A DNA stretch of 55,349 nucleotides, from contig CANRCQ010000002.1 of assembly GCA_947629145.1 (NCBI GenBank), forward strand, positions 1-55,349, read 5' to 3'. The position numbers and the translations under genes were made by a program. Every line of letters begins with the position of its first letter. The stretch's first letter is position 1. The notes beneath the pieces are model-generated. The model was given only the letters and a program-made list of their open reading frames with translations. It was not told where the DNA came from and did not search any database. This document shows, one piece after another, positions 1 to 55,349 of this stretch. This DNA is from an uncultured Clostridia bacterium. Lineage in GTDB: Bacteria > Bacillota > Clostridia > Christensenellales > UBA1242.

Positions 1-1201
1 GCAAAATCTCTTCATAATTTTGCAAATTGTTGACAATATCAAAAATTTGTGGGTGAAAATCCTTGTCATTTCTAACGCTTAAAACTCTTCCAATTTGCTG
101 TGTATAAACTTCAGGTGAAATTGTTGGTCTAAACAAAAAGCAACCATCAACATCACTGATGTGAATGCCTTCATTAAACATATCAACCGCAAGCATAATT
201 TTAAAACAGTCGGATTTGTCTTCTTCAAATGCTTTGATTGCCCGTTCAACGTCTTCTTTTTTGTCTTTATATGTTACTTGATAAATTTTGACATTTTTAT
301 TAACACCGCTAAGTAAACCTTTTTCAATCTCGTCTCTTAAAGATTGCAATTTTTCAGTATCTGTGCAAAAAGCAATAAATTTCCCATTTTTATTTTGGAT
401 TTTTCTCTCAAGTGTTTCTTTTAAGCCTTTTGCAAACTCAGGGTGTCTACGAAGTTCCTCAAGTTCTTTTTTATAAAGTTCCCGTGTCTTTTTGTCTTTT
501 ATTTCATCAATTTTGTCTTCAATGATTTTCGCAGTTTCTTCATAAGAACGCACAGCCATCACATATTCTGGATTTGGCAAAACACCTTCATGGATTGCTT
601 CTGCGACATTCAGTCCACGAACAATGTTGTCTCCAAACAATTCATCGCCCATATCGCGTCTTTTATCAAGATAACGAATTGGAGTTGCAGTAAGCCCCAA
701 AACTTTGGCATTTGGATTTGCACGTAAAACTCTTTGAGTGACTTTGCCACGACCTTCTGCACCCAATCTATGAAATTCGTCCAAAATTATGTAGTCAAAA
801 TCCAAAAGTTTCAGTTCTTCATCGGTCAAAAGTTTAAGTTGATCATATCTTGCAACAATAACATCGTCAAAAGGAACATTGAGTTCTTGGCACAACTTTT
901 CACACAGTTCATTAAAACGGAAAACAATGCCTTGCCTTGGCTCTAAAACAACAGCACGCTTTCTTTTGTATTGCCCGTCTTTTGTGAAAAATCCTTCTTT
1001 TGACGCGTCTACATCTCTGTTTGGCTTAAAAACATTATCATACAAAAACTGAAAAGCAACAAAAGACTTCCCCGTTCCCGTTGCTTGCACAATGCCAACG
1101 CGATTTTCGCCAGCTTCATAAAGTTCTTCCATCTCCAAATAGGTTGGGATGTTGTGGCCTTTCAGAATTCCTAATTTTTTAAGTTCCTGAATAGTTTTCA
1201 T
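1..1201 (-). CDS. SF2 helicase (DEAD/DEAH, ResIII-like), N-terminal ~400 aa; C-terminus lies beyond the left edge
   Basis: Absent from the ORF track because it has no stop inside the window. Manual minus-strand translation from ATG 1201..1199 is open to position 1: MKTIQELKKLGILKGHNIPTYLEMEELYEAGENRVGIVQATGTGKSFVAFQ... Motif I QATGTGKS, motif II ILDEFH, motif III LTATP, motif VI QQIGRVLS. Confidence 0.75.
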   Translation of the reverse strand, partial: MKTIQELKKLGILKGHNIPTYLEMEELYEAGENRVGIVQATGTGKSFVAFQFLYDNVFKPNRDVDASKEGFFTKDGQYKRKRAVVLEPRQGIVFRFNELCEKLCQELNVPFDDVIVARYDQLKLLTDEELKLLDFDYIILDEFHRLGAEGRGKVTQRVLRANPNAKVLGLTATPIRYLDKRRDMGDELFGDNIVRGLNVAEAIHEGVLPNPEYVMAVRSYEETAKIIEDKIDEIKDKKTRELYKKELEELRRHPEFAKGLKETLERKIQNKNGKFIAFCTDTEKLQSLRDEIEKGLLSGVNKNVKIYQVTYKDKKEDVERAIKAFEEDKSDCFKIMLAVDMFNEGIHISDVDGCFLFRPTISPEVYTQQIGRVLSVRNDKDFHPQIFDIVNNLQNYEEIL

Positions 1202-1276
1202 AAGTATATTATAACATAAATTACCTAAATTTTCAATACTTTCAACATCTTTTACTTAATTTCAGTCATAAAATTA

Positions 1277-1285
1277 TGCTATAAT
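1277..1285 (+). promoter_or_regulatory. Candidate extended -10 box (TGCTATAAT) reading into the CRISPR array
   Basis: TGCTATAAT matches TGnTATAAT about 40 nt upstream of the first (decayed) repeat. No good -35. Confidence 0.3.
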
Positions 1286-1325
1286 ATTAAAGTGCCCCCA
1301 CTCTTAAAACACCAGACGAATTGAC

Positions 1326-3009
1326 ATTTTAGTCCTTTTAATTTTCTCGATATGATAAATATTTCTTCCAAGACGTCGGAGATAAAGTATATTTTAGTTC
1401 CATTAATTTATTTGGTATGGTATAATCAAAACAACCGCTCTTCCAGCAGTTTCAAGCAATTTAGTTCCTTTATTGCGCTTGGTATGGTATAATACGATAA
1501 GGATTTATGCGTCGGTTATAGCGATTTTAGTCCCTTTATCTTTTGGTATGGTATAATTTTGCTGCTTCAAAAGCTGTATGTGTCCTAATTTTAGTTCCTT
1601 TATTTTGTTTGGTATGGTATAATGCACTTAAACTTAACCCCAAACAACTGGATATTTTAGTTCCTTTATTTTGTTTGGTATGGTATAATAAATACAAGTT
1701 TATGCAGCAAAAGTTCGAGATTTTAGTTCCTTTATTTTGTTTGGTATGGTATAATGTTGCAGATGATTTAACGGAAGAACAAATCATTTTAGTTCCTTTA
1801 TTTTGTTTGGTATGGTATAATTGACCCTGAAAAAGAGTTAAACGATTTAATATTTTAGTTCCTTTATTTTGTTTGGTATGGTATAATTTTTCTGTCATTG
1901 TTTGCATTGCTTTCATCATTTTAGTTCCTTTATTTTGTTTGGTATGGTATAATTGGAATAACATACGCAAAAAAGTTAGCGGAATTTTAGTTCCTTTATT
2001 TTGTTTGGTATGGTATAATGACAAACTTATTGTTTAATAACATTGTATAATTTTAGTTCCTTTATTTTGTTTGGTATGGTATAATTTGTTATGGGTTATT
2101 AACTAACTTTAAGTCATTTTAGTTCCTTTATTTTGTTTGGTATGGTATAATAAAGAAACCGCAACAAAAGAAGGCGACCTTATTTTAGTTCCTTTATTTT
2201 GTTTGGTATGGTATAATGATGCATAACTCAATGCTGTTGCCATAGTTATTTTAGTTCCTTTATTTTGTTTGGTATGGTATAATAAATTTAACATCTCAAT
2301 ATACTGGTTTAAAATTTTAGTTCCTTTATTTTGTTTGGTATGGTATAATTTTCATCTTCATTGGCAAGTGCTTTCTGCTATTTTAGTTCCTTTATTTTGT
2401 TTGGTATGGTATAATAATTATAGCAAAAGAGATGGGGCATTCTACATTTTAGTTCCTTTATTTTGTTTGGTATGGTATAATTATTATGAATTGGAAGAAC
2501 ATAAATATAAAATTTTAGTTCCTTTATTTTGTTTGGTATGGTATAATTAGCTTATGCGTGGTTTGTTTGGGAAAAGGATTTTAGTTCCTTTATTTTGTTT
2601 GGTATGGTATAATATTCCAACAACAAACATAAATCCAGATTTTATTTTAGTTCCTTTATTTTGTTTGGTATGGTATAATTTCTTTGGTATGTAGTGCAGT
2701 TATTTGCAGATTTTAGTTCCTTTATTTTGTTTGGTATGGTATAATAGATTGCAAACTTGAAACGCTGCTTTCTAAATTTTAGTTCCTTTATTTTGTTTGG
2801 TATGGTATAATTTCAAATCGTCAGTTCTATCAATCTTTTTAATTTTAGTTCCTTTATTTTGTTTGGTATGGTATAATAATATTTGGGAAAAACATCACGA
2901 ATTTTTGATTTTAGTTCCTTTATTTTGTTTGGTATGGTATAATATCAAAAAATACATTGACAACTCTTTTGAAATTTTAGTTCCTTTATTTTGTTTGGTA
3001 TGGTATAAT
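1326..3009 (+). CRISPR. CRISPR array, 26 repeats and 25 spacers, type II-C associated
   Basis: 36-nt consensus ATTTTAGTTCCTTTATTTTGTTTGGTATGGTATAAT. Repeat starts: 1326 (strongly decayed), 1391, 1458, 1524 (variants), then 22 identical copies at 1588+66n up to 2974. Spacers are unique, 30-31 nt. Plus-sense orientation is inferred from the GTTTTAG-like 5' end of the repeat and from the minus-strand tracrRNA anti-repeat. Confidence 0.97.
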
Positions 3010-3026
3010 AGAGGGCTAAAACAAAA

Positions 3027-3071
3027 GACCTACATCGTTGAATTTATCGATGATGTAGGCTTTTTGTTTTT
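3027..3071. terminator. Bidirectional intrinsic terminator between the array and cas2
   Basis: Stem CCTACATC (3029-3036) / GATGTAGG (3052-3059) followed by CTTTTTGTTTTT. An A-rich run on the left side serves the minus strand. Confidence 0.6.
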
Positions 3072-3131
3072 ATAGAGTTTTTTAAAAAAAATAGAAAAAT
3101 TTAACAAAAAATGATGATATTGAATGATTTT

Positions 3132-3458
3132 TTAGAAAAAAGATATTTGTCCTTCCAGGACTTTTTTATCCTTTTTCTTCACACCGCCCAAAAGAATATT
3201 CATGCCGGCATATTGTTTTTCGGTGATAATTAAACTCCTGACAGAGCCTTTAAAAGGCAGATGATTTTTGATACGTTCTTCATGTTGCTTAGCATTTTCG
3301 ATTGTCGAACAAATTCTGCCATAAAGAGAGAATTGAATCATATAAAATCCATCATCTATCAAAAATTTTCTAAATTGAGTCGCCTGGCGTGATTCTTCCT
3401 TCGTTTTAACAGGCAAATCAAAAAACACAAGAATTCTCATAATATTACTCATATTCAT
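3132..3458 (-). CDS. cas2: CRISPR-associated endoribonuclease Cas2
   Basis: 108 aa, MRILVFFDLPV N-terminal strand typical of Cas2, overlaps the cas1 stop, adjacent to the array. The true start may be one of the internal Met codons (e.g. 3440). Confidence 0.85.
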   Translation of the reverse strand: MNMSNIMRILVFFDLPVKTKEESRQATQFRKFLIDDGFYMIQFSLYGRICSTIENAKQHEERIKNHLPFKGSVRSLIITEKQYAGMNILLGGVKKKDKKVLEGQISFF

Positions 3459-4332
3459 GCATCTTTAATTCAATAAGTTGTGGAAATTTCAATTTATTTT
3501 GTTTTTCTTTCAAAGAATCAACAAAAGATTGAATAAAAATTTCAATAGCATATGCCAAAGTATATTTTCCATTTGCAATCACGCAATCACAATTTAAAAG
3601 GTTAAAGATTCTGGTTTTATAATAAGTATCAAAAGGCATTTCAGTGTTTTGATATACAAACAAATCCACGAAAGGGCGAAAAACTTCAATTAAATCATCC
3701 GCAAGATTAAAATTATTAAAAGTGTTGCAGTGTTTCAATCCTAAAAACGGCAAAAGTCCATGCGCAACAAGATTTCTTGCGATAATTCCCCTTAGAATTG
3801 AATAGCCGTAATTAAGAGCGTAATTTATGTCACAATCCAAATTTCTTGTAAAATTAGATTCAAAAAGCAGTTTAAAATATTTATTTGCAGCAACTGCTTC
3901 TATATTTGTGTTGTCGTTTGATTTAACCTTATCAATAAGTTCTTCAAGCATAGCCGCCTTGTTGCAAAGAATCAAACATTTATTTTGATTTTCAATTTTA
4001 TGTTTGACAATATCTTGCCAAAGTTGTTTTTTTAATGGCACGGAAAGTTCCGTTTGAATTTTAAACATTTTTGTTTGGCTATAATGAGTGTTGAAAGGCA
4101 AAAAATACGCACATGGCAAATGGTGTTCATCGCAAATAAACACTGCCACATTGTTTTTTGCAAGCAGGCTTAGTGTGTAAAGTGAGATGTTTGTTTGCAA
4201 ATTTTCAAAAACAATGGCATTTATATCTTCAACAGGAAAATCACTCTGTTTTAATTCATTTTTCAGCATCAATTGTCCATTTTTGATACTCACGTGCGAA
4301 TTTGAACCAACAAAAATATTATAAAAAGCCAT
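3445..4332 (-). CDS. cas1: CRISPR-associated integrase Cas1 (type II)
   Basis: 295 aa. Conserved Cas1 block NYALNYGYSILRGIIARNLVAHGLLPFLGLKHCN...LADDLIEVFRPFVD. Start overlaps the cas9 stop. Confidence 0.9.
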   Translation of the reverse strand: MAFYNIFVGSNSHVSIKNGQLMLKNELKQSDFPVEDINAIVFENLQTNISLYTLSLLAKNNVAVFICDEHHLPCAYFLPFNTHYSQTKMFKIQTELSVPLKKQLWQDIVKHKIENQNKCLILCNKAAMLEELIDKVKSNDNTNIEAVAANKYFKLLFESNFTRNLDCDINYALNYGYSILRGIIARNLVAHGLLPFLGLKHCNTFNNFNLADDLIEVFRPFVDLFVYQNTEMPFDTYYKTRIFNLLNCDCVIANGKYTLAYAIEIFIQSFVDSLKEKQNKLKFPQLIELKMHEYE

Positions 4333-7300
4333 CAGCAGAACTCCTTACGATTTTCCCTATCTATTTTTCTCACATTTCCAAGGATATCAACTTCATATTT
4401 TTCAATTTGCATTTTTTGGATTCCCTTACCCCTGGTTTCGTATTTCCCATCCGCTGTTTCAAAAGCAATTGACACGGTTGCCCTATCTGCCGAAATATAA
4501 TAAACAAACAAGTCATTCAACATAACTTTTTCTTTAACCGCCTTATTATCTCTTGGATAAAAGGCAATCGGCTCGTCAAGTTTAATATGAATCAAGTCAT
4601 TTTTGAAAAGTGAGAATTTAAAATCATATGTATTATCTAAGACTGGCCAATTTTTATATGGCCCTACTTTTGCAATTCTGTCTGGCATATGTTTTTTATA
4701 AAAATCAGCAACATATACTGGAATAAAATAGTTTTTTCCATTCTTTTCATATATGTCAATTCTTATCATAGAATTATTTTCAGCCAAGCCACCATTCACT
4801 TCAATTGCATCGCCAAGATATTTTTGCAACTTAACTGTTTTAACTTCATTTCTGCTGTTTGGATTGCGCGCTGGTTTATAGAATGGTTCTGCAAATGCCT
4901 TCTTCGCGTAATCGTGCGGATATTTTTCCTTGTATTCACGCAATTTATTTCTAAGGGCTTCATATAAAGCGCGGTCATCTTTTCTAAATTTTTCTGGATA
5001 ATTTTCAATTTCTCCATCTTTGTCCAATTTCAAATCTTGTATTTTTGTCTTTGTAACAGCAATCAATTTGTCATCCGTGGTCAATTTTTTGCTGCGAATT
5101 GTCTGTTTGTGTATTGCCCCAGTCACCTTGTGATTAACCATTCTGCTGACAAAAACTGGCTTCAAACTTTTCAGTTCATCTTCCGTATATCCATACTTGA
5201 AAAGTTCGTCTTTATGTTCCAAAACACATGGAGATATTCTTATTTCCAATTCCCTTTTAAAAGCATCAAATGGCATTTGATAATGATTTCCAAATTTTTC
5301 GCGAACTGCTTCTTCAGTGAAAATCTCTCCAGTTGATTTGTCCACAAACACATCTTCACTTCCTATCTTTTTAAGATTGTTGAAGTGCAAATATTGTGTC
5401 ACTCTTTGAATGATTCCATTGTCCACACAAGAAACAATGCAGGCATCCACGGCATGATGTAAATCACTTTCAAATCTCTCTTTTTTAATTCCCCAAATCT
5501 TTCTCAGGAAAGATGTAATTGCCCCATTGACAGGTCTAACAGGCTTTTTTGACAGTTTACTTTCGGCAAAAATCAAATATTTCTCAAACAAATCTTTCAT
5601 AAACTTTGCAATATATCGCGTATCATTAAGAGCGCGTGAATTAAGGTCTTTTTCTTGATTTTCACTCAATCCCTTCATCAAAAGTTTTTCAAGTTTTTTG
5701 TTTTTCTTTTTCCCAACAGGCAAATATGTTTGCAAAGCCCATGCTTCAAAATTTTTCCATCTTGTATCATCATTTCCAAAATATTCAAAAGGAATTCTGT
5801 TCCCTTTGCGTTGATTTTCACTTGCAAGCACCAAAACTTTGTTGTTAAAACTATCATCATAACAACGGCTGTATGGAATGATATGGTCGATTTGCGTGTT
5901 GTTGTTAAGAAAGACATTTTTCAAACTTCCAAACACACTAAGAAAACTCTTCTGGCTGTATGCACATTTGCCATTTTGTTGTTGATATAATTTGAATTTA
6001 ATAATATCTTGTCCGGTCGGCAAAGTGAATCCCAATTCTTTAAGTTGACTTATTGCCCTTTCATTTTCGGCAAAATTATTATTTTGCTGCTTTTCAATTT
6101 CTTTTCTTGCAGAAAAATCCTTGTTCATCTCGCGTGCAAGTTCAACATATATTGCACATGGCGAGCCATATTTATCAATGATTGCATTGACAACCTTGAT
6201 AGTTTGTGAAACAGAGCGCCTAACAACAGGAGATGTTATGTCTTTTAATTCTTCCAATTCGTTATATTTCAGTTTAATTTTTTTCTCTCCATTTTGAGAA
6301 GCCAGTCCTGCATTTTTGCACGCATCTGTATAAATAAAACCCTTTTCAAGTTCTGGATTAAGCATTTTTAAAGCCTTAATGCTTAAATTTCCAAATTTGT
6401 TTGCATCAAGTTCCAAAAGCGCTTGCATTTCTTCCTCCGTCAAACTTGTTTGTTTGCGCAAATATGCAAGTCTTCTTTCATCACTTTTGAAATAAGAAAG
6501 ACAATAGGCAATATCATTCAGCAAATCTTCATGCTCTTTTGGATTGTCCTTGTTTTTCAAACACTTCATAATTGCATAGGAAAATTTCCTTTCAACAAAA
6601 ATCCTGTCGTCATTATCACAGCCACTCTTGCCGCCAAACTTGACGTTTTCGTCAAGTTCTAGGATTTTTCTTACTTTTCCATATTTAACACTTTCAAAGT
6701 TCAAAAATGCATCAATAAGTTTTTCTCTTTGTTCCGCCGTCAACTTTTCGCCATTCAGTGTCATGTGATTTATATTGCAAAGGGCAGTGAAATATTCATA
6801 ACTAAACGATGCCTTAGGGGCTCTTTTTTCTTCTTTAAAGAAAGTGCACTGCCCCACATTAAACGAAACATGATATGGACTTGGATAACTTGGGCCTTCG
6901 TCATATGACCTTTGATAGTCAATCACATGAAGAACATCTTTAACAAATTTATCATCGATTTTTGTGTTTCCATATTTTCTCTGTGCTTCAAGAAGGGTTT
7001 TTGCTTCACTTAAAACATCTTCTCTACTCAATGTTTTTTCATATTTTCCAGATTCATTTCGTGTGTGATACACCGAATATTCTATTGTCGCTCCATCACA
7101 ATGTTTTTCACGCGTTTCGTGATATTTTTCATCTTTAAAATACATTTCCCCAACAGAGCGGAATTGTTTGATATTTTCACTATTCTCTTCAATAGCCTTT
7201 TTCATCTTGGAAGTTTCATTTTCTTTAAGTTCGGCCTTGCGATTGGACTTGAAGCCCCTGTGTTTGGCAATAGAATATATCACCCTTGCAAGCGAATTAT

Positions 7301-7625
7301 CATCAATTTTTTCATCAAGTGCCTTCATTCTTTGAGCATAAATGTCACATGGAGAAAAATCAATTTCCTTTCCGCCCAAAAGTTGAGTTTGCAAAAGTGC
7401 CTTTATTTTATCTAAACGCTCTCTTTTGCGCCTTATATTACGCCTTATTCCACGCGCAACACGCCTTTCAACAGATGGAGATTCCCCTGTGTCAGGCTTC
7501 TCTGCTGGTTCAAACTTTCTCACTCCCAAATCGACAATTTGGCAAGGTTCGTCATTTTCATCATGCTTCATAACGCACCAACCAACCGATGCAATTCCTA
7601 TGTCAAGTCCAATACGATATTTCAT
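4332..7625 (-). CDS. cas9: Cas9 endonuclease, compact type II-C (1097 aa)
   Basis: RuvC-I MKYRIGLDIGIASVGW, Arg-rich bridge helix RRVARGIRRNIRRKRERL, RuvC-II IYVELAREM, HNH QIDHIIPYSRCYDDSFNNKVLV, RuvC-III HHAVDACIV. Start placed at ATG 7625, preceded by GAAGGGGG. The track start at 7640 adds 5 aa. Confidence 0.95.
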   Translation of the reverse strand: MKYRIGLDIGIASVGWCVMKHDENDEPCQIVDLGVRKFEPAEKPDTGESPSVERRVARGIRRNIRRKRERLDKIKALLQTQLLGGKEIDFSPCDIYAQRMKALDEKIDDNSLARVIYSIAKHRGFKSNRKAELKENETSKMKKAIEENSENIKQFRSVGEMYFKDEKYHETREKHCDGATIEYSVYHTRNESGKYEKTLSREDVLSEAKTLLEAQRKYGNTKIDDKFVKDVLHVIDYQRSYDEGPSYPSPYHVSFNVGQCTFFKEEKRAPKASFSYEYFTALCNINHMTLNGEKLTAEQREKLIDAFLNFESVKYGKVRKILELDENVKFGGKSGCDNDDRIFVERKFSYAIMKCLKNKDNPKEHEDLLNDIAYCLSYFKSDERRLAYLRKQTSLTEEEMQALLELDANKFGNLSIKALKMLNPELEKGFIYTDACKNAGLASQNGEKKIKLKYNELEELKDITSPVVRRSVSQTIKVVNAIIDKYGSPCAIYVELAREMNKDFSARKEIEKQQNNNFAENERAISQLKELGFTLPTGQDIIKFKLYQQQNGKCAYSQKSFLSVFGSLKNVFLNNNTQIDHIIPYSRCYDDSFNNKVLVLASENQRKGNRIPFEYFGNDDTRWKNFEAWALQTYLPVGKKKNKKLEKLLMKGLSENQEKDLNSRALNDTRYIAKFMKDLFEKYLIFAESKLSKKPVRPVNGAITSFLRKIWGIKKERFESDLHHAVDACIVSCVDNGIIQRVTQYLHFNNLKKIGSEDVFVDKSTGEIFTEEAVREKFGNHYQMPFDAFKRELEIRISPCVLEHKDELFKYGYTEDELKSLKPVFVSRMVNHKVTGAIHKQTIRSKKLTTDDKLIAVTKTKIQDLKLDKDGEIENYPEKFRKDDRALYEALRNKLREYKEKYPHDYAKKAFAEPFYKPARNPNSRNEVKTVKLQKYLGDAIEVNGGLAENNSMIRIDIYEKNGKNYFIPVYVADFYKKHMPDRIAKVGPYKNWPVLDNTYDFKFSLFKNDLIHIKLDEPIAFYPRDNKAVKEKVMLNDLFVYYISADRATVSIAFETADGKYETRGKGIQKMQIEKYEVDILGNVRKIDRENRKEFC

Positions 7626-7646
7626 AAAAACCCCCTTCATCCTTTC

Positions 7647-7758
7647 AAAAAAGATAAGTCCGCATGGAAGACCAGCGGACTTAGAGCTTTGCGGGTCTCT
7701 AAAAGAGAATCCCCCTTGTTTTAGTAACTTTAATTTGTTTGGTATGGTATAAAGCTAC
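7647..7758 (-). ncRNA. tracrRNA: Predicted tracrRNA
   Basis: The minus-strand anti-repeat (7718-7753) pairs with 31 of 36 repeat positions. It is followed by AAGGGGGAUUCUCUUUUAGAGACCC (compare the UAAAAUAAGG nexus of SpyCas9 tracrRNA) and a terminator AAGUCCGC-loop-GCGGACUU-AUCUUUUUU ending near 7647. The 5' end is estimated from the promoter. Confidence 0.75.
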
Positions 7759-7763
7759 ATTAT

Positions 7764-7793
7764 TATATAACATATAAAAATACAAAAAGTCAA
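7764..7793 (-). promoter_or_regulatory. Sigma-A type promoter for tracrRNA
   Basis: Minus strand TTGACT (7793-7788), 18-nt spacer, then TGtTATATA (-10 hexamer 7769-7764). Confidence 0.5.
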
Positions 7794-7812
7794 TCAAATT
7801 GCTAATTTTTCA

Positions 7813-8340
7813 TCAAAGTTTTTTCTTATAAAAATTGGTGTCATCCCAATCAGGACAAAGTGGATTTACATAAGTTTTAAAACCATTGTTTTGCAGAACC
7901 TTGTTTGAGCCAACATTGTTTACATCGCACTGAGCAACAAGTTCGCTCATCCCCAAATCTTTTGCCCTTTCACAAATCAATTTTGCCAAAATTGTTGCAT
8001 AGCCCTTGTGCCTTTGTGAAGGCCTTGTTTTATACCAAATATTTCCGGAGTGTCTTTTCAAAAAGTTGTTTAAGCGAAGTCTAAGCCCACCCATACACAC
8101 AGGTTTTCCATCGACATACAAAACATATGTTTCATTTGGCAGCACGTTTCTTGACAAATTTAAAGAATATGCAATTTTCATTTTTGCATTTATTTCATCT
8201 TTGATTTGTTGTTTTGTTTTTCCATAAAATTCATTCGTCTGGTCAAATTCGTCTTTGTAAGGAATTTCTTGCAACATTTCATACAAATCGTCATTGACAT
8301 CAATCATATAAGGCCTTAGTTCAAGTAAAAGATATTCCAT
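7813..8340 (-). CDS. GNAT family N-acetyltransferase
   Basis: 175 aa. Acetyl-CoA binding-type segment RHKGYATILAKLICERAKDLG...NVGSNKVLQNNGF. Confidence 0.65.
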   Translation of the reverse strand: MEYLLLELRPYMIDVNDDLYEMLQEIPYKDEFDQTNEFYGKTKQQIKDEINAKMKIAYSLNLSRNVLPNETYVLYVDGKPVCMGGLRLRLNNFLKRHSGNIWYKTRPSQRHKGYATILAKLICERAKDLGMSELVAQCDVNNVGSNKVLQNNGFKTYVNPLCPDWDDTNFYKKKL

Positions 8341-8348
8341 ATTTTCCC

Positions 8349-9080
8349 CTATTCATCTTTTTGTGAGCCGTCAGTTGTTTCGTCTGTATTAACTTCAATT
8401 TGTTCTTCGTTTTTCTTCTTTTTAAAGTGTTTAAACACCTTCTCTTTAAAGTCAACTTTATTTTCCGTGCCAGCAATAAGCCGTTTAATATTTCCCCTAT
8501 GCAAGAAAATGATAAAGGCAAAATTTATCCACAAAATAACGACAATAGGAATCCACATCAACGCATGGTGCAAAACAAGCATTACTGTTGAATAAATGTT
8601 CATGACCAGTATAAACAAATTTGTGATAATAAATCCATACTGAATAAAGAAAAACAGCAAAAAACAGAATGCAAAAACAATCAACGACACCCACCAAAAT
8701 TCAGGATGAAAAAGGAACATTCCAAAGGTGCAAGAAACCCCTTTGCCGCCCTTAAAACGATAGTAAATAGGAAAACAGTGTCCAATAATTCCGCTGAAAG
8801 CACTTAAAAAATATGCCAAATTTTCATAGCCAGGATTAAACTTTTGATAAATGAAAAAGTTTACAAGCGCCGGTGCGCCAACCTTGATTGCTTCAAATGC
8901 AAGGGTGAGAAGCGCAAGCCCAAAACCTTGTGTTCTCAGCATATTCATTGCGCCAGGGTTTTTGCTTCCAATTTGAGTTATGTCTTCATTTGAAACCTTT
9001 CTTGTAAAGATGCGCGCAAAGTTTATGCACCCAAGCAAATAGCCTATTAAAATTGTAAGTGCAAGATAAAAATAAATCAT
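8349..9080 (-). CDS. plsY: Glycerol-3-phosphate acyltransferase PlsY, with a charged C-terminal tail
   Basis: Polytopic membrane protein. GSKNPGAMN and FKGGKGV motifs. ATGA overlap with the der stop. Confidence 0.8.
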   Translation of the reverse strand: MIYFYLALTILIGYLLGCINFARIFTRKVSNEDITQIGSKNPGAMNMLRTQGFGLALLTLAFEAIKVGAPALVNFFIYQKFNPGYENLAYFLSAFSGIIGHCFPIYYRFKGGKGVSCTFGMFLFHPEFWWVSLIVFAFCFLLFFFIQYGFIITNLFILVMNIYSTVMLVLHHALMWIPIVVILWINFAFIIFLHRGNIKRLIAGTENKVDFKEKVFKHFKKKKNEEQIEVNTDETTDGSQKDE

Positions 9081-10384
9081 TCTTCCCCCTTATCTTTAAA
9101 TACAAGTTCTATAGGTGTGCCAGAAAAATCCACTTTTTCACGCAGTTTATTTTCAAGATAGCGCTGATAGGAAAAGTTGATATTTTTTGGCTCTTTGCAG
9201 AAGAAAACAAATTTTGGTGGATTTGTGCTTGCTTGTGTTGAAAACAAGATTTTTGCTTTTTTGCCATTCTTTGAAGGTGGCTCAAAATTCAAAATTGCAT
9301 CATGCACAATGTCATTTAAAATGCCAGTTGTCACGCGTTTTGAAGCATTTGCAAAAACTTCGTCAACGGTGGTCATAACTGCTGAAAGTCCCTTTCCAGT
9401 AAGCGCCGACACAAACAACACTTTAAAATAATCCATAAAGGAAAGTTTATCCTTTAAAGTTTTCAAATATTCTTCTTTTGAAGTAGTTTTTTCGTCCCAT
9501 TTGTTAACTAAAATCACACTTGGCTTTTTTGCTTCATGCACATAGCCTGCAATTCGCACATCTTGTTCAGTTATCTCACTTTTTGCGTCAAAAACAATAA
9601 GCACCACATCGCTTCGTTCAATAGAGTCCATGCTTCGCAAAACACTGTAACCTTCAACAGACTGCTTCTCAACGGCGCGTTGTCGCCTAAGCCCAGCAGT
9701 GTCAATAAGTTGATAGTCTTTTTTGTTGCACTTAAAAGGAATTGCCACACTGTCACGCGTTGTGCCTTCAATGTCACTTACAACCACGCGTTTTTTGCCC
9801 AAAAGGCGGTTGATAAGTGAACTTTTGCCCACATTTGGTCTTCCAACAAGGCTGATTTTAATGCCTTCAAATTCTTCTTCAACACTGTCCTGTGGGAAAT
9901 AAGAAATAACCTTGTCTAAAACATCTCCTATTCCCTTGCCTTGTGCGCAAGAAACAGGAAAAGGTTCGCCAAGCCCAAGTGAATAAAAATCATAAGTTGC
10001 GGAAATCTCAAAAGTGTCAAGTTTATTGACAACCAACACAACCGGAACTTTTTGTTTTCTCAAAAGTTTTGCAACATCTTCATCACTTTGCGTAATGCCA
10101 GTTTTCCCATCCACTAAAAAGATGATAACTGTTGCATTTTCAATGGCAAGCATAACCTGTTCTATGATTTCCTTTTGAAAAACATCTTCACTTTTAAGTT
10201 CCACGCCGCCAGTATCGACAATGGTAAAATCACGACCACTCCAATTTGCGTCAGCATAAAGCCTGTCGCGAGTGACACCAGCAACATCATCTACAATACT
10301 TATTCTTTTTCCGCAAATTTTGTTGAAAAAAGTGGATTTTCCAACATTTGCTCTGCCGACTATGGCAACGATAGGTTTTGTCAT
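9077..10384 (-). CDS. der: Ribosome-associated GTPase Der/EngA
   Basis: Two tandem G domains (GRANVGKST, GRPNVGKSS, DTGG/DTAG, NKLD/NKWD) plus a KH-like C-terminus. Confidence 0.95.
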   Translation of the reverse strand: MTKPIVAIVGRANVGKSTFFNKICGKRISIVDDVAGVTRDRLYADANWSGRDFTIVDTGGVELKSEDVFQKEIIEQVMLAIENATVIIFLVDGKTGITQSDEDVAKLLRKQKVPVVLVVNKLDTFEISATYDFYSLGLGEPFPVSCAQGKGIGDVLDKVISYFPQDSVEEEFEGIKISLVGRPNVGKSSLINRLLGKKRVVVSDIEGTTRDSVAIPFKCNKKDYQLIDTAGLRRQRAVEKQSVEGYSVLRSMDSIERSDVVLIVFDAKSEITEQDVRIAGYVHEAKKPSVILVNKWDEKTTSKEEYLKTLKDKLSFMDYFKVLFVSALTGKGLSAVMTTVDEVFANASKRVTTGILNDIVHDAILNFEPPSKNGKKAKILFSTQASTNPPKFVFFCKEPKNINFSYQRYLENKLREKVDFSGTPIELVFKDKGEE

Positions 10385-10423
10385 ATAATAAGCATATCAC
10401 ATTTTTATTTTAATTGCAAATTA

Positions 10424-11800
10424 TTAAGCAAAATTATCCGGCAAATCGTTTTCAAACAAAACAACATCCCCTGCGTTCAAAATGCTTTTTAAAAGTTTCG
10501 TCTGTTCTTCGCGCGTGGATGCAAAATACATCTCCATGCCTTCCGCCCCATGAGAAAGGGCAGCCCTGTTTGTTTTGTTCATAATCACAAAAACATCTGC
10601 ATATTTTTTCACTTCTTTTGCAATTTTAAAGTTTATTTCATATTGCATATTCCCAAGTTCCACAATTCCAGGAGAAACAACAATTTTCTTTCCAGAAAAG
10701 TGCGACAAAACTTGTAGCGCACTTAAAAATCCATCAAAATTGCTGTTGTAAGAATCGTCAATCACATTTGCAAAACCTTTGATAAGTTCCATTCGATGTG
10801 GGGTTGATTTAAGCCTGCAAACTCCGCGCCTAATATTATCAAAACTTTCGCCCAAAAGGTTCGCCATGCAAACTGCAACCGCAATATTGTCAAAATTAGA
10901 AAGCAAAACTGATTTAAAATCCAAACTTTTTTCGCCGATAACAAGATTAAACTCACTTCCATCTTTATTATATGAAACATCTTTCACAAAGCAAAATCCA
11001 CTTCCCCCTGCAAGATATTTTTCGCCGTTAAATCTTTCATACAGTTTTTTTGCTCCATCATTAAAGACAACAAAATTTTTTGTATTTTCGCAAAGTTCAA
11101 ACTTTGTGTTTTCAATTGTTTGAATACTTTTAAAAGTTTCCAAGTGGCACGCACCTATTGGTGTGATTATTGCAAAATCAGGCTTAAACAATTTTGCAAG
11201 TTCTTCAATATCTCCCTTTTTTCTTGCGCCAAATTCCAAAATCAAAAACTCATCACTTTCTTTTAGATTTTCCAAAATGGTTTTGCAAACTCCCATAGGT
11301 GTGTTGAAACTGTTTGGACTGACACACACGCGAAATTGTTCACTTAAAATTTGATATAAAATATTTTTCGTGGAAGTTTTCCCAAAACTTCCGGTTATGG
11401 CAATGATTTTGCATCCAACTGTCGATAGTTTTTTCTGTGCTTTTTTAATATAATTTTTTTTGATAAGCCTTTCAATCGGCATCATTAAAAGGAAAGAGAG
11501 CAAAACAAAATAGTCGCTTATCAAAAACAAAATAAATGAAAATAAAATGCAAAGCCAAATCCTAAAAAATGCAAAAATCAATGAAAAACACAAAAATTTC
11601 ACTAAAAAATCGCAAAAAAATAGCCTTTTTATGCGTTTTGTTGCTTTTAGCGGTGTTTTTGTCCCAAAGGCAAACTGGCATTTTGCCACCTTTTTTATGT
11701 AAGAAATTGGCTTGTAATTTTCAAGTTGAAACACTTTCAAAAAGCTCAAATCCAAAATCACAAAAAGGATACTGAACAGAAAAGAAAACAAAATAAACAT
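10424..11800 (-). CDS. MurF-like Mur ligase with an N-terminal transmembrane region
   Basis: ITGSFGKTSTKN P-loop, HRMELIKG...IDDSYNSNFDG C-terminal Mur ligase domain. The first ~125 aa are hydrophobic helices instead of the usual cytosolic N-domain. Confidence 0.65.
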   Translation of the reverse strand: MFILFSFLFSILFVILDLSFLKVFQLENYKPISYIKKVAKCQFAFGTKTPLKATKRIKRLFFCDFLVKFLCFSLIFAFFRIWLCILFSFILFLISDYFVLLSFLLMMPIERLIKKNYIKKAQKKLSTVGCKIIAITGSFGKTSTKNILYQILSEQFRVCVSPNSFNTPMGVCKTILENLKESDEFLILEFGARKKGDIEELAKLFKPDFAIITPIGACHLETFKSIQTIENTKFELCENTKNFVVFNDGAKKLYERFNGEKYLAGGSGFCFVKDVSYNKDGSEFNLVIGEKSLDFKSVLLSNFDNIAVAVCMANLLGESFDNIRRGVCRLKSTPHRMELIKGFANVIDDSYNSNFDGFLSALQVLSHFSGKKIVVSPGIVELGNMQYEINFKIAKEVKKYADVFVIMNKTNRAALSHGAEGMEMYFASTREEQTKLLKSILNAGDVVLFENDLPDNFA

Positions 11801-11803
11801 AAC

Positions 11804-12520
11804 TCACTCCAAAAAATTTTTAAGCAAATCTAAAAATTCAAGTCGCCTGTCAACATAGCAAAAATGCCCTGCATTTTTCAAAACAACAAGTTTGCTGTTT
11901 TTGATTTTTCTTTTAAACTTTCGTGCCATGTAAAGCGGTGTTGTCTTGTCATTTTCGCCAAAGATAACAAGTGTTTTTGATTTTATAAACGGCAAAAATT
12001 CGTCAAGATGTGTGTTCACAATATTATTGAATATCTTTCTCATATCACAGCCAAGTGCCAAGTAATCACAACTGCCATATTTTGATGTGTCAAGCCCAAG
12101 TTTTCTTTTTATTTTAAATGCCAAAATTTTAAAGTAAAAGAAAATTGACCTTCGCGGCTTTAATCCAGCACTGTCCACAAGCACAAGTTTTTCAACTTCG
12201 TCTTTGCATATTGCCGACAAAATGATGGCAACGCGTCCACCAAATGAATGCCCAATTAAATTGACTTTCTTAATTTTAAGGTCTGCAAAAAGTGAAATAA
12301 GCATGGATGCATATGTAAAAATTGTCCAATTTTTTATGTCTTTGCTCGATTTCCCAAAGGGCGGAAAATCAACAAAAAGTGCGCTTTGTTTAAGATAGTT
12401 ATGGCAAAAAAGAAAACTTGTATGCTCACATCCCCAGCCGTGCAAAAAGACATTTACAACATTCGTTTTTCTGTCAAAAAATCTATAAAAAATGTTGGCA
12501 TCTCGATATAACTTCAACAT
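11804..12520 (-). CDS. Alpha/beta-fold hydrolase
   Basis: 238 aa. HGWG oxyanion motif, GHSFGG nucleophile elbow, C-terminal GHF. Confidence 0.7.
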   Translation of the reverse strand: MLKLYRDANIFYRFFDRKTNVVNVFLHGWGCEHTSFLFCHNYLKQSALFVDFPPFGKSSKDIKNWTIFTYASMLISLFADLKIKKVNLIGHSFGGRVAIILSAICKDEVEKLVLVDSAGLKPRRSIFFYFKILAFKIKRKLGLDTSKYGSCDYLALGCDMRKIFNNIVNTHLDEFLPFIKSKTLVIFGENDKTTPLYMARKFKRKIKNSKLVVLKNAGHFCYVDRRLEFLDLLKNFLE

Positions 12521-12529
12521 ATTTTCATT

Positions 12530-13798
12530 TTATGATATAAAATGATTTTTGTGTAAAATGCTCGGCAAATCTCCTGCTCCAACAAACAGCAAAACACTGT
12601 CCTTTGAAAAATTTTCAATTAAAAAATCCCTTAAAGACGCAAAATTATCAAAATAATGTGCATTTTTATTGCATTTTTTGATAATTTCAGCAAAAGTTTT
12701 CGCACTCATGCCGTCACTTTCATTTTCACGCGCTGGATAAGTTTTGTAAAATAGTGGTGTTTGAACCTTTGAAAAAACTTCAAAAAATTCATTAAACAAA
12801 GTTTTTGTGCGCGAATATGTGTGCGGTTGAAATATTGTGACAATTTGCCTACCTTTAAAAATTTTATTTGCACTTTTGACAGCATTTTTTATCTCAGTGG
12901 GATGATGTGCATAGTCACAAATCACAGTTTCAAAATATTCACAGCCCACTCTTTCAAAACGTGTTTTCACACCTTGAAAATTTTCAAAAGCAAGTTTGAT
13001 TATATTATCTGGAATTTCAAGTTTTTTTGCCACAAGATATGCGTAAATGCAATTTTTCACATTCACATCTTCGCATATGCGCATATTCACTTTCATAAGT
13101 TTTTTGCCTTTATTATAAAGTGTAAAAATAAGTCCGCCATTTTTATCGTGAGAGATATTCTTTGCACTTATTCCTTCAAAATCGTCAATCACAATTCTGG
13201 AATTTCGTTTAAATTTCTCAAAGGATTTTTTTTGATTTTCAAAAGTTTTAAAATAATCTAAATGCTCTTTCTCAACATTTGTCACAACACCTATATATGG
13301 CATTAAAAACAAAAAATTGTCACAATATTCGCACGCTTCTGTCACAAAAAAATCCTTGTCGCCCAAATAAAAATTCTTGCAGTTTTCACAGCGAAGTCCC
13401 CCAAGGTGAAGGGTTGGATTTTTCCCTGCAAACTGCAATATTTGGAAAATAAGTGCCGTGGTTGTGGTTTTCCCATGCGAGCCTGCCACAGCAATCACTC
13501 TGTCATACTCGCTTGCAATTCTTCCCAAAAATTCCCCACGTGAGAGGATTTTTTTATGATGTTTTTGTGCAAAACTCAAACTTTCATGTTTGCGCATGGC
13601 GGAAGAATAGACAATTTCATCCGCTTGCAATATCTTTTTTTCATCAAACTTCTTGTCAACGCAAATATTTTCCTTTTGCAAAACTTCGCTCATCTGCCCA
13701 TCATCACAGCCGCCCACAAGACAACCTTCTTTTTTTGCCATAATCGCAAGTGCCGACATAGAAATCCCACAAATTCCCAAAAAATAAATCTTTTTCAT
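12530..13798 (-). CDS. murC: UDP-N-acetylmuramate--L-alanine ligase MurC
   Basis: GICGISMSALA, VAGSHGKTTTTA, DYAHHPTEI. Start moved to ATG 13798, behind AAAGGTGA. The track uses GTG 13807. Confidence 0.85.
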   Translation of the reverse strand: MKKIYFLGICGISMSALAIMAKKEGCLVGGCDDGQMSEVLQKENICVDKKFDEKKILQADEIVYSSAMRKHESLSFAQKHHKKILSRGEFLGRIASEYDRVIAVAGSHGKTTTTALIFQILQFAGKNPTLHLGGLRCENCKNFYLGDKDFFVTEACEYCDNFLFLMPYIGVVTNVEKEHLDYFKTFENQKKSFEKFKRNSRIVIDDFEGISAKNISHDKNGGLIFTLYNKGKKLMKVNMRICEDVNVKNCIYAYLVAKKLEIPDNIIKLAFENFQGVKTRFERVGCEYFETVICDYAHHPTEIKNAVKSANKIFKGRQIVTIFQPHTYSRTKTLFNEFFEVFSKVQTPLFYKTYPARENESDGMSAKTFAEIIKKCNKNAHYFDNFASLRDFLIENFSKDSVLLFVGAGDLPSILHKNHFIS

Positions 13799-13859
13799 GT
13801 GTATCACCTTTAAACTTATATGTTTTTTAAAAATTTTTTGATAAATTTGTTAAATTCTT

Positions 13860-13887
13860 TTGCAAATTTATTTCTCTATGTTATAAT
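13860..13887 (+). promoter_or_regulatory. Candidate sigma-A promoter of spoVG
   Basis: TTGCAA (13860-13865), 16-nt spacer, TGtTATAAT (-10 at 13882-13887). Confidence 0.45.
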
Positions 13888-13933
13888 AATTATGACCGAC
13901 AAGGTTAATCTAAAAAAAGGAAGGTATAGGAAC

Positions 13934-14209
13934 TTGAACATTACGGACATTAGAGTAAGAATCGTTAACAACAACAACGACAAACTCAAAGCAGTCGCTT
14001 CAATCACAATCGATGACGAACTTGTAGTTCACGATATCAAAGTGATAAATGGCAAAGATGGTTATTTCCTTTCAATGCCAAGCAGAAAGACTGCCGAAGG
14101 CGAATTCAAAGACATTGTTCATCCAATCAAAACAGAAGTTCGCGAAATGTTGAAAGAAAAGATTCTTGCAGAATACGAGAAGGTTGCCGCAGAACAACCA
14201 CAAGAATAA
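13934..14209 (+). CDS. spoVG: Septation/stage V regulator SpoVG
   Basis: (M)NITDIRVRIVNNNNDKLKAVASITIDDELVVHDIKVINGKDGYFLSMPSRKTAEGEFKDIVHPI is collinear with B. subtilis SpoVG. TTG start at 13934 behind GGAAGG. The track ORF start (13820) is an upstream extension. Confidence 0.9.
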   Translation: MNITDIRVRIVNNNNDKLKAVASITIDDELVVHDIKVINGKDGYFLSMPSRKTAEGEFKDIVHPIKTEVREMLKEKILAEYEKVAAEQPQE

Positions 14210-14212
14210 GTC

Positions 14213-14245
14213 AAAAAAACGGAAGATTTCTTCCGTTTTTCTTTT
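14213..14245. terminator. Bidirectional terminator between spoVG and ypeB
   Basis: AAAAACGGAAG-attt-CTTCCGTTTTT flanked by A and T runs. Confidence 0.7.
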
Positions 14246-15622
14246 TTACATAAGTTTTGCACCGTCTGTGGTTTCAACAACTTTCAACACATTTTCTTCC
14301 TCGCCAGAAACTGCATTAAAATAGATGTAATATGTTGCGCCGTCACGAGTGCATTCTATTTCTTCGCACACAACTTCTCTGTTGTATTCAAGTGGTGCAA
14401 GCACCAAACTAGTGCCAACGATTTCAAAACTATTGTCAATTTTTGCCTTTAAACTTTCTGTGTCAACGGTCGGTTTTGCAAGGTTTCGCGCCGTGTGATT
14501 TGTGAAATAGTTGATTGCATCATAGCCAATAACTTGCCCATGTTGAAGGTCAACCTTAACTTTCACAAGGTCTGGATAAAGCACAATCCCATTTTCCACT
14601 GGGGCTATATTGAAATACGCTTCCCCATCCAGTTCTTGATGCCAAACAATTTTAGCATTTTCCACTCCGTTCTCTTTTGCAAAGTTTAAAGCAATCTCTT
14701 TTGCTTGTTCAAGTTCAATTGTCTTTTCATCAGCATCTGCATTTCCGCTCACTGTTAAAATATATCCGCCCACTTTTGTCGCTTGAACATACAAGTGTTG
14801 TCCGTCACTGTTTTGCATTTGGAAATTGTATGTAGAAAATTTTCCGTCAGTTTCATTGTCAAACTTTATATTTGAAACATTTTTAAACAACTTGTCAATT
14901 TTGTTATACACATCTTCCTTTGTCACAAGGCTTCCAGAAAGCCCTTTAATCTGTGAATTGACTACACTGTCCGCAAATGGTCCATCATAAATCATGGTTG
15001 GATAGTCCGTGCCAACCGTCTTCATCCCAGCAAAATCAAGTGAAAATTCATCGTAGTCCCCTTCCATACGCCTAGATGCTTCCATGATGCTGTAACCGTC
15101 AATCATTTTTGTTGACATTCTGTTTAAATATCTTTTCATTTCAGTCAAACTTTCGTGCATTTCGTTTAAAGTTTGAATATCTTCACTCGTCAAACTTCCG
15201 CCCTTTGCAATTTTATCTTGCAAAGTTTGTGTGTAACCGCTCATTTGATTGATAAATCTCACACTTTCAAGCACATTGTCGCTGTAAAGCGGAAGTGATG
15301 CAATGTTTGACTGCATATTTTTTGCGGACTGCGCAACTTCGGCAAGCATTTTCGCCTGATATGTATCACTTGTTGAAGCCAAAAGTTTGCTGACTTTCAT
15401 ATCGGCATTGTTGACTTCATCCACAAGTTCAAAATAATTTTTTTTATAGATGTTTTCAAGTTGAAGTGAATAGTTGTTTGCCTGACTTTGGGTGACCCCA
15501 TATGCAATTCCAAGCCCCAAAGTGGTTGCTGACAAAATTCCTGTTGCAATGGAAAGCCCAATCACAGCGCTTTTGTAGTGATGAAGTTTGTTTTCGCGAT
15601 TTTCTGTCTTATTTTCTTTCAT
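14246..15622 (-). CDS. ypeB: Germination protein YpeB-like (N-terminal membrane anchor, PepSY-type C-terminal repeats)
   Basis: 458 aa, single N-terminal TM, immediately downstream of sleB as in Bacillus sleB-ypeB. Confidence 0.7.
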   Translation of the reverse strand: MKENKTENRENKLHHYKSAVIGLSIATGILSATTLGLGIAYGVTQSQANNYSLQLENIYKKNYFELVDEVNNADMKVSKLLASTSDTYQAKMLAEVAQSAKNMQSNIASLPLYSDNVLESVRFINQMSGYTQTLQDKIAKGGSLTSEDIQTLNEMHESLTEMKRYLNRMSTKMIDGYSIMEASRRMEGDYDEFSLDFAGMKTVGTDYPTMIYDGPFADSVVNSQIKGLSGSLVTKEDVYNKIDKLFKNVSNIKFDNETDGKFSTYNFQMQNSDGQHLYVQATKVGGYILTVSGNADADEKTIELEQAKEIALNFAKENGVENAKIVWHQELDGEAYFNIAPVENGIVLYPDLVKVKVDLQHGQVIGYDAINYFTNHTARNLAKPTVDTESLKAKIDNSFEIVGTSLVLAPLEYNREVVCEEIECTRDGATYYIYFNAVSGEEENVLKVVETTDGAKLM

Positions 15623-15632
15623 ATTTCACTCC

Positions 15633-16310
15633 TTAGACTGCAAACACATGGTTGCCAATAGTCACGGTTGTTTTTTTGCTGTAAATCCACTTGTTGGTTG
15701 CGGTTTTTGCATTGTAGTAGAAAAGTGCGCCATATGTAGGGTCCCAGCCATTGAGTGCATCACGTGCGGCATTGTATGCAGTTTGATTTGGCTCTAAATT
15801 TATCTGCCCATCACTTACTACTGAAAACGCTCCTGCCTGATATATAACACCTGCTACGCTGTTTGGAAATGACGAGCTTTTCACTCTATTTAATACAACT
15901 GATGCAACTGCCACTTGCCCTGTGTAACTTTCCCCACGCGCTTCGGCATAGACGCACTTTGCAAGAAGATAAAGGTCGTTGTTTGAAGTTGAGTTGTCGT
16001 CTTTTGAAAGAGTCATCCCAAGAGCAGCGGCAGTCTTTGGCCCAACAATTCCATCCACAGCAAGCCCATTTTTCTGTTGGAAATATCTAACTGCCTTTCG
16101 AGTAAGATTTCCATAGATGCCATCCACGGTGCCAGTGTAATAACCCCACCTTTTGAGTTTTGTTTGCACAGTTCGCGTCTGCGAAGAAGTCAGCGCCGCA
16201 TATGCTGCTTCCGCTTCGGTCAGCGAGTTTGTAAAGGCATACACTCCGCCGCCAATTGTCAAAAAGGCAAACACAAAAGCAAATAAAATTGAAATACATT
16301 TTTTCTTCAT
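15633..16310 (-). CDS. sleB: Spore cortex-lytic enzyme SleB
   Basis: Signal peptide. PG-binding repeat LKRWGYYTGTVDGIYGNLTRKAVRYFQQKNGLAVDGIVGPKT. Hydrolase_2 block VYAEARGESYTGQVAVASVVLNRV. Start at ATG 16310 behind AGGAGAA. Confidence 0.85.
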   Translation of the reverse strand: MKKKCISILFAFVFAFLTIGGGVYAFTNSLTEAEAAYAALTSSQTRTVQTKLKRWGYYTGTVDGIYGNLTRKAVRYFQQKNGLAVDGIVGPKTAAALGMTLSKDDNSTSNNDLYLLAKCVYAEARGESYTGQVAVASVVLNRVKSSSFPNSVAGVIYQAGAFSVVSDGQINLEPNQTAYNAARDALNGWDPTYGALFYYNAKTATNKWIYSKKTTVTIGNHVFAV

Positions 16311-16358
16311 AAGTTTCTCCTTGCATTTAGAATAACTCAAAATTATTCAATTTATACT

Positions 16359-16421
16359 TTAAAAACAAAGAATTCCGCAAACAACTGCCACAACTCCAAT
16401 CAAAGACAAAATGTATTTCAT
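16359..16421 (-). CDS. Candidate 20-aa hydrophobic micropeptide MKYILSLIGVVAVVCGILCF
   Basis: ATG 16421 preceded by AAGGGAG at good spacing. Lies between an upstream terminator and sleB. Too short for the ORF track. Confidence 0.3.
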   Translation of the reverse strand: MKYILSLIGVVAVVCGILCF

Positions 16422-16451
16422 AACCACTCCCTTGCTTTTATGGTTGACACA

Positions 16452-16498
16452 TAAAAAAGAAAAAATCTCAAAAATCACGCGAAATTTGAGATTTTTTT
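16452..16498 (-). terminator. Intrinsic terminator after the LysM/DUF3794-like gene
   Basis: AAAAATCTCAAA (16461-16472) / TTTGAGATTTTT (16485-16496) with flanking A/T runs. Confidence 0.65.
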
Positions 16499-16529
16499 GC
16501 AAAAAAACTGCATTTTGAAGGGTTTTTTC

Positions 16530-18038
16530 TTATTTTTTATAAAACATTACAATGTTTTCATCTTTTGTAAGTGGGAAAGAAAGTTCTGGATTTTGATACA
16601 CAACATTCTCTTCTTTGACATTAAATCTTTTTGCAATGTCCCACGCAGTCTGCCCAGCATCCGCAAAGATAACTTCGATTGCACAGTCGCGCTCTGCAAG
16701 TTCGCCAACATTTTCCACACTTGAAATAACTGCCCCAACTTCGTCACAGAAAATCTGCGCACAAACTTTCAACTTTCCATCAAACAAAAACTCTCTGCCC
16801 TTTTTAACTGCAACATCCACATCCACCAAAGTTGCCATTGCCATAACGGCGCTCTCATCTGGCGCATCAACTTTGTCACTGACAACAAATGGGACTTCCA
16901 CAACAACGCTTAAAAGCGAATTTGTTTCATCGTTTAAATACACAACATTCGTCTTTGTCACGCCTTCAACAAAAACTTCGCCGCCCTTCACATAGCTGTT
17001 TGTGACGGCAACATTGCTTCCACCAACAAACATAATTTTGTCAACACGCGGCTTGTCATCTTCCAAAGTGAGATTGCCATCAATCTTCTCTTCAAAGCAT
17101 TCAACTGAAAATTGTTTTGTCATATCAAAAGAAGAAGTTGTCACTTGAAGTTCATGAGCCGTTGAATAAATGTCACTCACAACATCTTCGCCCTTTTCGA
17201 TATAAGAAGTCACTTTGATTAAAAGCGGAGTTTGAATTTTTATATCAACCCCCTTTTCCTGAGTGTCAATCTCGCACTTAACTGCGTTTTTCTTAACAAA
17301 AACTTGGGCTTCACTGACTGCTTCACGCGTAACACCTTCAAGCTCTATCTCCTGTTTAAAACTTTCAGTTGTGTAAATCGTTTCAAACTTGTCGTTTTCG
17401 CCAAGATATAAAAGTTTTGTCACAACTTCACCGGCAACTGAAACAAAATTCACACCACTTTCTGCGCTTTTGATATATGCCTGACTGTCCGCAGAAATAA
17501 TCTTTTTAATAGGTTCTTTAAGTGACACTGCACTTTCAACAATAAATGTGTCTTGCGCAGTTCCAACAAGCGTGTTCACTAAAACTTCGTCATGCTTAAC
17601 ACAAATATCTTCATCATCGCACTTGACTGTGCCGATTTCACGGCATAAAATCAAAACACCAGATTGTTGACAGAGAAGATTGAGTTTTATGTTCGCACTC
17701 GTCACACTCTCAACAGAATAATCTTCAACTTGCACTTCAATGCCAACTTTGTCGCCCACAGCAATGTTTTCATCTTCAAATTTTGATGCAAAAGGACAAC
17801 TTGCGTTGATTGTGCCAACTTCCCCATCCACAGTCAAATAGATTATGCACAAATCAATGCTGCCAGAATAATTTACAACTCCGTTCAAAATTTCTGCATT
17901 TTCCGCCTGCGCACTGTGACAAACAGAGAGTATTTTTTCAATTTCAACTCCTGTGTCAACATTGCATTCCACATTAAAGTCCGCACTCTCCAAACGCTTT
18001 TTCTTCACTACACTAAATTTGTTTGTTTCAAAAGACAT
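16530..18038 (-). CDS. Sporulation-associated protein with a C-terminal LysM domain (DUF3794/SipL-SpoVID-like architecture)
   Basis: C-terminus IFADAGQTAWDIAKRFNVKEENVVYQNPEL is LysM-like. The acidic, repetitive beta-rich body resembles clostridial DUF3794 proteins. ATG 18038 behind GGAGGGG. Confidence 0.5.
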   Translation of the reverse strand: MSFETNKFSVVKKKRLESADFNVECNVDTGVEIEKILSVCHSAQAENAEILNGVVNYSGSIDLCIIYLTVDGEVGTINASCPFASKFEDENIAVGDKVGIEVQVEDYSVESVTSANIKLNLLCQQSGVLILCREIGTVKCDDEDICVKHDEVLVNTLVGTAQDTFIVESAVSLKEPIKKIISADSQAYIKSAESGVNFVSVAGEVVTKLLYLGENDKFETIYTTESFKQEIELEGVTREAVSEAQVFVKKNAVKCEIDTQEKGVDIKIQTPLLIKVTSYIEKGEDVVSDIYSTAHELQVTTSSFDMTKQFSVECFEEKIDGNLTLEDDKPRVDKIMFVGGSNVAVTNSYVKGGEVFVEGVTKTNVVYLNDETNSLLSVVVEVPFVVSDKVDAPDESAVMAMATLVDVDVAVKKGREFLFDGKLKVCAQIFCDEVGAVISSVENVGELAERDCAIEVIFADAGQTAWDIAKRFNVKEENVVYQNPELSFPLTKDENIVMFYKK

Positions 18039-18148
18039 ATTCCCCTCCAAATTTTTCAAAACACTATATTCTATTTGCCCAAAAGCGCACTTAGAACAAA
18101 AATATGAATAAATTTGTTTTTGATGGAAAAAATCCCATTGAGGTGAAT

Positions 18149-18379
18149 ATGAGAAAGATTATATATGGCTTAGATGATATTAAAGTGAAGATAATGAATC
18201 TTAAAGGACAGAATATTCAAATGCAAATCAACCGTGGGCGCCGCCGCATAGAACAAGTGCGTGCAACAATAAAAGATGTCTATCCAAGCGTGTTTACAAT
18301 CAAAACGGAAGACGAAAAACTCCAAACATTTTCATATTTTGATGTTCTTTGCGGCAATATTGTCTTGGATGATGAATAA
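18149..18379 (+). CDS. veg: Veg family protein
   Basis: MRKIIYGLDDIKVKIMNLKGQNIQMQINRGRRRIEQVRATIKDVYPSVFTI... matches the Veg pattern (GGRRK...YPSVF). ATG 18149 behind GAGGTGA. Confidence 0.7.
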   Translation: MRKIIYGLDDIKVKIMNLKGQNIQMQINRGRRRIEQVRATIKDVYPSVFTIKTEDEKLQTFSYFDVLCGNIVLDDE

Positions 18380-18408
18380 AAAAACGCTTTTTTGAAGCGT
18401 TTTTTTTA
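18380..18408. terminator. Bidirectional terminator between veg and ppdK
   Basis: AAAACGCTT-ttttg-AAGCGTTTT followed by a T run. Confidence 0.7.
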
Positions 18409-18416
18409 TTTTAAAC

Positions 18417-21065
18417 TTATTTTTTCTTAAAAATAGGTTGTTTTTTTGGATATTTGATTGCAGCCTGTGCAGCGGCAAGTCTTGCGATTGGCACTCTGTA
18501 TGGAGAGCAAGAAACATAGTTGAGTCCAACTCTGTGGCAGAATTCAACAGATGATGGGTCACCACCATGTTCTCCGCAAATTCCAAGTTTGATGTCTGGA
18601 CGAGTTGATTTTCCAAGTTCAGCGGCAATTCTTACAAGTTTGCCAACGCCGTTTTGGTCAAGACGAGCGAATGGGTCGCTTTCGAAAATCTTCTTTTCAT
18701 AATAAGTGTCAAGGAACTTGCCAGCATCATCACGAGAGAAGCCATATGTCATTTGAGTCAAATCATTTGTTCCGAATGAGAAGAATTCAGCATATTTTGC
18801 GATTTGGTCAGCAGTGATTGCAGCACGTGGGATTTCAATCATTGTTCCAACTTTGTATTTCATGTCAACCTTATTTTCAGCAAGAACGCGGTCTGCGGTT
18901 GCTGTGACAATGTCTTTCACATACTTAAATTCAACACTGTCGCAAGTGAGTGGAATCATGATTTCAGGAACAACATCAATCTTGTCTTCTTTTTCAACTT
19001 CAATAGCGGCCTTGATGACTGCTTCTGTTTGCATCTCTGCAATTTCAGGATAAGTCACAGCCAAACGAAGTCCACGGTGACCCATCATTGGGTTGAATTC
19101 ATGAAGTGAAGCAACTGTTGCTTTAAGTGCATCAAATGTAAGTCCCATTTCTTTTGCAAGAGCCTTGATATCAGCATCTTCATGTGGCAAAAATTCGTGA
19201 AGTGGTGGGTCCAAGAAACGAATTGTCACTGGACGCCCCTTCATTGCTTTGAATATGCCCTTAAAGTCTTTTTGTTGCATAGGAAGAAGTTTTTTGAGAG
19301 CCTTCTTTCTTTCTTCTGTTGTTGTAGAAACAATCATTTCTCTAACAGCAGGGATTCTGTCTGCTTCAAAGAACATATGTTCAGTTCTGCAAAGACCAAC
19401 ACCTTCTGCGCCAAAGTTGAAAGCAACTGCTGTGTCGCGTGGGTTGTCGGCATTTGTTCTTATCATAAGGTTGCGATATTTGTCAGCCCATTCCATGATT
19501 GTAGCAAATTCGCCAGAGATTTTTGCATCTTCTGTTGCAACTGCGCCATCATAGATTTTTCCTGTAGAGCCGTCAAAAGAGATAACATCCCCTTCTTTAT
19601 ATTTCTTTCCGCCAAGAGTGAAGGATTTTCCATCGTCAGCAAATTTCAAATCGCTGCAACCTGCAACGCAGCAAGTTCCCATTCCACGAGCAACAACTGC
19701 AGCATGAGATGTCATTCCCCCACGAGCAGTCAAAATGCCTTGGCTGGCAGCCATTCCTTCAATATCTTCTGGGCTTGTTTCCAAACGAACAAGCACAACC
19801 TTGTCTTTCTTTCCGCCCATTTCTTTTGCTTTTTCAGCAGTGAAGCAGATTTTTCCGCAAGCAGCCCCTGGAGAAGCAGGAAGTGCTTCGCCGATAACTG
19901 TGGCTTTCTTCAAAGCAGCGGCTTCAAAAGTTGGGTGCAAAAGTGCATCAAGTTGTTTAGGGTCAAGCATCAAAAGGGCTTGTTTTTCGTCAATCATGCC
20001 TTCATGAACAAGGTCAACAGCAATTTTCAAAGCAGCTTTTGCTGTTCTTTTGCCGTTTCTTGTTTGAAGCATATAAAGTTTGCCTTTTTCAATGGTAAAT
20101 TCCATATCTTGCATATCTTTATAGTGATTTTCAAGTTTCTTTGCGATTGCAGCAAACTGTTCATAAACTTCTGGATTTTGCTTTTCAAGTTCGCTGATGT
20201 GTTTTGGAGTTCTAATTCCGGCAACAACATCTTCGCCCTGTGCGTTCATAAGATATTCACCATAAAGTGCGTTTTCACCAGTCGATGGGTTTCTTGTGAA
20301 GGCAACACCAGTTCCGCTGTCTTCGCCCATGTTTCCAAACACCATGGATTGAACGTTTACGGCAGTTCCCCAGTTGTATGGAATGTCATGCATTCTTCTG
20401 TAAACATTTGCTCTTTCGTTGTCCCAAGAACGGAAAACGGCTTTAACAGCTTCAATAAGTTGTTCTTTAGGTTCTTGTGGGAAGTCTTTCTTTTGAGATT
20501 CTTTATACAACTTTTTGAAGAGTTTAACGATTTCTTTCAAATCATCGGCGGTCAAATCCTTGTCAAACTGAACGCCTTTCTTTGCCTTAATATCATCCAA
20601 AATTCTTTCATATTTTGATTTATCTTGTTGCATAACAACATCGCTGAACATTTGGATGAAACGGCGATATGAGTCATAAGCAAATCTTTCGTTGTTAGTG
20701 AGTTTTGCAAGCCCAACAACAACTTCATCATTAAGACCAAGGTTTAAGATTGTGTCCATCATTCCAGGCATTGAAACGCGTGCGCCAGAACGAACAGAAA
20801 CCAAAAGTGGATTTGTTGGGTCACCAAATTTTTTCCCTGTCATCTTTTCGATTTTTGCAAGTTTGTCTTCAATTTGCGCCAAAATTTGGTCGTTGATTTT
20901 TCGACCATCTTCATAATATTGTGTGCAGGCTTCTGTTGTGATTGTAAAACCCTGTGGAACAGGAAGCCCAATTTTTGTCATTTCAGCAAGGTTTGCACCC
21001 TTTCCCCCAAAGAGAGCCTTGTTCTTTCCATCAGCTTCTTTGAATAAGTAAACATATTTTTTCAT
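18417..21065 (-). CDS. ppdK: Pyruvate, phosphate dikinase
   Basis: 882 aa. Phosphohistidine segment GGMTSHAAVVARGMG, PEP-utilising C-terminus FFSFGTNDLTQ...CGEHGGDP. Confidence 0.95.
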   Translation of the reverse strand: MKKYVYLFKEADGKNKALFGGKGANLAEMTKIGLPVPQGFTITTEACTQYYEDGRKINDQILAQIEDKLAKIEKMTGKKFGDPTNPLLVSVRSGARVSMPGMMDTILNLGLNDEVVVGLAKLTNNERFAYDSYRRFIQMFSDVVMQQDKSKYERILDDIKAKKGVQFDKDLTADDLKEIVKLFKKLYKESQKKDFPQEPKEQLIEAVKAVFRSWDNERANVYRRMHDIPYNWGTAVNVQSMVFGNMGEDSGTGVAFTRNPSTGENALYGEYLMNAQGEDVVAGIRTPKHISELEKQNPEVYEQFAAIAKKLENHYKDMQDMEFTIEKGKLYMLQTRNGKRTAKAALKIAVDLVHEGMIDEKQALLMLDPKQLDALLHPTFEAAALKKATVIGEALPASPGAACGKICFTAEKAKEMGGKKDKVVLVRLETSPEDIEGMAASQGILTARGGMTSHAAVVARGMGTCCVAGCSDLKFADDGKSFTLGGKKYKEGDVISFDGSTGKIYDGAVATEDAKISGEFATIMEWADKYRNLMIRTNADNPRDTAVAFNFGAEGVGLCRTEHMFFEADRIPAVREMIVSTTTEERKKALKKLLPMQQKDFKGIFKAMKGRPVTIRFLDPPLHEFLPHEDADIKALAKEMGLTFDALKATVASLHEFNPMMGHRGLRLAVTYPEIAEMQTEAVIKAAIEVEKEDKIDVVPEIMIPLTCDSVEFKYVKDIVTATADRVLAENKVDMKYKVGTMIEIPRAAITADQIAKYAEFFSFGTNDLTQMTYGFSRDDAGKFLDTYYEKKIFESDPFARLDQNGVGKLVRIAAELGKSTRPDIKLGICGEHGGDPSSVEFCHRVGLNYVSCSPYRVPIARLAAAQAAIKYPKKQPIFKKK

Positions 21066-21091
21066 TTTCTTCTCCTTTTTGTTTCTTACAT

Positions 21092-21100
21092 ATTATAACA
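21092..21100 (-). promoter_or_regulatory. Candidate extended -10 (TGTTATAAT) for ppdK
   Basis: The minus strand reads TTTTTGTTATAATATG about 30 nt upstream of the AAGGAG RBS of ppdK. Confidence 0.35.
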
Positions 21101-21125
21101 AAAAACGCTTGCACTAGGCAAACGA
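21099..21125 (-). terminator. Intrinsic terminator after engB
   Basis: Minus strand CGUUUGC-cuagu-GCAAGCG followed by UUUUUUG. Confidence 0.5.
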
Positions 21126-21154
21126 TTTTATATACTTTTTTTGATTTTTTTATA

Positions 21155-21739
21155 CTATTTTGTTATTCCATCAATATAATCCAAAAGCTGCTCCTTGCCA
21201 AACAGAGTCTGTGAAGAGAATGGATAGATGATTTCTTTTCTCACATTAAGTGCCTTTGCAATTTGACTGCAAGCCTGCGAAACTTTTGATTTTGCAAGTT
21301 TGTCCACCTTTGTTGCAACTATTATATATGGAATTTGATAGGAATTTAAAAAATCAAGCATCATTTTGTCAAGTTCACTTGGCTCATGCCTGCAATCAAC
21401 AAGCACAAAAACAGACCTTAAAGAATTTGACGAAAGGAGATATTTTTCCATAAGCCCAGCCCAGTTTGCAATGTGTTTTTGCCCTGTCTGCGCATAACCA
21501 TAACCTGGCAAATCAACAATTCTAAAACTTTCATTTATCAAAAAATAGTTTATGTATTTTGTCAAGCCTGGCATTGAAGAAGTTTTTGCAAGATTTTTAA
21601 CTGCACAAAGAGAGTTTATAAGAGATGACTTTCCAACATTGCTTCTTCCCACAAAAGCAATCTCTGGAACATCATCTTTTATAATGTTTTTCTCTTCCGC
21701 AACTGACAATAAAAATTTTGCACTTGTAATAAGTTTCAT
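21155..21739 (-). CDS. engB: Ribosome biogenesis GTPase EngB/YsxC/YihA
   Basis: 194 aa. GRSNVGKSSLIN, DLPGYGYA, TKVDK motifs. Confidence 0.9.
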   Translation of the reverse strand: MKLITSAKFLLSVAEEKNIIKDDVPEIAFVGRSNVGKSSLINSLCAVKNLAKTSSMPGLTKYINYFLINESFRIVDLPGYGYAQTGQKHIANWAGLMEKYLLSSNSLRSVFVLVDCRHEPSELDKMMLDFLNSYQIPYIIVATKVDKLAKSKVSQACSQIAKALNVRKEIIYPFSSQTLFGKEQLLDYIDGITK

Positions 21740-21980
21740 TTCTTCTCCTTATACTTTCTATCTCTAAAAAAGTTTGCCCAATATGGATTTTCTTTATCAA
21801 AAATTTCCTTTTGCTCAGGTGTCAATTTCCATGGATAATCCGCAAATAAATTGAATTTTGCTTTCTTTTCAAAACTGAACACCATCTCTTCCACTTGGTT
21901 TCAAGCCACCAAATAAAGTCACTTTCGTTTTTCTTTTTCCAAACTTCTTTTTTTAAAAATTTCATATCAACCATCCCCAT
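21736..21980 (-). other. Two overlapping short ORFs, possibly one frameshifted ~95-aa gene
   Basis: Frame A 21965..21822: MKFLKKEVWKKKNESDFIWWLETKWKRWCSVLKRKQNSIYLRIIHGN*. Frame B 21885..21736: MVFSFEKKAKFNLFADYPWKLTPEQKEIFDKENPYWANFFRDRKYKEKK*. The frame B TGA overlaps the engB ATG (ATGA). Confidence 0.3.
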
Positions 21981-21993
21981 AATAAAATATTTT

Positions 21994-22068
21994 TGGTCGG
22001 GGCGATGAGATTTGAACTCATGGCCTCATGGTCCCGAACCATGCGCGCTACCCCTGCGCTACGCCCCG
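21994..22068 (-). tRNA. tRNA-Pro (anticodon CGG)
   Basis: Minus strand CGGGGCG-TA-GCGC-AGGGGTA-GCGC-G-CATGG-TTCGGGA-CCATG-AGGCC-ATGAG-TTCAAAT-CTCAT-CGCCCCG-A-CCA. Full cloverleaf with encoded CCA. Confidence 0.9.
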
Positions 22069-22076
22069 CTTGTTAT

Positions 22077-22105
22077 AATATATCACAAATCCCACTCATT
22101 TGCAA
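22077..22105 (-). promoter_or_regulatory. Candidate promoter for tRNA-Pro
   Basis: Minus strand TTGCAA (22105-22100), 17-nt spacer, TATATT (22082-22077), 8 nt before the tRNA 5' end. Confidence 0.4.
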
Positions 22106-22243
22106 ACAATAACCTGTTGTAAAAAATAAAAAAAATTCAACCCCACGCTGTGTCACCACAAGAAATTGCCTTTTGGGCTTGGTTGAATTTATCTATATTA
22201 TATTCTAAAAAATTAAAAAGACAAGTTTTTTTAAAAAATCAAA

Positions 22244-22276
22244 TAAAAAAGACTATCATTTGATAGCCTTTTTTGT
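22244..22276. terminator. Hairpin with flanking A/T runs downstream of tRNA-Val
   Basis: AAAAAAGACTATCATTTGATAGCCTTTTTTG. Confidence 0.45.
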
Positions 22277-22337
22277 TATTATTCCAAAAGTTCCTTTTAC
22301 AAAGACATAATTTGTAAGGTCCTTATGTTGTTTGTTT

Positions 22338-22413
22338 TGGTGGGAGTTATAGGGCTCGAACCTATGACCCTCTGCTTGTAAGGCAGGTACTCTACCAACT
22401 GAGCTAAACTCCC
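22338..22413 (-). tRNA. tRNA-Val (anticodon TAC)
   Basis: Minus strand GGGAGTTTAGCTCAGTTGGTAGAGTACCTGCCTTACAAGCAGAGGGTCATAGGTTCGAGCCCTATAACTCCCACCA. Confidence 0.9.
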
Positions 22414-22483
22414 ATTGTTTTCTAAGTTTATCACACTTAGAAAGACAATGTCAAATAATTTTTAAAGAAATTTTAAATTTTTT

Positions 22484-24094
22484 TTATTTAAAGAGAACAT
22501 CAATGCTTTCAAGATGGAATCCACTTTCAGCATCATTTTCAAGTGTGTAATCGCCGTTTCCATCAATTGACCTTTTTGCTGTTAAAATTGCTTCCATCAA
22601 ATCATAGATTGTTGGATTTGCATCTAAATCAAGTGTAACACTAAATGAAAGTCCGCTGTCTGATTTAATCTTAACAAAAATTTGTTCAACAAATATTTCT
22701 GCAGTTTGTTCATCATCACTATAGAACTTTTTAAGTGTAACACCATCTCCAGTCAACATATCAAACAAATCATAAATTGAAACATTTTCTTCTCTAACGA
22801 CTGATGTGTTTGCTGCTTCCCAGCCAGATGGTTTTTGTGGCCCGCCTAAATTTTTTCCTTCTGAGTTGTAAACTGTGCCTGTATAAGAACCATCATCGCC
22901 ATCTTGACCATCTTCATATGCTTTGAAGTTGAGCGCGTCAACAGTAATCTTTGAATATTCGCTTTCAACATCAACAAAAATGTTTGCAGTTGCTGTTTCA
23001 TGTTTGTGTTGTGCAACAAAAGCACTTACAAAAGCTTCCGCACCAGTATAAGTTTCGCTTTCGTCAACTTTGATTTCTTTTACTTTGAAGAATGAGTATT
23101 TGCCTTTAAGGTTGAACAAATCAGTAATTTTTTGATATTCATCAACTGTGAATGTAACATTAGCAGAAACTTCGTCTGTAACATTTTCGCCCTTAGTTAC
23201 ATTTGCTTTATACTCAATTTTTTCTTCATTGAGAGTGAAGTTTTTAGCTTCTGTAAGAGTAACTTCTCCAACTGTGTGTCCTTGGTCATCTGTCCAAGAA
23301 TAAGAATATCCATCTTTTTCAGTGTCTACTCCAAAAATGTCGTCAAGGTCAATGCTGCTAAGGTCAACTGTTTGAGAGTTTCCATCTTGGTCTTCAACAT
23401 AAGCCTTGTATGTTTGTTGAGATTCTCCCTTTTTAAGAGTTAAATCAAAGCTTTTTCTTTCATCAAGTGGATTTTCAAGAGTGAAAGGGCCTTCTGCATC
23501 AAATGTAGCATATTTATATCTTTTTGCTGATTCATCACCATTTACAAGCCATCCTCTGTAGCATTTGCCTTCTTCCATTGTGGCATCTGTTTTAGATTTA
23601 GGGTCAGCAAGTTTTTCGCCATATTTAACTTCTGTTTTTGGTTCAGTTGGAGCTTCTTCTCCTGAGTAAGAAATTGTGAATGTGTTGATTTGATAAACAG
23701 CAACGATGTTAGATGCAGTTGCCATATCAAAAGTAAGGTCATCGCCGCCAATAAGTTCTGTTACGCCAACCTTTTGTTTGTAAGTTTCAGCATCTCCCAT
23801 AAACCAGCCCATAAATTCGTATGCTGCATGAGAGTAGTTTGCAGAAACAGTTGCAGTTTGTTTGTGACTTTTTACGATTTTGATAGATTCAGCGGTTTTG
23901 TCGCCATATTTAACAGCGGCATAGACATCTACATCGCCTGAATTTTCAACTTTTTCGTCATTCACAAACACTACGCCAACGTTGACAACGCTGTCGATTG
24001 AGTGATAAGCAGCAAGAACTGTGCCTGCCACCATCAAAGGCAATACAACAACCATAGCGCAGATAACTAAGATTTTTGAGAATGTTCTGGACAT
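22484..24094 (-). CDS. Secreted or surface protein with an N-terminal signal-anchor
   Basis: 536 aa, hydrophobic N-terminus ILVICAMVVVLPLMVAGTVLAAY, acidic Thr/Asp/Glu-rich body. Y-x-F-x-G-W-like motifs (YEFMGWF, CYRGWLV, YSYSWT) recall Listeria-Bacteroides repeat domains. Confidence 0.4.
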   Translation of the reverse strand: MSRTFSKILVICAMVVVLPLMVAGTVLAAYHSIDSVVNVGVVFVNDEKVENSGDVDVYAAVKYGDKTAESIKIVKSHKQTATVSANYSHAAYEFMGWFMGDAETYKQKVGVTELIGGDDLTFDMATASNIVAVYQINTFTISYSGEEAPTEPKTEVKYGEKLADPKSKTDATMEEGKCYRGWLVNGDESAKRYKYATFDAEGPFTLENPLDERKSFDLTLKKGESQQTYKAYVEDQDGNSQTVDLSSIDLDDIFGVDTEKDGYSYSWTDDQGHTVGEVTLTEAKNFTLNEEKIEYKANVTKGENVTDEVSANVTFTVDEYQKITDLFNLKGKYSFFKVKEIKVDESETYTGAEAFVSAFVAQHKHETATANIFVDVESEYSKITVDALNFKAYEDGQDGDDGSYTGTVYNSEGKNLGGPQKPSGWEAANTSVVREENVSIYDLFDMLTGDGVTLKKFYSDDEQTAEIFVEQIFVKIKSDSGLSFSVTLDLDANPTIYDLMEAILTAKRSIDGNGDYTLENDAESGFHLESIDVLFK

Positions 24095-24205
24095 AAAATA
24101 CCTCCTATCGATGGCATTATTATATCACATCATTTTTTGTATTTCAATACCTAAATCAAAAATTTTTTACTTTTTTAATAAAATTTTTTTGAAGAACCGC
24201 CAATA

Positions 24206-24949
24206 TCAGCCATCCATAATCATTTTATCGGCGATTAACGCAATGAGTTCGCCATTAGTAGGCTTCTCATTTCTATTATATATCTTCAAACCAAAAATAT
24301 TGTTGATATTTTCAATTTTTCCACGGTTCCAAGCAACTTCAATGGCATGACGCATACCCCTTTCAACCTTGCTTGAACTTGTTTCAAAGCGCTCCGCAAT
24401 GGTTGGATAAAGTTTTTTCGTGATAGAACCGATGATTTCAGGCTCTTCCACGGCAAGTTTAACCGCTTCGCGAAGAAACTGATAACCTTTTATATGCGCT
24501 GGAATGCCAATACTGATAAAAATATTTGAAATTTTTTCATCAAGTTGCTTGCTTTCGCCATTTCCACGGCCGTTGTTTATCACTTCCAATATGCGATTTT
24601 CAAGATTTTCCGCAGAAATAGGTTTAAGCATAAAATAACTTGCGCCAAGTTGAATAGCCTTTGTCACAAAACCACTATGCGAAAGATTTGACACAAAAAA
24701 CACCTTTGGCATATTTGCGCCCTTTATTTTCTCCAACACCGCAAATCCATCTAAATTAGACAGCATTACTTCCGTGATAAGTATGTCTGGCTTTAATTTT
24801 TCAACATCTTCAACAACTTTCATTCCATCAAAACTTGCACCAACAAAATCAAATTGGTCGCTGTTTTGAAAATATTCAATCAAACTGTTGTCTTCTGTAT
24901 TGTCCGCAATGTAAACTCTTGGCAATTTGTTTTCTTTTACTTTTTCCAT
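24206..24949 (-). CDS. spo0A: Sporulation master regulator Spo0A
   Basis: REC domain (PRVYIADNTED...DILITEVMLSNLDG) plus the Spo0A-specific C-terminus HIKGYQFLREAV...TSSKVERGMRHAIEVAWNRG. ATG 24949 behind AGGAG. The track start is a GTG extension. Confidence 0.92.
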   Translation of the reverse strand: MEKVKENKLPRVYIADNTEDNSLIEYFQNSDQFDFVGASFDGMKVVEDVEKLKPDILITEVMLSNLDGFAVLEKIKGANMPKVFFVSNLSHSGFVTKAIQLGASYFMLKPISAENLENRILEVINNGRGNGESKQLDEKISNIFISIGIPAHIKGYQFLREAVKLAVEEPEIIGSITKKLYPTIAERFETSSSKVERGMRHAIEVAWNRGKIENINNIFGLKIYNRNEKPTNGELIALIADKMIMDG

Positions 24950-25053
24950 TTTAATCTCCTTTTTTGTGCTTTGCAAAACAAGAATAAGATAACATATTGT
25001 TGCAAATTGTGGAAAAAGAAAAATATTACATTTTGTCATGTATAAGCCATTTT

Positions 25054-25060
25054 TGTCGAA
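25054..25060 (+). promoter_or_regulatory. Consensus 0A box (TGTCGAA) about 105 nt upstream of the spo0A start
   Basis: Exact TGTCGAA heptamer. Position fits Spo0A autoregulation, but a 7-mer can occur by chance. Confidence 0.25.
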
Positions 25061-25129
25061 ACATGGCACAAAGCAAAAATCTTAGCGGAATTTTTTCGTT
25101 TAATGTCAGCAAAACGCCATTTCACACAA

Positions 25130-25220
25130 GGCGGAGTGCCACATCTTTTACAAAAGATGTCCATGCCTTTCGGCATGAAAAAAAGAACGCCCCCTGTTCG
25201 TTCTTTTTTTGCACTCCGCC
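25130..25220. repeat. Three-hairpin 'closed cloverleaf' element, copy 1
   Basis: GGCGGAGTGC c ACATCTT-ttacaa-AAGATGT c CATGCC-tttc-GGCATG AAAAAAAGAACG-ccccctgtt-CGTTCTTTTTTT GCACTCCGCC. Same architecture as 26537-26626. Confidence 0.7.
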
Positions 25221-25243
25221 CACTCTCGTCCACCCCCACTCTC

Positions 25244-25301
25244 GTCATGTTGAGCATAGCGAAACATCTCTTGAGATTCTTCGCCTTCGGCTCAGAATGA
25301 C
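25244..25301. repeat. Long imperfect palindrome (GTCATGTTGAGC...GCTCAGAATGAC)
   Basis: Paired blocks GTCAT/ATGAC, TGAGC/GCTCA, CGAA/TTCG, ATCTC/GAGAT. A related half-copy GTCATCTTGAGTGAAACAAAGGCTCTC lies at 25353-25379. Confidence 0.6.
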
Positions 25302-25386
25302 GAATTGGATTTTTACTCCTTCTGTCATCCTAAATGTTTGCCGTCATCTTGAGTGAAACAAAGGCTCTCAACGAAGCCCGCTTACT

Positions 25387-25451
25387 AATATAAATGCACC
25401 ACAGTAGTAGCGACCAAGTCGCCAATGAAATGCGACTTGCGTTTGGTCGCT
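25387..25451 (+). repeat. REP-like module, copy 1 (22-nt box ending in GTAGT, plus hairpin)
   Basis: AATATAAATGCACCACAGTAGT, then AGCGACCAA-GTCGC-caatgaaat-GCGAC-ttgcgt-TTGGTCGCT. Confidence 0.6.
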
Positions 25452-25479
25452 CTCAAAGCCCCACTTTCACATATAAAAT

Positions 25480-25531
25480 CCATCTGGTTTTTGTAGTGAA
25501 AGGACTGAGTCCGCTCTCAAAAACCAGATGG
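25480..25531. repeat. 13-bp perfect inverted repeat enclosing a small inner hairpin
   Basis: CCATCTGGTTTTT (25480-25492) / AAAAACCAGATGG (25519-25531). The loop contains GGACT-g-AGTCC. Confidence 0.6.
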
Positions 25532-25570
25532 TGCCTTGGCCGCCAGCAAAATGTCCAGCGGAATTTTGCC

Positions 25571-25636
25571 AATATAAATGCACCACAGTAGTCGCGCAAA
25601 ATCGCCAAGCGTTGCTGCGATTTTCGTTTGGCGCGA
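25571..25636 (+). repeat. REP-like module, copy 2
   Basis: Identical 22-nt box AATATAAATGCACCACAGTAGT, then (T)CGCGC-AAAATCGC-caagcgttgct-GCGATTTT-cgtttg-GCGCGA. Confidence 0.6.
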
Positions 25637-25716
25637 GAAAGAGAGCAAAATCAAATGTCAAAGCGCCGCTTTTTGCCATGTTAGTGGCAAAAACAAGCCA
25701 AAATGCAGATTTTGCC

Positions 25717-26073
25717 CTACTTAAATATTGCCTTCAAAATTATCCCAAACACAAAACTCACTGTTGCCAAAAACATAGAGCGCAACACCAAAAGCCCAAA
25801 ATTTTTGCGATTTCTTTTTGTGTCTAAAACAAAGGTTTGTCCACTTTTTTTAAGATTTACGCAATAAAAATAGCCCTTTTTACTTTCCGAAACAACAAAA
25901 TCGATGTAATTTTCATTTGAAAGCGAAGCCATAATTTCATCAATTTCTTCAATCGAAAGCACATATTTTTTGGAAAGCGCAAGTGTGATTTCTTGCGGCG
26001 AAATAAGATATGTCCGCCTTTGCTGACATTTGTTGCAAAGATAGTTCATCACAAGTTTTTCTTTTTTTGTCAT
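25717..26073 (-). CDS. Small membrane-anchored winged-helix-like protein
   Basis: 118 aa. N-terminal ~80 aa resemble a wHTH (KEKLVMNYLCNKC...ITLALSKKYVLSIEEIDEIMASLSNENYIDF). C-terminal TM LLVLRSMFLATVSFVFGIILKAIF. Confidence 0.4.
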   Translation of the reverse strand: MTKKEKLVMNYLCNKCQQRRTYLISPQEITLALSKKYVLSIEEIDEIMASLSNENYIDFVVSESKKGYFYCVNLKKSGQTFVLDTKRNRKNFGLLVLRSMFLATVSFVFGIILKAIFK

Positions 26074-26156
26074 AAATGCCTAAAAATAATTTTCCCAAAA
26101 TAGACAACAAATATTCTTGAAGTATAAAGCCTGTGGGATTGTGAAAAAATAATGAT

Positions 26157-26534
26157 ATGATTGACTCAAAATCCAAACTTGTGCTAAAAATTTTGGCAAA
26201 AGAATGTTCTGGCGGAAGTTACAAAATTGTGGAAGTGGCAGACATAATCATGGCAATGCCAAAATATCTCCGTGCCGACAGCGAAAATGTTAAACACATC
26301 CTAACCTATCTTGAGCGCCAAGGAATGATTTCCATTAAATATGATGATGAAGATGTGTTTTGCATCGCCGTGCTTCCTTATGGATTTGAGATTTTAGAAG
26401 AAAATTCAATGAAAAAACAAGAAAAACAGGCTCAAAATATAAATTTTTTCAATATTTTTCTCTGTTTCTTCGCAGCACTGTTTGGAACTGTCTTGGGAAT
26501 TGTTGTTTGTTACTTTTTGATTAAACTGTTTTGA
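26157..26534 (+). CDS. Small membrane-anchored winged-helix-like protein (same architecture as 25717-26073)
   Basis: 125 aa. KSKLVLKILAKECSGGSYKIVEVADIIMAMP...VKHILTYLERQGMISIKY, then C-terminal TM FFNIFLCFFAALFGTVLGIVVCYFLI. Confidence 0.4.
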   Translation: MIDSKSKLVLKILAKECSGGSYKIVEVADIIMAMPKYLRADSENVKHILTYLERQGMISIKYDDEDVFCIAVLPYGFEILEENSMKKQEKQAQNINFFNIFLCFFAALFGTVLGIVVCYFLIKLF

Positions 26535-26536
26535 CA

Positions 26537-26626
26537 GGGCATATTGCCATCTTTGAAAAAGATGTCGTGCCAAGAACTTGGCACGAAAAAAAGCGACTTT
26601 AAAAGTCGCTTTTTTGCAATATGCCC
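26537..26626. repeat. Three-hairpin 'closed cloverleaf' element, copy 2; acts as a compound bidirectional terminator
   Basis: GGGCATATTGC c CATCTTT-gaa-AAAGATG t CGTGCCAAG-aa-CTTGGCACG AAAAAAAGCGACTTTT/AAAAGTCGCTTTTTT GCAATATGCCC. Sits exactly between the stops of two convergent genes (26534 and 26629). Confidence 0.7.
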
Positions 26627-26628
26627 AC

Positions 26629-27384
26629 TCACCTTGTCGAACTGACAACAAGTGCTTCTTTCAGTTCGTCAATATCATAATAAGTTCTAATCAATTTGTC
26701 ATCTCGTTGGCTGAAAACACCGTTCTCGCCCAGAATCAGCGAGTCCAACAAATGCACCCCACATTGATTGCAAAGGTTGTCAATTTTCTTAAAAGACTTT
26801 GCATCCGCATCTGATGGTTCCGCCTTCCCATAAGGATGGCAGTGCGCAATCACAAGCGAAGCCGGTTTTGCGGAAGACATAAAGTCGGTTATTTCCATAA
26901 TAGGTGTTCCCACTTCCATCGAACTGTTTTTGTCGATTCTGCGTTTGTGAGTGATGATGTTCACAGGGCTAAGCGCCAACAACAAAAGGTTTTCGGTGTT
27001 TCTAAAACGAAGGTGGTCTTCCACAATATCCAAAAGTTCTGCACGGCTTGTTACAACAGTTTTTCTGCTCATTCGCGAAGTGGTGTAGTAGAAGAAAAGT
27101 TCACTAAACATAGAAATCATTTTTGCGGAGCGCTCATTGATGCCCTTAACACGCATAAGGTCACGCTCAGACGCGTCCATAACATTAGTGAAGGTTTCAA
27201 ACTCGTCCAAAAGCCTGTGAGCAAGCGGATTCATATCACCGCGTGGGAAGATGTAGGTTAAAAAGAATTCCATAACTTGATACTTGCTTAAATTGTCAAT
27301 TCCAACATTTTTAGCCATTTCCACAAGCCTAGCGCGATGCCCCTCGTGGATGCATTTTTCCTTTTTAACCTTTTTCTCTTCCAT
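26629..27384 (-). CDS. radC: RadC-like JAB-domain protein
   Basis: N-terminal HhH-like LMRVKGINERSAKMI. JAB core LVIAHCHPYGKAEPSDADAKSFKKI (canonical HNHPSG...S.D). RBS AAGGAGAA, 22 nt after the giant ORF stop. Confidence 0.75.
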   Translation of the reverse strand: MEEKKVKKEKCIHEGHRARLVEMAKNVGIDNLSKYQVMEFFLTYIFPRGDMNPLAHRLLDEFETFTNVMDASERDLMRVKGINERSAKMISMFSELFFYYTTSRMSRKTVVTSRAELLDIVEDHLRFRNTENLLLLALSPVNIITHKRRIDKNSSMEVGTPIMEITDFMSSAKPASLVIAHCHPYGKAEPSDADAKSFKKIDNLCNQCGVHLLDSLILGENGVFSQRDDKLIRTYYDIDELKEALVVSSTR

Positions 27385-27406
27385 AATTTTCTCCTTTTAA
27401 TTTTAT

Positions 27407-30400
27407 TTAACTTTCTGTTGTTTGACTTGATATTTCGCTTCCTTGGAAAGCCCCGCCACCGTTGATAACTTCTCCCGAGCACCAAACATTGACCTTCCCC
27501 ATTGTAGCACCATATTCATACCAGTAATTATCTAAAATCCATCTTAGAAAAACCAATAATCTAGATATATCAATAGATGCAGAAACATATATTGTTTCAG
27601 ATACTCGCTGTCGATTGTCCCCAATATCGTCCCCTTTTCCGCCATAAATTTTGCTGTAATTTGAATCATTGCCAATAGCTCCATCAATCCATGCATTATA
27701 TCTTTCATTCATTTCATCGTTAGATGGAGAATGGAAATAATACCAAGCACCAGATTCTGTATTAAAGTCTGAAGCAGTAAACATTCTGTTTGGATTCAAA
27801 CCTAATCTATATATATCATTCACAACCAGTTTCCTGTCGCCACAATCTCCAGGATAAGCTTCATGATGCGTTTCGTTTATATCTTCACGCGCAAATCCTT
27901 TCTGTCCACCATTTCCAGAAAAATAGACATATCCATTTTGATTTCCAACTATTTTAGTTTGTCCTTGGTCGTCGATATACTTAATATAAAATCTTCCAAG
28001 TCCACCGACACCACCATTCCCGCCACATTGAGTACTTGCAATATTAGGTTTAAAAGATGTATCTTCTGTGCCGTTAAGTAAACCATTTTGCCCTTTTTTA
28101 TGTGTCATTCCGCCGGCGCCTCCGCCTAATGCTACATTCGAATTGAACCAACCGTTTACACCATTTCCACCATAACCGCTCATTCCACCAGCGCCAACAC
28201 GCGCAAGGGTGATATTATTAGTATTGATTTTGATAGAACCACCAGCACCACCTGGAGCGCCATCTATGCCACTACCACCTACAATATTATTGTTATCATA
28301 TGTAATGTATCCAGAACCATCACTTCCATTCTTTGCCTTCATTGCACTTCCTGCAACAATAATTCCGCCAGCATTTGGACAACTCTTCTCTTCCAAAGTA
28401 ACATTTACAGATTCCCCTTCACCAGCATCCAAACCAGTCATTGCAACATAGGATTTTATATTACCTATGTATATATCTTTATTGTCATTTTGTTCCACTT
28501 CTACATTACAACTACTTACTGTAATATCATATGTTGCATTAACATTTCGCATATTCCCGTAAAGTTTTACATTGTTAACCGATGCACTAATTTCTGGCAT
28601 TAGTAATGATGTATTATCATTTACATTTTCCAAAGACCTTTGTCCCACAAAGTTAATATCTTTGATTATGCTTTCATTGACATTAAACAATGTTGTCTCT
28701 TGAAATTTTAAAATATAGCTATTTCCAACAAGTGTTTTATCATTTTTTGTTAATCCCATAGATACATAAATATCTGCATCAAGTAGCACAATTTCAAATT
28801 TATTCTCTGGTTCCGGTTTCTCTTCCGCCAACATTATGTCTGGTTCATTGTCTTCACTGTTTCCGCCTGTTGATTGTATAGCTACATTTAACGGTTCAGT
28901 TGATTCTTCAATATCAAAATAATAAGTAAATTCAGTTGAATTATATGGATATTCATTTTTTGCGACAAATTCATAATCGTCTTGTGTTGTTTGATAATTA
29001 AATTCTTTAGATTCTTTCCAATGTAAAGTCTCTCCAGCATGCACTGTTATTGGTTCCGAGTCTTGATAGCCAAAATAAACTTCACAATTTGGAGTATCTT
29101 GTTGTCTATATTGGTCTTCAACAGCACCACAAAACGTGTAATTTCCTATATTATTAGGTGATTTTATCACAGAAATATAACCATCATAATATTTGTCACT
29201 ATCTGTTGATTCAGTTATGTTTCCAAAATCACTTACAATAAAATCAACTGTAATATCACTATTCCCATAAAAATATTTTGAGAAGTTTTTAACATCATCT
29301 ATACTTTTTTCTTCACTAGAACTTGAAGTAATATTATCATCATTTACACTTAATGTTGTTTCCATCTCTGTAATTGTCCCCGCGGTGAATCCTTTTGCTT
29401 CTTGATTGTAATATGTATATTGAATCATCTTTGTAGATTGATTTTCTGTAGTTCCATACTCAACCCTTATAGCCCCACATTTAAAAATAGTATAAGTATA
29501 ATAGATTCTTTTTGGCCCACTAGAGCTATTTTCAGTTGTTGTTTTGGTTGTAGAAATTGATTCACAAACTTCACCACATATAGGGCATGTCTTCTTTGTG
29601 TCACCTGCCTCACTCTCAATAATTGTGCCATCATATACTGTTTTAAAAACATTATATTGCGTGTTATTATCATCACCGTTTGCTTGTTTTAATGACAAAG
29701 TTGAACTTCTAAATGCAAATGGTGCTTGTGATGATGGATAATTTACGGTGTTAACAGTCAATGAAATTGATTGCCCATCAAACTCTTTCGCCTTTTCTCT
29801 ATCTGCAATACTGAGTGTTTTTTGTTCAGGAATCACACTTCCTTGTTTTATAAAATTATCTCCAATTGTAAGAGTATAGCCCTTATATAAACAACTCTCA
29901 TCAAATTTCAATGTAATATCCGTTACATCGTAGCTAAATTTTGCTTTGACAGTATAGAATTTTAAGCCATATTTTTCAAATTCTTCTTTTTCACCTTTAA
30001 AGTTTGCTAATTTTTCCTGAAATGTTTTATAGTCCAGTAAAGCTGCATTCCAATCTTTATCTCCAGACAATGAAACTCTTTCAACAATTTCTCCCAACTC
30101 TCCAAGTTTTATTGAATATTCTGTATCTACACTGTTTGGGACCTCATCTGGGGATCCTACCCCACCATACTCATTCGGTTTTATATTATCCGAACCACCT
30201 CTGATTCCATTAAATGCTTCAAAACTATTATCAAATGCTGTAAGATTTTCCGCACTTCCAGTTATCACAAGTTTATTGCCTTCAAAATTCATCTCCAAGC
30301 CATCGTCTTCTTTTTGTGTGAACACAGTCCAAGCCCCGTTTTCATATTTGAATGCATATTCATCATTTCCAAATGCCAACTTTCCATTTGCTTGTTCAGT

Positions 30401-33400
30401 AAGTGCAGATAAATCATATGAAAGTCCAACAAGAGTTTCATTTTCTTCGTCTTTCACTTTTTCCTTTGTCACATTAGAATTTAAAAATTCATTATCAAAT
30501 TCTTCATACTTTTCTTCAAAGGTCAATGTTGGATAAGTTGGTGTTGGAGTGCTTAATTGAACACTCTCAGTGGTGCCAGAAACACTGTCTATTTGTAGAG
30601 TTTCAACTGACATATCAGATTTGATAATATTTATTACTGTAAATTGCAAAGTTAAATCCAAATCCTTTTCATCGCCCAAATTCAAATTTTGAATCACAAG
30701 GTAATCGCCATCCCAAGAATAGCTTCTGTCACCCATAAGTTCTGTGCCATCTTTCCTTTTTAATGATACTTGCTCAATACTGTCTTTATCAAAACCATTA
30801 TTCGTAAGAGAAGCCATATAACCCGAAAGGTCTATGCGCAAATTATTTCCATCTTGTTTAACAGTGTTGTGTCTAAGGCTTATTGTCACAGGTTCTGTGT
30901 TATATTTGAATGAAACTTTGACTTCGCAATTGCTTCCTGGATTTTTATTAAAATAGATTGTTCCAGAAAGAGTATAAGTTGTTTCCCCATTTTCTCCGTT
31001 TTCAAATTTTAAGTTTTTAATAATTGAAACATCGTCTTTATGTCCAGTAACACTAACTATAAAATTCTCTTTTGAAACAGAATTCTTTAAAACATCTGAA
31101 ACAGTAAATTTTACACTAAAATCAGCATATGCTGCAATATAAACTGCCTGCATATTTTGTGAATTTTCAACAATCGCAACAAGTTGTCCATTTATCGACA
31201 TTGTTCTAATTTTTTTAGTGGTGCTTTCACCATATTTATCGATTTCCTGCATCAGCTCATTAATGTCACTTGCTGTATTATCTTCTTCACCGCCTTCTTC
31301 ATTGCTCTCGACATTATTTTCTTTTTCATGAAAATTAAAATCAAAATTAACTTCAGGATTATATGTATCGCTAGTCGAATACTTAATTAAATTAATTTGA
31401 TTTCTCACAATATTGTCATATTCATCAAACTCTGTGCATGCATAGAATGTTGTATCTGCAGAGAAATTATACTCTTTACTATTCACAGCAGCATTTTCAT
31501 CTGCTGCAAAATCATTATTACTGCCACTGGAAAAGCTATTTTTTACTGTTCCTTTATAGATACTCTTAGACATTGTAAGTGTGCTAGTTGCACTAAAAAA
31601 TGGAAAACGTGGTCTATTTATTGACATATTACCAACCTTAACTTTGTTATAAAATGCCTTAGTATTTGTGTCATTCAGTTTTCTTGTCATTTTATCTTCA
31701 AGATAAATACGAGCAGGAAAACCATAATTGTCATATCCATTGATTTTATAATTTGAAGTGCTATCTACTGTAAACGATGCAAGATATTCTCCATTTGGGT
31801 CATCCATCCAAGATTGTCGAGTAAATTCCATCTCTTGCACATCTCGAATACATCCAATATTCCCATCATTTTTGATATTGTCAATTGAAGATTGAGAGTT
31901 ATTGATACTTCCGCCATTTGCATAACCAAGTCCAAAAGCATACACCATTCTGTCACTGCCACCTTTATTTACATCAGCATTATATATCATTGTCACTCTG
32001 TATTTTAAATTAGAAAGCTCATCACTTTTCTTAAAACCAGTTGATTCATCACTACCACCTTCATATGAAAATTCAACTACAAATTTTGTTTCATCAACCT
32101 GATTTATTGCTTGAACGGCGCCATCATTGATACAGCCTGTAAGATTTGGTGAGCCATAGCCGAAAATTCCGCCAGCAATCGCATAAGTATCCGTGCTGCC
32201 GTAGTTTCCTGCGCCAACAAGCCCTGTGTTGTAAGAACTGTTGATTATTGTGCCACTTGCATAGCCCACAATTCCACCAGCAAGATATTTGTTTGTAGAT
32301 TTATCTCCATCCGTGTCTGTAAATCCGCTCAAAACAGCATTCGCATTGTAAGAGTTTTCAACTGTGCCACCATTTGCATAGCCAACAATTCCGCCAGCAA
32401 TATTACCAAGTTCCTTAGTTGAATTTGAATTTTGAGTGCCAGCCGTTGTTATTTCAGCAAAATACAAGAATGTTGGAGGATTACTACTTGTTGTTGGGTC
32501 TATAATTCCCCCACTTGTATTTCCTGTGCTTACAATTTGTCCGCTGTTTGAAGAATAAGTGATTGTTCCATTTGTTTCTTTTAAATATGTATCGTTTTCC
32601 AATTTATTCAACACACCGACAATTCCGCCGACAATTCCGCCATTTGTTTTTGTGATGTTGACAAGTGACTGAATCTTGTCCGCACTGCCATTGAGTGTGG
32701 CAACCACGCCCCCAACAACATTCGCACCAGAAGTCACACTTCCAATCGCAACAATATTTGAAATGCTTCCATTCACGGTTGATGCCAATGTTGCAGCGCC
32801 AGATGTTGTGATGTCCGCCAATCTAAGATTTTTAATGTCACCTTTCACCTCGCCAAAGAGTGGAGTTGTCAATGGTTCAGCTGACGCAAAGTCCAAAGTG
32901 TGCCCATCGCCATCTAAAATAAATTTGTAATCAGTCTTTAAGATATTATCTCCATATGTGCCATTATAATTTGACATATCAAGGTTATATTTCAACAAGA
33001 ATTTATAATCTTTGGTATAATTATCGCTAGTTCCAACCGTGCTTACCATCTGCTCAAATTTGCCAACATTTGGCACCCCAAGATACCATTCCCCATCATT
33101 GTTTGTTCCATAGTTTTCTGTCCCTGCACTATAAATTTCTGCATAACTTACTTGTGTATAAACGCCGTCTTTTTCTGTGTAAGTCGTCACATTTTTAAGG
33201 TAGCCAAAGCCGTGTGAAGCATAGCCATAGTTTACATATGGCGAGAAATACCATGGAGTTTGAGTTATATCTCCATTAGCAACTTCATCTCCATCATATT
33301 CAGGAGCAGCTTTTATGCTGTAACTTTGTGCTGATTTTTCTGCTTCGCTGTATGCCAAAGCCATTTCCTCAACTGGAGTGTAATCATCTTTTTTATCTTC

Positions 33401-36400
33401 TGTGCCATTATCTCCCACTTCTGCTGTGCCATTTAAGTATTGCCCAAATGTATTGAATGCGAATTTTTCTTCCCCTTCATTATTGATTGTATTTATAAAG
33501 TTTATTGAAGGAGTTCCTGACGACCCACTAAGCAAATCTGTCACTTTGATTTGAGAAATTGAATATACATCCCTTATGTCGTTTGAAGATAATGCTGAAG
33601 GTACTTTTGGCGAATACGCAAGTGTGAAAATATTTGTATTTACAAATGTTTCAAGCATTCCAGAAGAATAGGTGTTTTTGATTGTTGTGTTGTATTCTCC
33701 AACATTTGCCACACCACTCAAGTATCCATAATTAGGTGCAGCGCGATAAGAGATATCCGCATCCACAAAGCATTCATCAATCATGCCGTGTTTCATTGTG
33801 CCGACAATTCCACCAAGTTGCAATCTAGAATTTCCACCAACAGAAAGTTGTCCAGTCACACCAACGCCATAGATAAACGAATTGCCATTTGTCACGCCGA
33901 TCACACCGCCATAAGATGGAGACAAATTTTCTCCGTCTATATCTGCGCTTTCAACCTGAAGATTTATAATCATTCCAGTGATTGCAGTGAAATTTGGAAT
34001 AAGAGCAATAAATTCCACACCATCGGCATTTGTAACAGGATTATCTTCTTCACTTCGATTTGAGTCATAGAATGCCCCCATTGAGTCAATCAAAGCGCCC
34101 TTGTATTGATTCTTATATCTATCATCATCATATTTTTCCATATCGGAAATTCTCGTGTCACTGACAGTAACAGTATGTCCATTGCCGACAATAACCATGT
34201 TTGTGATGTTGTCCCCAAGGGAAGAGATAGGGTTTTCTTCTTTTCCCAAGTCACTATTTAAATAGAACCATGTTATGTTGTGATAAGTCCCCAAAATTGT
34301 GTCATTAAATATTTTATCAAATTCAACTTGATTTGCAGAAATATTTGTTGTAAATTTAGAATCAGCACTCAAAACAATTGGATTAAGTTTGTTGCCACCA
34401 AAACTACTAAAATCTTCAAGAATATTTTCATTTGTAGTCTCAGGTGGAGCATTGGAATCAGATGGTTTTATCGCTTTGTTTGTGTAGCCAGAATATGTAT
34501 AGTTATTATCTTCTTGGGCTCCATAATAGCAATCTGTGTTTCCATCTTCAACTTGATAAGCCATCATAACACCAGAAGAATATTTGTTTCCTCCGTATGT
34601 GACTTTGCCACTCTTTCCGCCAACAATAGCATTAACCCCAATTACGTTTGTTGCTAATCTGTTATTAAAAGATGTCATGATTGTTGAACAATTTGAAATA
34701 TGTACATTTGTTGCATAGCCAACAATTCCGCCAAAATAGTAAGTGGTAAATTTGTTATTAACAGAATAACCATCTTTATTAAACATACTATAATTTACAA
34801 ACACATCGCCATAGGTGCGTGCATTTGTGATTTCGTCTTGTTCATCGCCACTTGGTGTTTTATGATCATATGCTCCAATAACACCACCAACTCTAACTGC
34901 ACAACCATTTATAGTGTTTCCCCGACTTGAAACTTTATCCCAAACTTCAAGCGAACCACCAAAAGCAACATGATTGAAGAAGTTTTTTGAAGTTGTAAAG
35001 TTAAAGTTTGTTTTATTCATATATCCAACGGCGCCACCGAAGTTTATGCTTTTAACTGCCGCCAAAACCACACCAGTGTAGTTGACATATTCCGAGATGC
35101 TGTTATTTATACTGATTGTGTTTAAAGGTGCATTTTCATCTTGGCTGGCGTTTTCACCTTGGCTGAATTGTCCAACAATTCCGCCGATATTTGCAGTTGC
35201 ACTTCCTAAAGTTGAACCTTGTTCATCTTCATAAACGGAAATATTTAAAGAGTTGGTTGCACTTATATTTGTTTCAATATTGCCTTGCGCTGAGCCAATA
35301 TAACCGCCAATATCAACTACTGTGCCTTCTCTATCCTTTATTACTGTTGCAACATCGACAGTTCCACTGACTGCACATCCCCCTGCAATTGTCACATTTC
35401 CGCCATCAACATTTCCAATCATTCCGCCAATTTGTCCACCAGAAATGGTGAATGGACTTAAAACTTCTGAATGGTCAAAATAGAATTTATCAAATGTATC
35501 ATACTCTGTGTCGTCAGTTTCACTTACCTTTGCCTTGTAAGTTGGAACACTTGCCGCTTCTCCAACTCCTTGAAGTTTTCCAAGCCCAAATCTTACACTA
35601 AAGTTTGTAATGCTCACATTTGCATTTGTGTATCCAATCAATCCGCCAATATTCACATTTCCGCTTATCGAGCCTGTTCCACCAAGATAAATTCCACTTG
35701 TGAAAACAGCATTTGAAGCGGCGCTTCCGGCGATTTCAAGGCTTCCTTGGATTACTTGCCCAAAAGCACCCCCAGCATAAAGTGTTTGAACATTAGAGTT
35801 GATAATCATTGAAAATCCCTTAGTTTCGCCAGTGGATTCTGTTTGATTATACATGACATTGTTAACATTGTTCATCTGCCCAACAAAGCCACCAATATAA
35901 AGAGAATTTCCTGCCGTCACTGTCATTTCAACACCTTTAATTTCATTAAGCCCAACATTGATTTCACTAAGGCTGTTTTGAGTCAGTGCTTCTCCGCTTC
36001 TTTCAATTACACCGGAAAGCAATCCCACGTTTGTGATTTTTGCGCTGCTTGATATACTGATTTTTACAACCTTCTTTTCTTCGTCATTTTGGTTGTTGTT
36101 CTCCAATTCTTTTTCAAGTTGGATTCCAGAAACGGAGATTGGTTCTTGTGCCATGATGTCCAAAGAAATCTTTCCTGCAATAAGCCCAATATTTGCTGTA
36201 TCTGTGTTTGTGGAAGTCAAAGAAATAGTAGAATCTTCTCCCCTAACAACAATCTTTGTGTCAATGAAAGTGCAAGTGTCAACTGGCTTGTCAGTAATAA
36301 GTCCCACTGTGTCGCCACTTGTTGAAAGTGCAACACTTTTGTTGTAAATCAAAGAAACATTTCTAAAAATAGAGTTTATAAGTTTTTCTCCACTTCCTTC

Positions 36401-39400
36401 ACTTTCGCCGCCTACAAGTGTGTAGTCAATTGCCCCTGTTGAACTTTCAGCATTTGGAGTGAAATAGAAGTTGATGCCGTTTACGGTCATTCCAGTGCCT
36501 GTGTCAGCGCCGCTTCTAATGCCAAACAGTGGCGCGTCTATAATAAGCCCTGGGTCAACAGTGCTTGGAACACCTGAAGAAGGTGCTTTTCCGCCAATAA
36601 CAGTTCCATTCTCTGTCACAGATTCATTTAAACGGCAATCTTCAAGTCGTCTATCTTGATAGTAAGAAACAAGTGTTCCTGTGTATTGTTTAAATGCATT
36701 GTGAAGTCTGTTGTAAAGGTCTTGTGTTATCTGCATTCCATTTTGAGTGGCATTTAATCTTAAATCAATATCTGTGTATGAAGCTGAGAGTTCGTTTCTG
36801 CTGGTTTTGCCCCTAAGCACAATCTTGATATTGTGAGATGTTTCCATTGCACTTACAACTTCTTCTGTGTTGTAAACATCCCAAGTGATTTCGTTTGCCC
36901 TTTGTGACAATTCAATTCTAGGGAAAAGTTTGTTGTTTTCATGAACCCAGTATTGTTCCTGCCAGCCCCTTTCGATAAAGTAGCCCTTAAAGTAAGTTGA
37001 TGGAGTTGACAAATCGCCCTGACCTTCACTTTGCATGATAGATTCGCCAATATGAACGGCATAAATCAAATAATCCTGTATTTTATCCCCTTCGCGAACA
37101 TCAAAGCCAAAGCCAAATGGGTTGATGTAAACACTATTTTGCCCAATGACAACTTTGTTATATCCCCCAACTGTGATGTGTCCTGCATTGTTTGAAGCAG
37201 AATATGTTGCGTCATACACATTGTAATAAGCAGAGTTGTCTTTTATGATATACAAATTTGAATTAAGTCTGTTAGTTCTAGTAAATGAGTTATCTCTGTA
37301 TTGATAAAGTGCGCCAATCAACATAAAGTGGTGGTCACTTGTTGCCCTTAAATTTTCGCTTGTTTCTGCATTTGCAAGAACATTGTCGCCAACAAGTCTG
37401 CTGTTTTCTGCCTTGTAATAGTTCATTGCCATAACATCTCTCATAACAAGAACTGGCATTGTGGAAGATGCGTTGCTAAGCGCCCCAACAATTCCTGCTG
37501 AATAAGCATCACTTCTGCCATTTTCCAAATGAACATCCCCAGAAGCATATACATCATTCAAAACTATATTTGCATTTGGTGTGCCTTCAATTGCATCAAC
37601 CCTTGAAGTTGTGCCAGTGGATGAAAGCATTCCAATAATTCCGCCCACAGCAAGTGTTCTTGCAGAGCGAGCAACAACATTGAGTTTGCTGTATCCAATG
37701 TAAATATAGCCTGCCCCCATATAGCCCACAAGTCCACCAATGAACAATGGGTCGTCATATTTGGTGTCAACATCTTCAAATTCTCTGTCCGCATTTTCGT
37801 CATAAGAGAAAATGGAATCTTGTCCGCGTTCTACACTTGCGCCGTTCATATAATAACTGTTTTCGCCTTCTTCAATTGCATCTTGAATGTCTTGTGAATA
37901 ACTTGCGTAAACTGCAAACAATCCGCCGTAGTTTTCCCCAATCAGTCCGCCTGCATAGAGATTTTTTGCAATAATATAGGATGGATGAATGCTTCTTGAA
38001 GCATCTGCATCCAAAGTTAAACTTGCGTCATATATCTTTGTTGAACGGCCTACATATCCAAACAGTCCGCCTGCAACTTCGCCATAGACATTAACAAATC
38101 CAGAAACATGGACATTTAAAATATCAAAATTGTCAACAAAAATTGTAGTTTCAAACTTAACATTTGTGTCATTTGTGTTTTTATACATATCTACATAGCC
38201 AACAACAGCCCCTGCATATGAAAGGTGTGTTGTTTGGTCGATGAGTGGTCGTCTTTCTTGAATAAGCCCTTTCAATCTGCTTGTATATTCGGTGTTTCTA
38301 GTTATCGTCTTTGATTCATAATCCGCAGAAACAACATAGATGTTTGAAATGCTTATATCTTGAAGTCGGCTTTCCCCAAACAACATTCCCACTAAGCCGC
38401 CGACAATGTTTTCGCCGTTCACTTTTATTCCGTCTGTGGTGTTTTCGCCTTCAACGGCAACTGAAATAATCTTTGTGTCCACAGCCGTTCCTGCCAAAAT
38501 TCCAACGATAGATGCATCGGTGTTGACATATTCAACGCCAAGTTGAAGGTTGATAATTTTTGCGGTGTCAAGTTTTGCAAACAAGCCGTAATTTTCCGCT
38601 TGTTGAAGGCTTGACAGCCTAATTCCAGAAAGGGTAAATCCGTTTCCAATCAAACTCCCTTCAAAGGTTTTTGTGGAAGTTGTAAGATTGTATCTTCCTT
38701 CAACTTGTTCGCTTGATTGTGGATTTTGTTCGATTGTTTCGTCAAATTCAATGTCATTGACAAATCTGTAATTTCCCCAAATTGCTGTTGAAGAATAATA
38801 TTGTGCATAAGAAGAGATTTCGTTTGATTGAGCCTTGCCCATTGCCAAAACAAAATCTTTTGCCGACCTTATAATGATTGGGTTTCTTTCACTTCCATAA
38901 GACAAATCTATTGGAAGAAGAGTTGAGTTATCTCTAAGGGCTGTGTTGTAAATAAACTGCTCTGTTTCATTTGCAACAAACATATATCTGTTTGAAACAG
39001 CGATTTTGTTTGCATTTACAAGTGTGATTCCATCGTCTGTCTTAACCCAAATGCCGTCACCAGAGTTTTCCCCAGAAGCAAAACTGAATCCATACATAAG
39101 GTTTTCTGGATTGTTAACTAAATCTGCAATAGGAGTTACGCCAGATGTGAAGTTTGCTTCGTTGGTAACTCCTTCATTTGTAAGGCTGTAATAATAACTG
39201 TAAGTTATGCTTCCATTATTGAGAGAAAGGTCACCGCTCACCCCTGCAAATGGGCGTTGTTGAGAGTCGATATTTTCGATTTCGCACGCAGTAAAGCAAA
39301 GTGTGACAATGCCATCTTCGTTGTTTCTGTAAACAAAACCTGCAACATATGAAGCCTTGTAGGTGCTGTTTTCAATCGCGATGTTTGCATAACTGTTTTT

Positions 39401-42400
39401 AACTTCGCCAGAGTTATCAAAAACAAAACCTGCAACATATCCGCCAAACACATTGATTTTTGTCAATCTGTGTGGAATGATAACACTGTTGTTTTCTTCA
39501 TCACGGCCACCACCAGCGCCTTCAACATAACTTTCTTCAACATTTCCGTTGTTGTAAAGCACAAAGCCGGCTGTTTCGGTTGTGTTGGAGTTCATCATAT
39601 TATATATGTCAACATTGTCTGCAAAAGATGCGCTTATGGTTGCATAGTTGTTTGCCACAAAACCTGCAACTCTCACCTGCCCTTTTATAATAAAGTTTTC
39701 AAGTGGCAAAGTGCTGAGATAGTCAGTTCCTGCAATGTTGATAACCTGTTGAACACTCTCTCCGCCAACACGCGAATTGACGATTGAAAGGTTGTTGTCA
39801 ATGACAAAGCCTGCAACAACACTTTCGTCAATGTTCATGCCGTCAGTCAACTGAACTTCTGTGTCGTTGTTTCCGTTTGTGTAAATGACATTAAGCCCAG
39901 GATTGTCAACATTTACTGTTTGATAATCGCTCTTAAATGCCACAACTTCGCAGTTGTAGATAATTCCGTTGTTTGTGAGTGCAAAACCTGCAATATTTAC
40001 TGTTGAATAGCCTGTGTTTCTTGCAATATTAGCCTTTATCTGTCCGCCTTGATATATGTTTACACGAACATTTTTCAAGGTTGTGTTTTCGGTAACTTCG
40101 TCAAAAAGTGCAAGTCTAAGACTTCTTGAATTTTCTGGCATTGCAAAACTGTTTAAGTGAATTGTGTAGCCATTTCCATCAAGGCTGTTGAACATTGTTG
40201 TTGAAAGTGGAGTGTAGTTTTCAAGCACAATGTCGTTCATTAAAATGTAATCTTCCGCCTTAGCATCCGCTCTGTTAGGGTCGGCATATCTTTCCAAATC
40301 CGCCTGTGATGTGATTGCAACAGGGTTTTCTTCGTCATACCAACTGTCAACCACAACAACAAAGAAGTATGGAATCCTTGCAATCAACTGCCCTTTGTGA
40401 TAAACAATTGTTTCAAGGCGCATAAGTTGTTTGCCTGTGTTAATTCCAGTGAACACAAGGTTGGTTGTGCCAGGCTCTTCTTCAATCGAGAACAAGTCGT
40501 TTCTGTTGATTCCGCCAGTCACTGAGTTGTAAATGCTTTCTGTGTCATATTCATCCCTTGCATATGCAAGTTGTTGCTTCAGCGCAAGTGGTGAGTAAGA
40601 ATTTGAATTTAAATCATATGTATAGTTTATGTAATATTGTGTTTTTTCATTTTCATAGTTATTATTATTTATAAACTTTCCTTTTTCAGTTTCTATATGC
40701 TTAACCGCATCCACTTCGTCTGGGTTGGACTGGTTGATATTATAGTTTTGTGGAATAAGTGGATAGTCAAAAGTGAGCCTTGTTGGTGCGCCCCTGTAAA
40801 CATAGAACGCATCATAGGTGTTTTGATTATATTGAGTTGTGTTGTGAGAGCCGCTTACAGAAATTCCTTCGCTGTCGATAATGAAATCCAACAAGTTCAT
40901 TGTAATTGAAGTGTATTTAATGTCAGGAACTCCGTTGATAAGTCTGCTTACTCCTGCGCGCACATAGAACACCCCTGTGTCCGCACTGCGGCCTTCTTCC
41001 ATAACCTTTGCATTCACTTTTACATCAAGAATTGCGGTGTAAATGCGGAAATTGCCTTCTTCTGTTGGAGTGCCTTGAATAAGCGAAATTCCATAGCCGT
41101 TGTTTTGAAGGGAAATTGTTGCCGTTTGCTCTATTCCAACCGTCACTTTAATATTTGCGGTTGTCCCCTTTGCAATAAGATAGGATGATACACGTTGGTC
41201 GTTTATTGTGATTTGTGCATCTTGCATAAAGTCGATATTAAGTTTTTGAGTTGCCACATAAGGCTGTCTGCCTTCGCTGTAGAAAGTTGCTGTAAAGATG
41301 ATTGTTGTGCTGTCTTGGAAGATGTTGGATGCGTAAACTCTAAAATAGTAATAGCCGTCTCCACTTCTGTCATCATCATCGATATTGACTCTCATTCCGT
41401 TGTCAAGAGTGGATGTCTTTGCGTTGTTTAAATACAATCCAAAGTTTGGATTTTCAACCAATCGCATGATTTGGATTGCTGCATTTGGTTGATTTGTGCC
41501 TTCTTGAATTGCATAAGTAAGTGTAAAGTGAGTTGCAAGTGCAAATTCTGGTGTCACATGAACAACCAAAATTGCATCACTTGATGGGATGATTGTGGTT
41601 GCCTTGTTGTCGCTCTGTGTGTAATACATTGTGTTGTTGACACTTCTTCTGGTTTGGATGTCGTAAATATCAATATCAACTGCATTTACATATTCAGGCA
41701 CAAGTTTCATTTCCACGGTGTTCACGTACATAGTGTTGTCAATTTGGCTCAATGCGTTCACAGAAAGTGTGAAATTATATTCTTTCACAACTTTGTATCT
41801 CTCCGCATAAGGCACATAAACAGAAACAGAATATTTTGTTCCATCTTCGTTTAAGTTCCAAATAACCTGCAAATGAAGATTTGTGTCAATCTCAAATTCA
41901 ACATTTCTTAATGTGCTTATATGGTCACTTTGGAAAGTTCTGTCCCCAATATTAAGTGTAAACACAAGGTTGTCGGTGTCACTGTCTGTTGTCATCAAAA
42001 CATCAAAAGTTGCATAGTCCACTGGGCTGAAATTGAGTTTGTTTGCATTTGTAATCAAAAGTCTTCTTGCCCCATTGTAAACAGAAACTTTAAATTGTCT
42101 TGTCAATTTTTCACGGAGTGCATTGTTATACTTTTCAATTCCAACATCTTTGTCGCCTTCTTTTATTGTGGCATCAAGTCCTACAATGTTTTTAAGGTTT
42201 TTAATTTCAACATAGGTTGAAACACTTGTCAAATCACTATCACTAGCCTTATTGCCAGAAAGCACCAAAGATAACTCGCTTTTTGTGAAGGAAACGTATG
42301 TTTCGCCTGTTTTTTCATCAATGATATTATTTTCTGCAACATAATCAATTTGATAATAAGAATTGTCCGCAACTGAAGAATATTCATTGCCATTAAGCAT

Positions 42401-45400
42401 AATTGAGTGGTCAAGTTGATGAACAAGTGTAAGCATCTTTTTATCGGTTGCAGAGTTGCTTGTTTGCAAAGTTACAACTTCATTGTCGTTTAACACATAG
42501 CCGTCAATGAGTGTTGTAAGTTTTGGAAGATTGTTGACAATCACAACATTGAATGTCTTTGTGTTTGTAAGGTCCATCTTAGAGTGAGCCACAATGTTTA
42601 CAACTCGGCTTTCAGTGTTTGTAATTCTAAGGGAAGTTGAAGTTATGCTTAAATTTTGTGAAACAGAAGAGATAATCAAACTCTTTTGTTCTGCCTTTTC
42701 AATGTTAAACAAATCAGTAAGTTCCAAAGTGTTAAGCCTTACAAGTTCCATTCTTTCCGCAGAATCTGTGATTGTGGCAGTTGGCTGATAGTAGAACAAA
42801 ACTGCATTTGTGTCGTCAACTTTCACAATCTTATCTGTATTTTCGTTGAATTTAACATCGTTAATGTTAAGTGCCGCACTTTGAACATTATTTTTAAGAT
42901 AAATCATGCCAAAGTTTACATTGATGTCAATATCGTCAAGTTGCCAAATATTTCCGTCTAAAACTTGTCTATAAACGCCCTGCAAATTGCCTTCTTGATA
43001 TGTTTGATTATTGGTTTCGTTTATTCCGTCAGTTAAAAATGTCATTGTCATCTTGGTGTTATCTTCTGCAAATCTAAGATAATAAGAGTTGATACACCTT
43101 ACATTTCCATAGGAAACATTCTGCAAATTGCTCATAAAGCCAAAGCATTCTTCAATATTGTAAGAAATGTCACTGTTTCCAACAAACATATATACATTTG
43201 TTGCGCCGAGAATCAATGTATTGTAAAGCCCCTTTACATCTGTAAATGGATATGCGTAGATATAACTTCTGTAAATCCTGCTATCGGCCGATGTAACTTG
43301 TCCAACAAGTCCCCCAAAGTTGCAATCTCTGCCAAGTGTAAATGTGTTATAATCGTTTTCCCCAAAGGTGTAAAATTCCACACCGCAACTTTCAATTCGT
43401 CCTGAGTTTTTCCCAGCAATTCCACCAGCATATAAAGAGTTTGGTGCATTTATGTCCATGCCGTATGTATAAGAATTTATGATTGTCCCTTGGTTGTCCC
43501 CAACAATTCCGCCAACACAAACTTCTTCTTTCAAATTTGTCAAACTGCTTGAAGAATATTTGTTATTTTTGTAACTTACATCAATTCTTACATTTGAAAT
43601 TGTGCCAAGGTTTGTGTTTGCAACAAAGCCTGCTGTGCTTTCTTCCGTTGTCACTTCCCCAGTAAATATAAGGTCAAAAATTTGTCCTTCAAGGCTGTCC
43701 ACAAAGTTTTGACTTCCGCTTGTAAAGTTGAGTGTAACACTGTCATTATCTCCAAACACAGCCCCATTTTTTGCAATTCTGTCGAATGTTTGCCAGCCAC
43801 TAAGGGTAAGGTTGTTCATAATGCGATATTTTAAAGCCTTGTCGATTTTTTTCAAATCATCTTCGCTGTAAATTCTCACTGCTGTTTCAATGTTTTCGCC
43901 GTCAGCAATGATGATTGGTATGCATAAAATCACATCACTGTAATAAATTCTTTCATTGTCATTGTTTAAGAAGAAGTTTGAATATTCGTCACTGCCATTG
44001 ATAATTTGGTCATAATAATTTTCAAGTCTGTTAAGTGGAATATAACAAATGTTTTCTTCAAGTAAATTTCCATCATCGTCAAATTCATATTTATAAATCA
44101 ACACTTGGTCAATGCCGTCAACGCGTTTAATCATGTCATTTGGCAAGATATACAAGTTTACAACTCCACCCTTGTTGTTGTCATCGCCTGTGATTGACAA
44201 ATTAAAGTTTTGTCCGCCATCAATGTTTTCAGTTGCGGCAATTTTAAATCTTGAGCCATCGCCAGAGATTGTGGCAGGTCTAACACCTAAAGTTTTATCG
44301 TTTGCCCCATCAAGTCCATTTGGAGAAACAGCGGTTTTAATCACAAACTTTCTTGCACTTTCCTGTGGAGAAGTGAGATTAAGATAAACATCCCCTGTGC
44401 TTGTTCTGTTCACCCACTCAACCTTTTCAACACGGTTTACATTTCTAATTTCCAAAGAAATGTCAACCTTTCTCATAAAGCCGAAATCATCTTGATAAGT
44501 TATTGTCAAAAGGTCATGAACACTTGTTTGATGAGCCGTGGAAGTTGCCGTGATTGTGAATGAGAAAAATCTTCCACTAACAGGGGTTGAAATATTGCTT
44601 ATCGTGTAATAGCGATTTTTCTTGACTGCATCAGGAGTGTCTTTTTCCCAATCTCCAAGTGAAGAAGTGAGTGTGAAATATGAGATGTCATTTGTGTAAG
44701 TTGGCGTTTTTCCATCCGTTCTAAAACTTATCGTCACATCAACAGAAGCACGTGCAATGTCCGCTTGGCTGAGTGTTTCTGTGGTGTAAAGAATTTTGTC
44801 TCTCACATTGCTTGAAAGGGTTTTAACTGCATAAAAACTTTCCAAAGCAAATATTCTCACTGCAACAACTTCTCTGTGGTCAATGCTAAATCCGTTGAAT
44901 CTTGCAAAAACAAAGCCTTTAAAAGCATTGTTTGAAAGGGTGAGTCTGTTTGTTGTAATGCTGAAATAGTCGCTTAGTCCAGACCAAATTCCTTCCAAAG
45001 CCCCATATAATGTGGACAAATAATTCAAAGCACTTTTCCCTTCAAAAAGTTGGTCGCTTTCCCCAGCATATTTAAAGATATTTTCGCCAGTTTCTTCGCC
45101 AGCAATTTCCTTGACACTATCAAGTGTCACAAAGCCATATTCAACCGCTGTTGAAAGTGATTGAAAGGTTGTTTCAAGTGAAAGAACAGAGCCTGCTTCA
45201 ATCATGATTTTAGCAAGTGAAACATTTGTTAAATTTTGATTTGGGTCAATTATAAGTGAACTTCCATCAAGCAAAAATCCTTGTTCCAAATTCTTTGAGT
45301 AATAAACATTTGAAGATAGTGGGTCTGCATTTAAAATTGAAACATCGTTAATTGGGATAAATGCTTCAACATCAAAATGTTTTGAACTTACTTGTGTGAT

Positions 45401-47302
45401 ATGTTCAAACCAAAAACTTGCCGTGCTGTCAAAGTTTGTGCCGCTAAGCCTAACAGTAAACGAAACGATAATAAAATCTTGGTCGTCTTCCCCTTCGGCA
45501 ACGTGTTTTTCAACAACCGCTTCTGGATTATTCACAAAATAATCTTCTTCTGGGAAGATAAATCGTGGATTGTTGTCATGTTTAAAACTAAGCCCTGCCG
45601 CAGAAGTCAACCCCATGATTTTAACATTGTAACTTATTTGTGCATTTTGAATGGTTGATGCAACATATTGCGTTTCAAGGTCAGCCCCATCTTCATTGTA
45701 AACATCAAGAGATTGTTCAGCAGAAATTCTGTATAAATTCAAAGTGATTTGCGTCTTTTTGCTGTCGTCACTTTGTGGGACAAAATCAAAAACTACGCCT
45801 TCAAGTGAGCCTTTGATTTTGTCACTTGCAATCAATGTGATTGTGTCGCCACTTTGAAGGGGTGCTGATGTAAATTCATAATTAGAGTTTGTAAATTCAA
45901 TATCTCTCCCACGCACCATAAATCTAACAAGCGAGCTTATTTGTCGCTCATCAGCGGAAAGTTGTGCAAAATAATTTCTCAGTTGACTTGATTGATTGAT
46001 GTTGATTTTGATGTTAAACAAGTTGTTGTCAAGTTGCACGCCGTCATTTGGCAACAAAATTGTTCTTATTGTGTAGCCACTTGAATTGTATTGAGAGAAA
46101 ATGTCAATCTCTTTGTTGTTCAAAGGGTTTTGTTGTGCATCCAACAATTCAATTCCATCAACAGCATATGATGTTTGAATAATTGGGCTTATTTGATTTG
46201 TGACAATGTCATAATCATAGTCCGCATAGCCAATGCTAAGTTGAAATAGATATTCGCCGCTTGTGTTGTTGTCATAATAATCTTGTGCGTTTATCTCAAA
46301 ATGATAGGTCACTCTCCCAGTGTTCTCTTCGCGAGATGTAACATCAAAAGTGAAATAATCCAAATAATTGTCAATTCTTCTCAGCCCAGTTGTGGAATAT
46401 TCATAGAAAATTGGCGAAAGTCTAATGTCATATTTTGTGTTGATAACAATTTCGCCACTTGCAACAGCATTAGTTGCGTCATTGCGTTTAAGTTCAAAGG
46501 TGGCTGTTTCCGTTTGAATTGCATTGTCAGCATAAAATGAAACAGTGTTGGAATTGTCGCTTATTTGCAAAGAGTTGATTGTGGAATTATCAAGAACATC
46601 AAATTCAACAGTGTTTGCAATATCCTTGTTTTCTGTGAAAGAAGCCTTTAAGTTGACTTTTTCCATTTGGGCATCCTGTGAAACCCACAACTTGTTGTTT
46701 TCAATCTTTGCAACAATACGGCTGTCTTCAATCATAACAGGTGTGCCATTTTCATCGGCTTGTCCATTTGTAAAAGTCCATTCAATGTCTTTGATATTTG
46801 CAGTAAGGGGTTTCAAATCAAAATAATCTTCGGCATTTAAAAGTTTTTCGTTTCCATCTCCTTTAACAATAAATCTGTTTGTTCGTCCTTGGGTGGAGTC
46901 ATTTTGTGTAGTGTCAATTTTTTCAAGAACGGTGTTTACATTGACATAAATGACTTTAAACAAATTCACATTGTCAATTGCCCAAACTCTAACCCTAGCA
47001 GTTCCGCTTTTATCTCCGTAAATTGTAAAAGAATATGTATTGTCATTGCGGCGTCTTGTTGCTGAAAGGTGGATTGTGTTATCTCCGCCAGGTTCAACCA
47101 TCTTTCCAATGCCAGCGGAAGAATTACCCACATAAACTGTCACTTCCTTGGACAACACGTTGTATTGGTTTTGACTGTTTGTGTAGATTGTCACATTTTC
47201 TGTGTCGATGGAAAGTGACACCTGCTTTTCACAGCAAGCCGTCAGCATCCCTCCTGTCAACATCATAAAAACACTAAAAATTCCTAATAAAAATTTTTTC
47301 AT
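27407..47302 (-). CDS. Giant (6631 aa) lipoprotein-type surface protein with GLUG-like repeats
   Basis: Single open frame of 19,896 nt in AT-rich DNA. RBS AAGGGGGA. Signal peptide with lipobox MKKFLLGIFSVFMMLTGGMLTAC. At least ~35 motifs of the type (Y/I/V)(A/G)G(G/F)(I/L/V)(V/I/F)G..N.G.I.NSY. Gly-rich tract near the C-terminus. No LPXTG or SLH seen. Confidence 0.9.
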   Translation of the reverse strand: MKKFLLGIFSVFMMLTGGMLTACCEKQVSLSIDTENVTIYTNSQNQYNVLSKEVTVYVGNSSAGIGKMVEPGGDNTIHLSATRRRNDNTYSFTIYGDKSGTARVRVWAIDNVNLFKVIYVNVNTVLEKIDTTQNDSTQGRTNRFIVKGDGNEKLLNAEDYFDLKPLTANIKDIEWTFTNGQADENGTPVMIEDSRIVAKIENNKLWVSQDAQMEKVNLKASFTENKDIANTVEFDVLDNSTINSLQISDNSNTVSFYADNAIQTETATFELKRNDATNAVASGEIVINTKYDIRLSPIFYEYSTTGLRRIDNYLDYFTFDVTSREENTGRVTYHFEINAQDYYDNNTSGEYLFQLSIGYADYDYDIVTNQISPIIQTSYAVDGIELLDAQQNPLNNKEIDIFSQYNSSGYTIRTILLPNDGVQLDNNLFNIKININQSSQLRNYFAQLSADERQISSLVRFMVRGRDIEFTNSNYEFTSAPLQSGDTITLIASDKIKGSLEGVVFDFVPQSDDSKKTQITLNLYRISAEQSLDVYNEDGADLETQYVASTIQNAQISYNVKIMGLTSAAGLSFKHDNNPRFIFPEEDYFVNNPEAVVEKHVAEGEDDQDFIIVSFTVRLSGTNFDSTASFWFEHITQVSSKHFDVEAFIPINDVSILNADPLSSNVYYSKNLEQGFLLDGSSLIIDPNQNLTNVSLAKIMIEAGSVLSLETTFQSLSTAVEYGFVTLDSVKEIAGEETGENIFKYAGESDQLFEGKSALNYLSTLYGALEGIWSGLSDYFSITTNRLTLSNNAFKGFVFARFNGFSIDHREVVAVRIFALESFYAVKTLSSNVRDKILYTTETLSQADIARASVDVTISFRTDGKTPTYTNDISYFTLTSSLGDWEKDTPDAVKKNRYYTISNISTPVSGRFFSFTITATSTAHQTSVHDLLTITYQDDFGFMRKVDISLEIRNVNRVEKVEWVNRTSTGDVYLNLTSPQESARKFVIKTAVSPNGLDGANDKTLGVRPATISGDGSRFKIAATENIDGGQNFNLSITGDDNNKGGVVNLYILPNDMIKRVDGIDQVLIYKYEFDDDGNLLEENICYIPLNRLENYYDQIINGSDEYSNFFLNNDNERIYYSDVILCIPIIIADGENIETAVRIYSEDDLKKIDKALKYRIMNNLTLSGWQTFDRIAKNGAVFGDNDSVTLNFTSGSQNFVDSLEGQIFDLIFTGEVTTEESTAGFVANTNLGTISNVRIDVSYKNNKYSSSSLTNLKEEVCVGGIVGDNQGTIINSYTYGMDINAPNSLYAGGIAGKNSGRIESCGVEFYTFGENDYNTFTLGRDCNFGGLVGQVTSADSRIYRSYIYAYPFTDVKGLYNTLILGATNVYMFVGNSDISYNIEECFGFMSNLQNVSYGNVRCINSYYLRFAEDNTKMTMTFLTDGINETNNQTYQEGNLQGVYRQVLDGNIWQLDDIDINVNFGMIYLKNNVQSAALNINDVKFNENTDKIVKVDDTNAVLFYYQPTATITDSAERMELVRLNTLELTDLFNIEKAEQKSLIISSVSQNLSITSTSLRITNTESRVVNIVAHSKMDLTNTKTFNVVIVNNLPKLTTLIDGYVLNDNEVVTLQTSNSATDKKMLTLVHQLDHSIMLNGNEYSSVADNSYYQIDYVAENNIIDEKTGETYVSFTKSELSLVLSGNKASDSDLTSVSTYVEIKNLKNIVGLDATIKEGDKDVGIEKYNNALREKLTRQFKVSVYNGARRLLITNANKLNFSPVDYATFDVLMTTDSDTDNLVFTLNIGDRTFQSDHISTLRNVEFEIDTNLHLQVIWNLNEDGTKYSVSVYVPYAERYKVVKEYNFTLSVNALSQIDNTMYVNTVEMKLVPEYVNAVDIDIYDIQTRRSVNNTMYYTQSDNKATTIIPSSDAILVVHVTPEFALATHFTLTYAIQEGTNQPNAAIQIMRLVENPNFGLYLNNAKTSTLDNGMRVNIDDDDRSGDGYYYFRVYASNIFQDSTTIIFTATFYSEGRQPYVATQKLNIDFMQDAQITINDQRVSSYLIAKGTTANIKVTVGIEQTATISLQNNGYGISLIQGTPTEEGNFRIYTAILDVKVNAKVMEEGRSADTGVFYVRAGVSRLINGVPDIKYTSITMNLLDFIIDSEGISVSGSHNTTQYNQNTYDAFYVYRGAPTRLTFDYPLIPQNYNINQSNPDEVDAVKHIETEKGKFINNNNYENEKTQYYINYTYDLNSNSYSPLALKQQLAYARDEYDTESIYNSVTGGINRNDLFSIEEEPGTTNLVFTGINTGKQLMRLETIVYHKGQLIARIPYFFVVVVDSWYDEENPVAITSQADLERYADPNRADAKAEDYILMNDIVLENYTPLSTTMFNSLDGNGYTIHLNSFAMPENSRSLRLALFDEVTENTTLKNVRVNIYQGGQIKANIARNTGYSTVNIAGFALTNNGIIYNCEVVAFKSDYQTVNVDNPGLNVIYTNGNNDTEVQLTDGMNIDESVVAGFVIDNNLSIVNSRVGGESVQQVINIAGTDYLSTLPLENFIIKGQVRVAGFVANNYATISASFADNVDIYNMMNSNTTETAGFVLYNNGNVEESYVEGAGGGRDEENNSVIIPHRLTKINVFGGYVAGFVFDNSGEVKNSYANIAIENSTYKASYVAGFVYRNNEDGIVTLCFTACEIENIDSQQRPFAGVSGDLSLNNGSITYSYYYSLTNEGVTNEANFTSGVTPIADLVNNPENLMYGFSFASGENSGDGIWVKTDDGITLVNANKIAVSNRYMFVANETEQFIYNTALRDNSTLLPIDLSYGSERNPIIIRSAKDFVLAMGKAQSNEISSYAQYYSSTAIWGNYRFVNDIEFDETIEQNPQSSEQVEGRYNLTTSTKTFEGSLIGNGFTLSGIRLSSLQQAENYGLFAKLDTAKIINLQLGVEYVNTDASIVGILAGTAVDTKIISVAVEGENTTDGIKVNGENIVGGLVGMLFGESRLQDISISNIYVVSADYESKTITRNTEYTSRLKGLIQERRPLIDQTTHLSYAGAVVGYVDMYKNTNDTNVKFETTIFVDNFDILNVHVSGFVNVYGEVAGGLFGYVGRSTKIYDASLTLDADASRSIHPSYIIAKNLYAGGLIGENYGGLFAVYASYSQDIQDAIEEGENSYYMNGASVERGQDSIFSYDENADREFEDVDTKYDDPLFIGGLVGYMGAGYIYIGYSKLNVVARSARTLAVGGIIGMLSSTGTTSRVDAIEGTPNANIVLNDVYASGDVHLENGRSDAYSAGIVGALSNASSTMPVLVMRDVMAMNYYKAENSRLVGDNVLANAETSENLRATSDHHFMLIGALYQYRDNSFTRTNRLNSNLYIIKDNSAYYNVYDATYSASNNAGHITVGGYNKVVIGQNSVYINPFGFGFDVREGDKIQDYLIYAVHIGESIMQSEGQGDLSTPSTYFKGYFIERGWQEQYWVHENNKLFPRIELSQRANEITWDVYNTEEVVSAMETSHNIKIVLRGKTSRNELSASYTDIDLRLNATQNGMQITQDLYNRLHNAFKQYTGTLVSYYQDRRLEDCRLNESVTENGTVIGGKAPSSGVPSTVDPGLIIDAPLFGIRSGADTGTGMTVNGINFYFTPNAESSTGAIDYTLVGGESEGSGEKLINSIFRNVSLIYNKSVALSTSGDTVGLITDKPVDTCTFIDTKIVVRGEDSTISLTSTNTDTANIGLIAGKISLDIMAQEPISVSGIQLEKELENNNQNDEEKKVVKISISSSAKITNVGLLSGVIERSGEALTQNSLSEINVGLNEIKGVEMTVTAGNSLYIGGFVGQMNNVNNVMYNQTESTGETKGFSMIINSNVQTLYAGGAFGQVIQGSLEIAGSAASNAVFTSGIYLGGTGSISGNVNIGGLIGYTNANVSITNFSVRFGLGKLQGVGEAASVPTYKAKVSETDDTEYDTFDKFYFDHSEVLSPFTISGGQIGGMIGNVDGGNVTIAGGCAVSGTVDVATVIKDREGTVVDIGGYIGSAQGNIETNISATNSLNISVYEDEQGSTLGSATANIGGIVGQFSQGENASQDENAPLNTISINNSISEYVNYTGVVLAAVKSINFGGAVGYMNKTNFNFTTSKNFFNHVAFGGSLEVWDKVSSRGNTINGCAVRVGGVIGAYDHKTPSGDEQDEITNARTYGDVFVNYSMFNKDGYSVNNKFTTYYFGGIVGYATNVHISNCSTIMTSFNNRLATNVIGVNAIVGGKSGKVTYGGNKYSSGVMMAYQVEDGNTDCYYGAQEDNNYTYSGYTNKAIKPSDSNAPPETTNENILEDFSSFGGNKLNPIVLSADSKFTTNISANQVEFDKIFNDTILGTYHNITWFYLNSDLGKEENPISSLGDNITNMVIVGNGHTVTVSDTRISDMEKYDDDRYKNQYKGALIDSMGAFYDSNRSEEDNPVTNADGVEFIALIPNFTAITGMIINLQVESADIDGENLSPSYGGVIGVTNGNSFIYGVGVTGQLSVGGNSRLQLGGIVGTMKHGMIDECFVDADISYRAAPNYGYLSGVANVGEYNTTIKNTYSSGMLETFVNTNIFTLAYSPKVPSALSSNDIRDVYSISQIKVTDLLSGSSGTPSINFINTINNEGEEKFAFNTFGQYLNGTAEVGDNGTEDKKDDYTPVEEMALAYSEAEKSAQSYSIKAAPEYDGDEVANGDITQTPWYFSPYVNYGYASHGFGYLKNVTTYTEKDGVYTQVSYAEIYSAGTENYGTNNDGEWYLGVPNVGKFEQMVSTVGTSDNYTKDYKFLLKYNLDMSNYNGTYGDNILKTDYKFILDGDGHTLDFASAEPLTTPLFGEVKGDIKNLRLADITTSGAATLASTVNGSISNIVAIGSVTSGANVVGGVVATLNGSADKIQSLVNITKTNGGIVGGIVGVLNKLENDTYLKETNGTITYSSNSGQIVSTGNTSGGIIDPTTSSNPPTFLYFAEITTAGTQNSNSTKELGNIAGGIVGYANGGTVENSYNANAVLSGFTDTDGDKSTNKYLAGGIVGYASGTIINSSYNTGLVGAGNYGSTDTYAIAGGIFGYGSPNLTGCINDGAVQAINQVDETKFVVEFSYEGGSDESTGFKKSDELSNLKYRVTMIYNADVNKGGSDRMVYAFGLGYANGGSINNSQSSIDNIKNDGNIGCIRDVQEMEFTRQSWMDDPNGEYLASFTVDSTSNYKINGYDNYGFPARIYLEDKMTRKLNDTNTKAFYNKVKVGNMSINRPRFPFFSATSTLTMSKSIYKGTVKNSFSSGSNNDFAADENAAVNSKEYNFSADTTFYACTEFDEYDNIVRNQINLIKYSTSDTYNPEVNFDFNFHEKENNVESNEEGGEEDNTASDINELMQEIDKYGESTTKKIRTMSINGQLVAIVENSQNMQAVYIAAYADFSVKFTVSDVLKNSVSKENFIVSVTGHKDDVSIIKNLKFENGENGETTYTLSGTIYFNKNPGSNCEVKVSFKYNTEPVTISLRHNTVKQDGNNLRIDLSGYMASLTNNGFDKDSIEQVSLKRKDGTELMGDRSYSWDGDYLVIQNLNLGDEKDLDLTLQFTVINIIKSDMSVETLQIDSVSGTTESVQLSTPTPTYPTLTFEEKYEEFDNEFLNSNVTKEKVKDEENETLVGLSYDLSALTEQANGKLAFGNDEYAFKYENGAWTVFTQKEDDGLEMNFEGNKLVITGSAENLTAFDNSFEAFNGIRGGSDNIKPNEYGGVGSPDEVPNSVDTEYSIKLGELGEIVERVSLSGDKDWNAALLDYKTFQEKLANFKGEKEEFEKYGLKFYTVKAKFSYDVTDITLKFDESCLYKGYTLTIGDNFIKQGSVIPEQKTLSIADREKAKEFDGQSISLTVNTVNYPSSQAPFAFRSSTLSLKQANGDDNNTQYNVFKTVYDGTIIESEAGDTKKTCPICGEVCESISTTKTTTENSSSGPKRIYYTYTIFKCGAIRVEYGTTENQSTKMIQYTYYNQEAKGFTAGTITEMETTLSVNDDNITSSSSEEKSIDDVKNFSKYFYGNSDITVDFIVSDFGNITESTDSDKYYDGYISVIKSPNNIGNYTFCGAVEDQYRQQDTPNCEVYFGYQDSEPITVHAGETLHWKESKEFNYQTTQDDYEFVAKNEYPYNSTEFTYYFDIEESTEPLNVAIQSTGGNSEDNEPDIMLAEEKPEPENKFEIVLLDADIYVSMGLTKNDKTLVGNSYILKFQETTLFNVNESIIKDINFVGQRSLENVNDNTSLLMPEISASVNNVKLYGNMRNVNATYDITVSSCNVEVEQNDNKDIYIGNIKSYVAMTGLDAGEGESVNVTLEEKSCPNAGGIIVAGSAMKAKNGSDGSGYITYDNNNIVGGSGIDGAPGGAGGSIKINTNNITLARVGAGGMSGYGGNGVNGWFNSNVALGGGAGGMTHKKGQNGLLNGTEDTSFKPNIASTQCGGNGGVGGLGRFYIKYIDDQGQTKIVGNQNGYVYFSGNGGQKGFAREDINETHHEAYPGDCGDRKLVVNDIYRLGLNPNRMFTASDFNTESGAWYYFHSPSNDEMNERYNAWIDGAIGNDSNYSKIYGGKGDDIGDNRQRVSETIYVSASIDISRLLVFLRWILDNYWYEYGATMGKVNVWCSGEVINGGGAFQGSEISSQTTES

Positions 47303-47350
47303 GTGTCCCCCTTTATAGCATTTGCAATAACGCGGTTTTTATATATAAAT

Positions 47351-47380
47351 ATTATAAATAAAACGCGCGCGAAAAGTCAA
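47351..47380 (-). promoter_or_regulatory. Near-consensus sigma-A promoter of the giant gene
   Basis: Minus strand TTGACT (47380-47375), 18-nt spacer (contains CGCGCGCG), TATAAT (47356-47351), about 50 nt upstream of the ATG. Confidence 0.45.
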
Positions 47381-47521
47381 ATCCATGCAAATATTTTTTA
47401 ATAAAATTAAAAATATTTTAAATTCCAAAAAAATCAATAAAAAAATATTTTGAAAATAATTTTCCTTTCGTAGTTATGTGAAATATAGCAAAAAATCAAA
47501 AAATAATAGAAAAATTGGCAA

Positions 47522-47557
47522 AAAATCAAAAAAAATGCGAAAAAAACGCATTTTTTT
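47522..47557. terminator. Terminator after spoIIID
   Basis: ATGCG-aaaaaaa-CGCAT with long A and T runs on both sides. Confidence 0.55.
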
Positions 47558-47583
47558 GAATTTTTTATATATTTTTTGAATTT

Positions 47584-47847
47584 TTATTTTTCGTGAATGT
47601 AAACTTTTCTGTATTTATTTTTTGTAGATTGCCCACCCTTGATGTGTTTTTCTTCAAAATGCTGGTCCAAAATTTTTTGAACTTGTTCATACATTTTGCT
47701 GTCAATCTTCTTTAAATGCTTTTGTAAATCATTATGCACTGTGCTTTTGCTTAGATTGAAAACCTTTGCTGTGTTTCTTATTGTTTCGTGCGAAGTGGCA
47801 ATATATCTTCCCACTTCAAGTGTGCGCTGTTTGATGTAACTTTTCAT
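47584..47847 (-). CDS. spoIIID: Stage III sporulation transcription regulator SpoIIID
   Basis: 87 aa. IKQRTLEVGRYIATSHETIRNTAKVFNLSKSTVHNDL HTH typical of SpoIIID. RBS GGAGGA. Confidence 0.92.
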   Translation of the reverse strand: MKSYIKQRTLEVGRYIATSHETIRNTAKVFNLSKSTVHNDLQKHLKKIDSKMYEQVQKILDQHFEEKHIKGGQSTKNKYRKVYIHEK

Positions 47848-47874
47848 AAATCCTCCAAAAATAAGACTTAAACT

Positions 47875-47903
47875 TATCTATGAAGGATTTTGTCAAAGTA
47901 TGA
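47875..47903 (-). promoter_or_regulatory. Candidate sigma-E type promoter of spoIIID
   Basis: Minus strand TCATACT (47903-47897), 14 nt, CATAGATA (47882-47875). B. subtilis sigma-E consensus is kmATAww-14-CATACAmT. spoIIID is sigma-E dependent in Bacillus. Confidence 0.35.
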
Positions 47904-47915
47904 CTAATTTTGTCG

Positions 47916-47946
47916 AAAAAAAAATAAAGCAACCTAAAATTGCTTT
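47916..47946 (-). terminator. Terminator after acpP
   Basis: Minus strand AAAGCAA-uuuuagg-UUGCUUU followed by AUUUUUUUUU. The stem overlaps the acpP stop codon. Confidence 0.6.
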
Positions 47947-48190
47947 ACTTTTTACATTGTTGAATAACGTTGCAAACTTGTCCAATAGTTTTAACATTGC
48001 TGATTTCTTCATCTGGAATTGTAATGCCATATTCGTCTTCAAGAGTCATAAGCATTTCAATTACATCCAAAGAGTCTGCGCCCAAATCTTCAATGATGCT
48101 TGACTCAATTTTTATCGTGTCTTTTGCAATTCCAAGTTGTTCTGCAACAACTTCTTGCACCTTTTCTAAAATAACATTGTCAATAGCCAT
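47945..48190 (-). CDS. acpP: Acyl carrier protein
   Basis: LGADSLDVIEMLMTLEDEYGITIPDEE with the phosphopantetheine Ser in DSLD. ATG 48190 behind GGAGG. The track start is TTG 48196. Confidence 0.85.
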   Translation of the reverse strand: MAIDNVILEKVQEVVAEQLGIAKDTIKIESSIIEDLGADSLDVIEMLMTLEDEYGITIPDEEISNVKTIGQVCNVIQQCKK

Positions 48191-48247
48191 CGTCAACCTC
48201 CATGGCTATATAATATCATAATTTTTTAAAAAAAGCAACTAAAAACA

Positions 48248-48805
48248 CTATTTATTTTGAAGGTCAAGATAAATGTTTGGGTCAACCGCTTTTCCATCCT
48301 TATACAACATAAAGTGTAAATGTCCGCCTGTGAGTTTTTCATTTCCTGCGGCATTGGAAGCCTTGCCAATTTGTTGCCCTTTGTTGACCTTGCCATTTTC
48401 CTGAACATTCACATCATTTTCAAGAGATGAATAAACGCTTGTAAAGCCATTGCCGTGGTCAATCTCAACAACCTTCCCTTCAAGTCCATTGCTTCTAATA
48501 GATTTTACAACTCCATCATAGATTGAAAACACATTCATGTCGTTTGACTGCAAATCTATTGCAAGATGTATCTCCCATCTTTTAAGTGTTGGATTGTCTT
48601 GAAGCCTGTCGTCTGCATAGTCCTTCACAACAGTTGCGTTGTTCATAGGCAAAACAAACTGCCCCATAACATTTGACACCTGTTGCCCCTTTGGAACACT
48701 GAATGCAATTGTAAGTGCGATTGCAAGGCAGAATACACACACAACAGCCACTGCGCCAATTCTTTTGATAAGCCCTTTAAATTTTGAGTCTTGTTTGATT
48801 TCCAT
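48248..48805 (-). CDS. Membrane-anchored M23/LytM peptidase, SpoIIQ-like
   Basis: N-terminal TM AVAVVCVFCLAIALTIAF. HLAID (HxxxD) and GGHLHF (HxH) zinc ligands intact. Lies next to spoIIID as spoIIQ does in Bacillus. Confidence 0.55.
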   Translation of the reverse strand: MEIKQDSKFKGLIKRIGAVAVVCVFCLAIALTIAFSVPKGQQVSNVMGQFVLPMNNATVVKDYADDRLQDNPTLKRWEIHLAIDLQSNDMNVFSIYDGVVKSIRSNGLEGKVVEIDHGNGFTSVYSSLENDVNVQENGKVNKGQQIGKASNAAGNEKLTGGHLHFMLYKDGKAVDPNIYLDLQNK

Positions 48806-48903
48806 AGTTTACCTCCACGCAAAGATAATTGACAGTAATTTTTTGTTTTAAACATATTTTTTCACTTTTTTAACAAAAAAAGCACGCAAAAACTATGAAA
48901 ATT

Positions 48904-48938
48904 AAAAAAATATGTAGATGTTTTTGTCATCTACATAT
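48904..48938 (-). terminator. Terminator after the Pro/Glu-rich membrane protein gene
   Basis: TATGTAGATG (48911-48920) / CATCTACATA (48928-48937). The A run at 48904-48910 is the minus-strand U tract. Confidence 0.6.
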
Positions 48939-48952
48939 AATAAAAATCACGC

Positions 48953-49273
48953 CTATATAAACATCAAATAAACAAACACCGCAAACAAAATCAAAGAAAC
49001 TGCAAATCCACTCCAATTTATAATCGCAGTTTTGTCCGTCTTTTTTTCTTCCACAGGTTCTTCAACCTGCTGTTCAACTTCCTGTTGAACTTCCTGCTGG
49101 GGTTCTTCTTGGATTGGGGTTTCTTGTGTTAAAACTTGTTCAACATCTGTTTGTTCACTGGTTTGAGAAACATCTTGCTGCGGTTCTGGTGGCCTTACTG
49201 GTGGCCTTGGTGGCAAGTCTTCTCTTCTTAGTCCCTGTGGTGGTGGTGGCATAAAAGGTTTTTTATCTTCCAT
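48953..49273 (-). CDS. Pro/Gln/Glu-rich low-complexity protein with a C-terminal TM anchor
   Basis: 106 aa. PPPPQGLRREDLPPRPPVRPPEPQQ, EEPQQEVQQEVEQQVEEPVEE, then IINWSGFAVSLILFAVFVYLMFI. Confidence 0.45.
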   Translation of the reverse strand: MEDKKPFMPPPPQGLRREDLPPRPPVRPPEPQQDVSQTSEQTDVEQVLTQETPIQEEPQQEVQQEVEQQVEEPVEEKKTDKTAIINWSGFAVSLILFAVFVYLMFI

Positions 49274-49331
49274 ATCTGTTTCCTTTTATATCATTTTAAA
49301 GCAAACAAAACAAAAAGTCCAACGTTTAGCG

Positions 49332-49883
49332 TCATTTTTGCCAAATTTCTTCGCTTTTTGTCGCTTCCAGGGTTTCAACAACCACTGTCAAGATATATTT
49401 TTCGCCACTTTCAAGGTTGTTTTGTGGAATTATACAGTAATTTGAAAAGGTTATTTTGTTTCCAACAGACAGGGTTTCGTCATAGTAATAATAGCCATCT
49501 TCCGCCTTTTCAAAGTGGGAAGTCGTCACAAAATCAAAAGGGGTTTTCTCATTAAGTCCAAAAATTTCCGCCTTTACACGCACTTTTACATCTTTATTTA
49601 AAAGTCCGCCGTTTATTTGTATCACGTGTGGAATTGTTTCATTCGGCAAATAGCTGCCGTCAAAAGTGAAAGAAGCAACACTTGTTTCATTTTCTTTGAC
49701 AGAAATGCTTACACTGTCGCCCACCACCAAGTCACTTGGGCTGGAAAGATAGGTCACCGATGAAAAATAACCTGTCACGCCCAAAATCACTGAAACGGCA
49801 AGCAAAACTGAAAGTGTAATCACGGCAAAAAGCCAACCCAAAGAAGCTTTTTTCATATAGATTAGTTTTTGTTTTAAAGGCAT
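49332..49883 (-). CDS. Secreted protein with a TasA/camelysin-like (SipW-type) signal region
   Basis: N-terminal TM followed by LGVTGYFSS, resembling the G-T-x-A-Y-F-S-D signal motif. The start may be the internal MKKASLG (49856). Confidence 0.35.
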   Translation of the reverse strand: MPLKQKLIYMKKASLGWLFAVITLSVLLAVSVILGVTGYFSSVTYLSSPSDLVVGDSVSISVKENETSVASFTFDGSYLPNETIPHVIQINGGLLNKDVKVRVKAEIFGLNEKTPFDFVTTSHFEKAEDGYYYYDETLSVGNKITFSNYCIIPQNNLESGEKYILTVVVETLEATKSEEIWQK

Positions 49884-49886
49884 TTA

Positions 49887-51242
49887 TTATACTTTTTCTG
49901 TAAGTTTTTTCTGTTTTTTGCGTCTTTTATCGCGTTCTTGACGGAAATTTTCAATCTGTGTGCGTTTAAAATCCAAACTTTCCTCTTGGAGTCCACGGCG
50001 CACTTTTATCCAGCGATATTTTCTGTTGCCATAGATTGTGTCATAACTTATAATGCCAATCCCCTGCAACAAATAGAAGTAATAAGAGCAAAATCTCCAC
50101 ATAAGAAGCGCCCAGAAAGTTGCCCCACCAAGATAAGTTTTAAACAAATATGTGAATGTGATTTCGTTCATTCCAGTTCCCCCTGGAAGTGGGATGAAAC
50201 TTGAAGCAAGTTCAATCAGCGCTGAGAATATGAAAAATTCACTGAATTTAGAGCCATCAAAGCCCATAAACGCGCAATATATAAAGAATGGAATTGTGTA
50301 AAGGCAAACAAATCTTAAAATATTAAGCACAAGTTGATAGATTATGTCGAGTTTGGCTTTGCTATATTCCTTCATGATGTTTTGATAATCTTCAACAACA
50401 CTGCGCACTTTTTCGTAGTATTTATCATAGTCTTTTAAAATTCGCATTTTGCACAAAAGTTTTATAAGCCACGCCACCAATTTCATGCCAAGTTTTTTGG
50501 ACAGTGACAAGAAAAGAAGCACCACAACCATTGCAAAACACAAAATAAATCCTATAATACTTGTGGTTGAAATGAATGCGCCCATGCCGTTTGTTTGAGA
50601 GATTATAAGGCAAATAAATGTGACAATAAGCCACGAAATATTTTGGAACAAAAGTTTTGCAATAGGGATTGAAAGGGCTGTTGATGCTGGAACATCACGC
50701 GATGTAAGATATGTCACCATAAATGCCTGTCCGCCAGAAGCAAGCGGCGTGACGGCATCATAATAGCGCATAATTCCAAGTGATTTATAAGACAGGTGCC
50801 AGCGACTTCGCATAGTCTTTCGATAAATCATTCTATGCACAGAAACAACATCTATAAACATGATAACTGCAAGCATTGCAAGTGCCGCCAAAATGTAATT
50901 ATAGTTTATTTTAAAAAGTCCAAGTGGTGTGAAATCATCTGTTGTATAGACGTTCCAAATCAAAATTGCAGCAACAAGAATTATGTTAAAAATAAAAAAG
51001 ATTATGTTTTTTATTTTTTTCTTTTTACTGGAAGAGCCGGCAACTTCTCTGGTTGCTTCTTCCATTTTTTCTTCAACTCTTTTGCTTTCTTCTGCGGAAA
51101 GTTTTTCATTTTCAATTTGTTGAAGTTTTTGTTTCTTTTTGTTTTTGATTTTGTTTTTTAATCGCGAAAAAACACCCCCACTTTTTACATTTGGGGTTTC
51201 ATCAACAACTTCTGGTTTTTCCTTGTCGATTTCTTCGCTCAT
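49887..51242 (-). CDS. LPG-synthase-TM / UPF0104 family polytopic membrane protein (flippase-like)
   Basis: Charged N-terminus, about 8 TM helices, IPLPGGTGMNE motif typical of the family. ATG 51242. Confidence 0.5.
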   Translation of the reverse strand: MSEEIDKEKPEVVDETPNVKSGGVFSRLKNKIKNKKKQKLQQIENEKLSAEESKRVEEKMEEATREVAGSSSKKKKIKNIIFFIFNIILVAAILIWNVYTTDDFTPLGLFKINYNYILAALAMLAVIMFIDVVSVHRMIYRKTMRSRWHLSYKSLGIMRYYDAVTPLASGGQAFMVTYLTSRDVPASTALSIPIAKLLFQNISWLIVTFICLIISQTNGMGAFISTTSIIGFILCFAMVVVLLFLSLSKKLGMKLVAWLIKLLCKMRILKDYDKYYEKVRSVVEDYQNIMKEYSKAKLDIIYQLVLNILRFVCLYTIPFFIYCAFMGFDGSKFSEFFIFSALIELASSFIPLPGGTGMNEITFTYLFKTYLGGATFWALLMWRFCSYYFYLLQGIGIISYDTIYGNRKYRWIKVRRGLQEESLDFKRTQIENFRQERDKRRKKQKKLTEKV

Positions 51243-51295
51243 AGTGAATATTCTAGCAAAAAAAACAACCTTTGTCAAACAAAGGCTGTTAGTTT

Positions 51296-53146
51296 TTAAT
51301 AAAGGTCTTTATAATTATCTGGATAGAACACAATTCCTGTTCCTTCGCCTGTGACCATCTCTTTTTTCAACTTTTCCATGTGAAGCGCCTGGAACGAAGA
51401 ACTGCTTGTTGAAGAAAGTTCTTCATAAAGTTTGTCAAAAAGGGTTTTGTCACTGAAAATGTTGAGTTTTGTTTGCATAAGAGTTTCAACATCTTTTTCT
51501 GTCAAACTGAAACTGCTTGTTACTGTTTTAAACACATTTTCCACATTTCCAGCAAAGAAGAACAAATAATATCCGTCATCTGCTTTTGCAAGCCTTGAAA
51601 TATCTCCAATTTTTGCTTTTCCATCATTATATAATTCTTTGATTGCTTCTTTTACATCTTCAATATCAGTGAAGGTGCTGTTTGCCAAAACTTCACCATT
51701 TTTAAAGCCAAAAACAGTGTTGACTTCGGCATTTTTAAGTGTATCATCATCGTTGTAATAGTAAAGATATTTGATAAATTTTTGTGCTTTTTCATTGGCA
51801 ATTTCTTCGTTTTGATGTTTCATATATTCAAGTTCTTCATCATTTTTTGCCGTTTTTTCATCAACATATTCGCCAGCAAGCTCGTCAATAATTTGTTCTC
51901 TAAGTTTTGTTGCGTTTGTTCTTTCAGTGAGTTTTGTAACAGTTTTTCCGTTTATAACTTCGGTTTGTTTTTCGCCAGTTTTTTCATCGCGATGTGAAGC
52001 ATAAACTTGGTCATAAACTTGAAGTTTCATCTGCTGTTCATAGTCATCTATTGTGCCGGCTTCATAATCCGTTTTTAATTTGTTCGCTTTTTCAGTGAGT
52101 TCTGCCCCAAATTCCATTTTAATATAGGCAACATTGAAAAATTGTGCGCCGTCTTCCAAAACATAGTCCATATCAGCAATGTTTGAAAGCATATTGCTTT
52201 CGTAATTACTGCTGTTCATAATTTCATAAGTTGTGTAGTCCGCAACAACTTTGTCCGCATATGCGTTCATAAGTTCTTGAACAGAAAGTGTTGAAATTCC
52301 AGTTTCGCTGGTGTAGATGTCGTTGTATTTTTCTACATAATAGTTGTCTTTCAAAATGTTGTAAACTCTGTCCATTTCAAATTTAAAACATTCTTCATCA
52401 TTTTTGAAAGTTTTATAAGAATAGTTTTCTTTGATAACTCTTATATATTCGTCAAAAGCCTTTCCCCAAAGCCTTTTGCTTTCATTGCTCTTGTCATCAT
52501 AAAGGTCTGTAAGTTTTTCATACATAACTTCTTTGTCTGGTTGAATGCCGTTTTGAATTGTTTCATAATTGCGTTTGTAATCTGGTTTAAAACCTTCTCT
52601 AACGGATTTTTCTACATTTTCTTGATTGATTTCAATTACATATTTTCCGTCTTTTTCTTTTGCAATCGCCTGTGATGTGTATTTCTTGTAAACAAGGCTG
52701 TATTCTTGTTCTTCTTCTGGCGCTGGTGGAGCGGTGATTTTGTTCACTTCAAAATATGTGTCTTTAAGTTGGTCATAAAGCGCCGACCAAGTTGACTCCC
52801 AAAGATAGGTGTATTCATTTTCCAAAAGTTCATCTTCGCCCTTTGCTGCATAATATTCTTTCACGTGCTTGATTTTGATTTTGTTGTCAACGATTGTGTC
52901 CAAAGTTGTTTCAATGGCTTGTTGAACTGAATAGCCGTAATTTTGAACATAGTTAGAGCCATAACTTGAATATGCCAACAATAAATCTCTTTTCGTGATT
53001 TCTTCATAAGTTCCATCAACATAAGAGATGGATGCAACAACAGACTCATAGTATTTTTTCAAGTCTGTTTTAAATAAATTACAGCCAGTGAGAACTGACA
53101 AACACATAATACACATTAACAGTAGCGCAACGATTTTTTTCTTCAT
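51296..53146 (-). CDS. Large lipoprotein, function unknown (SurA/PrsA-N-like position downstream of mfd)
   Basis: MKKKIVALLLMCIMCLSVLTGC lipobox. RBS GAGGAAG. 616 aa, acidic helical protein. No PPIase motif recognised. Confidence 0.5.
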   Translation of the reverse strand: MKKKIVALLLMCIMCLSVLTGCNLFKTDLKKYYESVVASISYVDGTYEEITKRDLLLAYSSYGSNYVQNYGYSVQQAIETTLDTIVDNKIKIKHVKEYYAAKGEDELLENEYTYLWESTWSALYDQLKDTYFEVNKITAPPAPEEEQEYSLVYKKYTSQAIAKEKDGKYVIEINQENVEKSVREGFKPDYKRNYETIQNGIQPDKEVMYEKLTDLYDDKSNESKRLWGKAFDEYIRVIKENYSYKTFKNDEECFKFEMDRVYNILKDNYYVEKYNDIYTSETGISTLSVQELMNAYADKVVADYTTYEIMNSSNYESNMLSNIADMDYVLEDGAQFFNVAYIKMEFGAELTEKANKLKTDYEAGTIDDYEQQMKLQVYDQVYASHRDEKTGEKQTEVINGKTVTKLTERTNATKLREQIIDELAGEYVDEKTAKNDEELEYMKHQNEEIANEKAQKFIKYLYYYNDDDTLKNAEVNTVFGFKNGEVLANSTFTDIEDVKEAIKELYNDGKAKIGDISRLAKADDGYYLFFFAGNVENVFKTVTSSFSLTEKDVETLMQTKLNIFSDKTLFDKLYEELSSTSSSSFQALHMEKLKKEMVTGEGTGIVFYPDNYKDLY

Positions 53147-53222
53147 TTTTCTTCCTCGAAATAAATTTGTCATTCTATTTTAACACACTACGCACAAATT
53201 TTCAAGCAATTCAGGGCATTTT

Positions 53223-55349
53223 TTATAATTCTTTTTTCGCTTTAGTAAACATTTCCAAAAGTAAATCAAGTTTTTCAGCAACTTTTCCCTTTGCATTTAC
53301 TTTTAAGATAGGTAAGTCTTCAAATTTTAAACAGGTATCATAAAAACCGCTAACTTTCGACAAATTTTTATCAATGATTTCTTCACTTTTATAGAAATAA
53401 ACAAGACAATCGGTTGAATTTATCGTGATTTTTTTAACATTAAAGTCACTTGCAAGGTTTTTAAGAAGCGCAATTTTGCAAAGATTTTCCACTTCAATCG
53501 GCACTTGCCCATAACTTTCGCTAAGTTGCGTTTCAATGGCTTGAAGTTCGCTCATAGAATTTATTCGGCTTATGCGGCTGTAATAGATAATTCTTTCATC
53601 TTGCGAAGAGATGTAGTCTTCACTGATAAACGCATCAAGTGTAAGTTCAAGTTTAATTTCCTTTTCTTGCCCAAGTTTTTGCCCATTAAACTCTTTTGTC
53701 ACTTCGTCTAAAAGCCTTACATACATATCATAGCCCACTTTTTGCATATGTCCGTGTTGTTCGCGCCCCAAAATATTTCCTGCCCCGCGAATTTCCAAAT
53801 CGCGTATGGCAATTTTAAAGCCGCTTCCAAGTTCGCGAAATTCTTTGATTGCTTCCAAGCGTTTAAAGGCTTCTGGCGTGAGAATTTTGTTTCCGTTGTA
53901 GGTTAGATAGGCATATGCAAGTTTGTCCGCGCGCCCTATTCTTCCGCGAATTTGATACAACTGGCTAAGCCCCAACATATCACAATCGACCACAAAAAGT
54001 GTGTTGAGTGACGGCAAATCAATGCCGTTTTCAATGAGTGTTGTGGAGATAAACACATTGTATTCGTTGTTGTAAAGTCTGTCAATCACGCTTGCAAGTT
54101 CTTTTTCTTCCATCTGGCCGTGTGCAAGCCCAATTTTTGCCTTTGGAAGCAAACTTTCCACGTGCGAACGGAATTGATAAATTTGAGCAACTCTGTTGAA
54201 TAAAACAAGCGCCTTTCCGCCCCTGGCAAGTTCACGAGAGATAACATCTTGCAAAAGTTCGTCACTGTAAGATGAAACATATGTTTGAATAGGCAGTCTG
54301 TCACGCGGCGGAGTTGCAATCACACTTATGTCCCTTATTCCAGAAAGCGACATATGAAGTGTGCGCGGAATAGGTGTTGCGGAGAGTGTCAAAACATCTA
54401 TGTCCGTCTTCATCTTTTTTATCTTTTCTTTGTCCTTAACCCCAAAGCGCTGTTCTTCATCCAAAACTAAAAGCCCCAAATCTTTGAATTTGATGTTTTC
54501 ATTCAAAATTTTGTGTGTGCCAACTAAAATATCAATCTTTCCTTCCGCAAGTCGCTTGTAGATTTCCGCCGTCTGTTTTGGTGTTTTGAAACGATTTAAA
54601 ACTTCAATCCTAAGTCCAAAGTCCTTAAATCTTGCAAGACAAGAACGATAATGTTGCTGTGAAAGTATGGTTGTTGGGCATAGAAATGCGACTTGTTTTG
54701 AATTGTAACAAGCCTTAAAAATCGCACGAAAAGCCACTTCTGTCTTGCCAAAGCCCACATCTCCGCAAATCAGCCTGTCCATGATTTTTGTGCTTTGCAT
54801 ATCACGGTCGATGTCTTCAATCGCGGAGATTTGGTCTGGCGTAAGTTCATATTCAAATGCCTGTGAAAATTGGCGTTCAAGTTCTTCATCTCGCTCAAAC
54901 ACAAATCCTTTTTTGCTTTCACGTTCTTTATATATTTTTGCAAGTTCAACGGCAATCTCTTTTAAATCCGCCTTTACTTTTTCTTTAAGCCTTGTCCATT
55001 CGTTTGAGCCAAGTGCATTTAGTTTTGGGTCTTGTGCGCCGATGTATGCCGATAGTAAATTTGCTTGTTCGGTTGGAAGATACAACAGTGCGCCGTTTTT
55101 GTATTCCAAAACAAAATAGTCTTTTTCAAAGTGAGAAAGTTTCATTCTCACAATTTCCTTGCAGCGCCCTATTCCATAGAAAGCATGGACAACAAAATCC
55201 CCCACTTTTGGAAGATAGGAAAAAGCCTTTGCGGATGTGACCTGCATCTTTTTATTTTTATACAAATCATCAGTGCCAATGCCAATTATGTCCAAATCAA
55301 GAAAACTGAAAGAATAAGGAAAATAATCCCTGCAAAGATAGATGTATGT
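53223..55349 (-). CDS. mfd: Transcription-repair coupling factor Mfd, N-terminally truncated by the right edge
   Basis: CarD/RID-like segment VGDFVVHAFYGIGRC. SF2 motifs GDVGFGKTEVA, DEEQRFGV, SATPIPRT, QLYQIRGRIGR. TRCF C-terminal domain. The frame stays open upstream of the track start (TTG 55295) to position 55349. Confidence 0.9.
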   Translation of the reverse strand, partial: TYIYLCRDYFPYSFSFLDLDIIGIGTDDLYKNKKMQVTSAKAFSYLPKVGDFVVHAFYGIGRCKEIVRMKLSHFEKDYFVLEYKNGALLYLPTEQANLLSAYIGAQDPKLNALGSNEWTRLKEKVKADLKEIAVELAKIYKERESKKGFVFERDEELERQFSQAFEYELTPDQISAIEDIDRDMQSTKIMDRLICGDVGFGKTEVAFRAIFKACYNSKQVAFLCPTTILSQQHYRSCLARFKDFGLRIEVLNRFKTPKQTAEIYKRLAEGKIDILVGTHKILNENIKFKDLGLLVLDEEQRFGVKDKEKIKKMKTDIDVLTLSATPIPRTLHMSLSGIRDISVIATPPRDRLPIQTYVSSYSDELLQDVISRELARGGKALVLFNRVAQIYQFRSHVESLLPKAKIGLAHGQMEEKELASVIDRLYNNEYNVFISTTLIENGIDLPSLNTLFVVDCDMLGLSQLYQIRGRIGRADKLAYAYLTYNGNKILTPEAFKRLEAIKEFRELGSGFKIAIRDLEIRGAGNILGREQHGHMQKVGYDMYVRLLDEVTKEFNGQKLGQEKEIKLELTLDAFISEDYISSQDERIIYYSRISRINSMSELQAIETQLSESYGQVPIEVENLCKIALLKNLASDFNVKKITINSTDCLVYFYKSEEIIDKNLSKVSGFYDTCLKFEDLPILKVNAKGKVAEKLDLLLEMFTKAKKEL

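Follow-up and report, generated by a model that had tools for sequence, protein, structure and literature searches.

In Campylobacter jejuni, the primary 5' ends of crRNAs lie at position 5 of every spacer, and their 3' ends are made by RNase III acting together with tracrRNA (PMC3656092). In Neisseria meningitidis, crRNAs start inside the spacers, at the 6th nucleotide, from promoters carried by the repeats (PMC12477760; PMC5965381), and RNase III processing occurs but is dispensable (Zhang et al. 2013, via PMC5965381 and PMC12477760). For Clostridium cellulolyticum H10, Fedorova et al. (2020, PMC7038990) pointed out a resemblance between the final 9 nt of the repeat and an extended -10 element; they expressed the locus in E. 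coli and proposed, but did not map, internal starts, and the crRNAs contain 23 to 26 nt of spacer (PMC7038990). Repeat-embedded promoters are treated as a general II-C property (PMC5965381, PMC12080349, PMC13187072).

The window (the whole 55,349-nt stretch of DNA analyzed here) contains a CRISPR-cas locus. From its sequence, we consider it very likely that the repeats of this type II-C locus each end in an extended -10 promoter used by the housekeeping sigma factor, and that each crRNA is begun separately. The locus would then offer a clean, consensus-perfect case of repeat-embedded crRNA promoters from a gut Clostridia family with genomes of about 1 Mb.

The cas genes, the tracrRNA, and the strand of the array

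The cas content of the locus is cas9, cas1, and cas2 only; csn2 and cas4 are absent, which assigns the locus to type II-C. Coordinates of these genes and of the other features are collected in Table 1. The neighboring ORFs are helicase/restriction-like (2-1201) and acetyltransferase-like (7813-8340). Translation of cas9 likely starts at the second ATG, at 7625, giving a protein of 1097 aa. A comparison of this protein with PDB sequences identified 21dz, 8jtj, 8uza, and 9ar4 as the best matches, all full-length, with E values of 1e-188 to 1e-200; 6jdq also gave a full-length alignment (E 1e-147). We take 8uza and 9ar4 to be Geobacillus enzymes and 6jdq to be Nme1Cas9. Judged by these alignments, the protein is a member of the compact II-C Cas9s, its best solved relatives being ∼1050 to 1150 aa long and aligned with it end to end; the structures bear on the protein and not on how the array is transcribed.

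Table 1. Features of the CRISPR-cas locus, with positions in the window
Feature	Position	Strand	Details
Stand-alone TGCTATAAT	1277..1285	+	Preceded by TA (TRTG form); 40 nt upstream of decayed repeat
CRISPR array	1326..3009	+	26 repeats, 25 spacers (29-31 nt); crRNA sense is the plus strand
Oldest ("extra") repeat, decayed	1326..1361	+	Ends in TGATAAAT; box gone
Repeat-terminal TGGTATAAT boxes	First 1418..1426, then about every 66 nt, last 3001-3009	+	
First of 22 identical 36-nt consensus repeats	1588..1623	+	Last 11 nt (1613-1623) fit TRTGnTATAAT
Mini anti-repeat at leader start	3010..3022	+	Complementary to first 13 nt of repeat (2974-2986 in last repeat)
Intrinsic terminator	3029..3070	+	13-bp stem including G-U pairs, then T-run; follows last repeat
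cas2	3132..3458	-	TIGR01573, 77 bits
cas1, type II (NMENI) form	3445..4332	-	TIGR03639, 276 bits
cas9	4332..7640	-	TIGR01865, 755 bits; frame opens at 7640
tracrRNA	7647..7757	-	Anti-repeat 7753-7718, two stem-loops, hairpin terminator whose U-run stops near 7647
tracrRNA promoter-like site	7764..7793	-	TTGACT, spacer, TG-type -10; read by eye; same layout in related loci

The tracrRNA gene lies directly upstream of cas9 and on the same strand, a placement that differs from that of the Neisseria tracrRNA. The duplex formed by the consensus repeat and the anti-repeat extends over nearly the whole length, with a predicted energy of -37.7 kcal/mol and the usual 2-nt bulge. A search of Rfam returned no tracrRNA family; the sole match, mir-392, was below threshold and corresponded to the terminator hairpin at 3029-3070. 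In window 7641-7660, the U-run of the tracrRNA terminator stops just a few nucleotides short of the ribosome-binding site of cas9, so that cas9 expression may rely on polymerases that read through from the promoter of the tracrRNA.

Because the tracrRNA is minus-sense, the crRNAs are plus-sense and converge on cas2. An earlier, sequence-only reading of this DNA had proposed plus-sense crRNAs, convergence with cas9-cas1-cas2, a minus-strand anti-repeat, and a type II-C assignment, all of which are now confirmed by a complete minus-strand tracrRNA and by models of the cas genes. The left-hand neighbor of the array (2-1201) runs on the opposite strand, so its transcription would not read through into the array. 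Protospacers for three of the newest spacers were sought as 24-nt exact matches in viral contigs; there was no match, and hence these spacers gave neither a PAM nor an independent check of the strand.

Within the array, 22 of the 26 repeats are identical 36-mers, with starts from 1588 to 2974 and a period of 66 nt. The plus-sense repeat opens with the type II handle. Older copies at 1391, 1458, and 1524 carry mutations that are confined to their 5' and middle parts, and the copy at 1326 has nearly lost its predicted pairing with the tracrRNA (-10.9 kcal/mol, versus -37.7 kcal/mol for the consensus repeat). Decay is thus found at the cas-distal end (repeats 1326-1557), matching other II-C arrays (PMC12080349). 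The position of the array varies in the family: in locus L031, from the same genus, it lies upstream of tracrRNA-cas9 and is co-oriented with cas9, and in L036 two arrays flank the cas operon, one on each side, with nearly the same leader and terminator after each.

The promoter-like box at the repeat 3' end

On the plus strand, 25 of the 26 repeats end in TGGTATAAT, a perfect extended -10 element, the copy at 1326 being the exception; the motif count and the repeat alignment agree with the sequence-only reading on this point. That reading had taken the box to be the last 9 nt of the repeat, which is correct but too short, as the match covers the last 11 nt, TATGGTATAAT, and fits TRTGnTATAAT. 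This form is typical of Gram-positive promoters, and is reportedly the "-16 region" form described by Voskuil and Chambliss in 1998. The window contains TGGTATAAT 26 times, 25 of them on the plus strand within 1418-3009, against a chance expectation of 0.35 for the whole window and a maximum of 3 across 100 shuffles. The 25 boxes all derive from a single repeat and do not count as independent; what matters is whether one repeat ends in a perfect 9-nt match and whether this match is conserved, and both are the case. A usable -35 element was not found in the repeats, nor were the repeats called by a two-hexamer promoter scan, so any promoter activity would depend on the extended -10 element alone.

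Conservation was examined in relatives of the locus. A single Cas9 query against a collection of genome contigs identified no related loci. When 200 genomes from the family were searched with Cas9 instead, 15 had relatives, at 38 to 55% identity, and arrays were extracted from these without using the box. The 15 genomes provided 16 distinct repeats, and the box is kept throughout. Positions 1-13 and 23-36 of these repeats are nearly invariant, the sole change at positions 23-36 being one T-to-C substitution that gives TACAAT (L045), as in Neisseria, where the repeat box is of the TACAAT type. Positions 14-22 vary freely, and the tracrRNA anti-repeats track the changes. Since the tracrRNA follows the variable middle of the repeat, pairing alone fails to explain why the 3' end is frozen.

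We also counted mutations within arrays, using every repeat copy with at most 9 mismatches from its own consensus in 67 arrays. Only 6 of the 126 mismatches in mutated copies fall within TG and TATAAT, versus 28 expected. First copies may be truncated, and integration concerns the leader-proximal copy alone, so the count was repeated on non-first copies: 1 of the 27 mismatches falls in TG and TATAAT, versus 6 expected (p=0.01), 2 of the 27 change the free "n" position, and nucleotides 1-9 of the repeat are likewise avoided. The published mutation profile of II-C repeats agrees with this distribution (PMC12080349). Taken together, these counts suggest that selection maintains the box in all repeat copies and not just in the one used for integration. 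Two further observations were set aside. Decayed first repeats in L043 and L045 keep the box alone, which is no proof of selection, as truncation from outside always spares the repeat 3' end. A copy of the box at the tracrRNA locus, usually broken at its last T, was discounted, since this position coincides with the start of the tracrRNA, where a change may be neutral.

The same motif was then considered in the rest of the host genome (∼0.95 Mb in 57 contigs, 89% complete, 36.5% G+C). Outside the array, TGnTATAAT occurs at 81 intergenic sites, intergenic DNA being 16% of the genome, versus 38 coding sites, and 56 of the 81 lie no more than 200 nt upstream of a gene on the same strand. This intergenic bias is far above that of composition-matched permutations, which lack such bias. 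Extended -10 promoters thus seem to be the norm in this host, TGnTATAAT marking gene starts genome-wide, and a sigma factor gene of the SigA/RpoD type is present. Conservation, the mutation pattern, and the use of the motif across the genome all favor the proposal of the sequence-only reading that the repeats carry crRNA promoters.

Repeats of the same type were also looked for with a pattern scan, one genome per species. At least 118 genome stretches carry them in arrays, the sources being Clostridia, Saccharibacteria, Haemophilus, Campylobacterota, Bacteroidota, and other groups, and 49 of the 80 repeats parsed from the scan end in exactly TGGTATAAT; the scan required the box, and these numbers describe its spread, not its conservation. 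Uncultured Campylobacter repeats share both ends with the repeat in the window.

The two ends of the array

At its cas-distal end, the array is preceded by a further box outside the repeats. The 37 nt that end with it (1249-1285) align weakly to the repeat, and pairing with the tracrRNA is gone. This TGCTATAAT (1277-1285) is probably either the last remnant of a 27th repeat or an external promoter serving the oldest spacer, whose own upstream box (in 1326-1361) is lost. Similar relic boxes are found one spacer-length before the first repeat in relatives, for example in L033. An external start from the box at 1277-1285 may also occur, giving a long precursor in addition to the separately begun crRNAs.

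At the cas-proximal end, the array is followed by the leader and a terminator. The G-U pairs of the terminator at 3029-3070 favor the plus strand, and an A-run ahead of it makes it usable both ways, also for cas2. We therefore rejected it as proof of plus-strand transcription, as an A-run with a T-run works in both directions.

In every locus of the family, a 12-mer that is complementary to the first 13 nt of the repeat opens the leader, immediately next to the last repeat; it is usually AGGTTACTAAAA, and window 3010-3022 is a variant of it. In the leaders of L033 to L039 and L043, an A-run and a terminator come next. In several loci the 12-mer exactly reproduces the 3' end of the anti-repeat in the tracrRNA, bulge included. 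In three lineages its changes accompany those of the repeat, and in one they do not. Duplexes between each leader and its cognate repeat have a mean predicted energy of -9.8 kcal/mol, compared with -3.6 kcal/mol for shuffled leaders and -7.8 kcal/mol for leaders swapped between loci, and none of 200 swaps reached the observed energy. The signal is weak in other II-C loci. In the window, the end of the transcript is predicted to fold back, 3010-3022 pairing with the last repeat. We suggest tentatively, and as less likely than not, that the transcript of the newest spacer could fold back to form a guide RNA's lower stem, either as a II-C counterpart of the II-A leader-repeat hairpin or as a cis "single-guide-like" end; the mini anti-repeat could alternatively be an anchoring site for the integrase, or a relic. 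The analyses of II-C array ends that we found in the literature concern the opposite (oldest) end only.

Proposed crRNA production and its relation to known systems

The features of the sequence, the strand, the type of the locus, and its conservation are shown above; from them we infer where transcription starts, how long the guide is, and what RNase III does, as follows. RNA polymerase would start ∼5 to 8 nt into the spacer that follows each box, leaving an untrimmed 5' end and a guide of ∼22 to 25 nt. The plus-sense transcripts would continue across the repeats that lie downstream and end at the 3029-3070 terminator. The tracrRNA, transcribed separately from the minus strand, would pair with each repeat, and RNase III would probably cut the duplex to give the 3' end. 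New spacers would be inserted at the cas2-proximal end. At the other end, decay of the oldest, cas-distal repeat would mean that no spacer-less guide is made. The genome contains an RNase III gene (rnc), and the repeat:anti-repeat duplex is a normal substrate for the enzyme, which limits any absence of processing to the 5' ends; the claim of the sequence-only reading that these crRNAs are processing-independent could thus hold for the 5' end but not beyond it.

The 3' end of the repeat adjoins the leader, where the Cas1-Cas2 integrase acts, and part of its conservation could serve integration. Taken further, this would mean that the repeat end is conserved for leader-repeat recognition by Cas1-Cas2, its likeness to a promoter being incidental, and that a precursor begun from the box at 1277-1285 is cut by RNase III and trimmed at its 5' ends as in II-A systems. 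The box does lie at the II-C integration end (PMC12080349, PMC12477760), an outside TGCTATAAT exists, and RNase III is encoded. Integration uses the leader-proximal repeat alone, however, yet older internal copies retain the box while mutating elsewhere; the box also agrees exactly with the gene-start element of this host, and homologous repeats of near-identical type have been shown to initiate transcription (PMC3656092, PMC5965381). We regard this explanation as unlikely.

Of somewhat lower probability again is a locus that is silent or decaying, with boxes that are inherited and have no present function. A reduced genome of ∼0.95 Mb, the presence of a cas9 relative in just 15 of the 200 family genomes, with some matches split or containing stop codons, and the three spacers that matched no protospacer are all consistent with decay, but cas9, cas1, and cas2 are intact here and score far above the family cut-offs, 22 repeats are identical, and the tracrRNA is intact. 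The possibility that the crRNAs are minus-sense and co-directional with the cas genes, which would make the plus-strand boxes irrelevant, is very improbable: nothing favors it beyond the co-directional default of many other CRISPR types, whereas the sole tracrRNA-like gene equipped with a promoter, stem-loops, and a terminator lies on the minus strand and requires a plus-sense partner, and both the type II handle of the plus-sense repeat and the cas-distal decay are as in II-C arrays (PMC12080349). Promoters embedded in the repeats therefore remain our preferred explanation.

The host is plausibly a spore former, judging by its gene content. The genome (G000; C4:6292-7767, C3:27496-29727, C16, C50, and C26) encodes spoIVA, a spoIIE-like gene, and several extra or alternative sigma factors; the spoIVA match is above its curated cut-off, and the spoIIE-like gene is full-length. 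Endospore formation may thus persist in a strongly reduced genome. The sequence-only reading had presented the locus as extending repeat-embedded promoters to a spore-forming Firmicute; this part of it is not new, as the same 9-nt box had already been noted in C. cellulolyticum H10 (PMC7038990). The practical value of the locus is limited; the window gives direct access to its repeat, tracrRNA, and compact 1097-aa Cas9.

The closest comparisons are with three described systems. C. jejuni NCTC11168 (Dugar et al. 2013, PMC3656092) has, like the locus described here, a minimal cas9-cas1-cas2 set and 36-nt repeats of the same family, with an extended -10-like box at the end of each repeat and crRNAs that run opposite to the cas genes. 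The C. jejuni box, GGTAAAAT, is a weaker match, compared with the full consensus TGGTATAAT with TRTG here, and its host belongs to a different phylum; for the present locus, a search for sequencing runs covering 1200-7800 listed none with RNA. In N. meningitidis, the array likewise converges on the cas genes and acquires its spacers at the cas-proximal leader end. C. cellulolyticum H10 shares with our locus both a Clostridia host and an array transcribed opposite to the cas genes. We conclude that the repeat-embedded crRNA promoters proposed here are not new, and that the locus leaves the picture of type II-C biology unchanged: it is an ordinary further example of the known II-C design.

Follow-up and report, generated by a model that had tools for sequence, protein, structure and literature searches.

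More than a third of the stretch of DNA analysed here (the window, 55,349 nt) is taken up by one open reading frame of 19,896 nt (36%). This raises the questions of whether such a frame is a genuine gene, how its predicted product of 6,631 amino acids is built and what use the protein could be to the bacterium that carries it.

The giant open reading frame is a functional gene

The frame lies on the minus strand and runs from an ATG start codon through 6,631 codons to its stop codon. Its translation is free of internal stops, in agreement with the original prediction of a single 6631-residue ORF filling 36% of the window, while the remaining five frames of the same DNA contain 212–663 stops each. 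About 493 stops are expected from the base composition and the probability of encountering none is about 1e-223. The gene and its upstream elements are located as follows.

27407..47302 (-): giant ORF; open frame and intact orthologues of ∼6,000–6,700 aa in dozens of independent MAGs
47306..47314 (-): ribosome-binding site AAAGGGGGA; read from the sequence
47351..47380 (-): sigma-A-type promoter TTGACT-18-TATAAT; 11/12 in a consensus scan
47557..47529 (-): terminator-like hairpin after spoIIID, separating spoIIID from the giant gene

An assembly artefact, a chimeric join or a decaying pseudogene might be suspected, as the ORF comes from one MAG contig and the collapse of repeats sometimes creates very long ORFs. 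However, no long DNA repeats are present in the gene. Only degenerate matches of 25–31 nt that encode the GG[IV]VG motif are found, which upholds the earlier observation that long exact repeats are absent. In addition, contigs from independent samples agree with the 5' end of the gene, its promoter and its 3' junction. A survey of homologues, proposed with the original prediction, returned intact orthologues of ∼6,000–6,700 aa, not fragments, in about 80 species-level gut MAGs (Candidatus Caccovivens/UBA1242 and relatives). These MAGs stem from different hosts and studies and carry one giant locus each, and dozens of independent orthologues are equal in length and architecture. Synteny, lipobox, promoter and length are common to them. 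Because the frame is open against ∼493 expected stops and the orthologues are open, syntenic and present at one locus per MAG, we conclude that the giant ORF is a real, functional gene. The reading as an artefact or pseudogene is effectively refuted by the orthologues.

A 44 nt inverted repeat flanking the gene was judged to be a chance occurrence (70% complementary, AT-rich). Contig L083 seems to diverge in its final part, but this is an artefact of a low-coverage contig end, which carries a stop codon and is without any match.

Host family and gene neighbourhood

The organism of the window is assigned to UBA1242 by its resemblance to MAGs that bear the name Ca. Caccovivens or similar ones. 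Ca. Caccovivens is a member of UBA1242 (PMC8035907). The genomes of this family are mostly smaller than 1 Mb, have lost the synthesis of amino acids, nucleotides and lipids as well as standard transporters, and unexpectedly keep sporulation genes; from these genomes, an obligately symbiotic or parasitic life is predicted for its members (PMC12306168). The giant gene would take up about 2% of such a <1 Mb genome, which supports the suggestion of a very large investment by a gut Firmicute with a small genome. Judged from the orthologous loci, it is a single-copy, syntenic core gene of this genome-reduced family of gut Clostridia.

The gene order flippase–orf183–M23–acpP–spoIIID–GIANT–radC is common to the orthologous loci. 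In the window the neighbours are spoIIID (PF12116), spo0A, radC, an M23/SpoIIQ-like gene and acpP, with sipL and ypeB also nearby. The start of radC is found 22 nt past the stop codon of the giant gene, and radC is the next gene downstream in the orthologues too. The near-consensus promoter and strong ribosome-binding site described earlier are both confirmed (promoter score 11/12). In ∼45 of 52 orthologous loci an element TTGAC[TA]-17/18-TATAAT scoring 11–12/12 precedes the start by 48–90 nt, and a GGAGG motif is kept at the equivalent place. The gene does sit amid sporulation genes, with spoIIID upstream and spo0A near, as originally noted. Since it has its own conserved sigma-A-type promoter and a hairpin follows spoIIID, this placement seems to reflect gene order conserved within a compact genome, not a functional link.

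Signal peptide and predicted anchoring

The N-terminus reads MKKFLLGIFSVFMMLTGGMLTA/C, with the slash marking the boundary between the signal peptide and Cys23. Its layout, MKK-FLLGIFSVFMMLTGGM-LTA/C, combines a positive n-region, a hydrophobic h-region and a lipobox (L-T-A-C) that conforms to the lipoprotein criterion [LVI][ASTVI][GAS]C. The lipobox is kept in essentially all of the more than 50 orthologues examined, so that the classic lipoprotein N-terminus recognized at the outset is confirmed. The signal peptide is the sole strongly hydrophobic segment of the protein and no other transmembrane-like segment is present. A motif scan over the whole 6,631 residues finds no HExxH, LPxTG, SLH-like or choline-binding motif, again as first read, and no CWB2-type anchor was found in Pfam scans of the protein. 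We infer that the product is a lipid-anchored cell-surface lipoprotein that is lipidated at Cys23.

Predicted domain architecture

The chain can be divided as follows.

47234..47302 (-): lipoprotein signal peptide, aa 1–22, lipobox and Cys23; sequence, hydrophobicity and orthologues
43946..47233 (-): anchor-proximal, non-repetitive β-rich region, aa 24–1119; no internal repeats
43163..43945 (-): β-helix module 1, aa ∼1120–1380; sub-threshold GLUG, 3N6Z profile match and HMM self-scan
40286..43162 (-): non-repetitive region, aa ∼1381–2339; no internal repeats and no database match
37403..40285 (-): core, consisting of β-helix modules 2 (aa ∼2340–2720) and 3 (aa ∼2830–3300) and a linker; highest conservation, AF2/Foldseek
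34523..36745 (-): β-helix module 4, aa ∼3520–4260, more variable; HMM self-scan and motif map
33623..34405 (-): β-helix module 5, aa ∼4300–4560; HMM self-scan and motif map
32123..33145 (-): β-helix module 6, aa ∼4720–5060; family-profile match to 7UVL_P, GLUG in orthologues
28826..32005 (-): hypervariable, non-repetitive distal region, aa ∼5100–6159; low column identity, no relatives
28313..28825 (-): β-helix module 7 near the tip, aa ∼6160–6330; HMM self-scan links to modules 1, 4 and 6
27893..28315 (-): glycine-rich tract, aa ∼6330–6470; read from the sequence, motifs conserved, spacing varies
27410..27892 (-): terminal domain, aa ∼6471–6631; family alignment

Within this chain the motif [AGV]G[GFLIVA][IVLAF][GA] occurs 31 times, compared with 2.4 times in shuffled sequences. 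The seven β-helix modules are divergent and come to light with profiles only; an HMM self-scan with family profiles relates them to each other. A BLAST self-comparison at E ≤ 1e-3 detects no internal repeats, and the regions between the modules are devoid of repeats. The Pfam GLUG model (PF07581), the domain check proposed earlier, fails for the window protein itself, where its best score of 19.7 bits stays below the cut-off of 20.5. No other Pfam or NCBIfam model was matched in scans of the whole and half protein, with Pfam also run on 760-residue pieces. In contrast, GLUG is matched in 11 of 32 orthologues within aa 4300–5200 (best E 2e-8), and GLUG or M26_N in the core of a few orthologues (GLUG in 4/32). 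The family profile of module 1 matches PDB entry 3N6Z, a 'putative IgA1 protease' (E 5.8e-4), and that of module 6 matches residues 118–373 of 7UVL_P, the NTD2 β-helix of the G. haemolysans IgA1 protease (E 3.8e-12). These profile comparisons establish the GLUG relationship at the family-profile level only.

An AF2 model of the core, built from a three-sequence MSA, has a mean pLDDT of 54 with 284 residues at or above 70 and shows solenoid-like strands. When this low-confidence model was submitted to Foldseek, only right-handed β-helix proteins were returned, at TM-scores of 0.1–0.25, and the result was used for the fold class only. Most of these matches are lyases, polygalacturonases and phage tailspikes; the IgA1 proteases 7UVK and 6XJA are included. 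The single-sequence model of the tip is unusable (pLDDT 31). Our reading of the profile and motif data is that the chain comprises seven right-handed β-helix modules of the GLUG/IgA1-protease-NTD2 type with non-repetitive regions between them. The clusters mapped by eye in the original prediction are thus in the right places, but the C-terminal module had been missed.

The anchor-proximal region (aa 24–1119) is possibly Ig-like: a 32-sequence profile gave no significant Pfam or PDB match and only stray, weak Ig-like hints. The distal region contains a cysteine motif, CPIC...C...C, at aa 5906–5942. Module 7 has a cap-like motif, LL.ADI..GN.Y.L.F..LF..N..I.D, that is conserved in the family. It is followed by the glycine-rich tract with its G-x-x-like repeats (...GYGGNG.NG...GGG.GG...GGNGG.GG.GR) and by the terminal domain, which ends in W-[CST]-SGE-x-[IL]N-x-[AG]G (aa ∼6607–6619), another conserved motif.

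Relatives of the remaining regions were sought in several databases. For the N-terminal half, a word-indexed search of 5.8 billion proteins retrieved two distantly related giants and nothing else; it drew a blank for the C-terminal 1,432 residues and for the family profile of the tip. An exhaustive HMMER search with the last 1,200 residues against 1.84 billion representative proteins found the giant protein itself only. In the PDB, profile searches produced no significant match to the N-terminal region, to the core, to aa 3310–4300, to aa 5200–5800 or to the tip, and the distal 1,400 residues have no Pfam, NCBIfam or PDB match, either alone or as a family profile. A radC-anchored look in JGI metagenomes yielded no relatives. 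About 4,000 residues outside the β-helix modules, which have no detectable relative of known structure, amount to protein 'dark matter'.

Conserved N-terminal two-thirds and variable distal third

Sequence identity to the closest species is 60–85% in the N-terminal two-thirds of the protein and drops to 16–50% in the last 1,400 residues. This gradient from the N- to the C-terminus is present in all species pairs. Modules 2 and 3 of the core are the most conserved, module 4 is ∼40% identical to its counterpart in the closest species and the distal region (aa ∼5100–6159) has a mean column identity of 13–17% across the family.

The same contrast is seen within a population, drawn here from a small number of short contigs of low coverage that come from different samples (L001 and L085). 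For a strain of ∼97% identity, nucleotide identity amounts to 98.1% in the upstream flank, 95.0% over the first 909 nt of the gene and 97.8% in the downstream flank, whereas at the protein level the last 807 residues are only 47% identical. High DNA identity returns within the last ∼28 codons. The alleles of the two strains are collinear and homologous along the entire 807 residues. The distal third is, by these comparisons, hypervariable and fast-evolving, a trait that, like the core-gene status across the clade, adds to what could be read from the single sequence. Its rapid evolution also fits immune or phage evasion without an adhesive role.

At the conserved end of the scale, 269 positions are at least 90% conserved across the family. 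They comprise 118 Gly, 29 Asn and 44 Tyr/Phe residues but no His or Glu, and a few conserved Asp, Lys and Arg residues are located in module 2. As the set is rich in Gly, Asn and aromatic residues and is without His or Glu, it points to a structural rather than a catalytic role.

A candidate contact fibre

We favour, with a probability of roughly 0.55, a lipid-anchored contact or adhesion fibre in which a conserved stalk carries a variable tip that binds a partner or host surface. This role is the most likely one because the bacteria that carry the gene lack most biosynthesis and standard transporters and are predicted to depend on other cells. Its own strong sigma-A-type promoter would drive constitutive transcription of the gene. 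The product would leave the cytoplasm through Sec, receive its lipid at Cys23 and stay tethered to the membrane on the outside, with the N-terminal two-thirds forming a long, fairly rigid stalk across the cell wall. The distal third, with its variable modules, module 7, the glycine-rich tract and the terminal domain, would be shown outward as the interaction surface and attach to a partner bacterium or to a surface that stems from the host. Diversification of the tip and exchange of alleles by recombination may set specificity, or allow it to be escaped, in terms of partner range or of phage and antibody pressure. The fibrillar adhesin of the original prediction agrees with the build of the protein, with a strong promoter that is conserved and with the gradient from stalk to tip, but Pfam, NCBIfam and PDB profile searches detect no adhesive or ligand-binding domain.

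An alternative is a protective or structural coat of the envelope, S-layer-like or a spacer 'fur', that has no specific partner and whose tip varies for evasion. Such a coat would shield a reduced, fragile cell from phages, bile, antibodies or predators. The strong, conserved promoter is of the housekeeping type, the length of the protein is conserved, its invariant residues look structural and non-catalytic, and hypervariable exposed parts are typical of antigenic or phage-receptor variation. However, Pfam and motif scans revealed no SLH or CWB2 module, nor any other that would bind a lattice or the wall, which leaves the surface-layer-like alternative of the original prediction unsupported. 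A single lipid anchor on an elongated modular chain of ∼6,600 residues suits a fibre better than a lattice subunit, and a coat leaves the restriction of the gene to a partner-dependent clade unexplained. We therefore regard a coat as unlikely. Somewhat harder to accept is an array of β-helix enzymes that degrade polysaccharide or cell wall in the manner of tailspike depolymerases or pectate/alginate lyases; its use would be to breach the capsule or wall of a partner or to obtain glycans from the host. Lyases, polygalacturonases and phage tailspikes make up most of the Foldseek matches to the core, and a few Asp, Lys and Arg residues are conserved in module 2. Giant proteins of predatory Omnitrophota have been tied to cell-wall degradation (bioRxiv 10.1101/2023.11.21.568195). 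Yet the Foldseek matches reflect a common fold, with low TM-scores from a low-confidence model, and CAZyme, lyase and peptidase families of Pfam and NCBIfam are unmatched in every segment and orthologue searched. The conserved set, mainly Gly, Asn and aromatics, also argues against catalysis, and by sequence the protein stands nearest to the NTD2 scaffolds of IgA1 proteases, which are non-catalytic (PMC9637739).

A sporulation structure, such as a spore surface fibre or an exosporium-like appendage controlled together with spoIIID, is suggested by the location of the gene directly downstream of spoIIID and near the SpoIIQ-like gene, spo0A, sipL and ypeB, a position next to spoIIID that is conserved family-wide. 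UBA1242 retains sporulation genes (PMC12306168). The G-x-x tract is also loosely reminiscent of collagen-like spore proteins. Coat and exosporium proteins are, however, not usually delivered by a Sec/lipoprotein signal, and the near-consensus sigma-A-type promoter beyond the hairpin is the giant gene's own. Conserved gene order in compact genomes is weak evidence of a common function, and a spore role is in our opinion very improbable. Equally hard to defend, if not slightly more so, is a polymorphic contact-dependent toxin with the variable C-terminus as a swappable toxin domain. This would account for the extreme C-terminal variability among close strains and for a conserved motif at the recombination boundary. 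But radC follows so closely in the window, and is the next gene in the orthologues too, that there is no slot for an immunity gene; the alleles are homologous over their 807 residues instead of being unrelated cassettes; no toxin, pretoxin, LXG, Rhs or RTX features were found; and the variable region of ∼1,400 residues is far above the size of a toxin tip.

Comparison with known systems

The xGG[IVL][IVA]G...G.I.N[SC] turns of the giant protein match those of the NTD2 of Gram-positive M26 IgA1 metalloproteases (7UVK/7UVL and 6XJA) and of Bacteroides 3N6Z. In IgA1 proteases the β-helix has been described as serving for scaffolding or gating (PMC9637739). The giant protein has seven such modules per chain against one in the proteases, and it lacks their M26 catalytic region, HExxH, G5 domains and LPXTG; in Pfam scans neither Peptidase_M26_C nor G5 is matched.

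Like the giant protein, the giant fibrillar adhesins Ebh, SiiE and those of the LapA/Bap type are elongated, β-rich proteins of several thousand residues, anchored at one end and presumed to bind at the other; they have many near-identical tandem repeats and recognized adhesive or anchor domains (LPXTG, T1SS signals). The giant protein differs in having no BLAST-detectable tandem repeats and no recognized adhesive domain, in its N-terminal lipid anchor and in being encoded by a conserved core gene instead of an accessory one. RTX/T1SS adhesins are characterized by GGxGxD arrays and a C-terminal T1SS signal, whereas the giant protein has two isolated GGxGxD motifs (aa 6342 and 6554), an N-terminal Sec/lipoprotein signal and a monoderm host.

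The giant proteins of Omnitrophota (bioRxiv 10.1101/2023.11.21.568195) and the giant virulence-factor-like proteins of green sulfur epibionts (bioRxiv 10.64898/2026.03.19.712371) are likewise very large, poorly annotated and β-helix-containing, and likewise represent a large genomic investment by bacteria with small genomes that live attached to other cells. No sequence relationship to them was found. Those of Omnitrophota have many transmembrane segments and divergent SecA-like DEAD helicase domains (bioRxiv 10.1101/2023.11.21.568195), in contrast to the one N-terminal hydrophobic segment and the absence of a SecA/DEAD match here. The Clostridia giants in the same survey are RCC1 or Listeria–Bacteroides-repeat proteins of Oscillospiraceae (bioRxiv 10.1101/2023.11.21.568195).

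Phage tailspikes and tail fibres also have right-handed β-helix bodies with fast-diversifying, receptor-binding distal parts, but the giant gene resides in a conserved chromosomal housekeeping context. A phage origin receives no support: PHROGs has no significant match to the protein, tblastn of the tip against 50,697 phage GenBank records gives no match and IMG/VR gives three matches only, of 100–130 residues, to the generic cap motif.

Implications

The protein family is new and previously undescribed, while its general kind is already known. UBA1242 is a widespread, uncultured gut family found in humans, livestock, rabbits, mice and birds. Its members are predicted to be cell-dependent, yet no interaction machinery had been named for them. 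A ∼20 kb gene that is intact in ∼80 species, with constant place, promoter and anchor, is the most obvious candidate for contact with a partner or host. It also offers practical handles, as an antigen for localization, as a source of tip alleles for host-association statistics and as a strain-tracking marker. Going further, we raise as a tentative and rather doubtful possibility that the protein is the main partner-contact organelle of an unrecognized kind of Gram-positive, spore-forming obligate episymbiont, with a recombining tip that sets the surface for attachment or feeding. If this is true, tip alleles would predict the identity of the partner and could guide the co-cultivation of the uncultured UBA1242.

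The giant open reading frame and its signals

The giant gene occupies window positions 27407..47302 on the minus strand as a single frame (ATG start, 6,631 codons plus stop), in agreement with the original prediction. Across these 19.9 kb, the other five frames have 212–663 stops. At 37% GC, about 493 stops would be expected by composition in the coding frame, which puts the probability of finding none at about 1e-223. The promoter that had been proposed, TTGACT-18-TATAAT, is present at 47380..47351 (minus strand; score 11/12), and a terminator-like hairpin lies 3' of spoIIID at 47557..47529. radC starts 22 nt downstream of the giant stop codon, with no terminator between them.

The N-terminus, MKKFLLGIFSVFMMLTGGMLTA directly followed by Cys, is indeed a canonical lipoprotein signal and is the only strongly hydrophobic segment of the protein. 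HExxH, LPxTG, SLH-like and choline-binding motifs are all absent from the giant, as are long DNA repeats, both as had been noted by eye; only 25–31-nt degenerate matches coding for a GG[IV]VG motif are found.

β-Helix modules and anatomy

A family alignment of 53 sequences was turned into sliding-window HMMs; searching the giant with them reveals seven mutually related modules. These and the remaining regions are as follows.

Regions of the giant protein (modules from the HMM self-search, distal end from the family alignment)
aa ~1120–1380: module 1
aa ~2340–2720: module 2
aa ~2830–3300: module 3
aa ~3520–4260: module 4
aa ~4300–4560: module 5
aa ~4720–5060: module 6
aa ~6160–6330: module 7
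aa 24–1119, 1381–2339, ~5100–6159 and the terminal 160 aa: non-module regions
Distal end: Cys motif CPIC...C...C
Distal end: module 7
Distal end: Gly-rich tract with conserved ...GYGGNG.NG...GGG.GG...GGNGG.GG.GR motifs
Distal end: short terminal domain closing with conserved W-[CST]-SGE-x-[IL]N-x-[AG]G

A loose GLUG-like motif occurs 31 times, compared with 2.4 in shuffled sequence, in the clusters where it had been predicted. The giant itself scores 19.7 bits against PF07581, just short of the Pfam GLUG cut-off of 20.5, and has no other Pfam or NCBIfam match. Among 32 orthologues, Pfam GLUG is matched by 11 in the module 5–6 segment and by four in the core (modules 2 and 3 with their linker). 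The module 6 family profile matches the NTD2 β-helix of the G. haemolysans IgA1 protease (7UVL_P, residues 118–373; E = 3.8e-12) and that of module 1 matches 3N6Z (E = 5.8e-4). As judged from such family profiles, the modules are related to solved GLUG-type β-helices. The core was modelled with AlphaFold2 on an MSA of three sequences; the model is of low confidence (pLDDT 54) and contains short solenoid-like strands; the Foldseek neighbours of this low-confidence model are exclusively right-handed β-helix proteins, including 7UVK and 6XJA. In these IgA1 proteases NTD2 is described as a non-catalytic β-helix scaffold or gating domain (PMC9637739); the catalytic HEXXH of these enzymes is missing from the giant.

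The non-module regions lack internal repeats and give nothing significant in Pfam, NCBIfam, PHROGs or the PDB, even with 24–32-sequence profiles; stray Ig-like hints are all that surfaced.

Distribution and synteny

When each GTDB species, represented by a single genome, was scanned with a conserved-core alignment, 87 loci were recovered and 79 distinct loci retained. Nearly all carriers are MAGs of uncultured gut bacteria, with hosts that include human, deer, rabbit, mouse and sheep, under labels including 'Clostridia bacterium', 'Candidatus Caccovivens sp.' and 'uncultured Christensenella/Catabacter', with one locus per MAG. Where the DNA is long enough, the homologous frame is nearly always open for ~6,000–6,700 codons; 24 examples are complete (6,059–6,701 aa), and many more reach the edge of the fetched DNA.

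The order flippase-like/orf183/M23 (SpoIIQ-like)/acpP/spoIIID/giant/radC holds across dozens of species, with neighbour proteins 50–70% identical. The lipobox is retained in essentially all orthologues, and about 45 of 52 orthologous loci carry a near-consensus TTGAC[TA]-17/18-TATAAT promoter with a GGAGG site, 48–90 nt upstream. Both gene ends recur on independent short contigs from other samples, the 5' one together with the upstream genes and the 3' one joined to radC. The protein has been entered once in the public protein collection. The giant gene belongs to the conserved core of a clade; that it is an artefact has a negligible probability.

More distant homologues (L063–L070 and L076; core identity 26–29%, ORFs of ~5,040 to >7,000 aa) come from MAGs labelled 'uncultured Christensenella sp.'. 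They keep the lipobox and promoter and lack spoIIID and radC within their flanks. One lies in a bin labelled Alistipes finegoldii and is probably mis-binned.

Conservation gradient and possible exchange of the tip

Between the giant and its closest species, identity is 60–85% in the N-terminal two-thirds, ~40% at aa 3300–4000 and 16–50% over the last 1,400 aa. Over all species pairs the core is the most conserved part, followed by the N-terminal regions, modules 4–6 and the distal regions; pairs with 70–80% core identity share just ~35% in the tip. All 269 positions conserved at ≥90% precede ~aa 5500, and most of them are Gly (118), Tyr/Phe (44), Asn (29) or Pro (11); none is His or Glu. The last 1,200 aa match only themselves among 1.84 billion representative proteins, and the tip has no relatives in a word-indexed protein database, family profile included.

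Identity of a population ~97% identical to the window
Upstream flank: 98.1% nt
First 909 nt of the giant gene: 95.0% nt (93% aa)
Last 807 aa of the giant: 47% aa, collinear
Downstream flank: 97.8% nt

The value of 47% compares contig L001 (1–2424) with window 27410–29830; the radC flank of L001 is 97.8% identical. High DNA identity returns within the last ~28 codons, a pattern suggesting that alleles are exchanged by recombination, with the conserved C-terminal motif and radC as its boundary; the few short contigs make this gradient suggestive rather than firm.

The GC content is 0.33 in the hypervariable 3' third of the gene (28001–32000) versus 0.37–0.40 in the conserved middle (32001–42000); selection that is relaxed or of another kind, or DNA gained by exchange, may account for the difference.

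Host clade and other features of the window

By similarity to labelled MAGs, the organism probably belongs to UBA1242; the closest MAG is from rabbit (L029; neighbour proteins ~90% identical). Ca. Caccovivens is GTDB genus UBA11517 of this family, order Christensenellales (PMC8035907). According to a 2025 study, UBA1242 genomes are mostly <1 Mb, without amino-acid, nucleotide or lipid biosynthesis, with incomplete glycolysis and no standard transporters, and with sporulation genes unexpectedly kept; its authors predict that the organisms are obligate symbionts or parasites (PMC12306168). The window gene set (spo0A, spoIIID, sipL, ypeB, Mur ligases and PPDK) agrees with this picture.

Other features of the window
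1586–7640: compact type II CRISPR-Cas locus
1586–3010: CRISPR array, 66-nt period, ~21.6 copies
3445–4332: Cas1
4332–7640: small Cas9, 1,102 aa, with HNH, RuvC and REC matches
14246–15622: YpeB
16530–18059: SipL/SPOCS-domain protein
18417–21065 (minus): pyruvate, phosphate dikinase
19182–20618 (plus): 478-aa ORF antisense within the dikinase gene, most likely a spurious shadow ORF
22484–24094: 536-aa protein, hydrophobic N-terminal segment
24206–25069: Spo0A
25070–26628: 1.5-kb stretch between spo0A and radC
51296–53173: 625-aa protein, lipoprotein-like N-terminus ...LSVLTGC
53223–55295: Mfd (transcription-repair coupling factor)

Adaptive immunity kept in a genome presumably <1 Mb is notable. 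Retention of the sporulation/germination proteins YpeB and SipL beside spo0A, spoIIID and the SpoIIQ-like M23 protein agrees with the published surprise over sporulation genes in UBA1242 (PMC12306168). The listed Spo0A ORF opens with a GTG and its profile match begins only at residue 52; translation probably starts at an internal Met (MEKVKENK...), giving a protein ~40–50 aa shorter. The adjoining 1.5-kb stretch has just small ORFs (118–125 aa) on opposite strands and no Rfam match; their equivalents, called as genes on L001, have no Pfam match. The 625-aa and 536-aa proteins, without Pfam or NCBIfam matches, are possibly additional clade-specific envelope proteins. Only profile positions 293–906 of Mfd are covered, and therefore the upstream part of the gene lies beyond the contig end.

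Proposed function

The GLUG-type β-helix as a building block and the giant elongated surface protein as a general kind are already known; the giant is an undescribed protein family. Among the searchable papers that mention UBA1242, none describes the gene, and the Clostridia entries of a giant-gene survey are only RCC1 or Listeria-Bacteroides-repeat giants. On comparison with M26 proteases, S-layer proteins, RTX adhesins, LPXTG proteins, polymorphic toxins and Omnitrophota-type giants, the giant in each case lacked a defining feature that was looked for, and it is none of these. Unlike known giant surface proteins, this one has an N-terminal lipid anchor and a steep stalk-to-tip conservation gradient, lacks tandem sequence repeats and a recognised adhesive domain, and is encoded by a syntenic core gene across a genome-reduced family, taking up ~2% of the genome.

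A non-specific protective coat is an unlikely alternative role for such a protein, and an array of depolymerases or lytic enzymes slightly more so, as there are no enzyme-family matches and the invariant residues are structural in character. A spore-associated fibre is improbable given that the gene has its own sigma-A-type promoter and the protein a lipoprotein signal. A polymorphic toxin is about as improbable, marginally the weaker candidate of these two: an immunity-gene slot is absent and the tip alleles are collinear.

The fibrillar adhesin originally predicted fits the anatomy, the conserved strong promoter and the gradient, but the giant contains no recognised adhesive domain. With a probability of roughly 0.55, we favour a contact or adhesion fibre toward a partner cell or host surface, because the clade is predicted to be partner-dependent. 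The protein would be made constitutively, leave the cytoplasm through Sec and receive its lipid at Cys23. Its long semi-rigid stalk would project through the cell wall, and the variable distal third would serve as the interaction surface, its diversification being driven by specificity or evasion.
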